From an uncultured delta proteobacterium (GTDB lineage Bacteria; Desulfobacterota; Desulfomonilia; Desulfomonilales; Desulfomonilaceae), in NCBI GenBank assembly GCA_963789265.1, contig CAWBKB010000003.1:256001-320000 (forward strand): DNA of 64,000 nt, given 5' to 3'. The position numbers and the translations under genes were made by a program. Below the pieces are notes generated by a model, which was given only the letters and a program-made list of their open reading frames with translations, ran no database searches and was not told the origin of the DNA. Positions 1-64,000 of this stretch are shown piece by piece. How positions within the stretch are numbered: the stretch's first letter is position 1; every line of letters starts with the position of its first letter.

Positions 1-616
1 GGACATCTCGAACATTCGCCAGAGAATCTCTCAGCTTCGGCTTCTTGACGCGTACCAGTCTCTTTCGGGCCGTGGAAATGGCATGCGGTTGACAAATTGC
101 CTCCGGCCTCTGTCCGGTCAATATTTCGTGATAATTTACTAGAAATTCTTTGCCAAATTCTGACGCCACCCCTGCATCGCATGCCACGTGATGGATCACA
201 GGGGCTATAATATGATGGTCTTTCGCCAACCGGACCATGTGGAATTCCGCGACGGGCTCCGTGAACAGATCCCAGTCCCTGTCCAAATGCGGGGTCATGT
301 GGTCCAGAAAGCGGTCTAAGCTATTCGATGATCCGTTGGCCGGCTCGGCCTCCGAAATTCTCACGGGCAATTCCGAATCCGGCCGCCGGTCCCAGACAAG
401 ATGATGGCGCCCTCGCTCCCACACTTCTTTCACGCAGCTGACGAGTCTGGGGAACTTCCTCGTAGCCAGTCGTGCAGCCAATGTCATGGCTTCCTCATCA
501 AGGCGACCTTTTACCTCCAGCGCCGTGATAAGGATGTTCTTTGTGTTACCGCAACTGGACAATGCCATCATTTCGGAGATGGCGTCCAATTTGACTGGGG
601 CTTCCTCCATCCTCAT
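1..616 (-). CDS. Condensation-domain/CoA-dependent acyltransferase-like protein (partial, runs off window start)
   Basis: Manual translation from ATG at 616 (MRMEEAPVKLD...) stays open to base 1 and contains IIAPVIHHVACDAG (HHxxxD motif). Not in the ORF track because no stop lies in the window. Confidence 0.65.
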   Translation of the reverse strand, partial: MRMEEAPVKLDAISEMMALSSCGNTKNILITALEVKGRLDEEAMTLAARLATRKFPRLVSCVKEVWERGRHHLVWDRRPDSELPVRISEAEPANGSSNSLDRFLDHMTPHLDRDWDLFTEPVAEFHMVRLAKDHHIIAPVIHHVACDAGVASEFGKEFLVNYHEILTGQRPEAICQPHAISTARKRLVRVKKPKLRDSLANVRDV

Positions 617-641
617 ATACAACAAGCCTTTGCAATCCCGT

Positions 642-1117
642 CTACTCAAGACCAGTGCATTTTTCAGGACAACCGCACCGGTCCAGGGCTTTAAGAATCA
701 CGTTCATGGTAATCGGCGCGAGGGCGAAATTCTCGAGATCCTTTCGATCCACCCACGTTGCTTCCGTCGCATCCGACCCCGCGATTAGGTACCTCCTACC
801 ACTCGGCACGCGTAATCGGCGAGCACATAATGGTAAGAGATTCGCCCTTGTTCGTCAGTGAATATCCGCTCTACCAGTTCCACCAGGGCCCAAGGCTCCA
901 CACAGAGCGCCGTTTCTTCCCGAGCTTCACGTACCACTGCGTCCCTAAGGGTTTCCCCGAGCCGAACCAGTCCTCCCGGAATACTCCACTCACCAGCCGC
1001 TGGAGGCATTCCTCTTCGAATCAGCACAATGCGGCTCTGGTCGGTGATAAGAGCCCCAACGCCCACGAGGGGAGATGCCGGATATTCCCTGGGTATGTCG
1101 CGGTCTAGCAGACTCAA
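642..1117 (-). CDS. NUDIX hydrolase (frameshift at ~788)
   Basis: Nudix box GGLVRLGETLRDAVVREAREET. The C-terminus LIAGSDATEATWV continues in another frame to TAG at 642-644. Confidence 0.85.
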
Positions 1118-2187
1118 ACTTCCGAAAAGAAGTAATGTTTCAAGCAGTTCGTTCGCTCGACATAGTTCGCGGGGTCAAGAAGCCACGTTGCCGCGCTGAA
1201 TGAGCTCAGCAAGGAGTTTCCGTCTTGCGGGGTGAAACAGAAGCCTATGACCTCGTGCCCTTTTCGGACCTCCATGCAAGGTTCCACGACCACCGTTTGG
1301 TTCAGAATTCTTCCGAAGTATCCATGATCTCTGCCAAAAGAGAACACCTCGCAAGCCGACTGCTTTTTCGTAAGGCTGATTCGATCGTCGGCTTTGAAAC
1401 GGGCGATCACGTCTTCGCGGGTGACGGCTCTCTTGAGCTTAAGCTGGAAATATATGCAGTGCATGTACTGGGTATTCAATTTCAGAGCGGAAGACCAAAG
1501 AGTAAGATCGAGCCCCTTTGTACGGAAGAGATGATACGCGTCTCTGGCATGGTGAGTCCCGAAAACCGGGTCCCCGTGTTTGCCGACATCCGGCGAGGGA
1601 ACAAAGCCTTTGACCTGGCTGATGTCATTTGCCCGCCGAATGCACAGGAAGCGGGCTTCCTCCAAGTTGTCGTCCCCGTCGGTCAGTGCCACGGTATTGA
1701 TAAGTGCACACAGGTTGTGAGTGTTGCAGCTCACCACCTGGACAAAGCGGTCATTACCGACCTCAAGGGCATCGTCATTAATCCCACGGGCATACATCTT
1801 ACCGAATCCGAATTCGCTCCCCTGCGCAATGAACCCTTTTGTGTTCGCCAGGTATTTTTCATAGAATTCGTTCTTGTTGGATATGCCGACTCCGGAAGGT
1901 GTGCAGTCCACAACTACATCTGCCTTTTCCAGTGCCTCCTCGTGGGTCATGACGGGTTCCAGACCTAACGATTCAAAGTCACTTATTTTGTCCTCGTCAA
2001 CGACCAGTTTGGCTCCCCGGGCAATCAGCGCCTTCATCTTGGGCATGTCCTTTACCAGGGGGGAGCGTTTATGAAAAGTCACTTCAGAAAACCCGGCTTG
2101 ATCTTTGAAAGAACAGAGCAATCCGATAAGGGGCTCTCCGATGGTACCTGTCCCGACGACGTGGACCACGCCTTTGTCCTTACCCAT
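1114..2187 (-). CDS. Type II (archaeal-like) glyceraldehyde-3-phosphate dehydrogenase-like protein
   Basis: VVGTGTIG Rossmann motif, DVVVDCTPSG, VVSCNTH catalytic Cys, IRRAND motif. Confidence 0.7.
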   Translation of the reverse strand: MGKDKGVVHVVGTGTIGEPLIGLLCSFKDQAGFSEVTFHKRSPLVKDMPKMKALIARGAKLVVDEDKISDFESLGLEPVMTHEEALEKADVVVDCTPSGVGISNKNEFYEKYLANTKGFIAQGSEFGFGKMYARGINDDALEVGNDRFVQVVSCNTHNLCALINTVALTDGDDNLEEARFLCIRRANDISQVKGFVPSPDVGKHGDPVFGTHHARDAYHLFRTKGLDLTLWSSALKLNTQYMHCIYFQLKLKRAVTREDVIARFKADDRISLTKKQSACEVFSFGRDHGYFGRILNQTVVVEPCMEVRKGHEVIGFCFTPQDGNSLLSSFSAATWLLDPANYVERTNCLKHYFFSEV

Positions 2188-2421
2188 TCCTCTCTTCTCC
2201 TTTCCGGAAAGAATACGTGTTGCGGTTATGCAATTAGATTAACAGTTTTTTCTCTGTGGCGCAACCAAGCCGCGTCTCTGCCGGCCCACGCCTCACCATC
2301 TCAAATTTAAGCTCCAAAGCTATGTTTGGAAATTGCCGGGCGACGACCGGCATGTTTATGTATAGAAATGCGACTAATTGCCCGGTGGTTCCGTAATGTG
2401 TTCGACTAAACGGCGACCGGC

Positions 2422-4390
2422 TCAGGAAAACGGAAGAAAATCCTGCAGCCAGGACTTGCGCCGCGGCTCGGCCTCTTTTTCAACTTCCTTCGTCGTCTGT
2501 GATTCTTCTGATTCAACCTCCTGAGCCGGGATCGACTCGGGCTCCGTAGGAGCGGTCTGCTCCTGAGTAATTTCCGGCGCCTGAGGCTCAGCCGATTGCT
2601 CTGGTTTTATCTGCTCCTGCGTTTCTCTTACTTCTTCCATCACTTCGAGTACGCTCACGGCCGACACGGTCTCGATCTTTTCCGCCTCCTCAGCGAAAGC
2701 TTCTTTCGGAGAAGGCGCTTCCTCTGTCTCCGGGGCAATGAACTGCTCTTCCCCGCCCGAGGGAGCCCTTTTCCTGGGGCGGCGGCGGCGTCGGCCCGGC
2801 TTTCGGGCTTTCTGCATTTCCAGCTCCGCAGGCGCTTCTTCCTCCCCGGCCTCAACCGCTTCCGGGGCCGCAGGCGCGGCAGACAGTGCCTCTAAGGCCG
2901 GCAGTTCAGGAATTTCTTCTTTGACCCCCTCCACAGAAATGTCCTTGTCGGGAAGAGTTTGTCTTACCAGGATTACAACTCTGGAGCCTGGACCGATGCT
3001 CCATCTCCACAAGCTGACCCCGCATGTTGTTCAACAAGTATTCCGCCACTTTTGCGGGCACCGTAGCTCTCACTTCCGAAACTTCGCTCTTTATCAGCAA
3101 GGATTTGATTCTCCTGTACACTGAAACCGCAGACGTTTCGGGAGAGCGGATTTTACCGTGGCCCTCACAAAGGGGGCATTCCTCATATTCACCTGTGCCA
3201 AGGGACGATTTGAGCCGCTGTCGCGTAAGTTCCAGTAATCCCAGAGCGGAGATGCGGAGCATTTTAGTCTTGGCTCTGTCACCTTTAAGCACCGCTTTCA
3301 TCGCCTTTTCGACTTCTTGCTTGTGTTTTTTCAGGGACATGTCGATAAAGTCAACGACGATGATTCCGCCCAGGTCCCGCAATCGCAATTGTCGAGCGAC
3401 TTCAGGCACGGCCTCCATATTTACCCGGAAGGCCGTTTCTTCAATTCCCTTTTCTTTTGTGGCGCTTCCTGAATTGACATCCACGGTGACCAGCGCTTCA
3501 GTGGGCTCTATTACGATATGCCCACCGGATTTGAGCCTGATCTTCTTACGGTAGACCTGTTCCAACTGTTCTTCGAGCTGGTACTTGTTGAAGAGGGGAC
3601 GCTTTTCCTGATACAATTTTACGAGATTCTTGTACCTGGGCATGACCTCGTGGAAAAAATCCCGGACTTTTATGCTGACCTCTCTATCATCCACTAATAT
3701 CTCATTGATATCGGCCGAGAAATGCTCCCGTATTGCACGGATGACAATATCATGCTCTCTGTAGAGGAGGGCCGGCGCCTGCTCGTCCTTCACACTCTTT
3801 TCAATGGATTGCCACAATTTTAGAAGGTAATCCAGATCGCGCGAGAGTTCCCCTTTTGTTCGGCCCATCCCCGCCGTTCGAATAATAAACCCCATGTTTT
3901 CTGGGAGCTTGAACTGGGTGCCAATCTCCTTTAGCTTCTGGCGCTCCTTTTCGTCCTCAATCTTGCGGGAAACTCCGTAAAGATCCGTTCCCGGCATCAG
4001 CACCAGGTAGCGGCCGGCCAAGGAAATGTTGGTCGTCAGGCTGGCACCCTTGGATTCACGCTCTTCTTTGTTTACTTGGACGAGCACCCGATCGTCCTTC
4101 TTGAAAACGTCTTGAATTCGTGGGCGTCGTCGACTACCCTCGAAAGATTCGGGAAAATACGAGGGGTGTACGTCGTTAATAGACAAAAAACCGTTTCTGG
4201 TACCGCCGTAATCGACGAATACCGCTTGAAGGGACGGCTCGATTCTGCTTACGACTGCCTTGTAGATGTTGCCCAGCGTCGCCTCTCTCGCTTTAACCTG
4301 GACATCAAGTTCCTCCAGCACCCCGTCCCAAACTACTGCTACCCTGCATTCCTCGGGATGGCTGGCGTTTATGAGCATTTTTTTTACCAT
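2422..4390 (-). CDS. rne: Ribonuclease E/G family (frameshift at ~3000, acidic C-terminal tail)
   Basis: S1 domain (GNIYKAVVSRIEPSLQAVFVDYG), DVNSG, RQLRLRDLGGIIVVDFIDM and CPLC zinc-link. The Glu-rich tail is in ORF 2422..3012. Confidence 0.9.
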
Positions 4391-4481
4391 GTTGCTATTC
4401 TGTTCCTTGTTGAGCTTCTTGTAACTAATCTTTGTTCACTGCTTACCGTCACCACGGGCCCTCCTCTTCGTGGAAGCTTCG

Positions 4482-5060
4482 TCAATCTATAAGACTTTTA
4501 ATCTCTTTCCACAATTCATTTTTGCCCAGGCCGGTGTGAGCTGAAAAAGCAATCACAGGGGCATGATCGTTAAATTGAGCCTTGATAGCCCGTTGCTGGA
4601 GCGACAGAGCGCCGCGGGCAAGTTTATCCGCTTTGGTTGCTGCGATGATCACGGGGATGTTCCGTGAGTGCAGGTAAGTAATCAGACGAACATCGGCATC
4701 CGTGGAAAGCCGTCTCACGTCGACAATGACCACTACTCCGGCTAATTCTTTTCTTTCTTCGAGATAGTGTTCCACCATTGGGGCCCATTGTCTTTGCACT
4801 TCCAGCGGAACGCGCGCAAACCCGTACCCGGGAAAATCCACGAAAATAAAGCTGTCATTGATCAGAAAGAAGTTGAGTTTTCGTGTATGGCCCGGAGTCT
4901 TAGATATCCGCACAAGGGTATGCCGCCCTAGCAGGGTATTGATCGTGGACGATTTGCCCACGTTGGAACGCCCTGCAAAAGCGATCTCCTTTAATCCCCC
5001 TGTGGGGTAACCCTTTTTGTCCTGCGCGGCTAGCAGGAAATTCGCTTCGAAGATTTTCAT
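4482..5060 (-). CDS. engB: GTP-binding protein YihA/EngB
   Basis: GRSNVGKSS, SKTPGHT, DFPGYG, TKADK motifs. Confidence 0.95.
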   Translation of the reverse strand: MKIFEANFLLAAQDKKGYPTGGLKEIAFAGRSNVGKSSTINTLLGRHTLVRISKTPGHTRKLNFFLINDSFIFVDFPGYGFARVPLEVQRQWAPMVEHYLEERKELAGVVVIVDVRRLSTDADVRLITYLHSRNIPVIIAATKADKLARGALSLQQRAIKAQFNDHAPVIAFSAHTGLGKNELWKEIKSLID

Positions 5061-5384
5061 TTCATGTTGCCGATTCACGCGGCCTTCCAAGCATGTATGT
5101 GCGCGTGAATAATCTCATTCTTGTTCCGCAGCCGAACTCGCAACCTCTTTGTACCAAATTCATACCCTGGCAGGATATTGTTTCGTGATCGCGGATGCTC
5201 TGAGCCATGCAAGCCGAAAGGCGGCATTTCGTATTCTGTTCGGAATATCTTGGACCCGAAAAAGAAGCTTCAATAATATAGACAAAGGGGAACTGCCACA
5301 GTTGCAATACAGAATCTCGGCCGGGTCAACGATCACTCGCTTTGCCGTTCGTATGTTCAGAATCGAGGCCATCACGATGAACAT

Positions 5385-5482
5385 TGGCGGAGGTGCATGG
5401 GAATCGAACCCACCCAGGACGGTACTAGCGCCCTGCTTACGGTTTTGAAGACCGCGGAGCCCACCAGGACTCTACCACCTCC
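5385..5482 (-). tRNA. selC: tRNA-Sec (anticodon UCA)
   Basis: Reverse complement GGAGGTGG...GCGGTCTTCAAAACCGT...GGTTCGATTCC...CACCTCCGCCA: TCA anticodon, long variable arm, extended acceptor stem, encoded CCA, 98 nt. Confidence 0.95.
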
Positions 5483-5690
5483 CTGCTGCACTGTTTCTGG
5501 CGCGGTGTTCAAGGGTATAATATACTTTTCTCGGTAATCATGGAAGCGGATGTTGCATACATATCAAAATTGATGGACTTCATAGCAAGAATATGTGCCT
5601 AGAATCGTGCCACGATGGCAGCCGGCGCGGGACTGGGAACGAGAAAGAGCTGAACACAAGGCACTTTTCCCAGATTGCCTTTCCACTTCA

Positions 5691-5812
5691 GTAAGCATGC
5701 AGTCTTGTGGGGCAGGCTTTCCAGCCTGCCGGGGAAACCCCTGTTCAATGGCGGGCTAGAAAGCCCACCCCACGAAGCCATCCGCAAATTCCGGCTGTTA
5801 CTGAATGGTTAC
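5691..5812. mobile_element. MITE family A copy 1 (12-bp TIR, REP-doublet cargo)
   Basis: Ends GTAAGCATGCAG/CTGAATGGTTAC, flanks CCACTTCA/CCATTTTA. The interior is closely similar (inverted) to 29791-29923 and to the 42710-44938 backbone. Confidence 0.85.
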
Positions 5813-5831
5813 CCATTTTAACGCTTTTCTG

Positions 5832-5861
5832 TTGACTTTCACGTTCAACGACTGCTAGGTT
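5832..5861 (+). promoter_or_regulatory. Putative sigma70 promoter of the cob operon
   Basis: TTGACT-N18-TAGGTT with extended -10 TG, just upstream of the riboswitch. Confidence 0.55.
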
Positions 5862-5884
5862 GATGTCTGAATAGTTGGAACGCT

Positions 5885-6042
5885 TTGAAGAGGATAGGTA
5901 ATCCCTTTGGGGACTTAAGGGAAAACGGTGCAAAACCGTTGCGGACCCGCCGCTGTGACCGGGGACGAAAGCCGTATAGCCACTGTCAGTATTGATGGGA
6001 AGGGCGGCAAGTAGGACGAACCGGAAGCCAGAAGACCTGCCT
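5885..6042 (+). ncRNA. Cobalamin (AdoCbl) riboswitch
   Basis: AGGGAA..CGGTG.AAA.CCG, GCCGCTGTGA, GCCACTG, GGGAAGG and B12 box AAGCCAGAAGACCTGCC, upstream of cob genes. Confidence 0.93.
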
Positions 6043-6107
6043 GTCTATAGACAAGGGTGTCACGCTCTTCGTGGATCGGGAGCTTGGCAACTGGGATGAA
6101 AAACGGC

Positions 6108-6143
6108 ATCCCCGGGTAATTCTTTGCCCGGGGATTTCTTTTT
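6108..6143 (+). terminator. Intrinsic terminator/attenuator of the riboswitch leader
   Basis: ATCCCCGGGTAA-TTCT-TTGCCCGGGGAT hairpin followed by TTCTTTTT. Confidence 0.8.
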
Positions 6144-6264
6144 GCCCTTGCTGGATCGTTTCTTCTCCCCGGCCACTAAGTTCTGCCAGGCCCCGTCGAT
6201 TTTGATCCCTTGTTTCGGTCATGGTTTCCTTCTTTGACTGCAGCCTGAATCAGGCCGATCTTTC

Positions 6265-6832
6265 ATGGGCAAGAGATTTGTGGCTCGAGTAATCCTTATA
6301 ACGGGCGGCACACGAAGCGGAAAGAGCGAATATGCGACAAAGCGCGGAGAGACTCTGCCCGGCGCACGGGCCTTCGTGGCAACATGTCTTCCCATCGATG
6401 AGGAGATGACCCGGCGGATCAAGAGGCATCAACAGGAGAGACTAAACGCCGATTGGCACACAATAGAAGAGCCCCTGGATCTTGCCGACACGTTGCGAAA
6501 AACGCGGGGTTTCGATGTGTCTTCTCGTGGATTGCCTCACCCTCTGGATAAGCAACCTTATGTATCGAGCCTATCAACAGGAGGGATCCTTGTCCGAGGA
6601 AGACATGGCCGCCACAGCGAACGAACTGCTTCAAGCCTGTTCAACTATTCCGGGCACCGTAATATTTGTCACCAATGAGGTGGGATCGGGAATTGTGCCT
6701 GAAAATGATGTGTCCCGGCACTATCGCGATTTGGTAGGACGGTGCAACCAAATCATGGCCTCGGGCGCAGATGAAGTTACCTTGGTAGCCTGTGGGCTGC
6801 CGTTAATTCTTAAGAGAGGAAAACACGAATGA
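6265..6832 (+). CDS. cobU: Adenosylcobinamide kinase/cobinamide-phosphate guanylyltransferase (frameshift at ~6520)
   Basis: GGTRSGKS, RIKRHQ, LVDCLTLW, VTNEVGSG and YRDLVG motifs split across two frames. Confidence 0.93.
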
Positions 6833-7893
6833 GGCTGCTTGAAAAAACCACTAAACAGATTGTGCCACAGGAAAAAGCTGCGAGAGACAAAGCTCGGGAA
6901 CGGCTCGACCAGCTCACCATGCCGCATTGGGCCCTGGGTAGGCTGATGGATCTTGCAATTGACCTGGCGGGTATAACTCGATCCATAGCTCCACCGGTGA
7001 GCAAGCGAGTGATTGTCACAATGGCGGGGGATCACGGTGTGGTCGCAGAGGGTGTAAGCAAGTACCCTCAGGAAGTCACAGTCCAGATGGTTTATAACTT
7101 TCTGCGAGGTGGGGCTGGAATCAACGCCATGGCGCGAGTGGCCGATGCGAAAGTGGTAGTGGTGGACATGGGCGTGGCAGGGGAAATCGCCGAGGCGCCA
7201 CGAGACGGCAGCTTCTTTTCCAAGCGCATTGGAGCCGGTACCAGTAACATCGGTGCAGGGCCGGCAATGAGCCCCGAAGATGCGATACGTTCCATTGAGG
7301 CGGGGATTGAATTGGCCCTGCAACTAGGAACTTCTTTTGACATTTTCGGCACGGGCGATATGGGAATCGGCAATACAACGCCCAGCAGTGCCATTGTTGC
7401 GGCCGTCACCGGCGCTTCCCCAGCCAATGTCACCGGTCGCGGAACCGGAATCGACGACGACCAATTCAGGCATAAGATTTCAGTGATAGAGAAGATCCTG
7501 AAAGTCAACAGCCCCGACCCTAAAGATCCTTTAAATCTATTGGCCAAGGTGGGCGGCTTCGAGATCGGCGGGATTGCGGGTTTGATTCTGGGGGCCGCGT
7601 CTATTCAAAAGCCGATATTGATAGATGGTTTTATCTCTTCGGCCGGGGCCTTGATAGCTTTTGGCCTGGCTCCTGATGCAGCGGATTACATGATTGCCGC
7701 CCATCGGAGCATGGAACAGGGGCACAGAATCGCCCTGGATCACATGAACAAAAAGCCGCTGCTGGACCTGGACCTGAGATTGGGTGAGGGTACCGGAGCG
7801 GCGTTGGCGATGACCCTGGTGGAAGCCGCAGCTCGGCTACTTACCGAGGTCGCGACATTCGCCGAGGCATCTGTATCTGAAGCGGACAAATGA
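6829..7893 (+). CDS. cobT: Nicotinate-nucleotide-dimethylbenzimidazole phosphoribosyltransferase
   Basis: AGDHGV, GDMGIGNTT, GGFEIG, LRLGEGTGA motifs. Confidence 0.95.
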   Translation: MRLLEKTTKQIVPQEKAARDKARERLDQLTMPHWALGRLMDLAIDLAGITRSIAPPVSKRVIVTMAGDHGVVAEGVSKYPQEVTVQMVYNFLRGGAGINAMARVADAKVVVVDMGVAGEIAEAPRDGSFFSKRIGAGTSNIGAGPAMSPEDAIRSIEAGIELALQLGTSFDIFGTGDMGIGNTTPSSAIVAAVTGASPANVTGRGTGIDDDQFRHKISVIEKILKVNSPDPKDPLNLLAKVGGFEIGGIAGLILGAASIQKPILIDGFISSAGALIAFGLAPDAADYMIAAHRSMEQGHRIALDHMNKKPLLDLDLRLGEGTGAALAMTLVEAAARLLTEVATFAEASVSEADK

Positions 7894-7992
7894 GTCGATT
7901 TGCAGTCAAGAGGCGTGCTTACAAGCCGCCTGATTGGCCAAGTGCCGCGTTTCACAAGTGCGATGCCACTTGCTCGGTAGCGCCGGCGTCCC

Positions 7993-8163
7993 GAAACTGT
8001 CTCAAAATCGAGGTATGAGTGAGATTCGTGGCACGATGCCCCTTTTTCCAGGCAATCTCGCGTTCTGCGCGGGACCGGGGGCTACCGTCCCTCGTCCCTC
8101 CGGGAGGCTTGCCTTTGAGCCCCATCGGGGCGACAGAAAGTAGACCGGTGCTTCAGCGCCGGG
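7993..8163. mobile_element. MITE family E, truncated copy
   Basis: Begins with TIR GAAACTGTCTCAAAA and aligns with the reverse complement of 44699-44906, but lacks the second TIR. Confidence 0.75.
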
Positions 8164-8208
8164 TTGTCTGAGGCCCTGAGCGGCCCTCCTGATCGCGAGA
8201 GTAATCTC

Positions 8209-10780
8209 ATGGACATTGGACACGGCGGCAATCTGACTTATCTGGCAAGCGTTTCGGGCCTTGAAGCGGAGCGTATTCTTGATTTCTCCGCCAATATCAA
8301 TCCCCTGGGGCCGCCGGAATGGATGCGTTTCTGTCGTGAGCGCCGCGCTGGATTCCGTTGTTCATTACCCTGACCCTGCTTGTACTAAACTGGTGGCTGC
8401 TGTTGCGGGTCGTTACCGCGTGGAACCCGGCAACGTTATAGTGGGAAACGGTTCCACGGAGATCCTTCATCTCATTCCGAGAGTTCTGGGTTTGAGCCGA
8501 GCGGTCATTCCGACTCCCTGCTATTCGGATTATCTCTCAAGCGCTGTTCATGCCGGCATGCAAATCCAAACCGTTCGCCTGGAGGATGGCCAAGATTTCG
8601 CCCTGGATTTTCAGCAGCTTGAAGCCAATCTTCTAGGCAATGACCTGGTCTTCTTGTGCACGCCCAATAACCCCACCGGGGTACTGCTTGACGCCAAGGC
8701 CCTCAGAAGCGTCGCTTCGGACAACCCTTCCACGCTCTTTTTGGTGGACGAGGCTTTCGGCGACTTTGTGGAGGGCATGGACAGCCTGTCAGTTGACCGC
8801 CCCGAAAATGTGATTGTCCTCCTTTCATTGACCAAAATTTACGCAATTCCCGGTCTGCGCCTCGGCTGCGCTCTTGCCGACGCCTCCATCGTGCAGCGGG
8901 TGCTCGAATTGCAGCCCCCTTGGTCGGTCAATACCATTGCTCAGGCCGTGGGAGAGGCCGCGCTTCTAGACACCGATTACATTGAACGGAGCCGTAGGTT
9001 CGTGCAGGAAGAGAGGATAAGCCTTGAGGCAGAGCTGAAATCCATCCCGGGGCTGACGGTCTATCCAGGGACCGCCAACTTTTTATTGGTCAGGATCGAT
9101 CGCAAGGGATGGGATGCGAAGCTTCTGGCTCGGCGGCTTCTCCAAGATGGCATAGCCATCCGGGTTTGCGACAATTTCCACGGTTTGGACAAAAGCTTCT
9201 TCAGGATAGCAGTCCGGACATCTGCGCAAAACGGTCGCTTGTGCGATTCTCTCAGAAAAGCATTCGGTTGTCCGCGCAAAATTACGCGAAAGCGCAAAAC
9301 ACCTGCGCTTATGTTGCAAGGGACCAGCTCGAACGCGGGAAAAAGTGTGCTGACTGCGGCTTTCGGACGAATCCTCCTCCAGGACGGATATACAGTTGCC
9401 GCGTTCAAATCCCAGAATATGTCTCTGAACTCTTTCGTAACGAGGGCGGGTGGAGAAATGGGGCGGGCCCAGGTCGTGCAGGCTCAGGCTTGCAAGCTGG
9501 ATCCTGATGTGAGAATGAACCCCGTCCTGTTAAAACCGAACAGCGATACCGGCAGCCAAGTGATCGTTCTGGGCAAGCCTGTGGGAAACATGGATGTTAT
9601 GGAATACGTCCGGTACAAACCTCAGGCATTCGAGGCTGCTAAACAGGCTTATGACTCGCTGGCCGCGGAGAACGACGTGATGGTTCTTGAAGGAGCGGGA
9701 AGTCCCGCGGAGGTAAACCTTAAGAGCCATGACATTGTGAATATGGAAATGGCCCGACACGCGGAAGCCCCGGTCCTGATCGTGGGCGACATTGACCGGG
9801 GAGGTGTTTTTGCATCGTTCATCGGGACTATGGAAGTTCTCGCCGAGTGGGAAAGAGCACTGGTGTGCGGTTTTGTGGTGAATCGTTTCCGCGGTAATGA
9901 AGGGCTACTCCGAGATGCTATCGAATATACCCGTCGCCATACAACTCGGCCTGTGCTTGGCATAGTGCCGTACTTCCGAGATTTGGGTTTGCCGGAAGAG
10001 GATTCTGTGAGCTTCAAATGCGGAGAATTCGATGATTTTAGCCTGGACGAAGATTGTGTCGAAATAGCCGTCGTCGATTTGCCGCACATCTCGAATTTCA
10101 CGGATTTCGACGCGTTTCGTGTTGAGCCCGACGTACGATTGAAGGTGGTCAGGACCGTCTCTGACCTGAATCGACCCGACGCTGTCATTCTGCCCGGAAG
10201 CAAGAACGTCATAGGTGATTTGGAGTACTTGAGACAAAATGGCCTGGACGACAAGATAAGAGAATTGACTGTGAACTGCGGCACGGAGTTGGTGGGAATT
10301 TGCGGTGGATTTCAGATGATCGGCACGGATATCGCCGATCCCCACGGGCTGGAATCAGATCGCAAGACCCTGCCCGGCCTGGGTTTTCTGAATGTAACCA
10401 CTGTCCTGGCTTTGGAGAAGACTCTGACTCGTGCCACCGCGACCCATCTGGAATCGGGCTTTACGGTCCGAGGTTATGAAATCCATCACGGTCAAAGCCG
10501 ATCGTCTGACACTGAGCCTCTGCTCAAGCAAGATGCCGGCACGTTTGATGGAGCACGATCTCCGAATGGGCGGTTTTGGGGGACCTACCTTCATGGGATC
10601 TTTGACTCGGATGAATTCCGACGGTGGTTCATCGACCGGCTCCGTATACGCCGAGGTCTTGCCCCCAAGGGAAAAGTTTGCGCTCGGTACGACATCGAGC
10701 CTGCTCTCGACAAACTGGCTGAGTCGGTCCGCCGCTGTGTGCGAATCGACGAAATCTATCGGCTCATGGGTCTATCATGA
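8209..10780 (+). CDS. cobQ: Fused threonine-phosphate decarboxylase CobD and cobyric acid synthase CobQ (frameshift at ~8330)
   Basis: N-terminal [14 protein letters not shown] and [14 protein letters not shown] (CobD). C-terminal [26 protein letters not shown] and GTYLHG (CobQ). Confidence 0.92.
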
Positions 10781-11724
10781 GGATTGAGTACCAGATTCTT
10801 CTGGCTGTTACGTTAGATCTCATTGTCGGAGATCCTAGATGGATGCCGCACCCTGTGAAGCTGATTGGCCGGTTGGCCACGTTCGCGGAGACGCTGCTCC
10901 GGAGAATGATCAAGAATCTCCGCATAGCCGGAATTGCCACGGTCTTCCTGGTGGTGGGCACTACGATTCTCGCCACGTATGGCCTTATTTGCGGTGCCCG
11001 ATACGTGGACCCTTATGCGGGCGATTTGGTATCCATCCTCTTGCTTTGGACCGGCATCGCTGCAAAGGACATGGTCAGGCACAGTTCGGATGTTGTTGAT
11101 GCTCTGAATTCAGGCTCACTTACCGATGCGAGGCAACGGGTTGCGATGATTTGCGGCCGCGACACTGACAAATTGGATGAGTCGGATGTAGCTCGCGCAA
11201 CAGTGGAGAGTGTGGCGGAAAACATGGTAGATGGGATTGTTGCCCCGCTCTTCTATGCAGCGATCGGCGGGGCCGTCGGCATAATGGCTTATAAGGCGGT
11301 CAACACCCTCGACTCGACTTTCGGTTACAAGAATCAGAAATATCTGGAATTTGGATGGGCTTCGGCGAGGCTTGACGACATCGCAAACTTCATTCCTGCG
11401 CGGCTGACAGCCCTGTTGGTACTGCCGGCCGCGTTTTTATTACTTCAAAACCCCACCCGTTCGTTTAAAGTGTTTCTGCGTGATCGTTTAAAGCACCCGA
11501 GCCCCAACGCGGGACAGGCGGAAGCGGCAGTGGCCGGAGCACTCGGCATTCAGCTAGGGGGCTTGAGTTACTATTCCGGAATTCCTTCTAATAAGCCGCC
11601 ACTGGGAGATCCGTTGGCACCGGTGGGGCCGGAGCACGTTGCGCGAGCAAATGCTCTGCTACTCATGACCTCTGGACTGGCCCTGGCGTTTTTGTTGACT
11701 GCCAGGCTTTTGATCGTCGGCTAG
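10777..11724 (+). CDS. cbiB: Adenosylcobinamide-phosphate synthase
   Basis: GDP..PHPV, ESVAEN, NTLDS, HPSPNAG motifs. Confidence 0.93.
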
Positions 11725-11767
11725 GATTGGACTTCTTGAAAGCGCTCTTCGCGAGATTTTGTTGGAG

Positions 11768-13183
11768 ATGCATGTGAACGTTCCGTGCCCCAGAATCGTT
11801 ATAGCCGGTACCAACAGTGGGGTAGGCAAAACCTCTGTGACGCTCGCACTGGTCAGTGCGCTCAGGAGGCGTGGTCAAACTGTGCAGACCTTTAAGGTCG
11901 GTCCTGATTATCTTGACCCCACGTACCTGAGCCTCGCTTCGGGGAGACCGTGCTACAACCTAGATGGCTGGATGACCGGTGAGCCTTACGTACGGAATCT
12001 TTTTCTCGCAAAAGCATCAAATGCCGATGTTGCAGTAATCGAAGGGGTCATGGGGCTCTTCGACGGGAGTGACCCGGTGAATTCCACGGGTAGTACCGCA
12101 GAGATTGCCGCCTGGCTGGACGCGCCCGTTTTGTTGGTTGTAAACGCTCATGGAGTCGCGCGGAGCCTGGCAGCCCTGGTGAAAGGGTACGCGGAATTTG
12201 ACCCCGGCCTGAGAATTGCCGGCGTTGTCGTCAACCATTGCGGATCTGAGCGTCATGGAGAATGGCTGGCCGAATCGCTTAACGCGTTCGGACTCCCCCA
12301 GGCTGTGGCAGGCATCCCCCGTGGCGCCTTTCCTGACCTTTCGAGCCGCCATCTCGGGCTGGTAACCGCCAATTCCCGTAACCTGTCGCAAGAAGTCACG
12401 GAAGCGCTTGGAGAAGCACTGGAGCGCTACGGCCGCGTGGATGAAATCCTTAGAATCGCCCGATCCGCCCCTGCGATTCCGAATACTATCACTGCCCGAA
12501 AGGACCCGATGAATGCCGAACAATTGCGGTTGGGACTAGCCTACGACGCGGCTTTTCACTTTTACTATCAGGACAACCTTGAAGCCCTTGAAGACCACGG
12601 ATTCGAATTGATTCTTTTCTCTCCGATCGGGGACAATTTTCTACCCGAAAAGCTGGACTGCATTTATTTCGGAGGAGGATACCCCGAAGAACATGCTGAA
12701 GCCCTTGCCGGAAACACGCTCATGCTCGAATCGGTCAGGCAATTCGCGCGGACGGGTAGACCTGTCTATGCCGAGTGCGGGGGATTGATGTATCTGGCCC
12801 AGGGCATTGAGTGCAGCAACGGCCGACGCCATAATCTCGTCGGCAAGCTACCGCAGTGGACCAGGATGTCGGCTCAACTCAAAGCGCTTTCCTATGTGGA
12901 AGTCACTTTGGCGCAGGACTCGCTTTTGGGGAAACAGGGCGACAGACTCAGAGGTCACGAGTTCCATTACTCTGAGCTGATTGACGACACCGTCGTGCAG
13001 GAGGGATGGAGCCGCCCTTACCTTGTGAGCAGACGACGTTCGGGTGCAACTACACTGGAAGGATTTCAGAGTGGCAGCACAGTGGCAAGCTATGTTCACG
13101 CCCATTTCGCATCGCAACCAAGAGCGCTGGAGCATTTTGTGGCGGTTTGCGCTGCGAGTGGTGTACCAGAAGCCGCGATTTAG
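11768..13183 (+). CDS. cbiA: Cobyrinate a,c-diamide synthase
   Basis: SGVGKT, FKVGPDYLD, EGVMGLFDG, AECGGLMYL motifs. Confidence 0.93.
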   Translation: MHVNVPCPRIVIAGTNSGVGKTSVTLALVSALRRRGQTVQTFKVGPDYLDPTYLSLASGRPCYNLDGWMTGEPYVRNLFLAKASNADVAVIEGVMGLFDGSDPVNSTGSTAEIAAWLDAPVLLVVNAHGVARSLAALVKGYAEFDPGLRIAGVVVNHCGSERHGEWLAESLNAFGLPQAVAGIPRGAFPDLSSRHLGLVTANSRNLSQEVTEALGEALERYGRVDEILRIARSAPAIPNTITARKDPMNAEQLRLGLAYDAAFHFYYQDNLEALEDHGFELILFSPIGDNFLPEKLDCIYFGGGYPEEHAEALAGNTLMLESVRQFARTGRPVYAECGGLMYLAQGIECSNGRRHNLVGKLPQWTRMSAQLKALSYVEVTLAQDSLLGKQGDRLRGHEFHYSELIDDTVVQEGWSRPYLVSRRRSGATTLEGFQSGSTVASYVHAHFASQPRALEHFVAVCAASGVPEAAI

Positions 13184-13220
13184 CTGAAGACTGATGTGAG
13201 AGGCCTTGAAGTCGATGTAT

Positions 13221-13281
13221 TGGTGGGACAGGCATCTTGCCTGTCAATTCCGGATCGACAGGCAAGATGCCTGTCCCACCA
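13221..13281. repeat. REP-like inverted doublet (type B)
   Basis: Perfect 25-bp inverted repeat TGGTGGGACAGGCATCTTGCCTGTC; each arm is itself a hairpin. Confidence 0.85.
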
Positions 13282-13314
13282 TGACAATTATAAAATGGAG
13301 CACTTAAGAAACCT

Positions 13315-14001
13315 ATGAACCTTACACCTTCGAATAGACCCCTCATTTACGCTCTGCACGAAGATCCCATGAGCCCGGAAGCGATCGAAGCCCGCTCTTT
13401 TGAAATCATCGAACAGGAGATTGAGACCCATTCGTTTTCTCCCGACCAGTGGAAGGTCGTGAGGCGCATATTGCATACCACTGCGGATTTTGGGTTGGTG
13501 GACTACGTGAAATTCTCAGACGACGCTATCGAATCAGCTATCACTGCGTTACGTTCCGGGAGTCCGATCTTTGTGGACTCGAACATGATCCGCTCAGGGC
13601 TCTCCCTGGCAAGGCTCAAACGAGTTTGTCCCAACTACGGGCCCGACGACCTCGTTTGTCATGTGGCAGACGAAGACGTCGCAAAAAAGGCTGCTGAGAG
13701 CGGACTGCCTCGTTCTCTTTTTGCCGTGCGTAAGGCTGCCGGCACCCTGGACCGTGGAATCGCCGTTTTCGGCAACGCGCCCGTGGCTCTGATGGAACTG
13801 AATCGCCTCATAATAGAAGAGGGCGTCAGACCGGCTATAGTCATAGCCATGCCTGTGGGATTTGTTCACGTGGTCGAAAGCAAGCAGGAGCTGATGTCTC
13901 TGGGAGTGCCCCACATTACGATCAGCGGTCGCAGAGGGGGCAGCCCCCTGGCGGTCAGCACGGTGCATGCGCTCTGCTCCCTGGCCGGTGAGCGGACGTG
14001 A
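13315..14001 (+). CDS. cbiC: Precorrin-8X/cobalt-precorrin-8 methylmutase
   Basis: IEARSFEII, RRILHTTADF, GNAPVAL, PVGFV, GRRGGS motifs. Confidence 0.93.
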   Translation: MNLTPSNRPLIYALHEDPMSPEAIEARSFEIIEQEIETHSFSPDQWKVVRRILHTTADFGLVDYVKFSDDAIESAITALRSGSPIFVDSNMIRSGLSLARLKRVCPNYGPDDLVCHVADEDVAKKAAESGLPRSLFAVRKAAGTLDRGIAVFGNAPVALMELNRLIIEEGVRPAIVIAMPVGFVHVVESKQELMSLGVPHITISGRRGGSPLAVSTVHALCSLAGERT

Positions 14002-14020
14002 CCGATAAGAGAGGTGTGGA

Positions 14021-14536
14021 ATGTCGAACGACTGCAACGGCAAGAGTGCCATTATACTTTTAGGCCATGGCAGCCGAGTACCCGATGCGGGTAAGCACAT
14101 GGAAAAAGTAGCTGCGGGACTCAAAGAAAAGTACGGCTATGACATGGTCGAAGTCTGCTACATGTCTCGCCTTGGGCCGCACTTGCCGGAAATTTTCATG
14201 AAGTGCATGGAGCACGGCGCAACTCACGTCATGGTTATCCCATACTTCTTGCACGACGGGCTGCACCTGGTTCTGGACATACCAGAGATGATGCAGGAAT
14301 TAGCTCACGACTACCCGGACGTGAAGGTTGTTTTGGGCAAGAACCTTGGATTTGACGAAACGCTTGTGGATCTGGTGGAACGGAGGATCATGGATTCCAA
14401 GGACCAGGGTGACGTGAGAGATCTCATGCTCCCCCCCAGGCAAAAATATCCTGTACCTCCAGGCCAATATGAGTTTGTGCAAATGGAGCCCGAAGAGGCG
14501 GCAAAATTTCTGAGGAAAGATGGTGACCACCAATGA
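14021..14536 (+). CDS. cbiX: Sirohydrochlorin cobaltochelatase, short CbiX type
   Basis: LLGHGSR and PYFLHDGLH...DIP in a single CbiX domain. Confidence 0.85.
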   Translation: MSNDCNGKSAIILLGHGSRVPDAGKHMEKVAAGLKEKYGYDMVEVCYMSRLGPHLPEIFMKCMEHGATHVMVIPYFLHDGLHLVLDIPEMMQELAHDYPDVKVVLGKNLGFDETLVDLVERRIMDSKDQGDVRDLMLPPRQKYPVPPGQYEFVQMEPEEAAKFLRKDGDHQ

Positions 14537-15294
14537 GGAGAATTGTCATGACAAACCGCGTGCGGGCAATTGCTACCGTGGGGTTGGTACTTGCCGTCAT
14601 TGAGGCGGCCTCGGGACCGGCCTACGCAATGCATATCTCAGAAGGCATCTTGCCGGTGCAGTGGTGTTTACTTTGGTTTGTAATGGCCGCGCCTTTTGTG
14701 TTCTGGGGACTTCGCACTCTACGTGTTCGGAGCAAGGAAGAGCCGCACTTGAAAGCAATGGTAGGGCTGGTGGGGGCTGCGGTTTTCGTCATATCGTGCA
14801 TGCCCATCCCTGTTCCTACGGCAGGAACGTGCTCTCATCCCTGCGGTACCGGTATGGCTGCGATTCTCATCGGGCCTTCACTTACCGTAGTTGTGGCAAG
14901 CGTCGCCCTGTTACTACAGGCGTTGTTTCTCGGGCATGGAGGACTCACCACCTTGGGCGCTAACATAATGTCTATGGGCGTGATGGGAGCCTTCACAGGG
15001 TACGGCATTTTTGTTTTCGCCAAGCGGCTGGGAGTTCCGTGGATTGCGGCGGCTTTTATGGCCGGCTTACTGTCGGACTGGGTCGTGTACGCGGGAACGT
15101 CCTTCTTCCTGGCTACAGCTCTGCACGGAGACGGTTCAATGGTACGGATGTTTCTGACCATAGTCTTGGCTTTTGTCCCTACTCAGCTTCCCTTGGGGAT
15201 ACTGGAAGGGTTCATCACTGCCGGGGCATATCGTCTGATCCACAACCGCCGCCCGGAATTTCTTGGAGCACTTGCCGGAGGAGGCGCACTGTGA
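14533..15294 (+). CDS. cbiM: Cobalt ECF transporter S component
   Basis: Signal peptide followed by MHISEGIL; GTCSHP; HGGLTTLGAN. Confidence 0.93.
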   Translation: MRRIVMTNRVRAIATVGLVLAVIEAASGPAYAMHISEGILPVQWCLLWFVMAAPFVFWGLRTLRVRSKEEPHLKAMVGLVGAAVFVISCMPIPVPTAGTCSHPCGTGMAAILIGPSLTVVVASVALLLQALFLGHGGLTTLGANIMSMGVMGAFTGYGIFVFAKRLGVPWIAAAFMAGLLSDWVVYAGTSFFLATALHGDGSMVRMFLTIVLAFVPTQLPLGILEGFITAGAYRLIHNRRPEFLGALAGGGAL

Positions 15295-15575
15295 AGAAAG
15301 CAGTTGTTATCATGGCGCTTCTATTTGCTCCGGCCCTAACTGGGGCAATCGGCCTCACGGGCACACACGGCAAATGGCCGGGTGTTGACGAGGCTGTGGT
15401 GGAGAAGTTTGCCAAGGACGCGGGGCGGCCTGCTCGTGAGCCTTTCTTGAACTTCGGCGAGGGAGACGTCCAGCTTTTTCTCTTTCTCATCGCGGGGGCT
15501 GTGGGAGGATTTGTCGCAGGGTACTACTATCGGGACCTGTTCGCGCCCGGGGCGAGCAAAGTAAAGAATCCGTAA
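15291..15575 (+). CDS. Cobalt transport accessory subunit (CbiN-like)
   Basis: GTG start overlapping the cbiM stop; two TM segments around WPGVDEAVVEK; lies between cbiM and cbiQ. Confidence 0.75.
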   Translation: MKKAVVIMALLFAPALTGAIGLTGTHGKWPGVDEAVVEKFAKDAGRPAREPFLNFGEGDVQLFLFLIAGAVGGFVAGYYYRDLFAPGASKVKNP

Positions 15576-15576
15576 G

Positions 15577-16353
15577 ATGTTTGAACTGTTTTCCGACATT
15601 TTTGCCTGCCGGGACAACGCACTGACGCGCATGGACCCACGTCCGAAAATGGTGATCGCTTTCACCTTGATCATTGCTGTTGTCCTTTCAGAACAGCCGT
15701 TTTTTCCGCTCCTTACGTTTGTAATGTGCACGGGCGGAATGCTTTGGCTGAAGATGCCCGCGAGGCTGGTCCTGGTGAGGCTTGTGATGCCAATGGGAAT
15801 CGTTGTGGTTCTGGTGGTCTTGCAGACTTTCCTCACAGGAGCGACCCCGCTTATATCATTCTCTTTTGCTGGATATCGTTTCACCGGAACCGAGGAAGGT
15901 CTGATGCGGGGCATGCTTCTGGGCTCTCGTGTCCTCGGCGCGGTTAGTGTGATGTTGCTGCTAAGCTCCGTGACGCCGGTATACAAGATCTTCGGTGCGA
16001 TGCAATGGTTCCGCGTTCCCGAGGGATGGGTCGAGATTGCTCTGCTAATCTATCGTTACACCTTTGTGCTGCTCGATCAGACCGCTGACATAGCCACAGC
16101 CCAGCGGGTCCGCCTCGGGTATTCGAGCCCCCGGCGTTCATTGTCGTCAGCGGGTGTGCTGGCAGGGACTGTTGTGGCTCGGTCCATGGATCAGGCCATG
16201 AGGACATACGAGGCAATGACTCTGCGAGGTTATCAAGGGCGTTTGCCGGTGGGCGTATTGCCGAATTTGAAGACCGCGGACTACTTTTCCATGTCGGCCG
16301 TTCCTGCGGCTACGTTCGTGCTTTACCTGATTGCGGAATGGTGGACGAAATGA
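15577..16353 (+). CDS. cbiQ: Cobalt ECF transporter T component
   Basis: DPRPK, YRYTFVL, AQRVRLG, AMTLRGY motifs. Confidence 0.9.
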   Translation: MFELFSDIFACRDNALTRMDPRPKMVIAFTLIIAVVLSEQPFFPLLTFVMCTGGMLWLKMPARLVLVRLVMPMGIVVVLVVLQTFLTGATPLISFSFAGYRFTGTEEGLMRGMLLGSRVLGAVSVMLLLSSVTPVYKIFGAMQWFRVPEGWVEIALLIYRYTFVLLDQTADIATAQRVRLGYSSPRRSLSSAGVLAGTVVARSMDQAMRTYEAMTLRGYQGRLPVGVLPNLKTADYFSMSAVPAATFVLYLIAEWWTK

Positions 16354-17225
16354 GTAAACCGCCGGCTGTTCAGACATCAGGCGTGACGTTCACCTACCAG
16401 GAGGGGACTCGTGCCCTCGACAATGTGGACTTCTGGGCCGAGACCGGTGAGTTCGTTGCGATGCTCGCTTCCAATGGTTCCGGCAAAACAACCCTCATTA
16501 AGGTGTTGATCGGCCTGCTCAAACCTGAAAAAGGAATCGTTCGAATCGAGGGCTGCGATATCAGAAAGTTTTCTCGGAAAAACTTGTACCAGCGAGTGGG
16601 GCTGGTATTGCAAAACCCTGCGGATCAACTTTTTGCCGCAACAGTGGAGGAGGACGTCGCCTACGGGCCCAGGAATCTCGGACTGGCCGAGCCGGAGGTC
16701 CAGCGAAGAGTGGGTGAGGCATTGGAATGCGTCGCAGCCGCGGAGTTGCGTCCAAGGGCGATCCATCATTTGAGTTTTGGCGAGCAGAAGCGAGTTTCCA
16801 TGGCAGGGGTATTGGCTATGCGCCCTTCCACGTTGATACTCGATGAGCCTACCGCGGGCCTGGATCCCGCGGGCGAAGCCCTCATGATGCGGCTCTTGAA
16901 CCGGCTGAATCGTGAGCAGGGTATCACGGTGATTCTCGCCACCCATTCCGTAGACCTGTTGCCTCTTTTTGCCGACCGGATTTACGTGTTGCGCCGGGGC
17001 CGGGTGCTCAAGCAAGGCCCCGCGGATGAGATCTTCTGCGATCACGATATGATCGACCATGCCTGTCTAAGGCTTCCTTACATCGCGGGTCTACTTCACA
17101 AGATGAAGGAATATGACGGCGTTCCGATAAACGGGTTGCCTTTGACCATTGGCGAGGCCCGCATGCGCTTACTGGAACTTATTCCCGAAGACATGATCGT
17201 CAAGCCTCCCGAGGTAGTTCACTAA
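16350..17225 (+). CDS. cbiO: Cobalt ECF transporter ATPase
   Basis: NGSGKT, QNPADQLF, LSFGEQKR, LDEPTAGLD motifs. Confidence 0.9.
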   Translation: MSKPPAVQTSGVTFTYQEGTRALDNVDFWAETGEFVAMLASNGSGKTTLIKVLIGLLKPEKGIVRIEGCDIRKFSRKNLYQRVGLVLQNPADQLFAATVEEDVAYGPRNLGLAEPEVQRRVGEALECVAAAELRPRAIHHLSFGEQKRVSMAGVLAMRPSTLILDEPTAGLDPAGEALMMRLLNRLNREQGITVILATHSVDLLPLFADRIYVLRRGRVLKQGPADEIFCDHDMIDHACLRLPYIAGLLHKMKEYDGVPINGLPLTIGEARMRLLELIPEDMIVKPPEVVH

Positions 17226-18280
17226 TGGCTTCCGGCCGGACCGGTTTCACAACGGGAACCTGTGCAGCAGCCGCAGCCAAAGCTGCGACAATGGCATTGT
17301 GCGGGCATTTGGTCTCTCCGGAAGTAGAGGTGGGCCTTCCCGGCGGCGTGCGAGTGAAATTGCCCACGGCGTGGACCAAAGGAGATTTCCATTCTGCGGA
17401 AGCAGCGGTGCTTAAGGACGCGGGAGACGATCCTGATGTTACGGACGGCTGCACGGTTATTGCGTCGGTTGCGTGGGCTGAAGGCAAGGATGTGGCAATT
17501 GCCGCCGGAGAAGGCGTGGGAACGGTCACCAAGCCCGGGCTCTCCGTGCTTCCAGGTGAGCCGGCCATCAATCCTGTTCCCAGGCGTATGATTCGGGACG
17601 CGATACGGGAAGTCACGAACCGCCCGGTACGGGTTACGATTTCTATCCCCGGTGGGGAAGCGCTTGCAGCAAAGACCTTCAACCCGCGCCTTGGAGTGGA
17701 AGGCGGCCTTTCGATTCTGGGTACATCGGGGATCGTGCGTCCCTTCAGCGGAACTGCTCTGCGGGACGCCCTCAAGTGCACTCTCAGCGTCGCTGAGGCA
17801 TGCCGTGTCAAGGCTCCGGTCCTTGTACCTGGTCGAATTGGTGAGAAAGCCGCACGACGCTATTTTCGAATCTCACCGGAGCAATTGATTGAAGTGAGCA
17901 ATGAATGGGGATTCATGCTCGATCAGGTCGCAGCGCGCAACTTCAGGCGATTGCTGGTATTGGGCCATCCTGGTAAGCTGGCAAAGCTGCCCGAGGGTCA
18001 GTGGGATACTCACTCCTCGCGATCGGCAAGTGCCGTTCCGGCAGTGGCTGATTTGGCAATTCGTCTTCTTGGAAAGACAGCGCCTGATTGCCCAACAGTG
18101 GAAGGGATTTTTGCAGCCTTGCCCGTCGCGGATCGCGGCCGGCTGGCGGCTGAATTAGCCGTCAAGATTCGGCGAGCAATCGATGCTCGCATTCGAGGGC
18201 GATACCCTACCGCGGTAGTCTTGGTGAACATTCGGAGTGAGTTGCTGGGATCCGACGGAGACCTACTCGCATGGCAATAG
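17225..18280 (+). CDS. cbiD: Cobalt-precorrin-5B C1-methyltransferase
   Basis: GFTTGTCAAAA, KDAGDDPDVT, TFNPRLG motifs. Confidence 0.95.
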   Translation: MASGRTGFTTGTCAAAAAKAATMALCGHLVSPEVEVGLPGGVRVKLPTAWTKGDFHSAEAAVLKDAGDDPDVTDGCTVIASVAWAEGKDVAIAAGEGVGTVTKPGLSVLPGEPAINPVPRRMIRDAIREVTNRPVRVTISIPGGEALAAKTFNPRLGVEGGLSILGTSGIVRPFSGTALRDALKCTLSVAEACRVKAPVLVPGRIGEKAARRYFRISPEQLIEVSNEWGFMLDQVAARNFRRLLVLGHPGKLAKLPEGQWDTHSSRSASAVPAVADLAIRLLGKTAPDCPTVEGIFAALPVADRGRLAAELAVKIRRAIDARIRGRYPTAVVLVNIRSELLGSDGDLLAWQ

Positions 18281-18912
18281 GGCAAAAGTCTATTTATATC
18301 GTGGGCTGCGGCCCGGGATCGCCGGACTATCTCACCCCTGCCGCGCTGAGAGTCATTGAAGCGGCAGAGGTGTTGGTCGGAGCCGGGAGACTGCTGGAAC
18401 TTTTCCAGTCCGCGGCCGCGGAACGCGTGGCCGTGAGCACCAACACTGACGAGATTCTGGATTTTATGGCTTCCAAAGCAGACCATCAGCGGATCGCCGT
18501 GCTCGTCAGCGGCGATCCGGGCCTGTTCAGTTTAGCGAAGCTGGTAATCGAACGTTTTGGCCGCAGTCGTTGCAAAGTGATTCCCGGGGTCAGCTCGGTA
18601 CAGACCGCGTTCGCACGGATTGGAGTTGATTGGGCTGATGCACGTATCGTCAGTATTCACAAGCAGTATCCGCCAATAGATCCCCAACTGGCGGACGCGG
18701 ACAAGATCGCAGTTCTCTGCGGTCGCGAAGGCTCAACCAGATGGATTGCGGGCCATCTTTTGCAAGATAAACGATCAAGCCGTCGAGTGTTCATTTGTCA
18801 AAATCTCACTATGGATGACGAGCAAGTCCGAGAAGTTAACCCCTGTGATCTTGAGGTGTTGACTGTGCCGCCCAGCTCCATTGTTCTGATCGTCAAAGGA
18901 AACGTGTTTTGA
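18271..18912 (+). CDS. cbiE: Cobalt-precorrin-7 C5-methyltransferase
   Basis: VGCGPG, SGDPGLF, PGVSSVQ motifs; operon position. Confidence 0.85.
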   Translation: MAIGQKSIYIVGCGPGSPDYLTPAALRVIEAAEVLVGAGRLLELFQSAAAERVAVSTNTDEILDFMASKADHQRIAVLVSGDPGLFSLAKLVIERFGRSRCKVIPGVSSVQTAFARIGVDWADARIVSIHKQYPPIDPQLADADKIAVLCGREGSTRWIAGHLLQDKRSSRRVFICQNLTMDDEQVREVNPCDLEVLTVPPSSIVLIVKGNVF

Positions 18913-19640
18913 TGAGCCGAGGAAAGCTTTACGGAATCGGAGTGGGACCAGGTGATCCCGATCTCATCACAGTTAAGGGCGCGACTATCCTCGGGGAGTG
19001 CACTCACGTGTTTGTCCCGAAAGCTCGCAAAGGCGCGGAGAGTGTAGCACTGAGCATTGCGCAAAAGCACATAAATCCGAGAGCCGAGATTCACGAAATT
19101 CTTTTCCCCATGACAACGGATCGATCGGAACTCGAGAAACGCTGGGAAGAATCGGCCAGAGCTATTGCGGAAGTGCTCGAAACCGGTGTGGATGCCTGTT
19201 TTCTCACGCTTGGCGATACTTTGTTGTATTCTACGTACATCTACCTGCTGCGGGCGCTTCGCCGGAGAATCCCCAGCGTGGAAGTCGCTACGGTGCCGGG
19301 AATTACAGCGTTCAGCGCCGCGGCATCCCTGGCCGAATTCCCGGTAGGCGAGGCAAAGGAGCCGGTCACGATAATTCCCACCGCGGACGATCTCAAAGAC
19401 GTGCACCGCGCACTGTCCCTTGGAGGCACCGTGGTGTTGATGAAAATCGGCAAACGCCTCAACCAAATTCTAGATTTGCTCGAAGACGCCGGAGTTATGG
19501 AGCACAGCGTGTTTGTCTCTCACGCGGGAATGGAATCTCAACGCATTGAAACCGATCTTCGCAATCTACGCGGCGAGAATTCTGAAGCCGGCTACTTGTC
19601 GATCATACTTGTTCGAGGGAAAGGCGAGAAAACCAAGTGA
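18909..19640 (+). CDS. cbiL: Cobalt-precorrin-2 C20-methyltransferase
   Basis: [30 protein letters not shown] motifs. Confidence 0.9.
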
Positions 19641-20396
19641 AAGTCTACTTCGTCGGTGCCGGTCCCGGTGACCCGGAACTGATGACAATTAAGGCCGAAC
19701 GATTGCTGCGTAACTGCCGCATCTGCGTGTACGCGGGTTCGCTGATAAGCACCGAGGTTTCTGGCTCTCCTTCCGGATAGCGCGGAAAAGCATGATTCCG
19801 CCGGCCTCAACCTTGAGGAGATCGGCCGTCTGTTCCGGGATGCTCACCAGAGAGGCATTGACCTAGTGAGGCTGCATTCCGGAGATCCATCGATATACGG
19901 AGCCATACGAGAACAGATGAATCTGCTGGATCAGTGGGGCATCGACTACGAGGTCATACCGGGAGTAAGCTCGTTTCAAGCTGCCGCAGCGGCCTTACGT
20001 GTTGAACTGACCGTGCCTGAAGTGGCTCAGACCATCATCCTGACCCGGACTTCCGGGCGCACAGCCCTGCCCCCGGAGCAGGAGCTTGATTTGCTGGCCC
20101 AAGCCCACGCCACGTTGTGTATTTTCCTGTCGGCTCACAAACTCGTCGAAGTGGCGGAAAAACTGGCCGAACATTACGGGCTGCATTGTCCGGTGGCCGT
20201 GGTACATCGCGCATCGTGGCCCGACCAGCGAATCTTTTGCGGTACGCTGGCTGATATTGCAGAAAAGACTCGATACGCAAAGATCAACAAGACTGCCATG
20301 ATTATCGTGGGTGCTGCCCTCTCGCGAGGGTCTCAAGCGTCCAAGCTTTATGACCCCGCATTCTCACACGAATACCGGATCGGGAAAAAAGCATGA
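19637..20396 (+). CDS. cbiF: Cobalt-precorrin-4 C11-methyltransferase (frameshift at ~19760)
   Basis: GTG start [46 protein letters not shown]. Confidence 0.92.
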
Positions 20397-21160
20397 TGAT
20401 GGCTCTGGTGAGTCTTTCCAATGAGGGGGCTATGCTTGCGGATGGCGTGCGCCGCGCCTTTCCTGATTCACAAATGTATTTGCACAAGAACGTGGAAGGA
20501 AAATGGGACGCTGAACGCTTTGGCTCCATTATGGAGCTTACCGAGCGCATTTTCGACAAATATACGGCTCTTGTGTACGTGGCTCCATGCGGAGTGGTTG
20601 TACGGGCCTTGTCCCCGAACCTCAAGAGCAAAACTCATGATCCTGCGGTAGTTGTCGTCGACGTGGGCGCTAGATGGGCAATCAGCCTGCTGAGCGGTCA
20701 TGAAGGCGGAGCCAACGAGCTTGCTGTTGCTATCGGGAACATCCTCGCTGCCGAACCGGTGATATCCACTACCACCGAGGCGCTGAAAAAAGTAATCGTC
20801 GGTATCGGGTGCCGTCGAGGGACTAAACCGGAAAAAATAGTGGCAGCGATCCAGGCAGGACTGAAAGAAGCGGATTTTAAGCTCTCGCAAGTGAGACTGC
20901 TCAGTTCCGCGAGCGTAAAGGCCGACGAAGAGGGATTGTTGGCCGCGGCCCGTGAGCTTGTAATCCCTTTGAGATTCATAGACGCGGACGAAATCAGAAA
21001 CTCAGTCCGCGAATTCGACCGTTCGCATTTTGTAGAGGAAAAAGTCGATTTGCCTGCTGTGGCAGAGCCCTGCGCTCTTCTCGCGGGAAGGAGGACAAGA
21101 TTAGTACTGCCGAAGAGAAGCTACAACGGCATAACGATAGCCGTGGCCGAGGAAGGCTGA
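20393..21160 (+). CDS. cbiG: Cobalt-precorrin-5A hydrolase
   Basis: DPAVVVVD, LLSGHEGGAN, GIGCRRG, VAEPCAL motifs. Confidence 0.9.
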   Translation: MMMALVSLSNEGAMLADGVRRAFPDSQMYLHKNVEGKWDAERFGSIMELTERIFDKYTALVYVAPCGVVVRALSPNLKSKTHDPAVVVVDVGARWAISLLSGHEGGANELAVAIGNILAAEPVISTTTEALKKVIVGIGCRRGTKPEKIVAAIQAGLKEADFKLSQVRLLSSASVKADEEGLLAAARELVIPLRFIDADEIRNSVREFDRSHFVEEKVDLPAVAEPCALLAGRRTRLVLPKRSYNGITIAVAEEG

Positions 21161-21162
21161 TT

Positions 21163-21879
21163 GTGGTTGGGATCGGACCCGGAGGGCCTCTTGACAGGAC
21201 ACGGCGGGCCGAGCAAGCAATAGCCGAAAGCAACGTAGTTGTTGGGTACAAGCGTTATTTGGACCTCGTTGCGGATCTGACTAACGGCAAAGATCTAATT
21301 TCATCAGGTATGACCAAGGAGCGGGAGCGGTGCCTCGCTGCGATTCGTCGGGCAGAAGAAGGCGCGACTGTGGCTCTGATTTCGTCCGGCGACGCGGGCA
21401 TCTACGGTATGGCAGGTTTGGCCTTGGAACTGGCCGGCCGAGAGAGTCAGCCTATCCCTATCGAAATAATTCCCGGCGTTACAGCGGCCGGCGCAGCGGC
21501 GGCCAAGCTTGGCGCTCCTTTGATGCTTGACTTCGCATGCATTAGTCTAAGTGATATCCTAGTTCCCTGGGAAATGATACGGAAAAGACTGGAAGCCGTG
21601 GCTTCCGCGGATCTGGTGGCCGCGCTTTACAACCCGAGGAGCAAAAGGCGCACCCGTCGCCTGGAAGAAGCGGCATCCATATTCGGAGAGTACCGGGAAG
21701 GCACGACTCCCGTTGGAATCGGGACGGCCGTCGGCACTGAAGATGAAGAGATAATCCTGTCGGATCTCGACCATTTCCTGGACCTCAACATCAACATGAG
21801 GAGCGTGGTTGTCGTGGGGAATAAGTCATCCAAAGTCGTAGATGGATGGTTCATCACTCCGCGCGGTTACAAAATATGA
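21163..21879 (+). CDS. cbiH: Cobalt-precorrin-3 C17-methyltransferase
   Basis: VGIGPG, SSGDAGIYGMAG, ISLSD, YNPRS, TPRGY motifs. Start is uncertain. Confidence 0.9.
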   Translation: MVGIGPGGPLDRTRRAEQAIAESNVVVGYKRYLDLVADLTNGKDLISSGMTKERERCLAAIRRAEEGATVALISSGDAGIYGMAGLALELAGRESQPIPIEIIPGVTAAGAAAAKLGAPLMLDFACISLSDILVPWEMIRKRLEAVASADLVAALYNPRSKRRTRRLEEAASIFGEYREGTTPVGIGTAVGTEDEEIILSDLDHFLDLNINMRSVVVVGNKSSKVVDGWFITPRGYKI

Positions 21880-22660
21880 TTCTGCTGATAGGTGGTACGA
21901 GCGAAACTGCTCCCCTGGCCGAGGCCCTGGCTCGAGCGGGATTTAAAGGTACTTGTCTCCACCGCGACACGAGTGCCTCTTTATGTGGGCAAGCATCCAC
22001 ACATCTCCAGCCGCTCCGGCCCACTCGATGGAGAGGCTATGGCGAGACTCGCGGCGGAACGGCGTGTGCAGGCAATAGTGGACGCCTCACACCCTTATTC
22101 GTCGGCCGCGCGTGCCAACGCAAGAAAGGTAGCCGTAGATCTCGATATCCCATACTTCAGATGGATGCGCGCGCCTGCTGCAAAGGACGATGACAGCTTG
22201 TTTCTTTGCCCGGACTCATGAGCTTGCAGCAGTGAAAGCCTGCTCATTTGGCGAGCCCGTACTCCTGACCACAGGATCGAGGAATATCACTCCGTATGCA
22301 TTGGAGGCCGGCCGCACCGGAGTGCTGCTGGTGGTTAGGGTGCTTCCGCATCCTAAGTCGATCGAAGGCTGCCGAAAAGCCGGGGTGCCGGACGAGCACA
22401 TTGTCAAAGGCCGCGGCCCGTTTTCCGTGGAAGACAACCGGGCAGTGATACACACATCTGGCATCCGAACTCTGGTAACTAAGGACAGCGGCGTAGAAGG
22501 TGGCTTCCCGGCCAAAATAGAGGCCGCGCAACGGGAAAACTGTCGCGTCATCGTTGTCCAACGTCCCGAAGAACCATCAGAGCAAACTTTCAACCATCTG
22601 ACGACTCTGGTCGATGCGGTATCGCACCGCCTTCGCGGCGGCCGTCAGTCTCGCGGTTAG
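21876..22660 (+). CDS. cbiJ: Cobalt-precorrin-6A reductase (frameshifts at ~21945 and ~22205)
   Basis: LLIGGTSE, VDASHPY, RGPFS and VTKDSG motifs across three frames. Confidence 0.88.
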
Positions 22661-22665
22661 CCGTT

Positions 22666-23823
22666 ATGGAATTGGCAAAACTTATACTACGGAATGTCTT
22701 TCGGCATAAGCTGCGTACCGTGTTGACCATAGTAGGCATTGCGGTTGCAATGCTGGCTTTTGGCGTACTCAGGACTTTGGTGGCCGCGTGGTACACCGGA
22801 GTGGAAGGTTCGTCGGCTAACCGGCTGGTGACTCGAAACAAAATCTCCCTGATTTATTCGCTGCCGGTGGCATATCGGTCCAAGATCCTTCAAGTGAAAG
22901 GCGTCAACGGCATCGGTTACGGCGCATGGTATGGCGGGATCTATAAAGACAAAAAGAATTTCTTTGCTCAGTTTGCAATAAGCGGCATGGATTATCTCGA
23001 CCTGTACCCAGAGTTTATCTTGCCTGATTCCGCGAAAAAGGCTTTCGAGCACGAGCGAAACGCTGCCATTGCGGGTCGCGCATTGGCTGAACGGTTCGGC
23101 TGGAAAGTCGGGGACATCATTCCTCTTCAGGGAACCATCTTCCCCGGAAACATTGAGTTGGTGCTTCGCGGTATCTACAAAGGCACCCGAAAAAATGTAG
23201 ATGAGACGGCGTTCTTTTTCCGATGGGACTACCTGAACGAGATTCTAAAGAAAACATCCCCGGATAGAGCAGACAAAACCGGATGGTACGTGATTCGAGT
23301 GAAAGACTCCGATCGCTCGGCAGAAATAGCCCAGGAAATAGATGCACTCTTTGCGAGTTCTCTCGCGGAGACAATAACCGAGACTGAGAAGGCTTTCCAG
23401 CTTGGCTTCGTGGCTATGACCAGCGCCATCGTAGGGGCTGTGCGTATTATCTCCATAGTAGTAATCGGTATCATTCTAATGGTCTTGGCAAATACCATGG
23501 CTATGACCGCACGCGAGAGGTCTTCAGAGTATGCGGTTTTCAAAACCCTGGGATTTGGTCCCTGGTTCATTTTCCTTTTAATTTCAGGCGAGTCGGTGGC
23601 CATCGCGATGCTGGGCGGAATTGCCGGGGCCGTGTTGACTTTTCCTGGAGGCCGGCTATTTAAGGCTCAAATGGGATCGTTTCTGCACGTATTCGAAATT
23701 GCCCCATCCACGCTGGGTCTGATCGTAGGAGTCTCCTTTTTCGTAGGGCTGTTGGCCGCTTTGCCCCCCGCGATTAGGGTGAGCCGAATGGGAATCGCTG
23801 AGGGCCTGAGACATATCGGCTAG
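22666..23823 (+). CDS. FtsX/MacB-like ABC transporter permease
   Basis: N-terminal RHKLRTVLT TM, periplasmic domain, NTMAMTARER..EYAVFKTLGF. Confidence 0.85.
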   Translation: MELAKLILRNVFRHKLRTVLTIVGIAVAMLAFGVLRTLVAAWYTGVEGSSANRLVTRNKISLIYSLPVAYRSKILQVKGVNGIGYGAWYGGIYKDKKNFFAQFAISGMDYLDLYPEFILPDSAKKAFEHERNAAIAGRALAERFGWKVGDIIPLQGTIFPGNIELVLRGIYKGTRKNVDETAFFFRWDYLNEILKKTSPDRADKTGWYVIRVKDSDRSAEIAQEIDALFASSLAETITETEKAFQLGFVAMTSAIVGAVRIISIVVIGIILMVLANTMAMTARERSSEYAVFKTLGFGPWFIFLLISGESVAIAMLGGIAGAVLTFPGGRLFKAQMGSFLHVFEIAPSTLGLIVGVSFFVGLLAALPPAIRVSRMGIAEGLRHIG

Positions 23824-23870
23824 CCGGGTATCATTCCCATCTCGGTTTTCAAATCCCTTATCACTTCCGC

Positions 23871-24027
23871 GTATCCTTTCAGTTACCTGGGGTCATCGAC
23901 CTCTTCCAATCGGTGTCATTGCGAGCGAAGCGAAGCAATCTTATTTCTGGAAAGCGTCCAGAACTGAGATTGCCACGTCGCTTTGCTCCTCGCAACGACA
24001 TTTTCCCGTCCGTAGGTTAATGGTTAC
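23871..24027. mobile_element. MITE family A copy 2 (cargo: TGTCATTGCGAGCGAAGCGAAGCAATC-type palindrome)
   Basis: Ends GTATCCTTTCAG/GTTAATGGTTAC; 8-bp flanks ACTTCCGC/ACTTTCGC. Confidence 0.75.
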
Positions 24028-24029
24028 AC

Positions 24030-24075
24030 TTTCGCTATAGTTTCGCTTGACTTTCTGTTTATATTCGTATATTTT
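24030..24075 (+). promoter_or_regulatory. lexA promoter with putative LexA operator array
   Basis: TTGACT-N17-TATTTT overlapped by TTTC-N7-TTTC-N7-TTTC-N7-ATTC. Confidence 0.6.
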
Positions 24076-24138
24076 GAAGATTGAAGTTGTACGCTCTGCT
24101 TGCCGGTCTACGAGCAGGAGAATAGGAGTCTTCAATCT

Positions 24139-24759
24139 GTGCAGTCATTGACCAAGAAACAAAGAATGGTTCTCGATTATATACGCCTGTTCCTCTCAGA
24201 GCAGGGTCATGCGCCGAGCTACGAGGAGATAGCCCGCGGCCTCGGACTTTCGTCACCATCCACCATCCATGCGCATGTGGAAAATCTCAGACAAAAAGGC
24301 TACCTCAAGAAGCGTTGGAATGCCAATCGCTCCATAGACCTGTCGGAACCAGTAGATATGCCGCACACTACCGAAGAGCTTCCCTTGGTCGGGCGCATAG
24401 CTGCGGGCTCACCTATAGAGGCCATTGAAGATCGAGAGTCGATCGCGGTGCCGGCACATCTCGTCGGCCGGCACGACACATACGTGCTGCTGGTGAAGGG
24501 TGATTCTATGAGAGAAGATCACGTGCTCGACGGCGATTATGTGATCGTGGAAAGACGAGATACCGCTTCGGATGGGGAGATGGTGGTGGCACTCATACGG
24601 AATGGCGAGGCCACGCTCAAGAAGTTCCACCGGATTGGGCGCAAGATAAGGTTGGAACCTGCCAATCCTGCTTATGAGGCAATGATTTTTGACGAAAGCG
24701 AAGTCATGGTCCAAGGAGTAGTGATCGGGCTGTTGAGAAAGTACGACCTCAGGTCGTAG
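24139..24759 (+). CDS. lexA: LexA repressor
   Basis: wHTH (APSYEEIA), IAAG cleavage site, GDSM Ser, ATLKK Lys; AGGAG RBS before GTG at 24139. Confidence 0.95.
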   Translation: MQSLTKKQRMVLDYIRLFLSEQGHAPSYEEIARGLGLSSPSTIHAHVENLRQKGYLKKRWNANRSIDLSEPVDMPHTTEELPLVGRIAAGSPIEAIEDRESIAVPAHLVGRHDTYVLLVKGDSMREDHVLDGDYVIVERRDTASDGEMVVALIRNGEATLKKFHRIGRKIRLEPANPAYEAMIFDESEVMVQGVVIGLLRKYDLRS

Positions 24760-24769
24760 CCTATGTCCT

Positions 24770-25930
24770 ATGTCCAACAATAGATTAATCCTCCACGTTG
24801 ACGCCGACGCCTTCTTTGCTTCTGTTGAGCAGGCGTTACGGCCCGAACTGAAAGGCCGCGCGGTAATAGTCGGCGGAAGCGATCGCGGCGTCGTCTCTGC
24901 GGCCTCGTATGAGGCTCGCCGCTTCGGGGTGCACTCCGCCATGCCGATGGTTCAGGCTCGGAAGTGGTGTCCTCACGCGGTGTTTCTCGATGGAAACTTC
25001 TGTGCCTACAGAGAGTTTTCTGCGCGTATGTTCGACATCATGAGGACATATTCGCCTATTGTGGAAACAACGAGCATAGACGAAGGCTACGTAGATCTTA
25101 CCGGCACCTTACGACTTCACAACGCGCCCTCCTGGGGAGTGGCGCATCGGCTGCTGTGCGAAATACGTTCAACACTGGACATAAAGGTTTCCGGCGGTCT
25201 GGCAGGGACTCGGACCTGGGCCAAGATGGCCACCGGTCTCGCAAAACCGAACGGCCTACTTTACCTGGAGCCGGACCGAGCCACGGCCGTCCTGGGAGGT
25301 CTGCCCGCTTCTTCTGTACCGGGCGTAGGCAAGAAGGCGGAAGAAATATTGAAACGTGCAGGGATTTTAACCGTCGCTGACCTGGCCTGTGCTTCGCGGG
25401 CGTCAATGTCGCGACTGCTGGGGCGCTGGGGTGAGCAACTCATTGAGATAGCGTCAGGAAACGATTGCCGCCCCGTGGTGGCGGAACGGCTTGACTCACA
25501 GAAATCGTACTCCAAAGAGCGCACTTTAGAGAAAGACAGCTCTGATTACAGGTTCATCCGATCCTTGGCCAGGAAACTGGGTGAAAAGCTCGCAGAGCGC
25601 CTACGAGCAGATGGTAAGGGCGCTTCCACCATCACATTCAAGGTCAGATTTTCGGATTTCACGGACCACAGTCAGTCCATTTCTCTGCACGAACCGACAA
25701 ATCTCACCAGTGAAATCCTCAGACTCATTGACCTGTTGATGCGGAAGGCCGTTGCACGCAACGCGAAAGTGCGTCAGGTAGGGGTAAAACTCTCCGGGAT
25801 AGGACTCCCGGTATTGCAGATGGACCTCTTTGATCCTGCGCGGCCTCTGCGCAGTCAACGGGACCGAGCCGTGGACACGATCCGTAACCGATTCGGATTT
25901 GAGTCCATTCAGGTTTCCGGACAGGTTTGA
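24770..25930 (+). CDS. dinB: DNA polymerase IV
   Basis: HVDADAFFASVEQ, ASYEAR, SIDEGY, AKPNG motifs. Confidence 0.93.
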   Translation: MSNNRLILHVDADAFFASVEQALRPELKGRAVIVGGSDRGVVSAASYEARRFGVHSAMPMVQARKWCPHAVFLDGNFCAYREFSARMFDIMRTYSPIVETTSIDEGYVDLTGTLRLHNAPSWGVAHRLLCEIRSTLDIKVSGGLAGTRTWAKMATGLAKPNGLLYLEPDRATAVLGGLPASSVPGVGKKAEEILKRAGILTVADLACASRASMSRLLGRWGEQLIEIASGNDCRPVVAERLDSQKSYSKERTLEKDSSDYRFIRSLARKLGEKLAERLRADGKGASTITFKVRFSDFTDHSQSISLHEPTNLTSEILRLIDLLMRKAVARNAKVRQVGVKLSGIGLPVLQMDLFDPARPLRSQRDRAVDTIRNRFGFESIQVSGQV

Positions 25931-26002
25931 CCCATTATCAAGGGAGTACCAGCCATGCCGGCTCCCATAGCTAGAAAGCTACAACGAAACACGAAAACGC
26001 GA

Positions 26003-26165
26003 GTAGGACTGTCCCGTGCGGAACGCGGGATTGCCTCGGACTCCGATCCAGGGTCCGCCCCTACAATTAATTCTCGCGTACTCTTCAGGCATGACGAGTT
26101 GCAGCGGCGGGTTTGAAACCCGCCCCTACCAGAGCGGATTCGCTTGCTTGAAGGCGAATCGGTAT
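26003..26165. repeat. Cluster of GTAG-type REP-like hairpins with repeat family F end
   Basis: GCGGGTTTGAAACCCGCCCCTACC...CTTGCTTGAAGGCGAATCGGTA, matching 35440-35503. Confidence 0.75.
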
Positions 26166-26194
26166 CAGCGGTTCTTGCTCGACGATATCGGATC

Positions 26195-26827
26195 TCAGCT
26201 TTCCGTCTTCTCAGATGCAGCCGCAGCTTCGGCCTCTTCTCCCGGAGCAGCCTCTTCTGCCGCCATCTTCGGGGCCGCCACAGTGGCCAGCGCTACCGTC
26301 TTGTCTTGAAGTGCCGAAACACCCGGCGGCAGGGCAATTTCAGCAATATGAACTGAATGCCCCACATCCAGTCCCGAGACGTCAACCACGATCACATTGG
26401 GAATGTTGTCAGGGAGGCAAGAAATCCGGAGTTCCCTGGTAGCCGGCTGAAAGATCCCTCCCTTATCGATGCCGACGGGCTTGCCGTCGAATTCAATCGG
26501 GACCGTCACTTCAATGGATTCATCCATGAAGACCTCGAGGAAGTCCAAATGGATGAGGCTGCCATCCAACGGGTTGGTTTGCCGTTCCTTGAGTAGAGCT
26601 CTCCTGGTAGTAATTCCGCCACCCTCACGGATCTGGAGATCGAATAGAGGATTGCTGCCTGCTTGCTCAACAGCTTTTCTAAATTCGTGAACATCGATTG
26701 CGATCTTGATAGGCTCGCTTTTCTTCCCATAGAACACTGCCGGGGCTTTACCGACAGCCCTTAGCCGGCGCGCCGGTCCCTTACCCTTTTGGGTTCGTTG
26801 ATCTACTGACAGAACTACTTTATTCAT
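26195..26827 (-). CDS. rplY: 50S ribosomal protein L25/Ctc
   Basis: GKGPARRLR, PAVFYG, LIHLDF, DVSGLDVGHSVHI motifs. Confidence 0.93.
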   Translation of the reverse strand: MNKVVLSVDQRTQKGKGPARRLRAVGKAPAVFYGKKSEPIKIAIDVHEFRKAVEQAGSNPLFDLQIREGGGITTRRALLKERQTNPLDGSLIHLDFLEVFMDESIEVTVPIEFDGKPVGIDKGGIFQPATRELRISCLPDNIPNVIVVDVSGLDVGHSVHIAEIALPPGVSALQDKTVALATVAAPKMAAEEAAPGEEAEAAAASEKTES

Positions 26828-26897
26828 ACATTCCTCCGGCAGGAGAGCCACGGGCTTGCAGGTCTCGGCCCCGATGGCGGTCTCCTGTTTGAGATTT

Positions 26898-27843
26898 TCA
26901 AACAAACAACTCGGAAACTGAGACCTCTCTGTGGATTCTGCTGATGGCCTCCCCAAGAAGGGGAGCCACGGATTCTACTCTCAGTTTGGAGCACTTCTCG
27001 GATTTTTCCTCACTGGGAATAGTGTCGGTCACATACAGCTTCTTAATGGATGATTCCGCAATCCGATCAACCGCCTGGCCGGATAGAACCGGATGGGTGC
27101 AGCACGCATAAATGTTGCGGGAGCCTGCCTGGGCCAGGGCAGTGGCAGCCTTGACGAGAGTGCCGGCAGTATCGACCATGTCATCCAAAACGATCGCGTC
27201 TCTTCCTGTGACGTCGCCGATCACGTGCATCACCTCGGATTCATTAGGTTTCAGCGCGACGTTTGTCAATTATGGCCAAACTGGCTCCAAGACGTTTGGC
27301 AAAGGCTCTGGCTCTCTCGACGCCTCCTGCATCCGGCGAAACAATTGTGCATTCAGCGATGGGAAGGTCTGCCTTGATGGCTTCGACCATGATGGGGCTC
27401 GAGTAAAGATGATCTACCGGGATATCAAAAAAACCTTGAATTTGGCCGGCATGAAGATCCAGCGTAAGTACCCGGTCCGCGCCTGCCGCTGTGATAATGT
27501 CCGCGATGAGCTTGGCGGTAATCGGCGCACGGCTCGCCACCTTCCGATCCTGCCGGGCATACCCGTAGTACGGCATTACAGCAGTTACTCGGCTGGCAGA
27601 GGCCCTTTTGAGAGCATCAATCATCACGAGAAGTTCCATGATGTTGTCATTGACGGGCCGGCAGGTGGACTGAATGACGAATACGTCCATTCCTCTCACG
27701 TTCTCCCTGAATTCCACCTGTATCTCCCCGTCGCTGAAGGAACTGACAACGGCGGCCCCGAGCGGTATTCCCATGTATCTGGTGATTGCCGTCGCCAGAT
27801 TAGGGTTTGAATTCCCGGTGAAGATCTTTAGTCCTACCCTCAT
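26898..27843 (-). CDS. prs: Ribose-phosphate pyrophosphokinase (frameshift at ~27257)
   Basis: [40 protein letters not shown] motifs. Confidence 0.95.
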
Positions 27844-27888
27844 TGAGCTTTCCTTCGTGGGAGTGACGAGCATCCTGTGAAATTTCAC

Positions 27889-27917
27889 ATACTATCGCTG
27901 CTGCGAGCTGATGTCAA
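27889..27917 (-). promoter_or_regulatory. Putative sigma70 promoter of prs-rplY
   Basis: TTGACA-N17-TAGTAT on the minus strand. Confidence 0.7.
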
Positions 27918-27930
27918 CGTGAATTAGACT

Positions 27931-29780
27931 CCATAATCCACCACCTCATTTGGCGGAGGATCTCTTGATGTCCCCTTGGACCGAAAATTTACCCTTGGTT
28001 ATGTCCCCCGCCCATGCGAACCGGACCAGGTAGCACGTCGGACCGATTCGTATGCCGAATTCCCCCTGCTCGGGCGGATTTCCGGCACACTAACCCCCCC
28101 CGGTCAGTCTATTTCCACCCGTCTGCGCCTCATTTCCCCCGTCGGCGGCGCTCTCTAGCCTGACTCGCAAAGGCTCAGAATTCTCCTCCTCATTTCAAAT
28201 AGTGTCTCGTTCGACGCATGCCCCCCAACCAGTCGAACACGCAGCATCCGAGCACGCTTGAGCACGCGTCCCGGCAGCTTGATCAACCAGAACCTTATGG
28301 CCTTCATGCGCTTGCCCACCCATGTTTCTCCCAGAACCAGGCGCTTCATCGCCGAGTTCAGGTTCAAAGCCAAGATCATGATGTGCCACCATGCTGCGTT
28401 TACCCCGAAATACCCTGAAGGAAGTCTGCCCCCTGCAAGATCTTCCTTCATAACCGAATGCGCCTCTTCAGATTTACCGCAGCGCTCTCTGTACCACCAA
28501 ATCAGCTCGTCCCCAGGAATGTCACGATTCGTGACAATCCCGAACACCTTGTACTTCATCGACCCAAAATGCATGGTAGGAAACGGCAATGAAACTTGCC
28601 CATCCATCTCCGGAAGTTCCGGCTGCTCCAAAACCTCGCGAATAGCCAGGTACCGGAAACATGGACCATCTTTCTTGCGTGCGAGCTCATCGGGAACGAA
28701 ACAGACCTCCGCGTACCTCTTGACCCCTTGTAACCAAGCCATTCTCAGTCTTGCGATACAAACTATGCCAATCCGACTCCTCAACCTCGCGAACAGCCTG
28801 CCTGAACGATTCGGTTACCTTGGCCCCTATGGCAAACTCGATGACACCGAAACGCAGCTTCTTCGGCTCCGCACAGAACCTCATCAGCTCATGCTGATAT
28901 CCTGCCGTATCCGACCGCAGATATACCTTCGACACCCCCGCAGGCAGGAACCCCAAGGCCTCTTCAAAGACGCGAAGATTGTCCTTACCGGCCCAGACGT
29001 TGCCGTCTCGGAACTCCGAGTGCACAATGAGATCCTGTTCCGCCCAGTACACCTGCAAAGGCTGATACGCCTTGTGCCCCTTGTAGCAGTAGAGAGCCTC
29101 TCGCTTGTTCGTCTCCACCACCGTCGCATCGAGATCCAGAGTCGCTACCTCCTGAGGAGACCGCTTCTGCACCGAGCCCAGAAAATCCTCGTTCACCTGC
29201 ATCATCGCTCGCAAACGGGGGGTCGGCATCGGTATGAAAGAAGTGCCCGCCTCCCTGAGCTTCTCCTGCTCGGGATCGTGAAACTGATACAGATACCGGC
29301 TGGCCGAAGAAGGAGACGGCACCGACCTCTTCTGCCCCTTGCGCAGCCTCTTGCTCAGGACTCGTCTCTCCTGTCGCGGTTTTCCAAACCCCATTGACTC
29401 CCGAAGTACCCGACAAAATCCCTCGTCTCCTTCCAGTATCTCCAGGTCGCTGATCCCTTGACCGTCCGCCAGATTCAGAAGTATCAGAGCCATTACTGTC
29501 TCGGAGTCAGACCACCCCTGGGCACCTGATCGCACCTTGAGCCGATTCTCTATGGCCCTGCTCAACCCCATCACATACCCGAATTCCAGGTATGTCGGCA
29601 ATCCGGCCAACGCCGTCATCCCCCCAGGCTTCTTCTCAACCTCATACTGGAAAGGGAAAATGCCTTGTGCCATAATCACTTCACCTCGTTGGTGATAGAT
29701 CCTTGTTGCAAACCGGATTCTATCCTCTTGATTCCTCAAGAACAACGAGGTTTTTCACTTTTTTTGATGCGCAATCAAGG
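27931..29780 (-). mobile_element. IS1380-family insertion sequence, 1850 bp
   Basis: Imperfect ends CCATAATCC/CCTTGATTG, 4-bp TSD GACT on both sides, DDE transposase inside. Confidence 0.88.
28155..29673 (-). CDS. IS1380-family transposase (frameshift at ~28715)
   Basis: TLDLDAT, SEFRDGN, LRSDTAGY, WYRERCGKSEEAHSVMK, NAAWW motifs. Confidence 0.9.
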
Positions 29781-29790
29781 GACTTTTGCT

Positions 29791-29923
29791 GCATGCATTC
29801 AGTTACAGCCGGAATTTGCCGGTGGCTTCGTGGGGTGGGCTTTCTAGCCCGCCATTGAACCGGGGTTTCCTCGGCAGGCAGTCCCGCGCCTCGCGGAACT
29901 GCCCCACAAGACAGAATGGTTAC
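29791..29923. mobile_element. MITE family A copy 3
   Basis: Ends GCATGCATTCAG/CAGAATGGTTAC; perfect 8-bp TSD CTTTTGCT. Confidence 0.9.
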
Positions 29924-29931
29924 CTTTTGCT

Positions 29932-30058
29932 CTAATCATTCACTCACGAGTTGGTCATGTCTATACAACCTTCTCCAACCCAACGCGGGCACAATTTTCC
30001 CGAAGGTCAAAGCAGCCGTCCCCCTCTTCCCCACTCCTCTTCCCAAGTAAATGCTTGC
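29932..30058. mobile_element. Degenerate older MITE family A copy in tandem with copy 3
   Basis: CTAATCATTCAC begins immediately after the TSD; possible right end GTAAATGCTTGC. Confidence 0.45.
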
Positions 30059-30182
30059 CTTTGAATACGGAAACCGTTGCCGGCCGGCAAGTACGGCCAC
30101 GATGTACATGCGGACAATTTACGTGATATGATTGTCACAAGAATGACCCAAAAGGGCAGGCTGTCGCTCTAAAGGAGATCAA

Positions 30183-32012
30183 ATGATGGAATCTTCACCC
30201 AAACGCCTTGTCACCTTGTTAGTCGCAATGCTGTTCGTCCTGGCTGCCACGATGTCGTTTGTGCCGTCGGCAGATGCCTTGAGATTCGGTGGAGGTGGCT
30301 TCAGGGCCGGAGGCGGCAGTTTCAGGCTGGGCGGGGCCGGATTTCGAACGGGAGGGTACCACTTCAAGGGTACGTCGAGCTGGTGGTCCGGCGCGAGCAG
30401 GGCGGTATGGGGCAGCCGCAGCGGAGGCGGGATCTACAAGAAGCCCTCGTCGGTGAAACCTTCCCAGAGCTATGGCAAGCCTTCGTTTGGGCCGGGAGCA
30501 TCCGGTGCTTATTCAAAGCCTTCCCTAGAACAGCGTTCGTCGAACCAGTACTCTAAACCGTCTTCAGGGGTGGGAAAAGAAACTTCCGGCAGCTACGCAA
30601 AACCAAAGGTCGGTACACCGGGTGCGACTGTGCCTTCGACATTTACCGGCGGATCCAAGTTTGATCGTAAAATGGTCCAGCAGATGAAGCAGCAGAGGGC
30701 GAAAGCCTCTCTGGACAGCTATCGGGCCGAAACCGGCAAATTTCAAAAAACTGCCGGCGCACCGTGGGAGTCTTACAAGTCCAGCCCTGTTTACAACAAG
30801 GTCCACAACTACGGGGGCTTCGATTATCGCGCCCATTATGACCGCCGAGACTCGTTTTATCGGGGCATGGGATGGAGTCCGCCCAGGTACGCTTACGGAA
30901 TGGCGCCGTCTTACGGAATTTGGGACACACTGTTCTGGTTCATGATCCTTGACCACTTCCACAATCGAAATTATGCAGCAACGGCTTACAATTACGCCAA
31001 CGATCCGGGATACCAGGCGTGGCGGCGCGACGCGGAGGATTTGGCAAAGAGTAATTCAGCGCTCAAAGCCAAACTTGACGGGTTGGACAAACAGGTCGCA
31101 GCTATGAAGGGCACACCGGTCGATCCCAATTACCTGCCCAAAGGCGTCCCCCCGGAGGTTGCAGTGGCAGCCGGTGCGATTGCGGCCAAAGCCTCTGAGA
31201 AGCCGGTAATAAGGTTCGCTACCGGGCCGAAGGAAGGGAATTATCAGTATTTCGGCGAACTCCTGAAAAGGAAGGAGGGCAAAGTCGACATTCAACTCCG
31301 CACTACCGCCGGTTCCATGGAAAATCTGCGGCTGATCTCGTCGGGGGATATTGACATGGCCATCGTTCAGAGCGATGTCTTGGCCATGCTCGGAACGAAA
31401 TTTCCGGGTCGCAAATTGATTTCTGAGCAGTCGACTTTATATCAAGAAGTGGTGCAACTGATCGTAAATGCTAATAGCGGCATAGATTCTATAAAGGATA
31501 TAAATCCTCGCAAATCAGTTGTGTATATAGGGCCTGAAGGCTCCGGCACAGCCATGACGTGGGAGGGTCTGCGACAACAGCGAGACCGCTATAAGAAGAT
31601 CCCCGTGAAATTAGCCAGTTACAACCTCAGCGAGAAAGATGTGCAGCGAAATCCCAAGTTGGCAATGTTGTTCGTGGGTGGACTTCACAGTGACATCTTG
31701 AAACAAGCCGAGCAGATCGCGGAGCGAACGGGGAAGCTCAAACTGGCCGCTGTGGATGACCGAAGCCTAATTCGCAAGAAAGACGAGAACGGGAACGTCG
31801 TTTATCGATTTGTGACGATTCCGAGCAATGCCTATCCTGCTTTGCAAAAAGGTTGGTTTTGGCACCATGACGTGGAGACTCTGGCAGTCCAGGCCGTTTT
31901 GGTGCTGCGGACGGATTGGGTTAAGAAGTACGGACAAGAGGCCCTTGATGCCCTGTCGCTGGGCGTTATGGAGGCAAAGGTCGATATGCAGAAGAGGCTG
32001 AAAGGGGAATAA
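30183..32012 (+). CDS. Exported Gly/Ser-rich protein fused to a TAXI-type TRAP solute-binding domain
   Basis: Signal peptide, GGGGFR run, five YxKP repeats, WDTLFWFMILD helical region. The C-terminal ATG..GNY, GSMENL, DMAIVQSD and GPEGSGT motifs are TAXI-type. Confidence 0.7.
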   Translation: MMESSPKRLVTLLVAMLFVLAATMSFVPSADALRFGGGGFRAGGGSFRLGGAGFRTGGYHFKGTSSWWSGASRAVWGSRSGGGIYKKPSSVKPSQSYGKPSFGPGASGAYSKPSLEQRSSNQYSKPSSGVGKETSGSYAKPKVGTPGATVPSTFTGGSKFDRKMVQQMKQQRAKASLDSYRAETGKFQKTAGAPWESYKSSPVYNKVHNYGGFDYRAHYDRRDSFYRGMGWSPPRYAYGMAPSYGIWDTLFWFMILDHFHNRNYAATAYNYANDPGYQAWRRDAEDLAKSNSALKAKLDGLDKQVAAMKGTPVDPNYLPKGVPPEVAVAAGAIAAKASEKPVIRFATGPKEGNYQYFGELLKRKEGKVDIQLRTTAGSMENLRLISSGDIDMAIVQSDVLAMLGTKFPGRKLISEQSTLYQEVVQLIVNANSGIDSIKDINPRKSVVYIGPEGSGTAMTWEGLRQQRDRYKKIPVKLASYNLSEKDVQRNPKLAMLFVGGLHSDILKQAEQIAERTGKLKLAAVDDRSLIRKKDENGNVVYRFVTIPSNAYPALQKGWFWHHDVETLAVQAVLVLRTDWVKKYGQEALDALSLGVMEAKVDMQKRLKGE

Positions 32013-32037
32013 TAGGCGGCAAATCAAGGAGGAATGA

Positions 32038-32772
32038 ATGGGAAGCACGCTCCAATTGTTAAAGAAGATGGCTTCAAGAAAAGCTGGGGAGCTGAGGGAG
32101 GCATTCTCAAGGGGTGGGCAAGGGGACAGAATTGACAGGAACCTGCCGCTCAACTTGAGAATTAATGGCCTTGTTGAGGTGTCGGAAGTTGACTTTCTTC
32201 TCGGGGGTGATGATATCAAAATTCGGCACCCCGAAGGCAGAGGCACGGTGGCAGCGTATGGTGTCGCCGCGATATTTAAGTCAACGGTCCATAAATTTTA
32301 TCTGGATTTCGGGAACGACCAGGATTATCTGCTTCAGATAGTTGTCGGAGAGAAACAAGATATTGAGGAATGCAAGCTCTTATGGTCGGCTGACACGGTG
32401 TATCCGGAAGATTGGGACTTCTGGATGAATGAGAATAATGGCTATATGGGTTACAGCATATTCGACACCCCTGATCAGACAAGGTACTATCGGGTGTGGG
32501 GGGATCCCGGGGCCGAAAAGGTGGTGGAAGAAGGAGAGGGCGGGGAACGGATAACCCGTGTGCCGCCGGTTGAGTTTTCAGAGACGCTCTATTTTGGGTC
32601 CAACGATGAAAAGACGGAGATTGTCAAACATTCAGCCATGCTTTACGGTCGCCATGCGAATGACAAAGTGGATGAATACCTGCTGGTCGGCCTCGATGAA
32701 TATCCCGACACCGCCTTTATCCATCTGCTGATCGGCTTGGAGCTAAATCCCGCTTCCCTTGATGTAATCTAG
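32038..32772 (+). CDS. DUF2491/YjfK-like protein
   Basis: LPLNLRING, YYRVWG and AMLYGR..EYLLV motifs; adjacent to a PspA-like gene. Confidence 0.65.
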   Translation: MGSTLQLLKKMASRKAGELREAFSRGGQGDRIDRNLPLNLRINGLVEVSEVDFLLGGDDIKIRHPEGRGTVAAYGVAAIFKSTVHKFYLDFGNDQDYLLQIVVGEKQDIEECKLLWSADTVYPEDWDFWMNENNGYMGYSIFDTPDQTRYYRVWGDPGAEKVVEEGEGGERITRVPPVEFSETLYFGSNDEKTEIVKHSAMLYGRHANDKVDEYLLVGLDEYPDTAFIHLLIGLELNPASLDVI

Positions 32773-32940
32773 CGGGGGATACATGAAATGTCCGGCGTTG
32801 CAAAAGCAAATCCGATTGTTCAGGTCGATAGCGGACTGCGTCCAGATTTGCTCTCTTCCTTAATTTTGGAGTGGGCGTAGCGTGCAACGCGCCTTGACTT
32901 TGATTCGGGCAGATTGCATGTCATGTAGGGTCTCGGAATG

Positions 32941-33104
32941 GAAACTGTCTCAAAAGCCAATTATGCAACAAAATCGTGGTTCGATGCTTGTTTGCCCGGC
33001 GATCTCGCGTTCTGTGCGGGACTGGGCTACTATCGAACATCCTCCGGGACACCATCTATTTAAGCCCCATCGGGGCGATCGAAAGGCCGGTGCTTCAGCG
33101 CCGG
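32941..33104. mobile_element. MITE family E, truncated copy
   Basis: TIR GAAACTGTCTCAAAA; interior matches 7993-8163. Confidence 0.75.
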
Positions 33105-33137
33105 TAACGATTGTTGCTTCAAAGAGAGGATAACAAG

Positions 33138-33920
33138 ATGGGAACAATTTTCGGTTTCATGAAAAACCTCGGCAAGCAAAAGTTGGGTGACGCGGGTCGA
33201 AGTCTCACGGAAGCTATCGTATCCTGGGATCCGGAAGGCGCATCCCAAGCAGAGATTGAGACCATGATCGAAGATCTGGACAAGATTACGCGTGAAGCTG
33301 CCAATGCCCGCCAAACCTTCCAGAAGGACAAGGCACAAGCGGACGCTGCCAAGGCGAACTACGACAGGCATCTCCAGGCGGCAGAGCTTCTCAATCAAAA
33401 AATGGAAACAGCGAAGACAGCCGGAAACGAAGCCGAAGTGAAAAGCCTGGGCGAAAGCCTGGAAAAGTTACTCAAAGAGCTTGAGACTCTCCGGCCTGAG
33501 GTAGAGCAGGAGGCTAGGGATGCGGACGAAGCTAAATCCGTAATGGAAGAACTCGAGGAATTCGCCCGGGTGGCTGCTGAAAAGGTGAAAAAGGCCAGGG
33601 CTCAGCTTGAGACCGGGAAAAGAGACATGCAGCGAGCCGAGCTGGAAAAACAGCGAGCCCAGGAACGCGCCGAGCGCGCGGAACGGCTGGTAGGTTTGCG
33701 AGAAGAGACTTCTAATATGGGGGTGGCTTTGTCGGCCATGAATCGGCAGGCCGAAAAGGCTAGAACTGAAGCCGCTGCAGCCAGTATGAAGGCCGGGCTG
33801 CTCTCTCCTGAGAAATCTTCGCAAGACAAAAACATCGATGAAGCCTTAAAAGCGGTTTCCGGAGAGACCGAGGAACCTCAGGGGAGCTTCGCCGAGCGGC
33901 TGGCCGCCCTGAAGAAGTAG
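33138..33920 (+). CDS. PspA/IM30-like coiled-coil protein
   Basis: Amphipathic N-terminus (MGTIFGFMKNL), DPEG motif, long coiled coil, C-terminal AERLAALKK. Confidence 0.7.
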   Translation: MGTIFGFMKNLGKQKLGDAGRSLTEAIVSWDPEGASQAEIETMIEDLDKITREAANARQTFQKDKAQADAAKANYDRHLQAAELLNQKMETAKTAGNEAEVKSLGESLEKLLKELETLRPEVEQEARDADEAKSVMEELEEFARVAAEKVKKARAQLETGKRDMQRAELEKQRAQERAERAERLVGLREETSNMGVALSAMNRQAEKARTEAAAASMKAGLLSPEKSSQDKNIDEALKAVSGETEEPQGSFAERLAALKK

Positions 33921-33984
33921 TGGGGACAAGTTCCGATGAGTCGCCACTACAACAATTTACTACTGTATATCTGAGGAGCGATCT

Positions 33985-34755
33985 TTGGGCTCACAGCAAG
34001 AAAACGCCGGCCGGCCGGAACTGGAGGGCCCACGGGTCATGATCCGTGATGCTGCCGATCCGCAGGAAAAGCGGTACAATCTCAAGAAGAACAAGCCGGT
34101 CCGGCCCCGTTCTGGTGTAGCCGACATCTCAAGGGAAGCCGAAGCAAAGCCTGGTTCCCTCGACAGCCGAAGACCTGAGACTGCAACGGGATTGCGGGCG
34201 AGAGGACGAGAAATAATTCGCAAGAACTTCCTTGATCCCCTGATCTTCTCGCAGCACTCTCCATCATTCGATGCAGCCGGAGTGGCCTTGGGTTTCGTAA
34301 TCGGATTCGGCTGCCCCTTTGGCGCGCACGTCCTGACCTTAAGTTTGCTCAGACTGTTGTTCAGATTCAATTTCGTGCTGGCCGTTGCTTTCACATGCGT
34401 AATAAATCCGATTAATATAGTGCCGTTTTATTACGGATACTATCGGTTAGGTTCCGTTGTGCTCGGACGGCCCGTCACGATGAACTTCCAGATCTTCCAA
34501 GGAATCATGAATCCAGTTCTGAGTAAGGCATACTTCTGGGAAGTATACGCAGCTTTCATCCAGCTTGGTTCGGAAATCCTCTCCAGGTGGCTGGTCTCTG
34601 GAGTGATTCTGGCGGTGGTCTTTGGTGTCTTGGGCTATATTATAGCTTTCAGAGTCCAAACCAAGCGGTGCATGGAACGGGCACGAATGTTGGGGATTCA
34701 ATATGAAAGGTACCTGGCGGAAATGGAGAAAAGGGCTCAAGCAGATGAAAGATGA
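33985..34755 (+). CDS. DUF2062 family membrane protein
   Basis: AAGVALGFVIGF..P and NPINIVPFYYG.Y.LG motifs. Confidence 0.75.
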   Translation: MGSQQENAGRPELEGPRVMIRDAADPQEKRYNLKKNKPVRPRSGVADISREAEAKPGSLDSRRPETATGLRARGREIIRKNFLDPLIFSQHSPSFDAAGVALGFVIGFGCPFGAHVLTLSLLRLLFRFNFVLAVAFTCVINPINIVPFYYGYYRLGSVVLGRPVTMNFQIFQGIMNPVLSKAYFWEVYAAFIQLGSEILSRWLVSGVILAVVFGVLGYIIAFRVQTKRCMERARMLGIQYERYLAEMEKRAQADER

Positions 34756-34936
34756 CCCTGAAGCTCATTCCTTGCTCGGCCAGAAATAACTGCTTGGTGC
34801 AGTGACCGGGACCCGGAAACTCCCGGCCGACCGCCAGTAGGGTGGACAAAGATGAAGCTTTCACGTCTTGGTAAAGGGGTTGAAGCCGGTGAACCCCCTT
34901 CTGACGAAGGGCGTTCCTTTCAGAGGCATCACCGGT

Positions 34937-35179
34937 TCATTTGGGCTCTATCTTGGCCGTATCCGTCTCTGCTGATTTTGCCTCTATGCGAGCGGCGGGC
35001 TGCATCGCCCCCGGGCTGCCCCCCGTAGCGGGCTGAGTGTCATCGCTATCGAGGGCTTTCTTGAAACTCTTCATTCCTTGGGCCACGCTACCCATGATCT
35101 CAGGGATCTTCTTGCCACCAAAGACAAAGACAACGATGAGAAGGATCAAGATTAGTTCGCTTGGTGACGGTATTTCCAT
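34937..35179 (-). CDS. tatA: Twin-arginine translocase TatA/E
   Basis: ELILILLIV..VFGGKKIPE..GMKSFKK. Confidence 0.93.
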   Translation of the reverse strand: MEIPSPSELILILLIVVFVFGGKKIPEIMGSVAQGMKSFKKALDSDDTQPATGGSPGAMQPAARIEAKSAETDTAKIEPK

Positions 35180-35299
35180 TTTTGCTCCTCAAAACCCCAC
35201 GTGTGGCGCCGATCTTTAGACTCAGTTTATGGACTCTATTGTAATCACAAGAACATCTTGAGTCAAACGTCCGGGGATTAAGGTTTTGCACCCATTTAC

Positions 35300-35503
35300 G
35301 CCAGACTGTCCCGCGTTCCGCGGGATCGCTCCGGACTCCGATCAGGTAGGTCGGGCCGTGCCCGACACTGCGAAGCGCGGGACGGCGGCCACGGGCCGCC
35401 CTACTCGATTCCCGCGTACGCGGGTATGTAAACATACAAAGGGCGGGTTTAAAACCCGCCCCTACCAGAAACGCTATGTCACTTGCTTGAAAGCGAATCG
35501 GTA
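35300..35503. repeat. REP-like hairpin cluster with repeat family F end
   Basis: GGGCGGGTTTAAAACCCGCCCCTACC...CTTGCTTGAAAGCGAATCGGTA, matching 26104-26165. Confidence 0.75.
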
Positions 35504-35507
35504 CCGG

Positions 35508-38500
35508 TCATTTCTTTGCCGGGAGTATCACCACTTTTTTACCCAAAGTTTTCCCAAAGCGATCGGGGTTATACATGAGCGAAATTCTGGACCCTCTCAT
35601 CCAGAATTCACCTTCCGCAACAGCCCTGGCAAGGTAAGAGTACCGGTAAGCCCCTCCCCAAGCCCGGTTTTTGAAGACCCTTACGCCATCATCGCGAAAC
35701 TCGAAATAGGTTGGGCGAAAATCAAAGAAGCCATTGCGCCAGGAACCTTGTTCTCTTGACGAATTTTGCGGTGACCGCGCCCTCTGTTTTCAACTCTGAA
35801 TTGATAGGAACCAGGCCGGCGGCAACAGGATCATCAAGAGCCAGATATTCCAAAGACTTATATCGGTCTTCTTTTGAAGAACGGTCAATTCCTATCTCGA
35901 TAGTGACCCTAACCACATCCCCTACCCGGATTTCATCCTTGCCATTCAGGTTCTCCATCTTCTTATGAAGGGTGAACCCTGCGGTCAATTGCGACGGGTC
36001 GGTGACTACATCCGGATAGGTGACGGAGAGTTCGTAATTCAGCAGATCTTTCGAATGGGATTCCACTCGAATAGCTCCTTTTTCGAGAAGCTTACGCGGA
36101 TCCAATTCGACGTACGCGGCGGCCTCCGACACCGTCACCTCAGAAGGCCCTTCTCCGCCATAATCTATGCGCACCCGAACGGGGCGGATCTTCTTCGTTT
36201 CTTTGCCTCGATAGTATTCACTGAGTGCCAGCAGGCACCAGCCCGTGTCGGCAGTGGACGTCCATCGACCATCAGGTTTCAGGCCCCTCAAGAGATCCCC
36301 GGCCCAGGAATCCGCCTTCTTGGATGTGCTCCCCAATTCAACAGATGCCATGAGGCATACTGCAAGTTCTCGGTAACTCGAATTGCGGTAATCGGTTCGG
36401 CTCGGGTCGAAGTGAGGGTGAAGCTTTGAGACCATCTCTTTGAGTTTATCATGCGACAAATAACCAACTTCTTTGGCCGACAGGAGAAGCCATGCTTTGC
36501 CCTCATCCCCCAGAGAATCGTATTCCTGAAAGAAAGGCTCCAGGTCTTGCCGCTTGAGCGCTTTACCGACGGCAAGGTTGAAAAGCGCCAACTCCCTCGT
36601 CCAGGCCCCACCATGATACCGGTCGGCTTCTCTCTTCTTGAACAAGTTGTCGTGGAGGAACTTCAACGCCCGCTTCAGACTCTCCTTGGGAACCTCGTAC
36701 CCCGCCTCGCTTGCCGTGATCAGGGCAAATGATGCATACATCGTTCCCCACCAGGAAGGGTTCAACTGGCCGGGCCAGTAAGAGAAACCGCCTCCGGCCA
36801 GTTGCATGGACAATAGTCGTTCGACCCCTTTTTTCAGGAACCGATCCACATCTCCCACTGAGACGCCCGGGATAACTTTTGAACGCGCAAGATCTCGTAT
36901 GCCGACAAGAGGAATGACCCCGGAACTGGTCTGCTCGATGCATCCGTACGGGTATTTGAGCAGGTATTTCAAACCGGGCGCTATCCTGGTCCAATTGGTG
37001 GTGCTAAAGCTCAAAACGGCTTTGAAATCCCCAGGGTTTATGTCATCAGGTTTCAGGACCTTCAATGCCTTTGGAAAGGGCGAGGATATTTCGGTCTCTC
37101 CGGTAAAACTTCCCAGGACTGTGCGTGTTACGGGCAAGTATCTGGAGTGGACGGGAAACGTTTGTTCCACAGCGTCGCTATATTGCCCCGAAGGGCCGGT
37201 GAAGGCGCCTTGGAAACGAAAGATGCCTTTTTCAGCTCCTCCGACAACATTCGCCTTGACCTTTACGGAAGATGAGGCAAAAGGCTCCAATGCCAGAGCA
37301 GATCGCAGGAGTCGCACACTCAAGTTAGGGGAACTCTCCACGTTGAGTCGGACATCACCTCTTCCCGAGGTCTTATTATGAAGCGCCAAGGGAAAAGTTA
37401 CCCGGTCCCCCGGGATAAGAAATCTGGGAATCGACGGCTCGATGAAGAACTCTTTGGTGACAACCATGTTCCGCTGCCCGGACACAAAGCCTGCGCCCTT
37501 ATCCGCGGCCACTGCATAAACTCGATATGCCGTCGTGGTGTCGGGGAGCTGAAATTCAACCGTCGCGTGGCCGGAGCCGTCAGTAATCACCGCTGGATTG
37601 AAGTAAGCCACCGGGCTAAAATTCTTGCGAAACTTAACAGTGCTTGCGATTGCTCCCGTGCCCATCCCGCCCCCGGTGAGAGGTTTTGTGGAAAACATGC
37701 GAAGCAAATCCTGGCTCACCAGGGCCTGGCGCAAATCTCCCGAAAATACTGAAAGAGGGATGCTGAAGTTGGTAAGGGAGGACAAGTCCGGCGTCTTAAA
37801 ACGAGTTAGCGCGAGCACCGCCTCGTCGACTACACAAACAGCTAGTTCCGATGAGACTCCCTTGCCATTTTGATCGGTTACTTTAAAGGTCAGAGTCTTC
37901 TTCTCGCCGGGCCGCCCTTTCAGCTCCAACGTTTCCGGAGCGATATCGAGCCGCAGCTTTTGCACGTCGCCTCTAATAGTGACGTTTGCATATCCGTAAT
38001 AGATGGTGGGAATATCCGTATCAACCTGAGTCGAATATATCGGGAAACCTTCCCTCCCTGCTGCAGCCATTACCGACACGTACACGTTTGGTTGGAACTT
38101 TTCAGTGGCCTTGAACTGGTAACTCCCGTCATTCCCGTTCACGTCTATTGCTCGGTAGTCAAGAATTTCTCCTCCCTTCTCGATTGTCACCAGACATTTC
38201 TTGACCGGCCGAGGAGTGTGGAATTGAATTTGAACCGGCTCGCCGGTGCGATACTCTTTCTTCGTCATGGAGAGTAGGACCTCGTCACTCGTGCGGGTCT
38301 CGTTCTTGGTTCGGCTTCTAACCCACTGGTCGTAATCTTCCCAACCGACACTGAAGAGGGTCTGACTGGTGTATCGCCCCGACTTGTCCTCGTAAGTGAA
38401 GCGGACCATGTAATCGCCGGAATCGGTCAGCTCCAATTGAAAAACCGCTTCTCCATTTACAATAGGCTGCCGGGAAGTCAGGCTCTTCATCCATCCTTCT

Positions 38501-40897
38501 TCCCACATAGGATTTATATTGCCTGCCTCATCCCGCTTTTGGGTGTAAAAATATTTCTTCTGCATTATTTGGGCTTCGATTTTGCCCGAAGGGATCTTCT
38601 TCCCTGTCTGATCCACCACAATAACCTTCAGCGGAGCAGCATAGCCGGACTGAACGCGGCGCGGGTGATTGGAAATGCCCAAAAGTACACGGGGTTGTGG
38701 GTTGAAGGTTTCCACCTCTGTGGCGGGCTCGCCGTCAATATCCAGCACTGTAGCTGAAATCTTTACGCCATAGATGCCGGTAAGCAAACGGGGATCCAAG
38801 GGGATTGTCAACCGGAGGTTTCCATCCCGATCCAACATGGATTCTCCCGATTCAAGAAATAGCGTTTTATCGTCCTCATTTCCGAAAAAATAACCATCCA
38901 GATTCGCGACCTTGTGGACAGCAGGCACAAGCATCGCCTTCCACCGCATGCGTGCATTTTTGACCGGTCCTCCAGTGTAATAACGGCTCTTCACGTCAAC
39001 CATGACAAACTCGTCCTCATGCTTGAAGCCGATATACTCCGTGCTTAGCCGTTTCCCTTTCTTAACTGAAAGAGAAACATAGTGGCGAGGCCTTTTGAAT
39101 TCTTGGACAAGGAATGTCCTCGTGAACAAGTTTTGTTTGTTGTCGCCGGCGGCTGTCGCTTTTATCGTGTAAGTCCCGACAGGAAAAAAATTTCTAAGTT
39201 GAAAAGTGTCGTAACAGCTTCCAAACTCACTCAACTTCAACTCTTTGCTGTAGAGAAGATCTCCTCGCGGACCCTCGATGTCCACTTTGACCGATTCGCC
39301 GGAAGGGGAGACGATGCGATTGCCTTTGTAATCTCTCGACATAAACTTGTAATGTACCACGTCTCCGGGGCGGTACACCCCACGTTCGGTGAAGATGTAT
39401 CCGGTTTGAGATGCCGGATTAGCCTGCAAATGTTTAGTCTGCTTGACAGAGAAAGGTTTCAGGGCAAGCGATTCAACTCCTATGCAGGACGCGTCCGAGG
39501 AAGTTGCTGCTACTGCCCATTTCAGTTTGGACAGGGCCAGATTTCCTTTGGTAGTTGCTGTGGCCTGAAGCCCTGATAATGTCGGGAACTCTTGTCCGTC
39601 TTTGACGAACAGCAAACCGTTCTTATCCGTCTTGCCTACCATGTACTTGTGATCGTCTACGTCCGACAGATAGATCTCTGCACCTGAAACAGGACTTCCT
39701 GTATGAATAGAGGTAACCCAAAGAAGCAGGTTCTTCGCCGACCTCTTGTAACCCACTGAGAGGTCCGTAATCTGAACAAGCCGTTGGGCACTCCCATGAA
39801 AACGTCCATCCGGGTCTGTAAATACAGCCACCCAAAGCCCACCTTTGGCCGGGTGCTCCCGGAAAGATAAAGGAACTGAGTAACCGTAGACGTGGTCAAG
39901 GGCCTCGGGAGCAAAGAACGCGTCCGAGTCCTCAGTGTATTCCCCTGCGAACGCGCCGCTGATCCTGCCGGAGCGGACCAGGTTTTTCAGTGCTGCTATT
40001 TTGTCCTTGAGTTTCAATTGCTTGAGGTCTTGCCCGTTCCAGAGAGCTTCAGCCGTTTCGGGCGCCAAGTACAGGGGGAATTTTAATTAGTTGGCAGCGT
40101 ACCTTTGTCACATTGGCCAAACTGAGGGGAAACAGTTGTCGGCCGCGAAGTTCCACCACGGAGCGTTCCGTCTTAAGATAAATTTCCGGCTTGATACCAG
40201 GGCCCTTGAAACGATATTCCCCGGCTTGGAGCAGACCGAGTCCGTTATTCACTCTGGCGGAAGAGATTTCCAGAAGGTAATCACGACCGTACTCGAAGTT
40301 CCCCGTGACGCGGAATCTCCAGCCGCCAGTTTTCGCAATGTTTAAGCCGGCCACGCTGGGTGTGATTTTCAGCGCGGTCACGAGATCATTCTCAGGAATG
40401 TCGCCCGATAGAGACAGGGTCAGCCCTTTGTCGGTCTTGGACCGATAGAAGGTACTCAGGTTGGTCACGGATATCTTTTCAATTGATATGAACTGATAAG
40501 TGAAATCGTGTACAAGCAGTTGTCTCCCGGTCACGTCGGAGAGCCCTTTGTTGATCGCGATCTTGACCGATGCGGGTTGCTCGGAAATCAGGATAGGCAC
40601 GAGCCTGAACTCACGTGCAGGAGCCGTAGCTTTCTCACGGTCCCGGACGCTCTGAATTTCGAATTTCCCCGCGGCGCCGTCAGTCAAGACTTTGGTCTGA
40701 GAGGCCAGATTCGACGGAAATACCGGCTTGTTGAAGGTCAGAGTGACACTCCACTTCCCCGGGGTCTCTGGTGGATAATAGGCATCCCGACGAGCATGTA
40801 CCGTCAAATCGTCGGCAAGGGCCAGGCCGGATACCCCCGCGAGAATTGCAAATAAGACAAGAATCAGCGGCAGCTTGCATCGAAATAGTCTGTTCAT
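35508..40897 (-). CDS. Bacterial alpha-2-macroglobulin (frameshifts at ~40075 and ~35720-35780)
   Basis: TERGVYRPGD (MG2), VVDEAVL, thioester YPYGCIEQ. The C-terminal YLARAV..GEF..MYNP lies in a shifted frame ending at TGA 35508-35510. Confidence 0.9.
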
Positions 40898-41125
40898 GGC
40901 TATAACTCCCTACCGATACAGAAGGGACGTCAGCGCAGGTTCGCTCTCCTCCCCTGGTTCATAAAGAACAGGAACAAATTAACCGAAAACGTACCAATAA
41001 AATCTTAGAGGTGTCAAGATATTCATTCAATGCTAATATTTGTGTGCATGTCAATTTTCATTCTGTTATATTTTGATACAAGAAAAGTAAAGCGTAAGCA
41101 ATGCTTTCATGGACTCGGGTGACGA

Positions 41126-41311
41126 ATGAAAGTCAAGGACAAAAGGACCGGACAATCGACCGGGACATCCAGCGGTCCCCTCCGGATTCACGAGGACGAT
41201 GGAAAACTCTTTGTGACCGGTTTCGGATTGTGGATCCCCGTTGAAACGGAAAAAGAGGGGCTTGAGCTTATTTATGAGCTGGAAGAGCAGGGCTACCGTC
41301 TGTGCCATTGA
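41126..41311 (+). CDS. Small hypothetical protein
   Basis: 61-aa ORF in an intergenic gap with protein-like composition (LFVTGFGLWIPV). Confidence 0.5.
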   Translation: MKVKDKRTGQSTGTSSGPLRIHEDDGKLFVTGFGLWIPVETEKEGLELIYELEEQGYRLCH

Positions 41312-41538
41312 ATTGAGTGTGTGCCGGACAAAGTCATAATGTGGCAGCTTACTGTGATAAAGATGTTGTGTAAGCAACAGGGAGGAAGTCGCTTCGAGCG
41401 TCGAAACAGGTAGGGTCTCATCTGGGGCCCCTTTTGTCACTGATCTGCGAATTTGCGTGGGGAGATTCAAAATCGGTGCGGCGGTTGGGGGAGTCATCAT
41501 ATAACTGCCAAGACCGGCCGGCACGCCTACCGAGAGCC

Positions 41539-42171
41539 TCAATCTTCAAACGACTTTACATAACCTGAATCGGAACTTTCTTCTCGCCAGGCGCCACCCC
41601 GAATTCCCTGGGTATCCTTCATTTTTTCATAATGGTCGGCCTCTTCCTGGCACCGCACGCAAAGTCTGGCCGCAGGGAACAGCCGAAGCCTCTGTTCGGG
41701 GATGGGTTCGCCGCACTCCTCGCAAATACCGTATTCGCCATGCTTCAACCGCTCCAAGGCATCTTCTATTTCTTTCAACTGCTTGTGCTGACGCATGGAT
41801 ATTTTTGCATCAAGCTCTCTGGAGATTTCACCGGTGGCCAAGTCTATTTCGTCACCTTTCTCGATGGCGTCGATGCTTCGGCCAACTTTAATGGACACCA
41901 GTTGATCCATGAGGACCTGCTTCGGGTTGAACGCCCCGGGAGTGTCAGGCCTGGACTTCTTAACCTCCTCAATCGGTCTTCTGGTCGTAGGCGGAGGTTC
42001 AGGAGCGAGCGTCTGGGGCGCTTTCTGTTCTGACGTGCCTGAATCCGCAACTCGATAGTAATTCTTTCCGTCCTCCACTTTCCTCTCAATCTGGCCCTTC
42101 TGAACCTTTCCCCTAACGCTGTTAGGGACGATGCCCAGAGCAGCCGCTATTTCTTCACGGGTCATCCACAT
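41539..42171 (-). CDS. DksA/TraR C4 zinc-finger protein with N-terminal HTH-like domain
   Basis: DEIDLA (DxxDxA), YGICEECGEPIPEQRL..LCVRCQ; N-terminal MTREEIAAALGIVPNSVR. Confidence 0.8.
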   Translation of the reverse strand: MWMTREEIAAALGIVPNSVRGKVQKGQIERKVEDGKNYYRVADSGTSEQKAPQTLAPEPPPTTRRPIEEVKKSRPDTPGAFNPKQVLMDQLVSIKVGRSIDAIEKGDEIDLATGEISRELDAKISMRQHKQLKEIEDALERLKHGEYGICEECGEPIPEQRLRLFPAARLCVRCQEEADHYEKMKDTQGIRGGAWREESSDSGYVKSFED

Positions 42172-42466
42172 TATCGCGACTCCTTGGTAGTTTCTTTCGT
42201 CCGCGTTAAATAATCACTAGGACGCGTATTTGCAAGGGCCTCCTCCATTTTATTCTGAATGGCCCCAAAATCAGACTGCCCTGAGCAGTCATCGTCTGAG
42301 TTCCCAATTGTACCGACATCGGCCCCATCCGTCAGTTGATAGCATTGCTACCGGTGTCGACGTGTCGTCTTGCGACCCCGCTGTCGTAACAGAAAAGGGG
42401 CCTCTGCGCGGACGCGAAGTCATATATCTTCTCCAACGAACTGTCAACCTTTTTTTACCTGAAATT

Positions 42467-42701
42467 GCAATCATTCACTTACGCGCGGGAAGAGGTTGTC
42501 ATTGCGAGTCCCGCCTCCCGCGGGACGAAGCAATCTTTTCCTTTAAACGCCGCTTAGATTGCCGGTGGGAGGTCCCGCGCGGAACGCGGGATTCCCCGTC
42601 ATCCCTAATAGACAGGCAGTCCCGCGAGGCGCGGGACTGCCCCACCATGCACTCCCCGCAATGACAAGGGCAAAAGATCCCCCGCATAAGTGAATGGTTA
42701 C
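42467..42701. mobile_element. MITE family A copy 4 with nested palindromes
   Basis: Ends GCAATCATTCAC/GTGAATGGTTAC; interior TGTCATTGCGAG...CGCAATGACA holding a type-B doublet. Confidence 0.75.
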
Positions 42702-42749
42702 CGCACTTTGTATGCATTCAGTTACAGCCGGAATTTGCCAGTGGATTCG

Positions 42750-44644
42750 ATAGGGGTAGGAACGACCGGTTACCCGGCGCTCCCCCCTCCGAACCGTACG
42801 AGCGGATCTCCCGCATACGGCTCTCCGGTTGGTGGTTCACCGCTGGGCGGATTGACCGGCCAAACGATAGGCTGTGGCAAGGAAGAACAACCCATGTTCG
42901 GCGAAGAAAGCATTGGGCCAGCGGACATGATCGACACCTCGGCCACGGCCGGAGCCGCCACGCCGGCGGCGCAAGATACTGCGCAGACGCATGCGTATCC
43001 AGCCGTCCAGTGGAGCAAAGGTCGTGTAATGACTGTGTTTGAAGTACTCAAACCAGCCCCCGAGGGTTCGGTTCACATCCAAGACGATCGCCGAAAGACT
43101 GTGACCGTTGGTGCGCTTGGTCTTGGCTCGGAGAGTGTCTTTCAGTTTCCGGAGACTCTTGGGCCGAGGCCATCGCATACCCCGCTCAAAGTGATAACCC
43201 AGAAAATCGAATCCGCCTCGGGCGGTCGCATCGACGATCCGGGTCTTGGTGGGGTGCAAACTCAGACCGGCCGTGGTCGTCCAGTCCTGAACAAGAGCCA
43301 GCGCAATATGCGCCTCCCCCTCCGTCCGGCACAGGATCACAAAGTCATCGGCATACCGCACCATCTGGACACCATGTCCAGCCATCAGATGGTCAAGGGG
43401 GTCAAGATAGATGTTGGAGAGCAGTGGAGACAGGACAGCCCCTTGGGGGGTACCTGTCTCGGGAGTCCAGCACTCCATCGTATCCATTACCCGTTGACGC
43501 AGGAACGACTCCACGAGGTCCAAGAGAGGCTTGTCGGCAAGCTTTCCCCGAAGCCGGGCCATGAGAGGATCATGGGGAATCGTATCAAAGTAGGACTTGA
43601 GATCCGCATCCACGACAAAGACATGGCCCTGGCGAAGCAGGGCATCGACTCGTCGCAGTGCGTCCTTGCAGCCGCAGCCCGGACGAAACCCGTAACTGTG
43701 GACAGCAAAGTCCTTTTCAAATATCGGTTCCAAAACATTGCGCAACGCAGCCTGGACCACGCGGTCACGAACCGTGGGTATGCCCAGCGGTCGTTTTTCC
43801 GCCGTTCCGGGTTTGGGTATCCAAACCCTTTTGATGGCCTGAGGCCGGTACGTTCCCGTCCGAAGACTCTCTTCCAAAAGCCTAAGATTATCTTCGAGTC
43901 GGGACTCGAACATCTCGATGGTCTGATGGTCGACGCCCGGCCCCCCTTTGTTCGCTTTCACCGTGGCAAAAGCGCTCTTAAGGTTCGTCGGAGAGCTGAC
44001 CTTGTCCATCAGGCTGTACCATTTGCCGCCTTTCACCCCGTTTTCCAGGGCCGTCAACATACGTTTTGTCCAGACACTAGGTTCAACCCAGGACCATCGG
44101 TCTCGGGTCTCTCCGGCCGGTTTAGTTCCGCACACAGCGCGGCACACTGGAGTCGGTTTCTCCTCCTCTTGTCTGATACCCACGTATCCACCTCCCTGCC
44201 CCCCTTGGCTCCGCGCCCATTACGGCGCCTCGACGCTACTATGGGGGCTCTGACTCCTGTACGCCTCTTCCCGGCGTACAGGTCTCCCTGCTTCACGTAC
44301 TCAACCTTCCTGACCATTCCGTCCCTAACCACCTTGTGTTCCTCTGTTGTCGCTTTTCCTTCCGCCACTTTGTTTGTCAGCGCAACAGATCTCGTACCTC
44401 TGTACCGTGTATTGTCGCGTTCCGGCGACTCAGGCCTCAGGAGATACGTCCAGGCTTCACCTTTCCCTAGCAGGCTCGCCGAAAACACCCGGCCGAAACG
44501 GGTTTGTCAGCCTACGGACTGGTCGTTCGCCCCCTGCTGCTCTCCACCCCGCCTCGCAGCGACGCAGTTGCAGGCGGCTACAGGCTGTAGCGTGGACCTG
44601 GAGAGGACTTGCACCTCTCTGATTAAGTACGCTCGCAGGCGCAC
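42750..44644 (-). mobile_element. Group II intron (1895 nt)
   Basis: 5' GTGCG, domain V GAGCCGTATGCGGGAGATCCGCTCGTACGGTTC, domain VI ending CCCCTAT. Boundaries are confirmed by the empty MITE copies. Confidence 0.93.
42837..44183 (-). CDS. ltrA: Group II intron reverse transcriptase/maturase (no endonuclease domain)
   Basis: RPLGIPTVRDR, SYGFRPG, GTPQG, RYADD, FDFLGY motifs and X domain; no HNH domain. Confidence 0.93.
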   Translation of the reverse strand: MGIRQEEEKPTPVCRAVCGTKPAGETRDRWSWVEPSVWTKRMLTALENGVKGGKWYSLMDKVSSPTNLKSAFATVKANKGGPGVDHQTIEMFESRLEDNLRLLEESLRTGTYRPQAIKRVWIPKPGTAEKRPLGIPTVRDRVVQAALRNVLEPIFEKDFAVHSYGFRPGCGCKDALRRVDALLRQGHVFVVDADLKSYFDTIPHDPLMARLRGKLADKPLLDLVESFLRQRVMDTMECWTPETGTPQGAVLSPLLSNIYLDPLDHLMAGHGVQMVRYADDFVILCRTEGEAHIALALVQDWTTTAGLSLHPTKTRIVDATARGGFDFLGYHFERGMRWPRPKSLRKLKDTLRAKTKRTNGHSLSAIVLDVNRTLGGWFEYFKHSHYTTFAPLDGWIRMRLRSILRRRRGGSGRGRGVDHVRWPNAFFAEHGLFFLATAYRLAGQSAQR

Positions 44645-44698
44645 TGAGGTGGGCTTTCTAGCCCGCCATTGAACAGGGGTTTCCTCGGCAGGCTGGAA

Positions 44699-44906
44699 GA
44701 AAGTGTCTCAAAACCATTTTGATGCTCGGAATCGTGGCACGATGGCAGCCCGGCACTAAAGTACCGGTCTACTCTCAATCGCCCCAATGGGGCTCAAATA
44801 CTGGCGTCCCGTAGGGACCTGAGACAGTAGCCCGGTAATTCATTGCCGGGGAAAACGGTCATTCGTGGTACGATTTCGTCCAGTTCAAGGGTTTTGAGAC
44901 AGTTTC
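44699..44906. mobile_element. MITE family E, complete (208 bp)
   Basis: 15-bp TIRs GAAAGTGTCTCAAAA/TTTTGAGACAGTTTC; 4-bp TSD GGAA in a REP hairpin loop. Confidence 0.88.
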
Positions 44907-44957
44907 GGAAAGCCTGCCCCACAAGACTGAATGGTTACCGCACTTTTGGCTTTTGGC

Positions 44958-44986
44958 TTGACACATCGGCCGGGCTTCATTAATAT
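44958..44986 (+). promoter_or_regulatory. Putative sigma70 promoter of the rpsP operon
   Basis: TTGACA-N17-TAATAT. Confidence 0.7.
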
Positions 44987-45036
44987 TGGTCGATTATGAT
45001 TAGAGAGGGATTGCTCACGCGGAGGTGCGTCCATCC

Positions 45037-45294
45037 ATGGCAGTTAAAATCCGTCTGGCACGCTACGGCGCCAAAAAGAAACCCTTTTACCGAGTCGTCG
45101 CAGCGGACTCGAGATTTCCCAGAGACGGTCGTTTCCTGGAAGTCCTGGGTACTTATGACCCCAGAAACAAATCGGGCGGTCTAAACCTGGACTTGACCGG
45201 CCTGCAGGGCTGGATTTCACGGGGAGCCGAAGTCTCAGACACAGTTGCTAAAATTATGAGGCATGCGAGCGCTCAGGCTGCCTCCAAAGACTGA
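45037..45294 (+). CDS. rpsP: 30S ribosomal protein S16
   Basis: MAVKIRLARYGAKKKPFYRVV..RDGRFLE.LGTYDP. Confidence 0.97.
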   Translation: MAVKIRLARYGAKKKPFYRVVAADSRFPRDGRFLEVLGTYDPRNKSGGLNLDLTGLQGWISRGAEVSDTVAKIMRHASAQAASKD

Positions 45295-45357
45295 AGGCCT
45301 CGCTGATCCGGTTGTTCACTGTCCGCCAGAATTCCCTTTGAAGAAAGAGAGGGACGG

Positions 45358-45587
45358 ATGAGGGAGCTTATCGAGTACATTGCCAAAGCGCTTGTGGACA
45401 ATCCTGATGAGGTATCGGTCTCGGAACTCGAGGAGAAATCACCTCTGTGATAGAGTTAAGAGTCGCCAAAACAGATCTCGGAAAAGTCATCGGAAAACAG
45501 GGCCGCACGGCAAGGGCAATGAGAACCATACTCAGCGCTGCTTCGACCAAACTTAAGAAGCGCGCCGTCATGGAAATCCTGGAATAG
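45358..45587 (+). CDS. khpA: KH-domain RNA-binding protein (frameshift at ~45435)
   Basis: Manual translation [19 protein letters not shown]...[20 protein letters not shown]. Confidence 0.88.
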
Positions 45588-45646
45588 TTGTAGATCTTCG
45601 ACCGGGAAGGCGGTCCGCGAGCCGCACACCAGATCCTGAATCAAGG

Positions 45647-46153
45647 ATGTCCCAAAACAGACTCGTTGTAATCGGAAAGGTTGTGAAGCCCTTTGGGATC
45701 AAGGGGGAAGTAAAGATAAGCCCTTTCACGGAATCTTTCGAATCGTTTGAGCGATCCGCAATCTTGGTCTTTGATGAGTGTCCTTATAACGTGCGAAGCC
45801 TTCGCATACACAAAAGGAATGCGGTGGTCGCCCTTGAAGGGGTAGATACACGGGAAAAAGCCGATGAACTTGTGGGAAGCCTTGTCAAAACCGACCAACA
45901 CAACTTGCCCGCAAAAGAGGAGGACGAATACTACTGGATCGAATTGATCGGCATGAAGGTCTACACATTGGACCGTGGTTATCTCGGTGAAATTACCCAG
46001 ATTACACCTACCGGAGCAAACGACGTCCTTCATGTGGAGGGAGCATACGGAGAAGTCCTGCTTCCCCTGATCGACAGCGTCGTAATGACCGTGGATCTTC
46101 AGAACAAAGAAATGACCGTGGATCCCCTCGAAGGGCTGATCCCCGATGCTTGA
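45647..46153 (+). CDS. rimM: Ribosome maturation factor RimM
   Basis: [27 protein letters not shown] motifs. Confidence 0.95.
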
Positions 46154-46901
46154 TATCAGGATCTTGACTATATTCCCCAGGATCTTCGATTCGTTCCTGG
46201 CCTATGGGAACCCGGCGCGCGCCATAGAAGCAGGGCTACTGAACGTCGAGACCGTGGATTTGAGAGATTTCACCCGGGATCGTCACCACACCACGGATGA
46301 TTACCCGTACGGCGGCGGAACGGGCATGGTGATGAAACCCGAGCCTTTAGTTCGGGCCATACGGCATGTTCGTGGGTTCATGGAAGACACAAGGGTTATC
46401 CTCATGACCCCGCAGGGAAGGCTCTTTAAGCAGTCCGTAGCAGAGGAGCTGACCGGGTTGCGGAGCATGCTCCTTGTTTGTGGCCGATATGAGGGGCTTG
46501 ACGAAAGAGTCAGGGCCTTCGTGGACGATGAAATCTCGGTAGGCGATTACGTCCTATCCGGCGGGGACACCGCAGCTATGTCGGTGATTGACGCGGTGTG
46601 CAGGCTCATCCCGGGTGTCCTTGGAGCTGACAGCCACATAGAGGGAGAATCATTTTACGCAGGGTTGCTTGAGTAACCCTCAATACACGAGACCCAGTGT
46701 CTTCGAAGGCATGGAAGTTCCGAAAATTCTGCTGGAAGGGCACCACGAGAACATAAGGCAATGGAGAAAAAAAGGGCATTGGCCCGCACCCTTGCCAGGC
46801 GCCCGGATCTTTTAAAGGATCGGGTGTTGGACGCTGAGGAATACGAACTCCTCGACGAAATCCGGTCTGAGAGTTCTGAACAAAAGGGAGAAGAACGATG
46901 A
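46146..46901 (+). CDS. trmD: tRNA (guanine37-N1)-methyltransferase (frameshifts at ~46675 and ~46770)
   Basis: [29 protein letters not shown] motifs; the YPQYTRP and LLEGHH tail lies in a shifted frame. Confidence 0.93.
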
Positions 46902-47425
46902 ACATTTTGGAACAGATTCACAAAGAACAGGAGAGACTGGACCTCCCGGCATTTCGGAGCGGAGACACCGTCAAAGTTCACGTTAGGATTGTGGAAGGAA
47001 CTCGCGAAAGGATTCAGGTCTTCGAGGGAGCGGTTATAGGCATTAATCGAAAGGGCGCGGGAAGCGCATTCACCGTTCGGAAGATCTCCTATGGAGTCGG
47101 TGTCGAGAGAGTCTTCCCCCTCTATTCCCCCATGATTGACAAGGTGGAAGTCGTCAACCGCGGTCAGGTGCGGCGCTCAAAAATTTATTACATTCGAAAA
47201 TTGAGGGGCAAAGCTGCCAGAATCAAAGAGCACGTGTACACAGGATCGAGAAATAGCCCTCTGTCCAGTTTGGTGTGCGTGGTGTATACGGTCTTAGTGG
47301 GTCATGGATGGCCGACTCATCGTAATCGCTCCCGGAAGGTAGCTCGATGCCCGTTCACAAACCCGACGCCAAGACCTCTCCTTCATCCAGATTTGAGAAA
47401 CAAGCCGCGGATCTCGGAGCTCTGA
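46898..47425 (+). CDS. rplS: 50S ribosomal protein L19 (C-terminal extension probably an artefact)
   Basis: [23 protein letters not shown] motifs; homology ends at about 47230. Confidence 0.93.
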
Positions 47426-48015
47426 GAATAGCCGGAATTGACGAAGCCGGCCGGGGACCGTTGGCAGGTCCGGTAGTGGCCGCTGCGGTGGTGTTGTGCG
47501 ATCCTGACTGCCTTCCTCACCTGAATGATTCCAAACTTCTTCCTGCTGGGGCTCGGCTGAAGTTGTTCGATGAGATACGAGAGAACGCTTCTGCCGCAGG
47601 CGTCGGCATCATCCCACCGGAAACCATCGACCGGATCAACATATTACAGGCCACACGGTTGGCAATGAGCAGAGCGGTTATGGAGATCAATCCCCTTCCC
47701 GATTATTTGCTCATAGACGGCCCAATTTCTCTTGACCTTCCTATCCGGCAGCGCGCCATCATTAAGGGGGACCGCCTCTGCTTTTCAGTGGCTGCCGCGG
47801 GCATTCTTGCAAAGGTGACCCACGACAGGATCATGATGGAACTGCACGAGCAGTTTCCGCAATACGGCTTTGCTCTGCACAAAGGATATGCAACCAGAGT
47901 TCACAAAGAGGCGCTCGCACGGTACGGCCCCTGCCCTGTCCATCGGTTATGTTTCAGAGGAGTGAAAGAGCCTGACCTACCGCTTTTCGGCGACTTGCCT
48001 GACGGTGATGACTGA
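47347..48015 (+). CDS. rnhB: Ribonuclease HII
   Basis: [28 protein letters not shown] motifs. Confidence 0.95.
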
Positions 48016-48034
48016 CAGTTTTGTTCGCCTTGCC

Positions 48035-48655
48035 TTAAAATCGGAGAAATCTGAAATACCGCCCGACACGGCTGCAATAATCGCGGTACAAGTCTCCGTA
48101 AACATCTATAAGAAAACTCTCTTCTCTCAGAATTTGATAATGAAACATTGCCGCGATGGCCAACGAGAGCACCAGCAAGACCAGTCGGCCCAGCAACAGG
48201 AAAGCACTTAAAGCCAAAAGGTCCAGTGCGACATAGATTGGATTGCGCGTCCACGCGAAGAGGCCCTCTGTCACAAGCTGCCCCAGACTTTCCTTGTCGA
48301 TTCCTATCCGCCAGGATTCTCCCATAGCCCACAATGCCAGCCCATAGATTACCAGGCCAAGGATCGACAAAACCATGCCCAGGACCTTGAATTCCAGGTC
48401 TTCAACCATAACGGGACTCAGTGAAGTTGGAATAAAATGAAAACTCAGAGGCAATGCGTACGCAAGGGTTTCATAAACCCACAAAACGACACAGGTGAGA
48501 AAAAACAACTCGCCGAGCGCCTGAGTCGCTGAAGCTGACAGATCGACAACGAGGACTCGAATGCCACGATCGCGGAAAATCAACGCCGTGCCGAAGCCAA
48601 GACACATTAGACAAACCAGCACTGCAAGTTGGAACCAATCGAAGAATCGCATCAT
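48035..48655 (-). CDS. Isoprenylcysteine carboxylmethyltransferase-family membrane protein
   Basis: SWRIGID, LVTEG.F..TRNPIY, EESFL..YG..Y..Y motifs. Confidence 0.85.
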   Translation of the reverse strand: MMRFFDWFQLAVLVCLMCLGFGTALIFRDRGIRVLVVDLSASATQALGELFFLTCVVLWVYETLAYALPLSFHFIPTSLSPVMVEDLEFKVLGMVLSILGLVIYGLALWAMGESWRIGIDKESLGQLVTEGLFAWTRNPIYVALDLLALSAFLLLGRLVLLVLSLAIAAMFHYQILREESFLIDVYGDLYRDYCSRVGRYFRFLRF

Positions 48656-48743
48656 GGGACGTTCAGCCGCATAATTCGGAAGTATTCCTTAAGTTGTTCC
48701 CACTAGCTCTCTCCGAGCCGACCATGAAATCAGGTGCCGGGCT

Positions 48744-49208
48744 TCAAGAGATGTTGCGTTTCAGGTCCGACGCGGCAGCCGCTGCTTGGCTGTTAGGGAA
48801 TTCGGTCAGCAGCCATTCCAGGATCAATCGCGCTTTCGTGAACTGCTTTGCATCAAAGTGGGACTTGCCTATGCCGAGCATCAGGGACGGGATGAATTCC
48901 TCAGGAGGCAGAAACCCCACAGTCCGGTGATGTTCTTTGCCGTCATCGTCAAGCGTTAGTACGGTAGGGGTGTATTGAATCACAAAACGAGCGGCCCACG
49001 CGGCTGGAGAATTCGTATACGCGTGTAAAGGAATCAGGTAACGATGCACGAATTCTGACGTACGGGGATCCGGATACGTAACTGTATCCATCTGTTTGCA
49101 CGCAGGTCAACCCGGGTTGGAGAAATCCAGTAGTACATGTTTTTCTTGCACTTTAGCCATTGATAGGGCCAAGTCCAAATCCGATTCCCACAGTATGTTC
49201 GCAGCCAT
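48744..49208 (-). CDS. Thioredoxin-like selenoprotein (UxxC) with C-terminal TPR-like helices
   Basis: ATG at 49208 gives MAANILWESD...LLDFSNPG-TGA-PACKQM, in frame with ORF 48744..49091; YTPT cis-Pro motif. Confidence 0.88.
49071..49090 (-). promoter_or_regulatory. Putative bacterial SECIS hairpin
   Basis: GGATAC-AGTTAC-GTATCC stem-loop starting about 17 nt after the in-frame UGA. Confidence 0.55.
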
Positions 49209-49399
49209 GAGATAGGCTCCCCAGAAGCTAATTGCATCCCTAAATTCGAAATCCGACTATAACAACACGCACCATATTGTGAAAACTTCCTGAAGAAAAG
49301 GTTTCAAATCGTTAGCATTCCATCCCATGCGGCCGGAAAATTGGAGTATAATTTGTTTCTTTATTCGATTTAACGTTCAGGTGTCCCAACGGTGTACCA

Positions 49400-50159
49400 A
49401 TGGAGCCACAAATTCCTCGATACAGTAGGCATCAACTCCTTAAAGTAATCGGAGAAGAAGGCCAACAAAAGATACGAGAATCCCGTGTCTTTATAGCCGG
49501 GCTGGGCGCTCTTGGGTCCCTCATTTCGATACTTCTCGTTCGCGTGGGTGTGGGTTTTGTGAGAATTGCCGACCAGGATTGCCCCGAATTGCATAATCTC
49601 CACAGACAAATTCTTTATGAGGAAGAGGACGCTCTCTGCTGCATCTCCAAGGCCCAGGCCGCGGCCCGCAGGCTCCGGGCAAGCAATTCTGATGTGGAGG
49701 TTCAAGCGGTCGAAGCTGCAATAGATGGGGACAATGTCGAAGAAACTTACAGAGGGCGTGGATCTCGTGGTAGACGCGCTCGATAATATACGGACCCGAT
49801 ACCTGATAAATGACGTGATCCTGAATCGAGGCATCCCTTATGTATTCGGAGGGGCGATTCAAACGGTGGGAAATGTCATGACCATCATCCCGGGAAGAAC
49901 TCCCTGCCTCAGGTGCCTTTGGCCGGACCCCGGAGCAGTTGAGAACCATCCGAGGGCCTCGGCTGTGGGAGTGCTTTCGGCGGCGGCCACCGCGGTTGCC
50001 TCCTTTCAGGTGACCGAGGCGCTGAAGATCATGGCCGGCCGTGAACAGGATATACTCTCCGGCCTTTTGGTTTTCGACGTATGGCGGAATGATTTCCACA
50101 TAGCCCCTCTGGAGCGGGACCCGGGATGCATTTGCAGCAAACTCAATGAGAGCCGCTAG
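49400..50159 (+). CDS. MoeB/ThiF/HesA-family adenylyltransferase (frameshift at ~49745)
   Basis: RYSRH, GLGALG, NLHRQ, DALDN..TRY, PCLRC and C-terminal CIC motifs. Confidence 0.88.
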
Positions 50160-50217
50160 AGTTTGGCCGTCTCAGCACTTTGACAATAAGGGTAAACAGA
50201 CAAGAGGATAAATAGTA

Positions 50218-50955
50218 ATGCCGTCTGCCGGCCTACCACTTTCTGCTCTGATACTCGTTGGAGGCCTGGGTCAGAGGCTTCGGCCTGTTGTTTCCGACAG
50301 GCCGAAGCCCATGGCCCCGGTTCAGGGCATCCCGTTCCTGGAGATACTTATAAACTCCCTGGCAGATAAAGGACTGCGAAAATTCGTTCTACTCACCGGA
50401 TACAAAGGGGAAGCGATTGAAAGACACTTCGGTGCTGTTCATGGAAACGACGTGACGATAGCTTTTTCCAGGGAACGCTCTCCTTTGGGAACAGGCGGAG
50501 CAGTAAAGAATGCCGAGGCATTCGCCACCGATCCTACGCTGCTTGTAAATGGAGACACCTTCTTTGATGCGGACCTGGGAAGTTTGCTGCGCTTCCATGC
50601 GGATACCGGGGCGGAGGTGACTCTATCTCTCTTTAAGGTGGAGGACGTGAGCCGCTACGGTTCGGTGGTGATTGACGGACAATGTGCTGTGGTTGGTTTC
50701 AGAGAAAAGGACGTAAACATCAACGAGCCCGGGCTGATCAATGCCGGCTTGTCAGTCCTGTCGAAACGTCTTATCAGCGGTCTGCCGGATGGGCCCTTTT
50801 CCATGGAACGAGAAATTTTCCCTTCCTTGACGGGATCCGGCAAGATGTTCGGATTGCTTCAGGAACGCCCGTTCTTCGACATAGGGACGCCGGAGAGTTA
50901 TGAGGCATTCAAGTCGTTCATGGCAGACCGTGCTCCCCGCGGCAGAAGCGGCTAG
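50218..50955 (+). CDS. Sugar-phosphate nucleotidyltransferase (HddC-like)
   Basis: GGLGQRLR, PKPMAPV, PLGTGGA, NGDT, DIGTPE motifs. Confidence 0.85.
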   Translation: MPSAGLPLSALILVGGLGQRLRPVVSDRPKPMAPVQGIPFLEILINSLADKGLRKFVLLTGYKGEAIERHFGAVHGNDVTIAFSRERSPLGTGGAVKNAEAFATDPTLLVNGDTFFDADLGSLLRFHADTGAEVTLSLFKVEDVSRYGSVVIDGQCAVVGFREKDVNINEPGLINAGLSVLSKRLISGLPDGPFSMEREIFPSLTGSGKMFGLLQERPFFDIGTPESYEAFKSFMADRAPRGRSG

Positions 50956-51009
50956 CGGCCCGTCGTGGCATAACCGGAAAAGTTGGCGCAGTTGTTACGT
51001 CGGCTGGAT

Positions 51010-51753
51010 TCATCCAGGACCGATGTACCGAGCCGGAGCCGGCCTTGTCATCCGATTGAGGACTTGGTCAAACCCATCCGAGATCACTTGACCGTCTCTA
51101 ATACGAATTATCCTGTCGCAGGCATTTCCAATGTCATCCTCGTGGGTTACCAGGACAACAGTGAATCCTTGGCTGGTAAGAGCTCTCAGTTGTTCTATAA
51201 CAATTTCGCTATTTTTCTGATCAAGCTGTCCCGTGGGCTCATCCCCTAGAATAAGAGAAGGGTTGTTAACCAGGGCCCTGGCGATGGCAGCGCGTTGGCG
51301 CTCTCCTCCTGACAACCGGTTAGACCAGTGGTCCACTCGATGAGAAAGTCCCACGCGCTCCAGCGCTTCGAGGATCTTCTTCCTACGCGAGTTCCGGTCG
51401 CTTTCAGCGTATATTAAAGGTAATTCCAGATTTTCAAAGACAGTTGAGTTCGCAAGCAGATCGCAGCTCTGGAAGACGAAGCCCAGTTCCCTGTTTCGAA
51501 AGTTGGCCTGTTCCTCACGATTATAATTCAGGATGTTTTGGCCCTTGAACAAGTATTCGCCGGAAGTGGGGGGCTGGAGAAGCCCCAAAATGTACAGGAG
51601 AGTAGACTTGCCGGACCCCGAAGGGCCCATTATGGCTACCATCTCTCCGCGGTATACCCTTATGTTGGCCTTGTTCAGGGCATGGATAACGTTCCCACCG
51701 TCTATGTAGTGTTTGGCCAGATCCTTGGTCTCAATAATAAGCTCGGCGTTCAT
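51010..51753 (-). CDS. ABC transporter ATP-binding protein (LolD/MacB-like)
   Basis: GPSGSGKST, LSGGERQR, DEPTG motifs. Confidence 0.92.
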   Translation of the reverse strand: MNAELIIETKDLAKHYIDGGNVIHALNKANIRVYRGEMVAIMGPSGSGKSTLLYILGLLQPPTSGEYLFKGQNILNYNREEQANFRNRELGFVFQSCDLLANSTVFENLELPLIYAESDRNSRRKKILEALERVGLSHRVDHWSNRLSGGERQRAAIARALVNNPSLILGDEPTGQLDQKNSEIVIEQLRALTSQGFTVVLVTHEDDIGNACDRIIRIRDGQVISDGFDQVLNRMTRPAPARYIGPG

Positions 51754-51889
51754 GTCCTATCACCGTCTCGCATATAACAAATTTCGTGAACAAGTGCCAG
51801 TATACCCCATAAGAGGCCGTACGCCCATGCAGCCGAAGCCGACATCCGGATTTTCACAATTTGCGGCACTCCTGTGCTATATTAACCCG

Positions 51890-52096
51890 ATGTTTCAGAT
51901 AGCCAAACAAGCCCAGGGTGACAGAGGCTCATTCGTAAAACTCATTCGGCTCGATCCGGATGATTTTGCGGTCATCGTGCGCGCTCCCGCGGACGTGAGG
52001 CTGCACCACCGGTATATAGGGCCCGATCCGCTCAAGGCGGAAGAGATCTTTAACGCTGAAGTTGGCAGACTCGGGGTGAGGGTCCACCAACCCTAG
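51890..52096 (+). CDS. Small hypothetical protein
   Basis: 68-aa ORF (MFQIAKQ...) filling an intergenic gap. Confidence 0.4.
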   Translation: MFQIAKQAQGDRGSFVKLIRLDPDDFAVIVRAPADVRLHHRYIGPDPLKAEEIFNAEVGRLGVRVHQP

Positions 52097-52170
52097 GTGG
52101 CAACGTCCGGCTGCGCGGTTCCGGGCATTCGTAGTCTTCTCTCGCGCCGTTGTGATTAGGAGAGTGTTGT

Positions 52171-52662
52171 ATGGCGAAAATTCGCTTGCAAAGTGAATGG
52201 AAAATGTGGATCGGGCTGGCTGCCATACTTTCACTCATTATCTTCTACCTATATATGGTCAGCCGCCCTCCGATGGAAGGAAACGTATATCTCTGGAACG
52301 TGACCAAGATCGTAGATGCGAAGGACTTGGAGCTGAAGGGTTCCGGGAGTGTCATCCGACTGAGGCTCGCTGGACTGCAGGTTCCTCCGAGTGAGCAGAA
52401 CGCGGCCCAGGAGTTTCTCACCAGGACGCTTGAAAATCAGTGGGTTAGAGTGAAGGTTCTACGGGAAGGGCCAAAAGGGGTTAAGGACGGGTTCGTGTTT
52501 ATATCGGGAGAGGATATAAGCGCGCGAATGATCCGACAAGGACTGGCCGGAATTGATCGAAAAGAGAAGGGGTTCGACATCAGACCGTACATTGAACTGG
52601 AGCAAGAGGCGAAAAGGGAGCATAGAGGTCTGTGGCGACAGCAGACTCCAGGAGTTGGGTGA
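52171..52662 (+). CDS. Thermonuclease (SNase)-like membrane-anchored protein
   Basis: N-terminal TM, IRLRLAGL, MIRQGLA, EQEAK..RGLW motifs. Confidence 0.75.
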   Translation: MAKIRLQSEWKMWIGLAAILSLIIFYLYMVSRPPMEGNVYLWNVTKIVDAKDLELKGSGSVIRLRLAGLQVPPSEQNAAQEFLTRTLENQWVRVKVLREGPKGVKDGFVFISGEDISARMIRQGLAGIDRKEKGFDIRPYIELEQEAKREHRGLWRQQTPGVG

Positions 52663-52663
52663 T

Positions 52664-53957
52664 ATGAAGATCCTTATCGTGGGATCCGGGGGGCGGGAAC
52701 ATACTCTCGCCTGGAAGGTGGCCCAATCGGATCTGGTCAAGGAAGTCATCGTAGCCCCAGGCAACGGGGGTATCGAACGAGAACCCAAATGCAGGCTGGC
52801 TGAAGTGTCTTCGGGAGACGTCCCCGGACTCCTTCGGCTGGCTCGGCAAGAAAAAGTGGACCTCACCGTCGTGGGGCCTGAAGCCCCTCTCGTAGCGGGA
52901 CTGGCTGATGCCTTCCGTTCCGCGGGGCTCAAGGTTTTCGGACCTTCCAGGCAAGCGGCTCAGTTGGAGGGGAGCAAGGTTTTTACCAAACGCCTTCTGG
53001 CGAAATACGGAATCCCGTCGGCGGATTTTGAGGTCTTTGATAATTTCGAAGCGGCCCGCTCCTACCTGAAACGGTTTTCCGATCGCGTGGTGCTCAAGGC
53101 AGACGGTCTGGCAGCGGGCAAAGGGGTATTCGTCTGCGTCGATGGGCCCGAATCTCAATCGGCTCTTTCGACTATCATGAAGGAAAGGGCCTTTGGTGAT
53201 GCGGGCAATAGAGTAGTCATAGAGGAGTGTCTCGAAGGTGAGGAGGCATCTTTCATCGCCTTCACGGACGGTCGAGAGGTGCTCCCTTTGGCCAGTTCCC
53301 AAGACCACAAGGCCATCTTCGATTGCGATAGGGGACCCAACACCGGAGGAATGGGGGCCTATTCTCCTGCGCCGGTGGTCACGCCTGACATTTATGATCA
53401 AATTATGACCAAAGTTATGATTCCGGTGGTGCGCGCAATGGAGCAGGAAGGGGCTCCTTACGTCGGCTTCCTGTACGCGGGCCTGATGATCAAGGACGGG
53501 GTGGCCAAAGTTCTGGAATTCAATGCGCGTATGGGAGATCCGGAAGCTCAACCGCTGCTCTTCAGGATGGAATCCGACCCGGTGCCCCTTATGATCGCCG
53601 CGTTAGAGGGTGGGCTTGGCTCAATGAGAATTGAGTGGGCCCAAGAAGACGCGATTTGCGTGGTAATGGCCTCGGGGGGTTACCCGGGATCGTATGAAAA
53701 AGGAAAGTTCATTACAGGAATTGAAGAGGCTGATGCAATGGAGGGGATTAAGGTCTTCCATGCCGGAACCGGAAAGACAGACGATGGATTCATCACCGCG
53801 GGTGGACGCGTTTCTCGGAGTGACTGCCAAAGCCCCAGGTATATCCAAGGCAATTGCAAGGGCTTATGAAGCTGTTGGAAAGATCCGCTGGGAGAATGCT
53901 TACTACAGAAAGGACATCGGGAAAAAGGCTATACAGAGATGTGGCGGGCCGGCCTGA
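52664..53957 (+). CDS. purD: Phosphoribosylamine-glycine ligase (frameshift at ~53812)
   Basis: GSGGREH, KADGLAAGKGV, GPNTGGMG, EFNARMGDPE, YYRKDIG motifs. Confidence 0.96.
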
Positions 53958-54118
53958 CATGCGCGAAACGAGCTGAGAAAAAGCCCTTAGAACGCACATG
54001 CCCGAGCCTTTGTGCAAGGAACCCGGACATGCTGGAGAAAACGTGCTCGCCTGTTGTCTTAATTATACTTCATCTGTGTCATGGGTCAACGGGATTTCGG
54101 ACAGGACGCGATGAAGCG

Positions 54119-54144
54119 AAAAAAAAGCCCGTTCGGAAACGGGC
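54119..54144 (-). terminator. Intrinsic terminator
   Basis: GCCCGTTTCCGAACGGGC hairpin plus T8 on the minus strand, downstream of iscU. Confidence 0.55.
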
Positions 54145-54413
54145 AAAAGGAAGGATTAGGTTTGGTTTGTCGCTGGACGAGAAACAACCACTTTATGAGG
54201 GAGTTGTCAAGTTTTTTTAAATCAAAATATTATGAAATATTAACCACAATCCCGCATGTCGACACACCATGTTGATATAACAAGCTTTTGTGGTGATTAC
54301 TTTAGCTCCAAATTCCGAAAAAATACGCCTCGCCCGGCGTCCCCATTGGCTCAATTCCTCTCGGATATCACCCGGCCCCCAATTTGCCCCCCCCGTCGCG
54401 GCGCCTCTTAGAA

Positions 54414-54905
54414 CTATTTGGAGGTGCGCTCGCATACCGCTTGGCAATAGGGCGCTTCTTCAGGATCGTTGACGTCGCACACCGGGCATTCGCAAACCTC
54501 TGGCCCGTCGGCAGGTTTTTGGTATTTGGCGCCTTTGTTCTTTGCTCTGTAGTCCTCTATGGCCCTATGCAGAGCATCAGCGCCCAAATTGGAGCAATGG
54601 TGCTTCTTGCTCGGCAGTCCGTCCAGTGCAGAAATAACGGACTTGTTAGTGATCTTCATGGCCTCATCGAGAGTTTTCCCTTTGGCCATCTCGCTTACCA
54701 TGCTGGACACCGCAATCGCAGCCCCGCATCCGAAGGTCTTGAACTTTACATCCTCGAGGACATTGTCCTTGACTTTGATGTAAAATGCCATGATATCGCC
54801 GCATGCGGGATTGCCCACTTCGCCGACTCCATCGGCATCCGGGATTTCGCCCACATTGCGGGGATTCTTGAAATGATCCATAACTATCTCACTGTACATA
54901 TTCAC
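54414..54905 (-). CDS. iscU: Fe-S scaffold IscU/NifU-N with Cys-rich tail
   Basis: DHFKNPRNVG, GNPACGD, TFGCGAAIA, KHHCS motifs. Confidence 0.92.
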   Translation of the reverse strand: MNMYSEIVMDHFKNPRNVGEIPDADGVGEVGNPACGDIMAFYIKVKDNVLEDVKFKTFGCGAAIAVSSMVSEMAKGKTLDEAMKITNKSVISALDGLPSKKHHCSNLGADALHRAIEDYRAKNKGAKYQKPADGPEVCECPVCDVNDPEEAPYCQAVCERTSK

Positions 54906-55129
54906 CCCCTGGGATTATAGACAAGGGCCGATCGTTCGGCACCAGAGCCGACTCTATCCCCACAGACCTTTCAGAGCCGAAAAGAACCAAATCCATTGGC
55001 TCTTCACAGTTTTTCCCATCCCGCGCACTCAGTTTGTAAGATCTCGAAAGCGGGCTCGATTTCAAAAACTCGTGCCCTCTGTAGCAATGCTTATTGTGCT
55101 TTGGCATCTCACCATCTACTTGCGCCCCT

Positions 55130-56320
55130 TTACACTTGACCCCCGGATTTGGTTTTGGTCGTTCTTTTGTAAAGAGGCGACATATCCCGCAGCTTTTGGA
55201 CGATAGGAGGCAACACTTCTACTACTGTGTCCACATCGTCATCCGTATTGTCCTGTCCCAGTGTAAACAGAAGTGATCCCTGCGCAGTAGCGGAATCAAT
55301 TCCCATTGCGAGCATGACATGCGAAACCTTCAAAGATCGAGATATGCAGGCCGAGCCGCTGGCTATCTCTATGCCTTCCATATCCAGGAAGAGCAGCATG
55401 GACTCTCCCTCAACGTACTTCACAGTGAGGCTGGCATTGCCGGGGAGCCGCATGGTCGGATGACCCACCAGGTCCACCTCTTCTATGGTTTCGGTAATCT
55501 CTTTAATCAGCCGGTCTCTCAAGGGGATCAAATGATTCATCCTGGTCTCTAGCTCTTGCGTCGCGATTTCGGCTGCTTTTCCCATGCCTACAATGCCGAG
55601 GACATTCTCCGTGCCCGCTCGAAAACCCCCTTCTTGGATCCCCCCGTCCATCAAAGGTGCGATTTTGATCCCTTTACGAACGTAGAGCGCTCCAATGCCA
55701 AGGGGACCGTAGAAAGGATTTGCCGCCAAAGATAGAAGGTCCGCGTTTAACACTTCCACGTCGACGGGGATGGATCCTACCGTTGCCACTGCATCGGTAT
55801 GGAACGGAATCTTGTGGTCGCGTGCAATTTTTCCAATCTCAGCTACAGGCTGAATAGTGCCCGTCTCGTTATTTGCGTGCATAACGGAAACAAGCACTGT
55901 GCGCGGTGTAATTGCCTTTTCCACATCCGCAGGGTCAATCATTCCGTATTTGTCTACGGGTAGGCGCGTCACTTCAGCTCCCTGGTTTTCAAGTGCTTTT
56001 ACCGCGTGCATGATCGAGAAATGCTCGATGGAAGAGGTTACAATATGGTTACCTCGTGCACGATTCGCTTGAAGCACTCCTTTGAGCGCCCAGTTGTTGG
56101 CCTCAGTCCCCCCGGACGTGAAAAAGACCTCTTGCGGCTTTGCGTTGATCAGCGCCGCTACCTTCTCTCTTGCCTCGTCGATAAAGTCGGTCACGTCGGC
56201 GCCGAGGCTGTGCATGCTGGAAGGGTTGCCGTATTTCTCTTTTAGAAACGGAAGCATCGCGTCCACCACCTCGGATAGTATAGGGGACGCAGCAACGTGG
56301 TCCATATTGATACTTCGCAT
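55130..56320 (-). CDS. iscS: Cysteine desulfurase IscS/NifS family
   Basis: YGNPSS, FTSGGTE, ANNETG, HTDAV, SGSAC motifs. Confidence 0.88.
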   Translation of the reverse strand: MRSINMDHVAASPILSEVVDAMLPFLKEKYGNPSSMHSLGADVTDFIDEAREKVAALINAKPQEVFFTSGGTEANNWALKGVLQANRARGNHIVTSSIEHFSIMHAVKALENQGAEVTRLPVDKYGMIDPADVEKAITPRTVLVSVMHANNETGTIQPVAEIGKIARDHKIPFHTDAVATVGSIPVDVEVLNADLLSLAANPFYGPLGIGALYVRKGIKIAPLMDGGIQEGGFRAGTENVLGIVGMGKAAEIATQELETRMNHLIPLRDRLIKEITETIEEVDLVGHPTMRLPGNASLTVKYVEGESMLLFLDMEGIEIASGSACISRSLKVSHVMLAMGIDSATAQGSLLFTLGQDNTDDDVDTVVEVLPPIVQKLRDMSPLYKRTTKTKSGGQV

Positions 56321-56501
56321 TGGGTCGCCTCCCTGAAGATACCGGAGGATACGGGTTGGAGCCTTACAATTATTGACATAAACATAGCTATCGCGCACTG
56401 AAATGTCAACGACGGCGCCTTGCTTTGCGGCTTGTAGCCACCCCCACAATTGTGATAAGCAACTTATGCGCATGTGCTTTCAGATTGCGAAAGGATCTGA
56501 T

Positions 56502-57077
56502 GTGACGACCAAGAATTGGGGGATATCGAGGCAAGAAGCTCGGGCGCTAATGGAGCAGCACTTGGAAACGGACAGCATGCGAAAGCATTGCCTGGCATCT
56601 GAAGCAATCATGAGGGCTCTGGCGCCAAGATTCGGCGCGGACCCGGACATGTGGGGGCTGGTTGGCCTGCTTCATGACATCGATTACAATGAAACACGCG
56701 ACAACATGCCTCAGCACACTCTCTTGACCGAAAAGATTCTCGTCGAAAAAGGTATGCACAGCGCAATAGTTGAGGCGATCAAGTACCACAATGCGGAAAA
56801 CTTGGGCCTCATCAGAAGTGAGCCCATTCACTTTGCCCTCACTGCGGCCGAGACCATAACCGGGATGCTGGTTGCCGCCAGTTTGGTCACACCAGAAAAG
56901 CAACTGTCTGTCGTGAAAATCAAATCCGTGAAGAAGAGAATGAAGGCCAAGGAGTTCGCCAGATCGGTGAACCGCGATCACATTCGCTTGTGCGAAGAAA
57001 TCGGGATCCCCCTGGATGAGTTCATCGGCCTGAGTCTTGAAGCATTGTGCGGAATAAGCGATCAACTGGGTCTGTGA
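56502..57077 (+). CDS. HD (HDIG) domain protein
   Basis: RKHCLA, GLLHDIDY, FARSVNR motifs. Confidence 0.85.
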   Translation: MTTKNWGISRQEARALMEQHLETDSMRKHCLASEAIMRALAPRFGADPDMWGLVGLLHDIDYNETRDNMPQHTLLTEKILVEKGMHSAIVEAIKYHNAENLGLIRSEPIHFALTAAETITGMLVAASLVTPEKQLSVVKIKSVKKRMKAKEFARSVNRDHIRLCEEIGIPLDEFIGLSLEALCGISDQLGL

Positions 57078-57101
57078 TTGAACAAGTCCAGTGACTCCAT
57101 T

Positions 57102-58289
57102 TCACTGTATAATTTGGATGGCATCGGCAAAATTGGTCAGCTTGTCCAGGCCTTTTTCGGTCACGACAAATGAATTTTCAATCCCGGCCAGTCCTTCACC
57201 AGGCAAAATAAATTTGGGCTCCAGGGCTATCACCATCCCCTGTTTCAGAACATAGGGTGCTTTCCTTCCGATCACCGGCAGTTCGTCCAATTCAAGTCCA
57301 ATTCCGTGCCCTACAAACGGCACAGCTTGTGGATATCCCATAAAGCCTTCCTTTAATCCCGCCTCCTCTGCCATGTGCATGGCGGTCTCGTAGAGGTCTT
57401 CCGCTCTGGTTCCGGGACTACCTTGTCCCACAAGGGCATCTTGAATAGCCAGAGCGGTTGAATGTATCTTCAGATACTTGTTGGGAGCCTCTCCGATGAA
57501 GAAAGTCCTCGCCTGATCTACCAGATATCCATCCACGACCGCCACGTAGTCTATCTGGATAGGTTCGTTTCTCCGGATAATCTTCGAGCCGGCCCCTTGC
57601 GGCATCGTGGGGTTGAGTCCAGGTCCGCCGGTCGGCCCTATCGAACAACTCGGCACTGCCAAATTATGCCCTGACATGATATGCCCATAGAAGACCTCGT
57701 TATTGAAGCTCCTTATCCTTACGAACCCCTGATGACCTCTCTTCCGATACTGAGCTTCCAAGAGCCCGGCGAATTCAACTTCCGATATCCCTTCCTCGAG
57801 GATTTCTCGTACCTGAGAATATATGGCGTCATTCATGCTAGCGGCCTGTTTCATGATTTGAAGCTCGTACTGGGATTTGACCATGCGGGTCTCTTTTATC
57901 AAAGGTGAGATGTCGGCGATGACGGCATGAGGAAAGAGTTCCGAATAGAGCCGATAATTGTTGACAGGCAGCACGTCCAACTCCATCCCCAGAGTGATCA
58001 TACCGCGAGCGCATGCAGAATCGACGGCCTTCTTCAGGTCTGAAAGGCTCTTCACTGGCGATATGGATTCGAGAGGTGATTCCTGTACGGCCCTTTCAAA
58101 ATCCTTCCGCACCAAAAGCAGAGGGGAGCCGTCAACCGGCACGAAGAGATGAGCGTCCTGGCCGGTTCCGGAAAAATAGGAGAGGTCCACCCGTTGAACG
58201 ATTAAGGCAGCGTCAAAGCCGTTCTCTGCCATTGCAGACTGAAGCACGGTGATACGCCGCTGGATTTCTTCTGAAGGTGTTGAGGGCAT
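57102..58289 (-). CDS. Xaa-Pro peptidase family M24
   Basis: Creatinase N-terminal domain, DQARTF, GHGIGLE, ALEPK, GIEN motifs. Confidence 0.9.
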   Translation of the reverse strand: MPSTPSEEIQRRITVLQSAMAENGFDAALIVQRVDLSYFSGTGQDAHLFVPVDGSPLLLVRKDFERAVQESPLESISPVKSLSDLKKAVDSACARGMITLGMELDVLPVNNYRLYSELFPHAVIADISPLIKETRMVKSQYELQIMKQAASMNDAIYSQVREILEEGISEVEFAGLLEAQYRKRGHQGFVRIRSFNNEVFYGHIMSGHNLAVPSCSIGPTGGPGLNPTMPQGAGSKIIRRNEPIQIDYVAVVDGYLVDQARTFFIGEAPNKYLKIHSTALAIQDALVGQGSPGTRAEDLYETAMHMAEEAGLKEGFMGYPQAVPFVGHGIGLELDELPVIGRKAPYVLKQGMVIALEPKFILPGEGLAGIENSFVVTEKGLDKLTNFADAIQIIQ

Positions 58290-58333
58290 GAGCGATTATA
58301 ACAGGTCTTGAAAGTTATCACGGAATGATTTGC

Positions 58334-58368
58334 GGGTGCCACTGCTGGCTTGCCCTGCAGTGGCACCC
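58334..58368. repeat. REP-like palindrome
   Basis: GGGTGCCACTGC-TGGCTTGCCCT-GCAGTGGCACCC. Confidence 0.6.
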
Positions 58369-58575
58369 AAAACACAACCTTTTTTTGTTAAATTCCAGCC
58401 CAAAAAAAACAGAACTCTTGAGATCGGTCCCACGTAGTAGTCGTCGGTGGATGCAAAGCTGTGCAGACAGATCATGAATCTCGAAATTCGTTTGAGAGCC
58501 TTTGCTGACATTTCTCCAAGGAGGTTTTGCGCGGTCTCGGTTGTGGAAAAAAATGCTGTATCTATTCCATCGGCC

Positions 58576-59601
58576 TCATTTCTGAGGTTCGATGACGACT
58601 TTCATGGATTCCGCGGCCTTCACCACCAGGGAGAAGCCCTCGCCCGTCTTTTCCAGCGGCAAACGATGGGTGATCATTCCGGTGACATTCAGCCTGCCCG
58701 ATGAGATAAGCTCGATCGCCATGTTTATGTTCCGTGGGCTCCCGGCGTACGAGGAGGTCATGCTGATCTCCTTTCGCCAGAGTTCGTTGAACGGCATCTC
58801 AACCTGGGCCCCAGGGTCTGAAGGAGCAAAGAAGAGTATGCTGCCTCCCCGATCTACTGCCTGAAACGCCTGCTTGAGTGCCGAAACGGCGCCGGTCGAG
58901 ACTATGACCAACTCGGCAAGCCGACCGTCATTGCTCTCTTTTAGGCGGTCCATGAAATTCTCGCCAGGCATCAGGACTGCATCTGCTCCGAATTTTCGGG
59001 CAGCATCCAGTCGGGAGGTGTTGATATCTACAGCAATAACCCGGGCAGCGCCTGCGGTTCGGGCGAGTTGGATGTGCAACAATCCGGCTATCCCGCTGCC
59101 GATCACAAGGACCCTTCTCCCCGGGATCCATCCGGCATGCTCTTGCCCCCTGACCACGCAGGCAAGGGGCTCGATAAAGACCCCCTCATCGTAAGACATA
59201 GAATCGGGCAAACGGTACATCCCGTTACGAACATTTATTGCCGGTACCCTTACGTACTCAGCAAATCCCCCCGGATCAAAATTGGTCGCCGAAAGCGTAT
59301 CGCAAACCGAATGATGACCGGCCAGACAGTACCTGCACATATTGCACGGGACGTGATGGGAAACAAAGACGTGATCGCCTTTGTTCCATGCGCGGACATT
59401 AGACCCGATTTCTGCTATTTCTCCGCAGATCTCGTGTCCGAGTACGAGAGGTGCCTTGGGCAGACGATACCACTCCAGCACGTCGCTACCACAAACGCCA
59501 CTTGCCCAAACCTTGACAAGGAGTTCATCCGGACCGATGCGAGGGACTGTGATCTCTTCTATCCTGACATCCCTGTTGTTGTAGTACATGGCCACGCGCA
59601 T
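58576..59601 (-). CDS. Zinc-dependent alcohol/polyol dehydrogenase
   Basis: GVCGSD, GHE, CxxCxxC, GSGIAG motifs. Confidence 0.92.
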   Translation of the reverse strand: MRVAMYYNNRDVRIEEITVPRIGPDELLVKVWASGVCGSDVLEWYRLPKAPLVLGHEICGEIAEIGSNVRAWNKGDHVFVSHHVPCNMCRYCLAGHHSVCDTLSATNFDPGGFAEYVRVPAINVRNGMYRLPDSMSYDEGVFIEPLACVVRGQEHAGWIPGRRVLVIGSGIAGLLHIQLARTAGAARVIAVDINTSRLDAARKFGADAVLMPGENFMDRLKESNDGRLAELVIVSTGAVSALKQAFQAVDRGGSILFFAPSDPGAQVEMPFNELWRKEISMTSSYAGSPRNINMAIELISSGRLNVTGMITHRLPLEKTGEGFSLVVKAAESMKVVIEPQK

Positions 59602-59721
59602 ACATGCCGCTCCAAAATGCTTGCCCCCACAAGTTGCAAATGTTTCACGACGAGAAGAACCCACTTCTACAGGTCCGGGCAGAGGCCGAGATCGTGTACC
59701 GGAAGATCCACCTATGGCCCG

Positions 59722-60606
59722 TCAGCATCGAGCCGCCTTCTTTTCATCCTCATAGATTTTCAAGGCCGTCTCAGGCTTCTCATCGTAGTGGACTATCGCG
59801 CGCACCGCTTTTATCATTCCCACAGGGCAATCGGACTGAAAAATGTTGCGTCCCATGTCCACCCCGACCGCGCCCTGAGAAACTGCGTTGTGAGCCATGG
59901 TGAGAGCTTCAAGCTCGGGAAGTTTCTTGCCGCCTGCCATAACAATGGGGACCGGGCAGGTGGTTGTGACCCGCTCGAAATTCTCGCAAAAATAGGTCTT
60001 TACAATGTTGGCCCCCATTTCCCCTGCCATTCTGGAAGCAAGAGACAGATAGCGTGCGTCTCGTGCCATTTCCCGACCGACAGCCGTTACGGCCAGAACG
60101 GGGATCCCGGCAGAATACCCTTCGTCGATAAGATCGGAAAACGCTACGAGCGTCTGGTGCTCATGGGGGGCCCCGATGTAAATTGACAGGGCCATTCCGG
60201 ACACATTCAGGCGGATGCAGTCATCCAGGGACACATTGCATGTCTCGTTGGATAGTTCGCTGAGCACACTGTTTCCGCCTGAAACCCGCAACACGATGGG
60301 GACCTGGCTGCCGGGCGGAACTGAGGTGCGCAGTATGCCCCGTGTGAGCATCAAACAATCCGCGTACGGAATCAGCGGCGCCAGGGTCTGCTCCATGACT
60401 TCAAGTCCCGAAGTCGGGCCTTGAAAGTATCCGTGATCCACTGCCAACATGACCGTGCGGCCCGTATCAGCCTTTATGATCCGGGAAAGTCGGTTTTTCA
60501 TTCCCCAATCCAAGTGGGAACAACCTTTCAAATGAAACCCAACCGAGCTTCCAGCGACCGGTGCTCTCACATCTCGAGCATCCAAGAATCCTTCAACATC
60601 CGCCAT
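59722..60606 (-). CDS. lsrF: LsrF-like class I aldolase/thiolase
   Basis: DWGMKNRLSRI, AVDHGYFQGPT, VKTY, AGGKK, DMGRNIFQ motifs. Confidence 0.85.
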   Translation of the reverse strand: MADVEGFLDARDVRAPVAGSSVGFHLKGCSHLDWGMKNRLSRIIKADTGRTVMLAVDHGYFQGPTSGLEVMEQTLAPLIPYADCLMLTRGILRTSVPPGSQVPIVLRVSGGNSVLSELSNETCNVSLDDCIRLNVSGMALSIYIGAPHEHQTLVAFSDLIDEGYSAGIPVLAVTAVGREMARDARYLSLASRMAGEMGANIVKTYFCENFERVTTTCPVPIVMAGGKKLPELEALTMAHNAVSQGAVGVDMGRNIFQSDCPVGMIKAVRAIVHYDEKPETALKIYEDEKKAARC

Positions 60607-60711
60607 GGCTGGTTTACCTCTTTGTTGAATAATGGGAAGCGAAAATGTAACAAAGGCATCATGTGGTGTCAACTTTGGACGCGAAAAGGACCGTTTGCCT
60701 GCGCCAAAGGA

Positions 60712-61440
60712 TCAAAAACGATGAATGACCGAGGCCAGGCCCTGTATCATATCTGTTCCCGAATTGGAATTGTGAAGCTCGTCCCCTTTACCCCACATAT
60801 TCCCATTGCATAGGTGTCTCCACTGCACCCCCATAGAAAAGACACCGTTACCCGGCAAACACCGCTCAAACCCGAATCCCCCGAGAAAAGACCAGTTCCA
60901 TCGGGAACCCGAATTGCGGAAAGTCTCTGACACGTAGCTGAGGCCCGCACCGCTTTCAAGGTACGGTACCACGCCGAGCGAGCAGATAGGAAAAGTGAAG
61001 CGGCCCTTGGGGCGCCATGCCAATTCGTATCCGTCATGAAAATCGAGTCTTTTTACCCGTTCGATAGCACCCTCATAATAGACGACATACGACGCAAGCA
61101 GCGCTACTTGGACTTCGGCCATCGCAGGGCCCCAAATGGTGTCCGCAGGATAACGGCTTACATCCTTGCTGAATTCGAGGGTGGCATAGTCGAGTTGGGT
61201 GGAGGTCCCGTAAGTGCGACCGTATGCAAACTTTAAGCCGAAATCCTTGGGCGGCCGGCAGTCTGGGGCCCGAGGGAGAAGACAAGCTTGCATGCAGTTG
61301 AGTTGAGTAGGGTTTTGAGCAGGTCCAAGGGAGCTCATGTACGGCAAGTTGCCATCCCAGCTTAGGGCCGATGAGTACCACATGATGAACGTCGCCGAAA
61401 CAATGACGCCGAAAACCACGCGACAGCGCGAAACCACCAT
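60712..61440 (-). CDS. PagL-like (acyloxyacyl hydrolase) outer-membrane beta-barrel
   Basis: Signal peptide, PYLESGAG, WRHLCNG..NSGTD, C-terminal Phe. Confidence 0.65.
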   Translation of the reverse strand: MVVSRCRVVFGVIVSATFIMWYSSALSWDGNLPYMSSLGPAQNPTQLNCMQACLLPRAPDCRPPKDFGLKFAYGRTYGTSTQLDYATLEFSKDVSRYPADTIWGPAMAEVQVALLASYVVYYEGAIERVKRLDFHDGYELAWRPKGRFTFPICSLGVVPYLESGAGLSYVSETFRNSGSRWNWSFLGGFGFERCLPGNGVFSMGVQWRHLCNGNMWGKGDELHNSNSGTDMIQGLASVIHRF

Positions 61441-61654
61441 ATCCTCCTTGGCACGGAACAACAAAAAACCAAAAACCAACAGTGGACCGCTCGGTAACAC
61501 GAACTTCGCGCGCTGTCAAGTAAGAAAAAGCTATAAGTATATGACAATATAGTGGCTCGCGGGAGGGCGTAAGCAGCACTTGAGTATGTGCTTGTAAATG
61601 AGCTCAATTAAGTGTGGGCGGGAATTGAAATGGACCTGGATGGTTCGCCCAAAT

Positions 61655-62461
61655 TTAGTGCTTCGGAATTCTCTTTTCCAGATCGACGATTTCTTCTTTG
61701 AGACGCCTGCGCGCTGTTTGGTCGTCTTCGAGTTTCAATGCCATGCGATACCACCTCACCGCCTTCTCAGGCTCCTTCTTTTGTCGGTAAATGAAACCTA
61801 AATGCTTGATGGCCGTGAGATGGTTCGGGTCTTGAGCTATTACCACGGACAGATCTTTGATAGCGTCGTCATACCTGCCTAATTGCTCAAAGATGTAAGC
61901 GCGATTGCCCAGGGCCCTTATCGCCCGAGGCTTGAGCTGGATGATTCTGCCGAGATCAACTAAGGCCTTTTCGTGCTCGCCTGTGTCAAAAAATACTGCC
62001 GCCCTATTGGTAAGTGCGTCGGTATTGTCCGGGTTCAGACTGACCGCCTTGCTCAAATCCTTAATGGCCTTTGAAAAATCTCCCCGTAATCTATGAATGG
62101 TTCCTCGGACGACATACGCGTCCACGCACTCTGGATCGAGCTTGATTGCTTTGTCCAGATCCCGAAGGGCACGGTCCAGGTGACCCTGCAGAAGGAAGAC
62201 CTTGCCGCGATTGAGCAGCGCTTTGACATTTTTCCCGTGGGATGCTTTCAGACTCGCATCGAACAGTTCGACGGCTTTACTCACATTTCCAGCGTTAGCC
62301 TTAAGGATCCCCTGGTGCGCCAACTCCAGGGCCTGCTCGCTCGAGAGCGGGTGCGATTCCTTAGCCCACAGGTGGGATCCCATCACCGCAAGTAGGCAAA
62401 CGATTGCAAACGGGCTTATGATGCTGAAGCCTTTTGGTTTCATAACCTTTGATGCTTTCAC
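61655..62461 (-). CDS. TPR-repeat exported protein
   Basis: Repeated A..NRG/A..DL.KAI.L.P units. Confidence 0.88.
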   Translation of the reverse strand: MKASKVMKPKGFSIISPFAIVCLLAVMGSHLWAKESHPLSSEQALELAHQGILKANAGNVSKAVELFDASLKASHGKNVKALLNRGKVFLLQGHLDRALRDLDKAIKLDPECVDAYVVRGTIHRLRGDFSKAIKDLSKAVSLNPDNTDALTNRAAVFFDTGEHEKALVDLGRIIQLKPRAIRALGNRAYIFEQLGRYDDAIKDLSVVIAQDPNHLTAIKHLGFIYRQKKEPEKAVRWYRMALKLEDDQTARRRLKEEIVDLEKRIPKH

Positions 62462-63744
62462 GGAGTAGATTGAAAGAGGATATCGTTGTCGCTGCGTCTC
62501 GCGGTCTTGCCGTCAGCATCCAGTGGCTCTCTGGAAAAGAAAACAAAGAAGTCTTTCGAGTAGCCGTCCTCGTATCGTTTCAGCGTGTATTTGGACTGTT
62601 CCGGGGAAAGCCTCACCTTCCTTACAAGATTGCCGAAAGAATCCCTTATGAAAAGGTTCCCAACTATATTGTCAGGGTTGGCGTCACCGTGTATTCCCCG
62701 TTCGCATCCCGCCAGAACCAGCGCCTTGGCCAAATCCTTGCTGCCAATGTGATGTCCGATTGCAAATACGAGGTTGCCGTCCTTCCTAATCCCAAATGCG
62801 CTCCGATGAGCCACGAACCAGAAATGTTTGCCACTGTAATTCTTGCCGCCGCCGCCGAGCAGGAAGCCGAGGCCGATTTCGGAGTCTTGCAGGCGTCCGT
62901 TCTTCAGGACCGACTGCACGACCATTCCATTCTTCACTATGAGATGCTTGAGTTGCCGAGCATCGCGCACCTTGCTTAGAGGTATGCCGGAATGCCATTC
63001 CTGAATGTCGACCGAACCGTCGTTGTAAACGATGAGAGTAGCCATGCCCGGCACCATAGGATAGAGCACCTTGCCCCGGAAAATAGCTCCCGCGCCGCTG
63101 GAATGGCGTTCCATCCACATGGCATTGGTTATGGCCACGATGCGGGATCGGAGGGGGGACTCGATCTCTGAAGAAGCCAGGCGGGCGGCCGGTTCCTGAG
63201 ATCCCACGTAGTACTGCATGAACGCTTTGCTCATGTCGACGACCATCATGTATACGATGGCGTTCGGGAATTCGACACTCGGCCTGTAAAACGTCTTATA
63301 AATGATGGGCCTGCCGCGCGAATCCCGCGGGGTCTCGGACGACTCCCACACTCCTTCACCGGGGAGTCCCGGAGAGGTATAGAGCGGCTTAATATTGTCC
63401 AGACGTATTTGGTCCAAAGGATCGCGAGAGAGTAGATCAAACTCGGCTGCAACAGGAAGTACCACGGTTTCGGCGCTTGAATTGCCGTTACCTTGACCTT
63501 CGGGACGATGCTCCGCATTGGCTGTTACTTTTTCAGCATGTCTCCCGGCCCGAGCAACGAGAACGCCGCCGCGATCTCCATGACCGATTTCTTGGCGAGT
63601 TGAAAACGTTTGCTCAAAAGCCCTGGTACTGCGAGTTCCTGACTCTCTGTGGGCCGGGCCTCCATAAACCCAGGGCGTCCACAAACAGAGGACCGCCACC
63701 GTGACGGCCGGCAATATTCGTTCGCGCAATTCAGCCACCCTCAT
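62458..63744 (-). CDS. Exported phosphodiester glycosidase (NAGPA)-like protein
   Basis: GEGVW, ATLIVYNDGSVDI, RSAFGIRKDG, LAKAL..AGC motifs. Confidence 0.6.
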   Translation of the reverse strand: MRVAELRERILPAVTVAVLCLWTPWVYGGPAHRESGTRSTRAFEQTFSTRQEIGHGDRGGVLVARAGRHAEKVTANAEHRPEGQGNGNSSAETVVLPVAAEFDLLSRDPLDQIRLDNIKPLYTSPGLPGEGVWESSETPRDSRGRPIIYKTFYRPSVEFPNAIVYMMVVDMSKAFMQYYVGSQEPAARLASSEIESPLRSRIVAITNAMWMERHSSGAGAIFRGKVLYPMVPGMATLIVYNDGSVDIQEWHSGIPLSKVRDARQLKHLIVKNGMVVQSVLKNGRLQDSEIGLGFLLGGGGKNYSGKHFWFVAHRSAFGIRKDGNLVFAIGHHIGSKDLAKALVLAGCERGIHGDANPDNIVGNLFIRDSFGNLVRKVRLSPEQSKYTLKRYEDGYSKDFFVFFSREPLDADGKTARRSDNDILFQSTP

Positions 63745-64000
63745 ACAAAACTTACCCAGTATAAATCCCCAAGACAATTCGTAGGGGCACTTTATTTCTA
63801 TACTCTAAAATGCGCTGAATTTCAATGAGAATTGAGGAGAAGAGCATCAAAGCCTCTGCCGCCGAGCCTCTGAATACTGGTGCAAAAGTCTCCGGTGGAC
63901 AGTTCCGGCCCTTATCCCCGGAATTCATGTGTGGGCCGGGCTGAAAAGCGCACTCGGGGAACGGTTAATCAGGCGGTTTGCAATTTTCGAGTGGACAGCG

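Follow-up and report, generated by a model that had tools for sequence, protein, structure and literature searches.

MITEs and predicted promoters in the window

The window, by which we mean the whole 64,000-nt stretch of DNA analyzed here (C3:256001-320000), contains six MITEs, all listed without a strand, rather than the five counted in the preliminary description. MITE 1 (5691-5812, 122 bp, ends GTAAGCATGCAG / CTGAATGGTTAC) is flanked by the 8-mers ccacttca (5683-5690) and ccatttta (5813-5820), identical at 6 of 8 positions, and its right end faces a predicted plus-strand cob promoter (5832-5861) with -35 box TTGACT (5832-5837), an 18-nt spacer and -10 box TAGGTT (5856-5861), downstream of which lie a cobalamin riboswitch (5879-6058) and then cobU and cobT. 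MITE 2 (23871-24027, 157 bp), with the duplication acttccgc (23863-23870) / actttcgc (24028-24035), stands in the same way before a predicted plus-strand lexA promoter (24047-24075; TTGACT at 24047-24052, 17-nt spacer, TATTTT at 24070-24075) and the LexA ORF (24100-24759).

The predicted prs promoter (27889-27917) is on the minus strand, with -35 box TTGACA (27912-27917, as TGTCAA), a 17-nt spacer and -10 box TAGTAT (27889-27894, as atacta), and is faced by the left end of MITE 3 (29791-29923, 133 bp), which has an exact 8-bp duplication, cttttgct (29783-29790 and 29924-29931). An IS1380-like IS (27931-29780, minus strand, DDE_Tnp_1_4) has entered the spacer between the -35 box and MITE 3, leaving 13 nt on the promoter side and 6 nt before the MITE start at 29791. 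Because the limits of this insertion and its GACT duplication are set by two other copies, 99.9% identical, the gap of 13 + 6 = 19 nt reached by removing the IS and one GACT copy is correct. MITE 4 (29932-30057, right limit approximate), a degenerate copy with ends CTAATCATTCAC / AAATGCTTGC, is stacked 8 bp behind MITE 3.

Between dksA and rpsP, the left end of MITE 5 (42468-42701, 234 bp, ends GCAATCATTCAC / GTGAATGGTTAC) faces a minus-strand TTGACA hexamer (42442-42447, as TGTCAA) upstream of a DksA-type gene (41539-42171, minus strand). Stacked 8 bp behind it is MITE 6 (42710-44938), with the exact duplication cgcacttt (42702-42709 and 44939-44946), whose right end faces the predicted plus-strand rpsP promoter (44958-44986; TTGACA at 44958-44963, 17-nt spacer, TAATAT at 44981-44986) and the S16 ORF (45025-45294). 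MITE 6 is split by a group II intron, recognized by an RT/maturase ORF (42837-44183, minus strand) and an Rfam Intron_gpII match (42750-42825, minus strand). Neither this intron nor the stacked MITE pairs at prs and rpsP had been remarked on previously.

Recounted on the sequence, the gap from MITE end to hexamer is 19 nt at cob (5812 to 5832), lexA (24027 to 24047), rpsP (44938 to 44958) and, on the minus strand, dksA (42468 to 42447), so that with prs the preliminary claim of an exact 19-nt gap holds at all five loci, as do its names for the downstream genes: LexA, ribosomal protein S16, a DksA-type zinc-finger protein, Prs and the cob genes. Allowing up to two mismatches, CTGAATGGTTAC has 12 matches in the window, vs 3.6 expected.

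A genome-wide 19-nt register

Throughout the genome these elements are short, lack a transposase ORF, carry inverted ends (GTAAsCATTCAs) and a target duplication, and occur in many copies. With ends 50-450 bp apart and at most two mismatches in the duplication, 96 paired copies were found; pairs with at most one duplication mismatch are mostly 100-250 bp long. The sharp genome-wide peak that had been predicted is present: TTGAC lies at 19 nt from 46 of the 586 matches to CTGAATGGTTAC with up to two mismatches, whereas 18 nt has 7, 20 nt has 2 and each other offset from 0 to 59 has 0-3. Stricter sets give 36 of 468 ends with at most one mismatch and 8 of 52 exact GAATGGTTAC ends. Among 95 non-redundant paired MITEs, scored on the better side, offset 19 shows TTGAC at 5/5 positions in 30 copies and at 4/5 in 10, whereas 12 other offsets used as controls give 0-2 and 1-5, respectively. 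The rule is not visible in every MITE copy, and 35 of the 95 match at only 0-2 of the five positions, the background level.

The duplication is 8 bp long and its sequence varies between sites, as first described: 49 end pairs have identical flanking 8-mers, vs 0-3 for k = 3-7 and 9-12. Stacking obeys the same length, with a right end followed by exactly 8 bp and a left end in 10 cases, while none of the remaining gap lengths between 0 and 40 occurs more than once. Since the 19 nt between MITE end and hexamer vary from locus to locus and the duplication adjoins the element, the hexamer is target DNA and not cargo. The MITEs show no orientation bias, with the promoter on the right genomic flank in 17 cases and on the left in 14. 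Gene context is a weak test here, with an ORF of >=100 aa opening within 250 nt on the promoter side in 18 of 30 cases and on the other side in 12 of 30, and 19 vs 19 within 400 nt. The earlier proposal of position-specific insertion upstream of predicted sigma70-type promoters that spares them is supported.

Empty and conserved sites in congeners

The lexA site is empty in congener G026, which reads ...ctgtc ACTTTCGC tacagtttcgc TTGACT with a single copy of ACTTTCGC, where the window has ACTTCCGC-MITE-ACTTTCGC; four other congeners likewise have TTGACT with no MITE. With one 8-bp target and an identical TTGACT in place at the empty site, the promoter lies outside the MITE. In all six genomes of the genus, the lexA -35 box and the flank upstream of it are the same. 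Across the five congeners examined, the cob -35 TTGAC is conserved and the cob -10 region ctgctaggtt is kept in four, G026 having ctgctaggct. The predicted rpsP promoter is conserved in all five; in G029 and G030 it is accompanied by MITE ends that differ, at 19 nt and 20 nt, respectively, and in G026, G027 and G028 by none.

A probable single-ORF IS66 partner

The whole genome contains only two IS66-domain matches, C3:479571-480353 and C7:313691-314468, both outside the window, in agreement with the observation that the window holds no cognate transposase. The autonomous IS with the same ends that had been sought was found at C7:313437-315031 (L003 638-2232 of genome G000); its family, however, is IS66 and not the Mutator-like ISH6/ISLre2 type that had been predicted. 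This IS is 1595 bp long, with ends GTAACCATTCAC...GTGAATCCTTAC and IS66-family domains, has its ends and 8-bp duplication in common with the MITEs, and is itself located 19 nt from TTGACA. A single deletion derivative of this IS, reduced to MITE size, lies at C6:187178-187359; most MITE subfamilies have just ~12-14 terminal nt in common with the IS. From the shared ends, duplication and target, it appears that an IS66 transposase moved the MITEs. Both IS66-type transposase genes of the window genome are split by frameshifts, and by its sequence this genome seems at present to be without an evidently active partner transposase.

On the IS66 model NF033517 (cut-off 180) the two pieces of the split copy score 131.5 and 82.1 bits, and the intact relatives P0122, L119 and L137 score 249, 239 and 227 bits; these relatives also match PF03050 and PF13005, and carry the domains DDE_Tnp_IS66 and zf-IS66. 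Ends starting with GTAA and an 8-bp target duplication are hallmarks of the IS66 family (ISfinder). The elements here have ends GTAACCATTCA..., which begin with GTAA, and autonomous copies have 8/8 duplications. They consist of 1546-1619 bp with one ORF of 458-477 aa and, having only this one transposase ORF, are placed with the single-ORF IS66 group, presumably the one called ISBst12-like. They do not belong to the classical three-gene type (tnpA, tnpB, tnpC), which has two accessory ORFs ahead of its DDE transposase gene that these elements lack.

It is very improbable that a Mutator-like transposase of the ISLre2 or ISKra4 type moves the MITEs. In its favor, this is the sole superfamily that we found described with such a target habit, in the accessible portions of PMC3942029, and the genome has six identical intact ISKra4-family matches plus a seventh, split copy. 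The IS that carries MITE-type ends nevertheless belongs to the IS66 family. The ISKra4-family copies end in GGGTGCCGCGATTTC... and not GTAACCATTCAG, their ends GGGTGCCGCGATTTCTTGTCA / TGACAGAAAGTAGCGGCACCC being unrelated to those of the MITEs; the ISLre2 model found no match at its cut-off in the genome; and the IS66-type proteins match, at E <= 0.01, solely IS66, ISL3 and IS6 models, and no ISKra4 or ISLre2 model.

Autonomous relatives and a sister clade

Autonomous relatives of the partner clade follow the same 19-nt rule. In related genomes TTGAC stands at 19 nt in 12 of 22 well-delimited autonomous IS66 copies, or in 15 of 29 when copies are counted regardless of duplication quality. Of 27 exact ends in genome G045, 9 have it at 19 nt and one has it at 20 nt. 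Metagenome contigs (80 loci, 97 ends) gave 25 ends at 19 nt and 4 at 20 nt, no other offset having more than 2. The habit goes with differing terminal sequences across genomes (GTAAAGCTTCAG, GTAACCCTTCAG and GTAACCATTCAG). There is no orientation bias, the promoter-facing end being on the transposase 5' side in 9 autonomous copies and on the 3' side in 6. A second IS66 clade (L001 type), ~24% identical and with GTAAsCGTTCA ends and 8-bp duplications, serves as an internal control, and TTGAC was found at 19 nt in 0 of its 27 cases.

Target features and possible modes of recognition

Judged by sequence features, the insertion targets resemble complete promoters. In a logo built from 93 metagenome flanks that had not been chosen for TTGAC, TTGACA appears at positions 19-24 and T-A-A-A-A-T at 42-47, with 17 nt of spacer between them, and the sigma70-type features of the flanks (-35 TTGACA, 16-18 nt spacer, -10 TAnnnT) are joined by three predicted window promoters kept in congeners. 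TAnnnT at 16-18 nt accompanies 47% of 30 MITE-adjacent TTGAC sites vs 13% of non-ORF TTGAC sites. When non-ORF TTGAC sites are divided by flank, 18 of 147 with TAnnnT in the T-rich class are occupied vs 16 of 435 without it (Fisher p = 0.0004), and in the T-poor class 4 of 261 vs 5 of 1869. The coding mask used for these counts is a rough one, built from greedy ORFs of >=100 aa and covering 74-84% of each contig, so some non-ORF sites may be genic and would then lose insertions to selection. The flank is rich in T at positions 13, 14 and 16 and has C at 18, a general trait of promoter-like sites in the window genome. One recurrent target is the end of another repeat (TTGACAGAGGGCCTTTTAATGGGTG), which has no obvious -10 box.

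We consider it probable that a single-ORF DDE transposase of the IS66 family mobilized the MITEs in trans and that it targets the position 19 nt upstream of a sigma70-type -35 box. Target choice by this clade would be one-sided, the cut placing the 8-bp target, at about -54 to -47 in conventional promoter numbering by our estimate, 11 bp upstream of the hexamer, hence 19 nt from element end to TTGACA. The core promoter would be left intact and both element orientations would be allowed, with later insertions hitting the same promoter-relative spot and pushing earlier copies outward.

Two other accounts of the spacing would dispense with targeted insertion at a promoter. That the hexamer belongs to the element, as the outward-facing -35 box of a MITE 25 nt longer, would explain the constant distance from TTGAC to a conserved end; it is hardly conceivable given 19 nt that differ at every locus, a duplication that directly abuts GGTTAC, and TTGACT standing without a MITE at the empty site in G026 and in four other congeners. 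Random intergenic insertion followed by selection for copies 19 nt from a -35 box, for example with the end acting as an upstream promoter element or regulator site, finds some encouragement in the conservation of MITE ends and in a position that coincides with the upstream promoter element region. Work in E. coli places upstream promoter elements in that region. Yet the peak is one nucleotide wide and recurs for autonomous copies with other termini in other genomes, both orientations are present, stacked outer copies that no longer abut the promoter are still kept, and the rule is absent from the sister clade, whose ends are similar, all of which makes such selection highly improbable.

If insertion is targeted, the transposase may sense the complete promoter, most simply as the RNA polymerase-sigma70 complex on it, a reading towards which we lean at about even odds. 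TAnnnT ~23 nt beyond the hexamer lifts occupancy 3.7-fold and 5.8-fold within flank classes and the unselected logo shows the -10 signal, both of which argue against a direct reading of DNA, in which a transposase DNA-binding module would read the -35 TTGAC and the T-rich flank with no RNA polymerase and a fixed protein ruler would place one cut 11 bp and the other 19 bp upstream. That direct reading is possible, although we rather doubt it. It would accommodate several features that tell against polymerase sensing, namely the very frequent perfect TTGAC among targets (30 of 95 MITEs, 12 of 22 autonomous copies), the occupied sites without TAnnnT, where a T-rich flank still raises occupancy (16/435 vs 5/1869), and the repeat-end target; the rigid spacing to the -35 box and the T-rich positions and C of the flank also fit. 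Being common to promoter-like sites of the genome, however, this flank need not be a transposase motif. A helix-turn-helix match resembling Sigma70_r4_2 at residues 160-184 of P0122 would suit direct reading too, yet it is weak and sub-threshold (E = 0.0096, 16 bits, cut-off 25.7), and such matches are common. Recognition by something other than the complete promoter or direct -35 reading is unlikely.

Comparison with known systems

Promoter targeting of this sort was found in the literature searched for TnGBS, ISLre2 and ISKra4 only, and that literature yielded no report of it for IS66 elements. According to the parts of Guerillot et al. 2014 (PMC3942029) available to us, those elements insert upstream of sigmaA/sigma70 promoters at 13-17 bp from the -35 box. 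The habit is already listed there for the ISKra4 group, whose members have near-perfect inverted repeats and insert in both orientations, which does not support the earlier view that the precedent is mainly a Firmicutes matter. The elements described here resemble all three in being DDE transposons found a fixed short distance upstream of a -35 box with the promoter left intact, and the ISKra4 group in using both orientations, whereas ISLre2 and TnGBS use one (PMC3942029, same parts). They differ in their 19-nt distance from the element junction (minor peaks at 18 and 20) vs the 13-17 nt given there. Their transposases, moreover, pass the IS66 model NF033517 and by their model matches fall outside p-MULT families 3 and 4, and the habit is seen mostly via a large MITE population. 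With the single-ORF IS66 group they have in common DDE_Tnp_IS66 and zf-IS66, GTAA ends, the 8-bp duplication, a single transposase ORF of ~460 aa and an element length of 1.55-1.62 kb; among annotated plasmid relatives even the closest, e.g. the ISH10 family, show <30% identity.

To our knowledge, the bacterial MITEs Correia, RUP and MITEAba12 are not placed in single-nucleotide register to a -35 box. The MITEs described here are like them in being short and non-autonomous, with inverted ends and target duplications, and abundant in intergenic DNA (PMC10969869 and PMC6382973). Yeast Ty1 and Ty3 and fission-yeast Tf1 also have a defined insertion place upstream of transcription units, which is thought to be gene-sparing (PMC5911963 and PMC10050235); these are eukaryotic retroelements tethered by integrase-polymerase contacts, whereas for the IS66 clade such a contact is hypothetical. 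We tentatively suggest that this clade may have independently evolved recognition of promoter-bound RNA polymerase-sigma70 together with a fixed 19-bp ruler upstream of the -35 box. A gene-sparing way of landing that we found described only for an unrelated transposon family occurs here in the IS66 insertion sequences and MITEs of a sulfate-reducer-type genome.

Spacing at the five window sites

The gap between MITE and hexamer was recounted at all five window sites by reading the sequence, and the 19-nt spacing claimed in the preliminary description was borne out at each of them. At the cob site, the CTGAATGGTTAC end lies at 5812 and TTGACT runs from 5832; at lexA, the GTTAATGGTTAC end lies at 24027 and TTGACT runs from 24047; at rpsP, a CTGAATGGTTAC end at 44938 is followed by TTGACA from 44958; and on the dksA side, on the minus strand, TGTCAA extends to 42447 and a degenerate end, GCAATCATTCAC, begins at 42468. 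At prs, TGTCAA extends to 27917 and the MITE begins at 29791, with an insertion sequence in between. The earlier claim that this gap is also 19 nt, once an IS1380 and one GACT are subtracted, stood up to BLAST, which fixed the limits of the insertion sequence at 27931-29780, the only part matched by two other 99.9%-identical copies in the genome; what is left is 13 + 6 = 19 nt, and GACT on both sides is the duplication of this element. As had been suggested, a -10 box can be read 17-18 nt from each of the five hexamers: TAGGTT (cob), TATTTT (lexA), TAATAT (rpsP), TATGAC (dksA side), and TAGTAT (prs). By Pfam and Rfam matches, the genes downstream encode LexA, ribosomal protein S16, a DksA-type zinc-finger protein, and Prs, and at the cob site a cobalamin riboswitch is followed by cobU and cobT.

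Several other features lie at these sites. At prs, an IS1380-like element (DDE_Tnp_1_4, 27931-29780) interrupts the 19 nt that separate the MITE from the -35 box; its transposase is split into two overlapping ORFs (28687-29745 and 28155-28784), and the other copies are at C3:200061-201910 and C5:688454-690302. The rpsP MITE is interrupted by a group II intron (approximately 42746-44700) with a minus-strand RT/maturase ORF at 42837-44183 and a minus-strand Rfam Intron_gpII match at 42750-42825; a 660-aa plus-strand ORF here (42690-44672) was rejected as a transposase, having no Pfam match and running antisense to the intron RT. A selenocysteine tRNA (Rfam RF01852, 71 bits) is found on the minus strand at 5389-5482, just upstream of the cob MITE.

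Genome-wide distribution of distances

In the 6.06-Mb, nine-contig assembly of the window genome (G000, the window being G000:C3:256001-320000), we measured the distance from each CTGAATGGTTAC-like end to each TTGAC at most 60 nt away. The sharp genome-wide peak at 19 nt anticipated in the preliminary description was found: TTGAC lies at offset 19 in 46 of the 586 loose ends, with seven at offset 18, two at offset 20, and zero to three at each remaining offset, while exact GAATGGTTAC ends have TTGAC at 19 nt in 8 of 52 cases. When left and right ends 50-450 bp apart were paired into MITEs, the flanking 8 nt were identical in 49 pairs, with zero to three pairs for any other length. Allowing up to two mismatches in the duplication gave 96 pairs, or 95 after one redundant pair was dropped. 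On the better side of these 95 MITEs, offset 19 carries TTGAC at 5/5 positions in 30 and at 4/5 in 10, compared to 0-2 and 1-5, respectively, at 12 control offsets; in 35/95, the match at offset 19 is at background level.

The hexamer as part of the target DNA

The 19-nt stretch between MITE end and hexamer has a different sequence at every locus. In G026, the closest congener and 89% identical here, the flanks of the lexA MITE are directly joined with a 9-nt overlap: the empty site reads ...cccctgtc ACTTTCGC tacagtttcgc TTGACT, and the window site reads ...cccttatc ACTTCCGC (157-bp MITE) ACTTTCGC tatagtttcgc TTGACT. The lexA -35 box and its flank are without change in 6/6 genomes of the genus, and the rpsP and cob promoters are conserved in congeners too. 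Judged by these alignments, the hexamer belongs to the target DNA and not to the cargo of the element. At the rpsP promoter, two congeners have different MITE-type ends of their own, G029 at 19 nt and G030 at 20 nt, and G026, G027, and G028 have none; this promoter reads as one that has been hit repeatedly and independently.

Some elements are also stacked. At rpsP, a MITE at 42468-42701 is followed by cgcacttt, a second MITE at 42710-44938, and cgcacttt again, and the prs stack has the same pattern with cttttgct. Across the genome, a right end is followed after exactly 8 bp by a left end in 10 cases, with at most one occurrence for each other gap from 0 to 40. Such stacking would be the trace expected from repeated insertion at one promoter-relative coordinate, with the insertion site chosen from the promoter side alone.

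A candidate partner transposase of the IS66 family

The Mutator-like partner predicted for these MITEs was not supported, as the ISKra4 copies of the genome end differently and no match in G000 passes the ISLre2 model. The ISKra4 family model finds six identical intact matches and a seventh, split, copy (C1:346650, C1:834722, C1:1437075, C1:2266572, C5:370928, C5:836159, and C8:120443), which end in GGGTGCCGCGATTTC... and GGGTGCCGCGATTTCTTGTCA and have AT-rich duplications of about 8 bp; ISKra4 is a family known for targeting promoters.

DDE_Tnp_IS66 matches two loci in G000, which represent two types with proteins only about 24% identical. The L003-type element (G000:C7:313437-315031; positions 638-2232 of the fetched locus L003) has ends GTAACCATTCAC...GTGAATCCTTAC, which are the MITE ends, and TTGACA lies 19 nt away; its transposase is broken into 305-aa and 193-aa pieces. 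Intact relatives consist of a single ORF of 458-477 aa with zf-IS66, and their scores on the NCBIfam IS66 model, 227-249 bits, exceed its cut-off of 180. Contig C6 carries one deletion derivative of the C7 element that is of MITE size; most MITE subfamilies have only the terminal 12-14 nt in common with the C7 element. No close named relative of the transposase was found in the plasmid collection, the best match being below 30% identity.

The C7 element sits between two inverted copies, 19 nt and 15 nt away, of a 7-copy repeat ending ...gtcttttcccTTGACAGAGGGCCTTTTAATGGGTGACCC (L003 598-622 and 2252-2276, plus five more sites in G000), and no matching duplication surrounds it; the same repeat sequence also flanks the metagenome copy L185. 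The L001-type element (L001 402-1988) ends in GTAATCGTTCA. A 3.4-kb pair of ends around it with matching 8-mers (C3:479401-482803) was rejected as the autonomous element of the MITEs, since it comprises the L001-type IS66, an unrelated ORF of 490 aa that weakly matches an inverse-autotransporter beta-domain, and a further end. The outermost ends of this segment (L001 402-3803) are both flanked by cgtttttt, and it may be a composite transposon.

Insertion habit across the transposase clade

Relatives of the L003 type are present in 28 other genomes of the 122 searched in the class (29 including G000). We fetched 40 copies, of which 29 have inverted ends matching at least 12/16 positions, and 22 of these 29 also have a 7-8/8 duplication; the 11 copies without credible ends were not counted. 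Of the 22 well-delimited copies from related genomes, 12 have one end precisely 19 nt from TTGAC, as do 15 of the 29 at any duplication quality. The promoter-facing end is on the 5' side of the transposase in nine copies and on the 3' side in six; insertion orientation is free. The finished 6.5-Mb genome G045 comes from the same family as G000, and its transposase is identical to a protein named "IS66 family transposase [Desulfomonile tiedjei]" at NCBI. In G045, the exact end TGAAGCTTTAC occurs 27 times, with TTGAC at 19 nt in nine, at 20 nt in one, and at none of the other gaps from 10 to 30 nt.

Because an unconstrained inverted-repeat search gave spurious ends at more distant metagenome loci, metagenome ends were delimited by single-end scoring instead. 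At 80 loci, 97 ends had a flank of 30 nt or more; TTGAC lies at 19 nt in 25 of them and at 20 nt in four, with two or fewer at each other offset. In the 93 flanks that measure 50 nt or more, TTG is found at offset 19 in 37, compared to 1-6 at control offsets. The L001 type served as a control clade: of 78 loci, 27 have ends of at least 11/16 and a duplication of 7-8/8, and TTGAC at 19 nt was found in 0/27. The arrangement at metagenome contigs L185, L190, and L210 is most simply accounted for either by an assembly that ran through a multi-copy IS and so joined the flanks of different copies, or by recombination between copies.

Whole promoters or the -35 region as the target

Without selection of sites, the logo of the 93 metagenome flanks reveals TTGACA at 19-24, a T-rich stretch at 12-14, C at 18, and T/A/A/A/A/T at 42-47, a -10 box at a 17-nt spacer; roughly half of the flanks should come from the non-promoter side of the element, so the signal is diluted. 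In the window genome, TAnnnT follows at 16-18 nt at 47% of 30 MITE-adjacent TTGAC sites, compared to 13% of non-ORF TTGAC sites and 5% of all TTGAC sites. Across the genome, 476 promoter-like sites show the T-rich/C flank too, in weaker form, which marks it as characteristic of promoters in this organism. Gene context, compared as 12/30 versus 8/30 within 300 nt on a greedy ORF map, and as 18/30 versus 12/30 within 250 nt and 19 versus 19 within 400 nt in a start-codon scan, is non-discriminating because MITEs sit between genes.

What the transposase recognizes could be the complete promoter, or the DNA itself, with the -35 hexamer read directly. Counting a non-ORF TTGAC site as occupied when a MITE end lies 19 nt from it, and with a crude coding mask behind all counts, sites with a T-rich flank are occupied in 18/147 cases with TAnnnT and 16/435 without (odds ratio 3.7, p = 0.0004), and those with a T-poor flank in 4/261 and 5/1869, respectively (odds ratio 5.8, p = 0.017). 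Occupancy thus rises with TAnnnT, meaning that sequence at a distance of over 40 bp from the cut has an influence, and for this reason we lean towards the complete promoter being sensed, most simply as a polymerase-promoter complex. This leaning is limited by the targets themselves: a perfect TTGAC is very common among them, sites lacking a -10 box are also occupied, and one recurrent target, the 7-copy repeat end, has no clear -10 box. Direct reading of the hexamer is a less favored but plausible alternative. Residues 160-184 of P0122, an intact L003-type transposase, give a sub-threshold Sigma70_r4_2 match (E = 0.0096, 16 bits versus a cut-off of 25.7) located in the helix-turn-helix before the catalytic domain; the match is suggestive and would favor direct -35 reading, though it may be due to chance. 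An AlphaFold2 model of P0122 from a 12-row alignment (mean pLDDT 60, pTM 0.38, catalytic core below 50) was too poor for a fold search, and complex prediction of the transposase with region 4 of G045 RpoD (505-589) scored 0.00, which speaks neither for nor against binding.

Implications and comparison with known systems

The 19-nt observation is confirmed and extends beyond the window genome. The interpretation as position-specific targeting upstream of promoters, as first proposed, is supported, and RNA polymerase may take part in the recognition. To our knowledge, no mechanism has been established for fixed-distance insertion upstream of bacterial promoters. The sister clade, with similar ends and no targeting, is a natural negative control, and the recognition determinant should therefore be tractable through domain swaps and comparative sequence analysis. 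In uncultured lineages, element copies pinpoint predicted promoters to the nucleotide, and they are an example of a mobile element that can spare genes even at about a hundred copies per genome; as a tool, a promoter-homing transposase could serve promoter trapping or gene-sparing insertion.

Our literature search, with ISfinder and most subscription journals outside it, turned up no IS66 element described as targeting promoters, and the accessible text of one paper (PMC8024623) lists ISBst12-group copies and no more. In the literature found, fixed-distance insertion upstream of promoters has so far been tied to one transposase superfamily. According to the accessible sections of Guerillot et al. 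(2014; PMC3942029), elements of the TnGBS, ISLre2, and ISKra4 group insert 13-17 bp upstream of sigmaA promoters, in an orientation set by inverted-repeat asymmetry, and this specificity is there called unique. The elements described here likewise insert at a fixed distance upstream of promoters, but their transposase is of the IS66 family, and, set against what those sections report, their register is 19 nt rather than 13-17 bp and their orientation is free rather than set by inverted-repeat asymmetry. They work like TnGBS, ISLre2, and ISKra4 but are not members of that group, and a habit shared by two unrelated DDE families would represent convergence.
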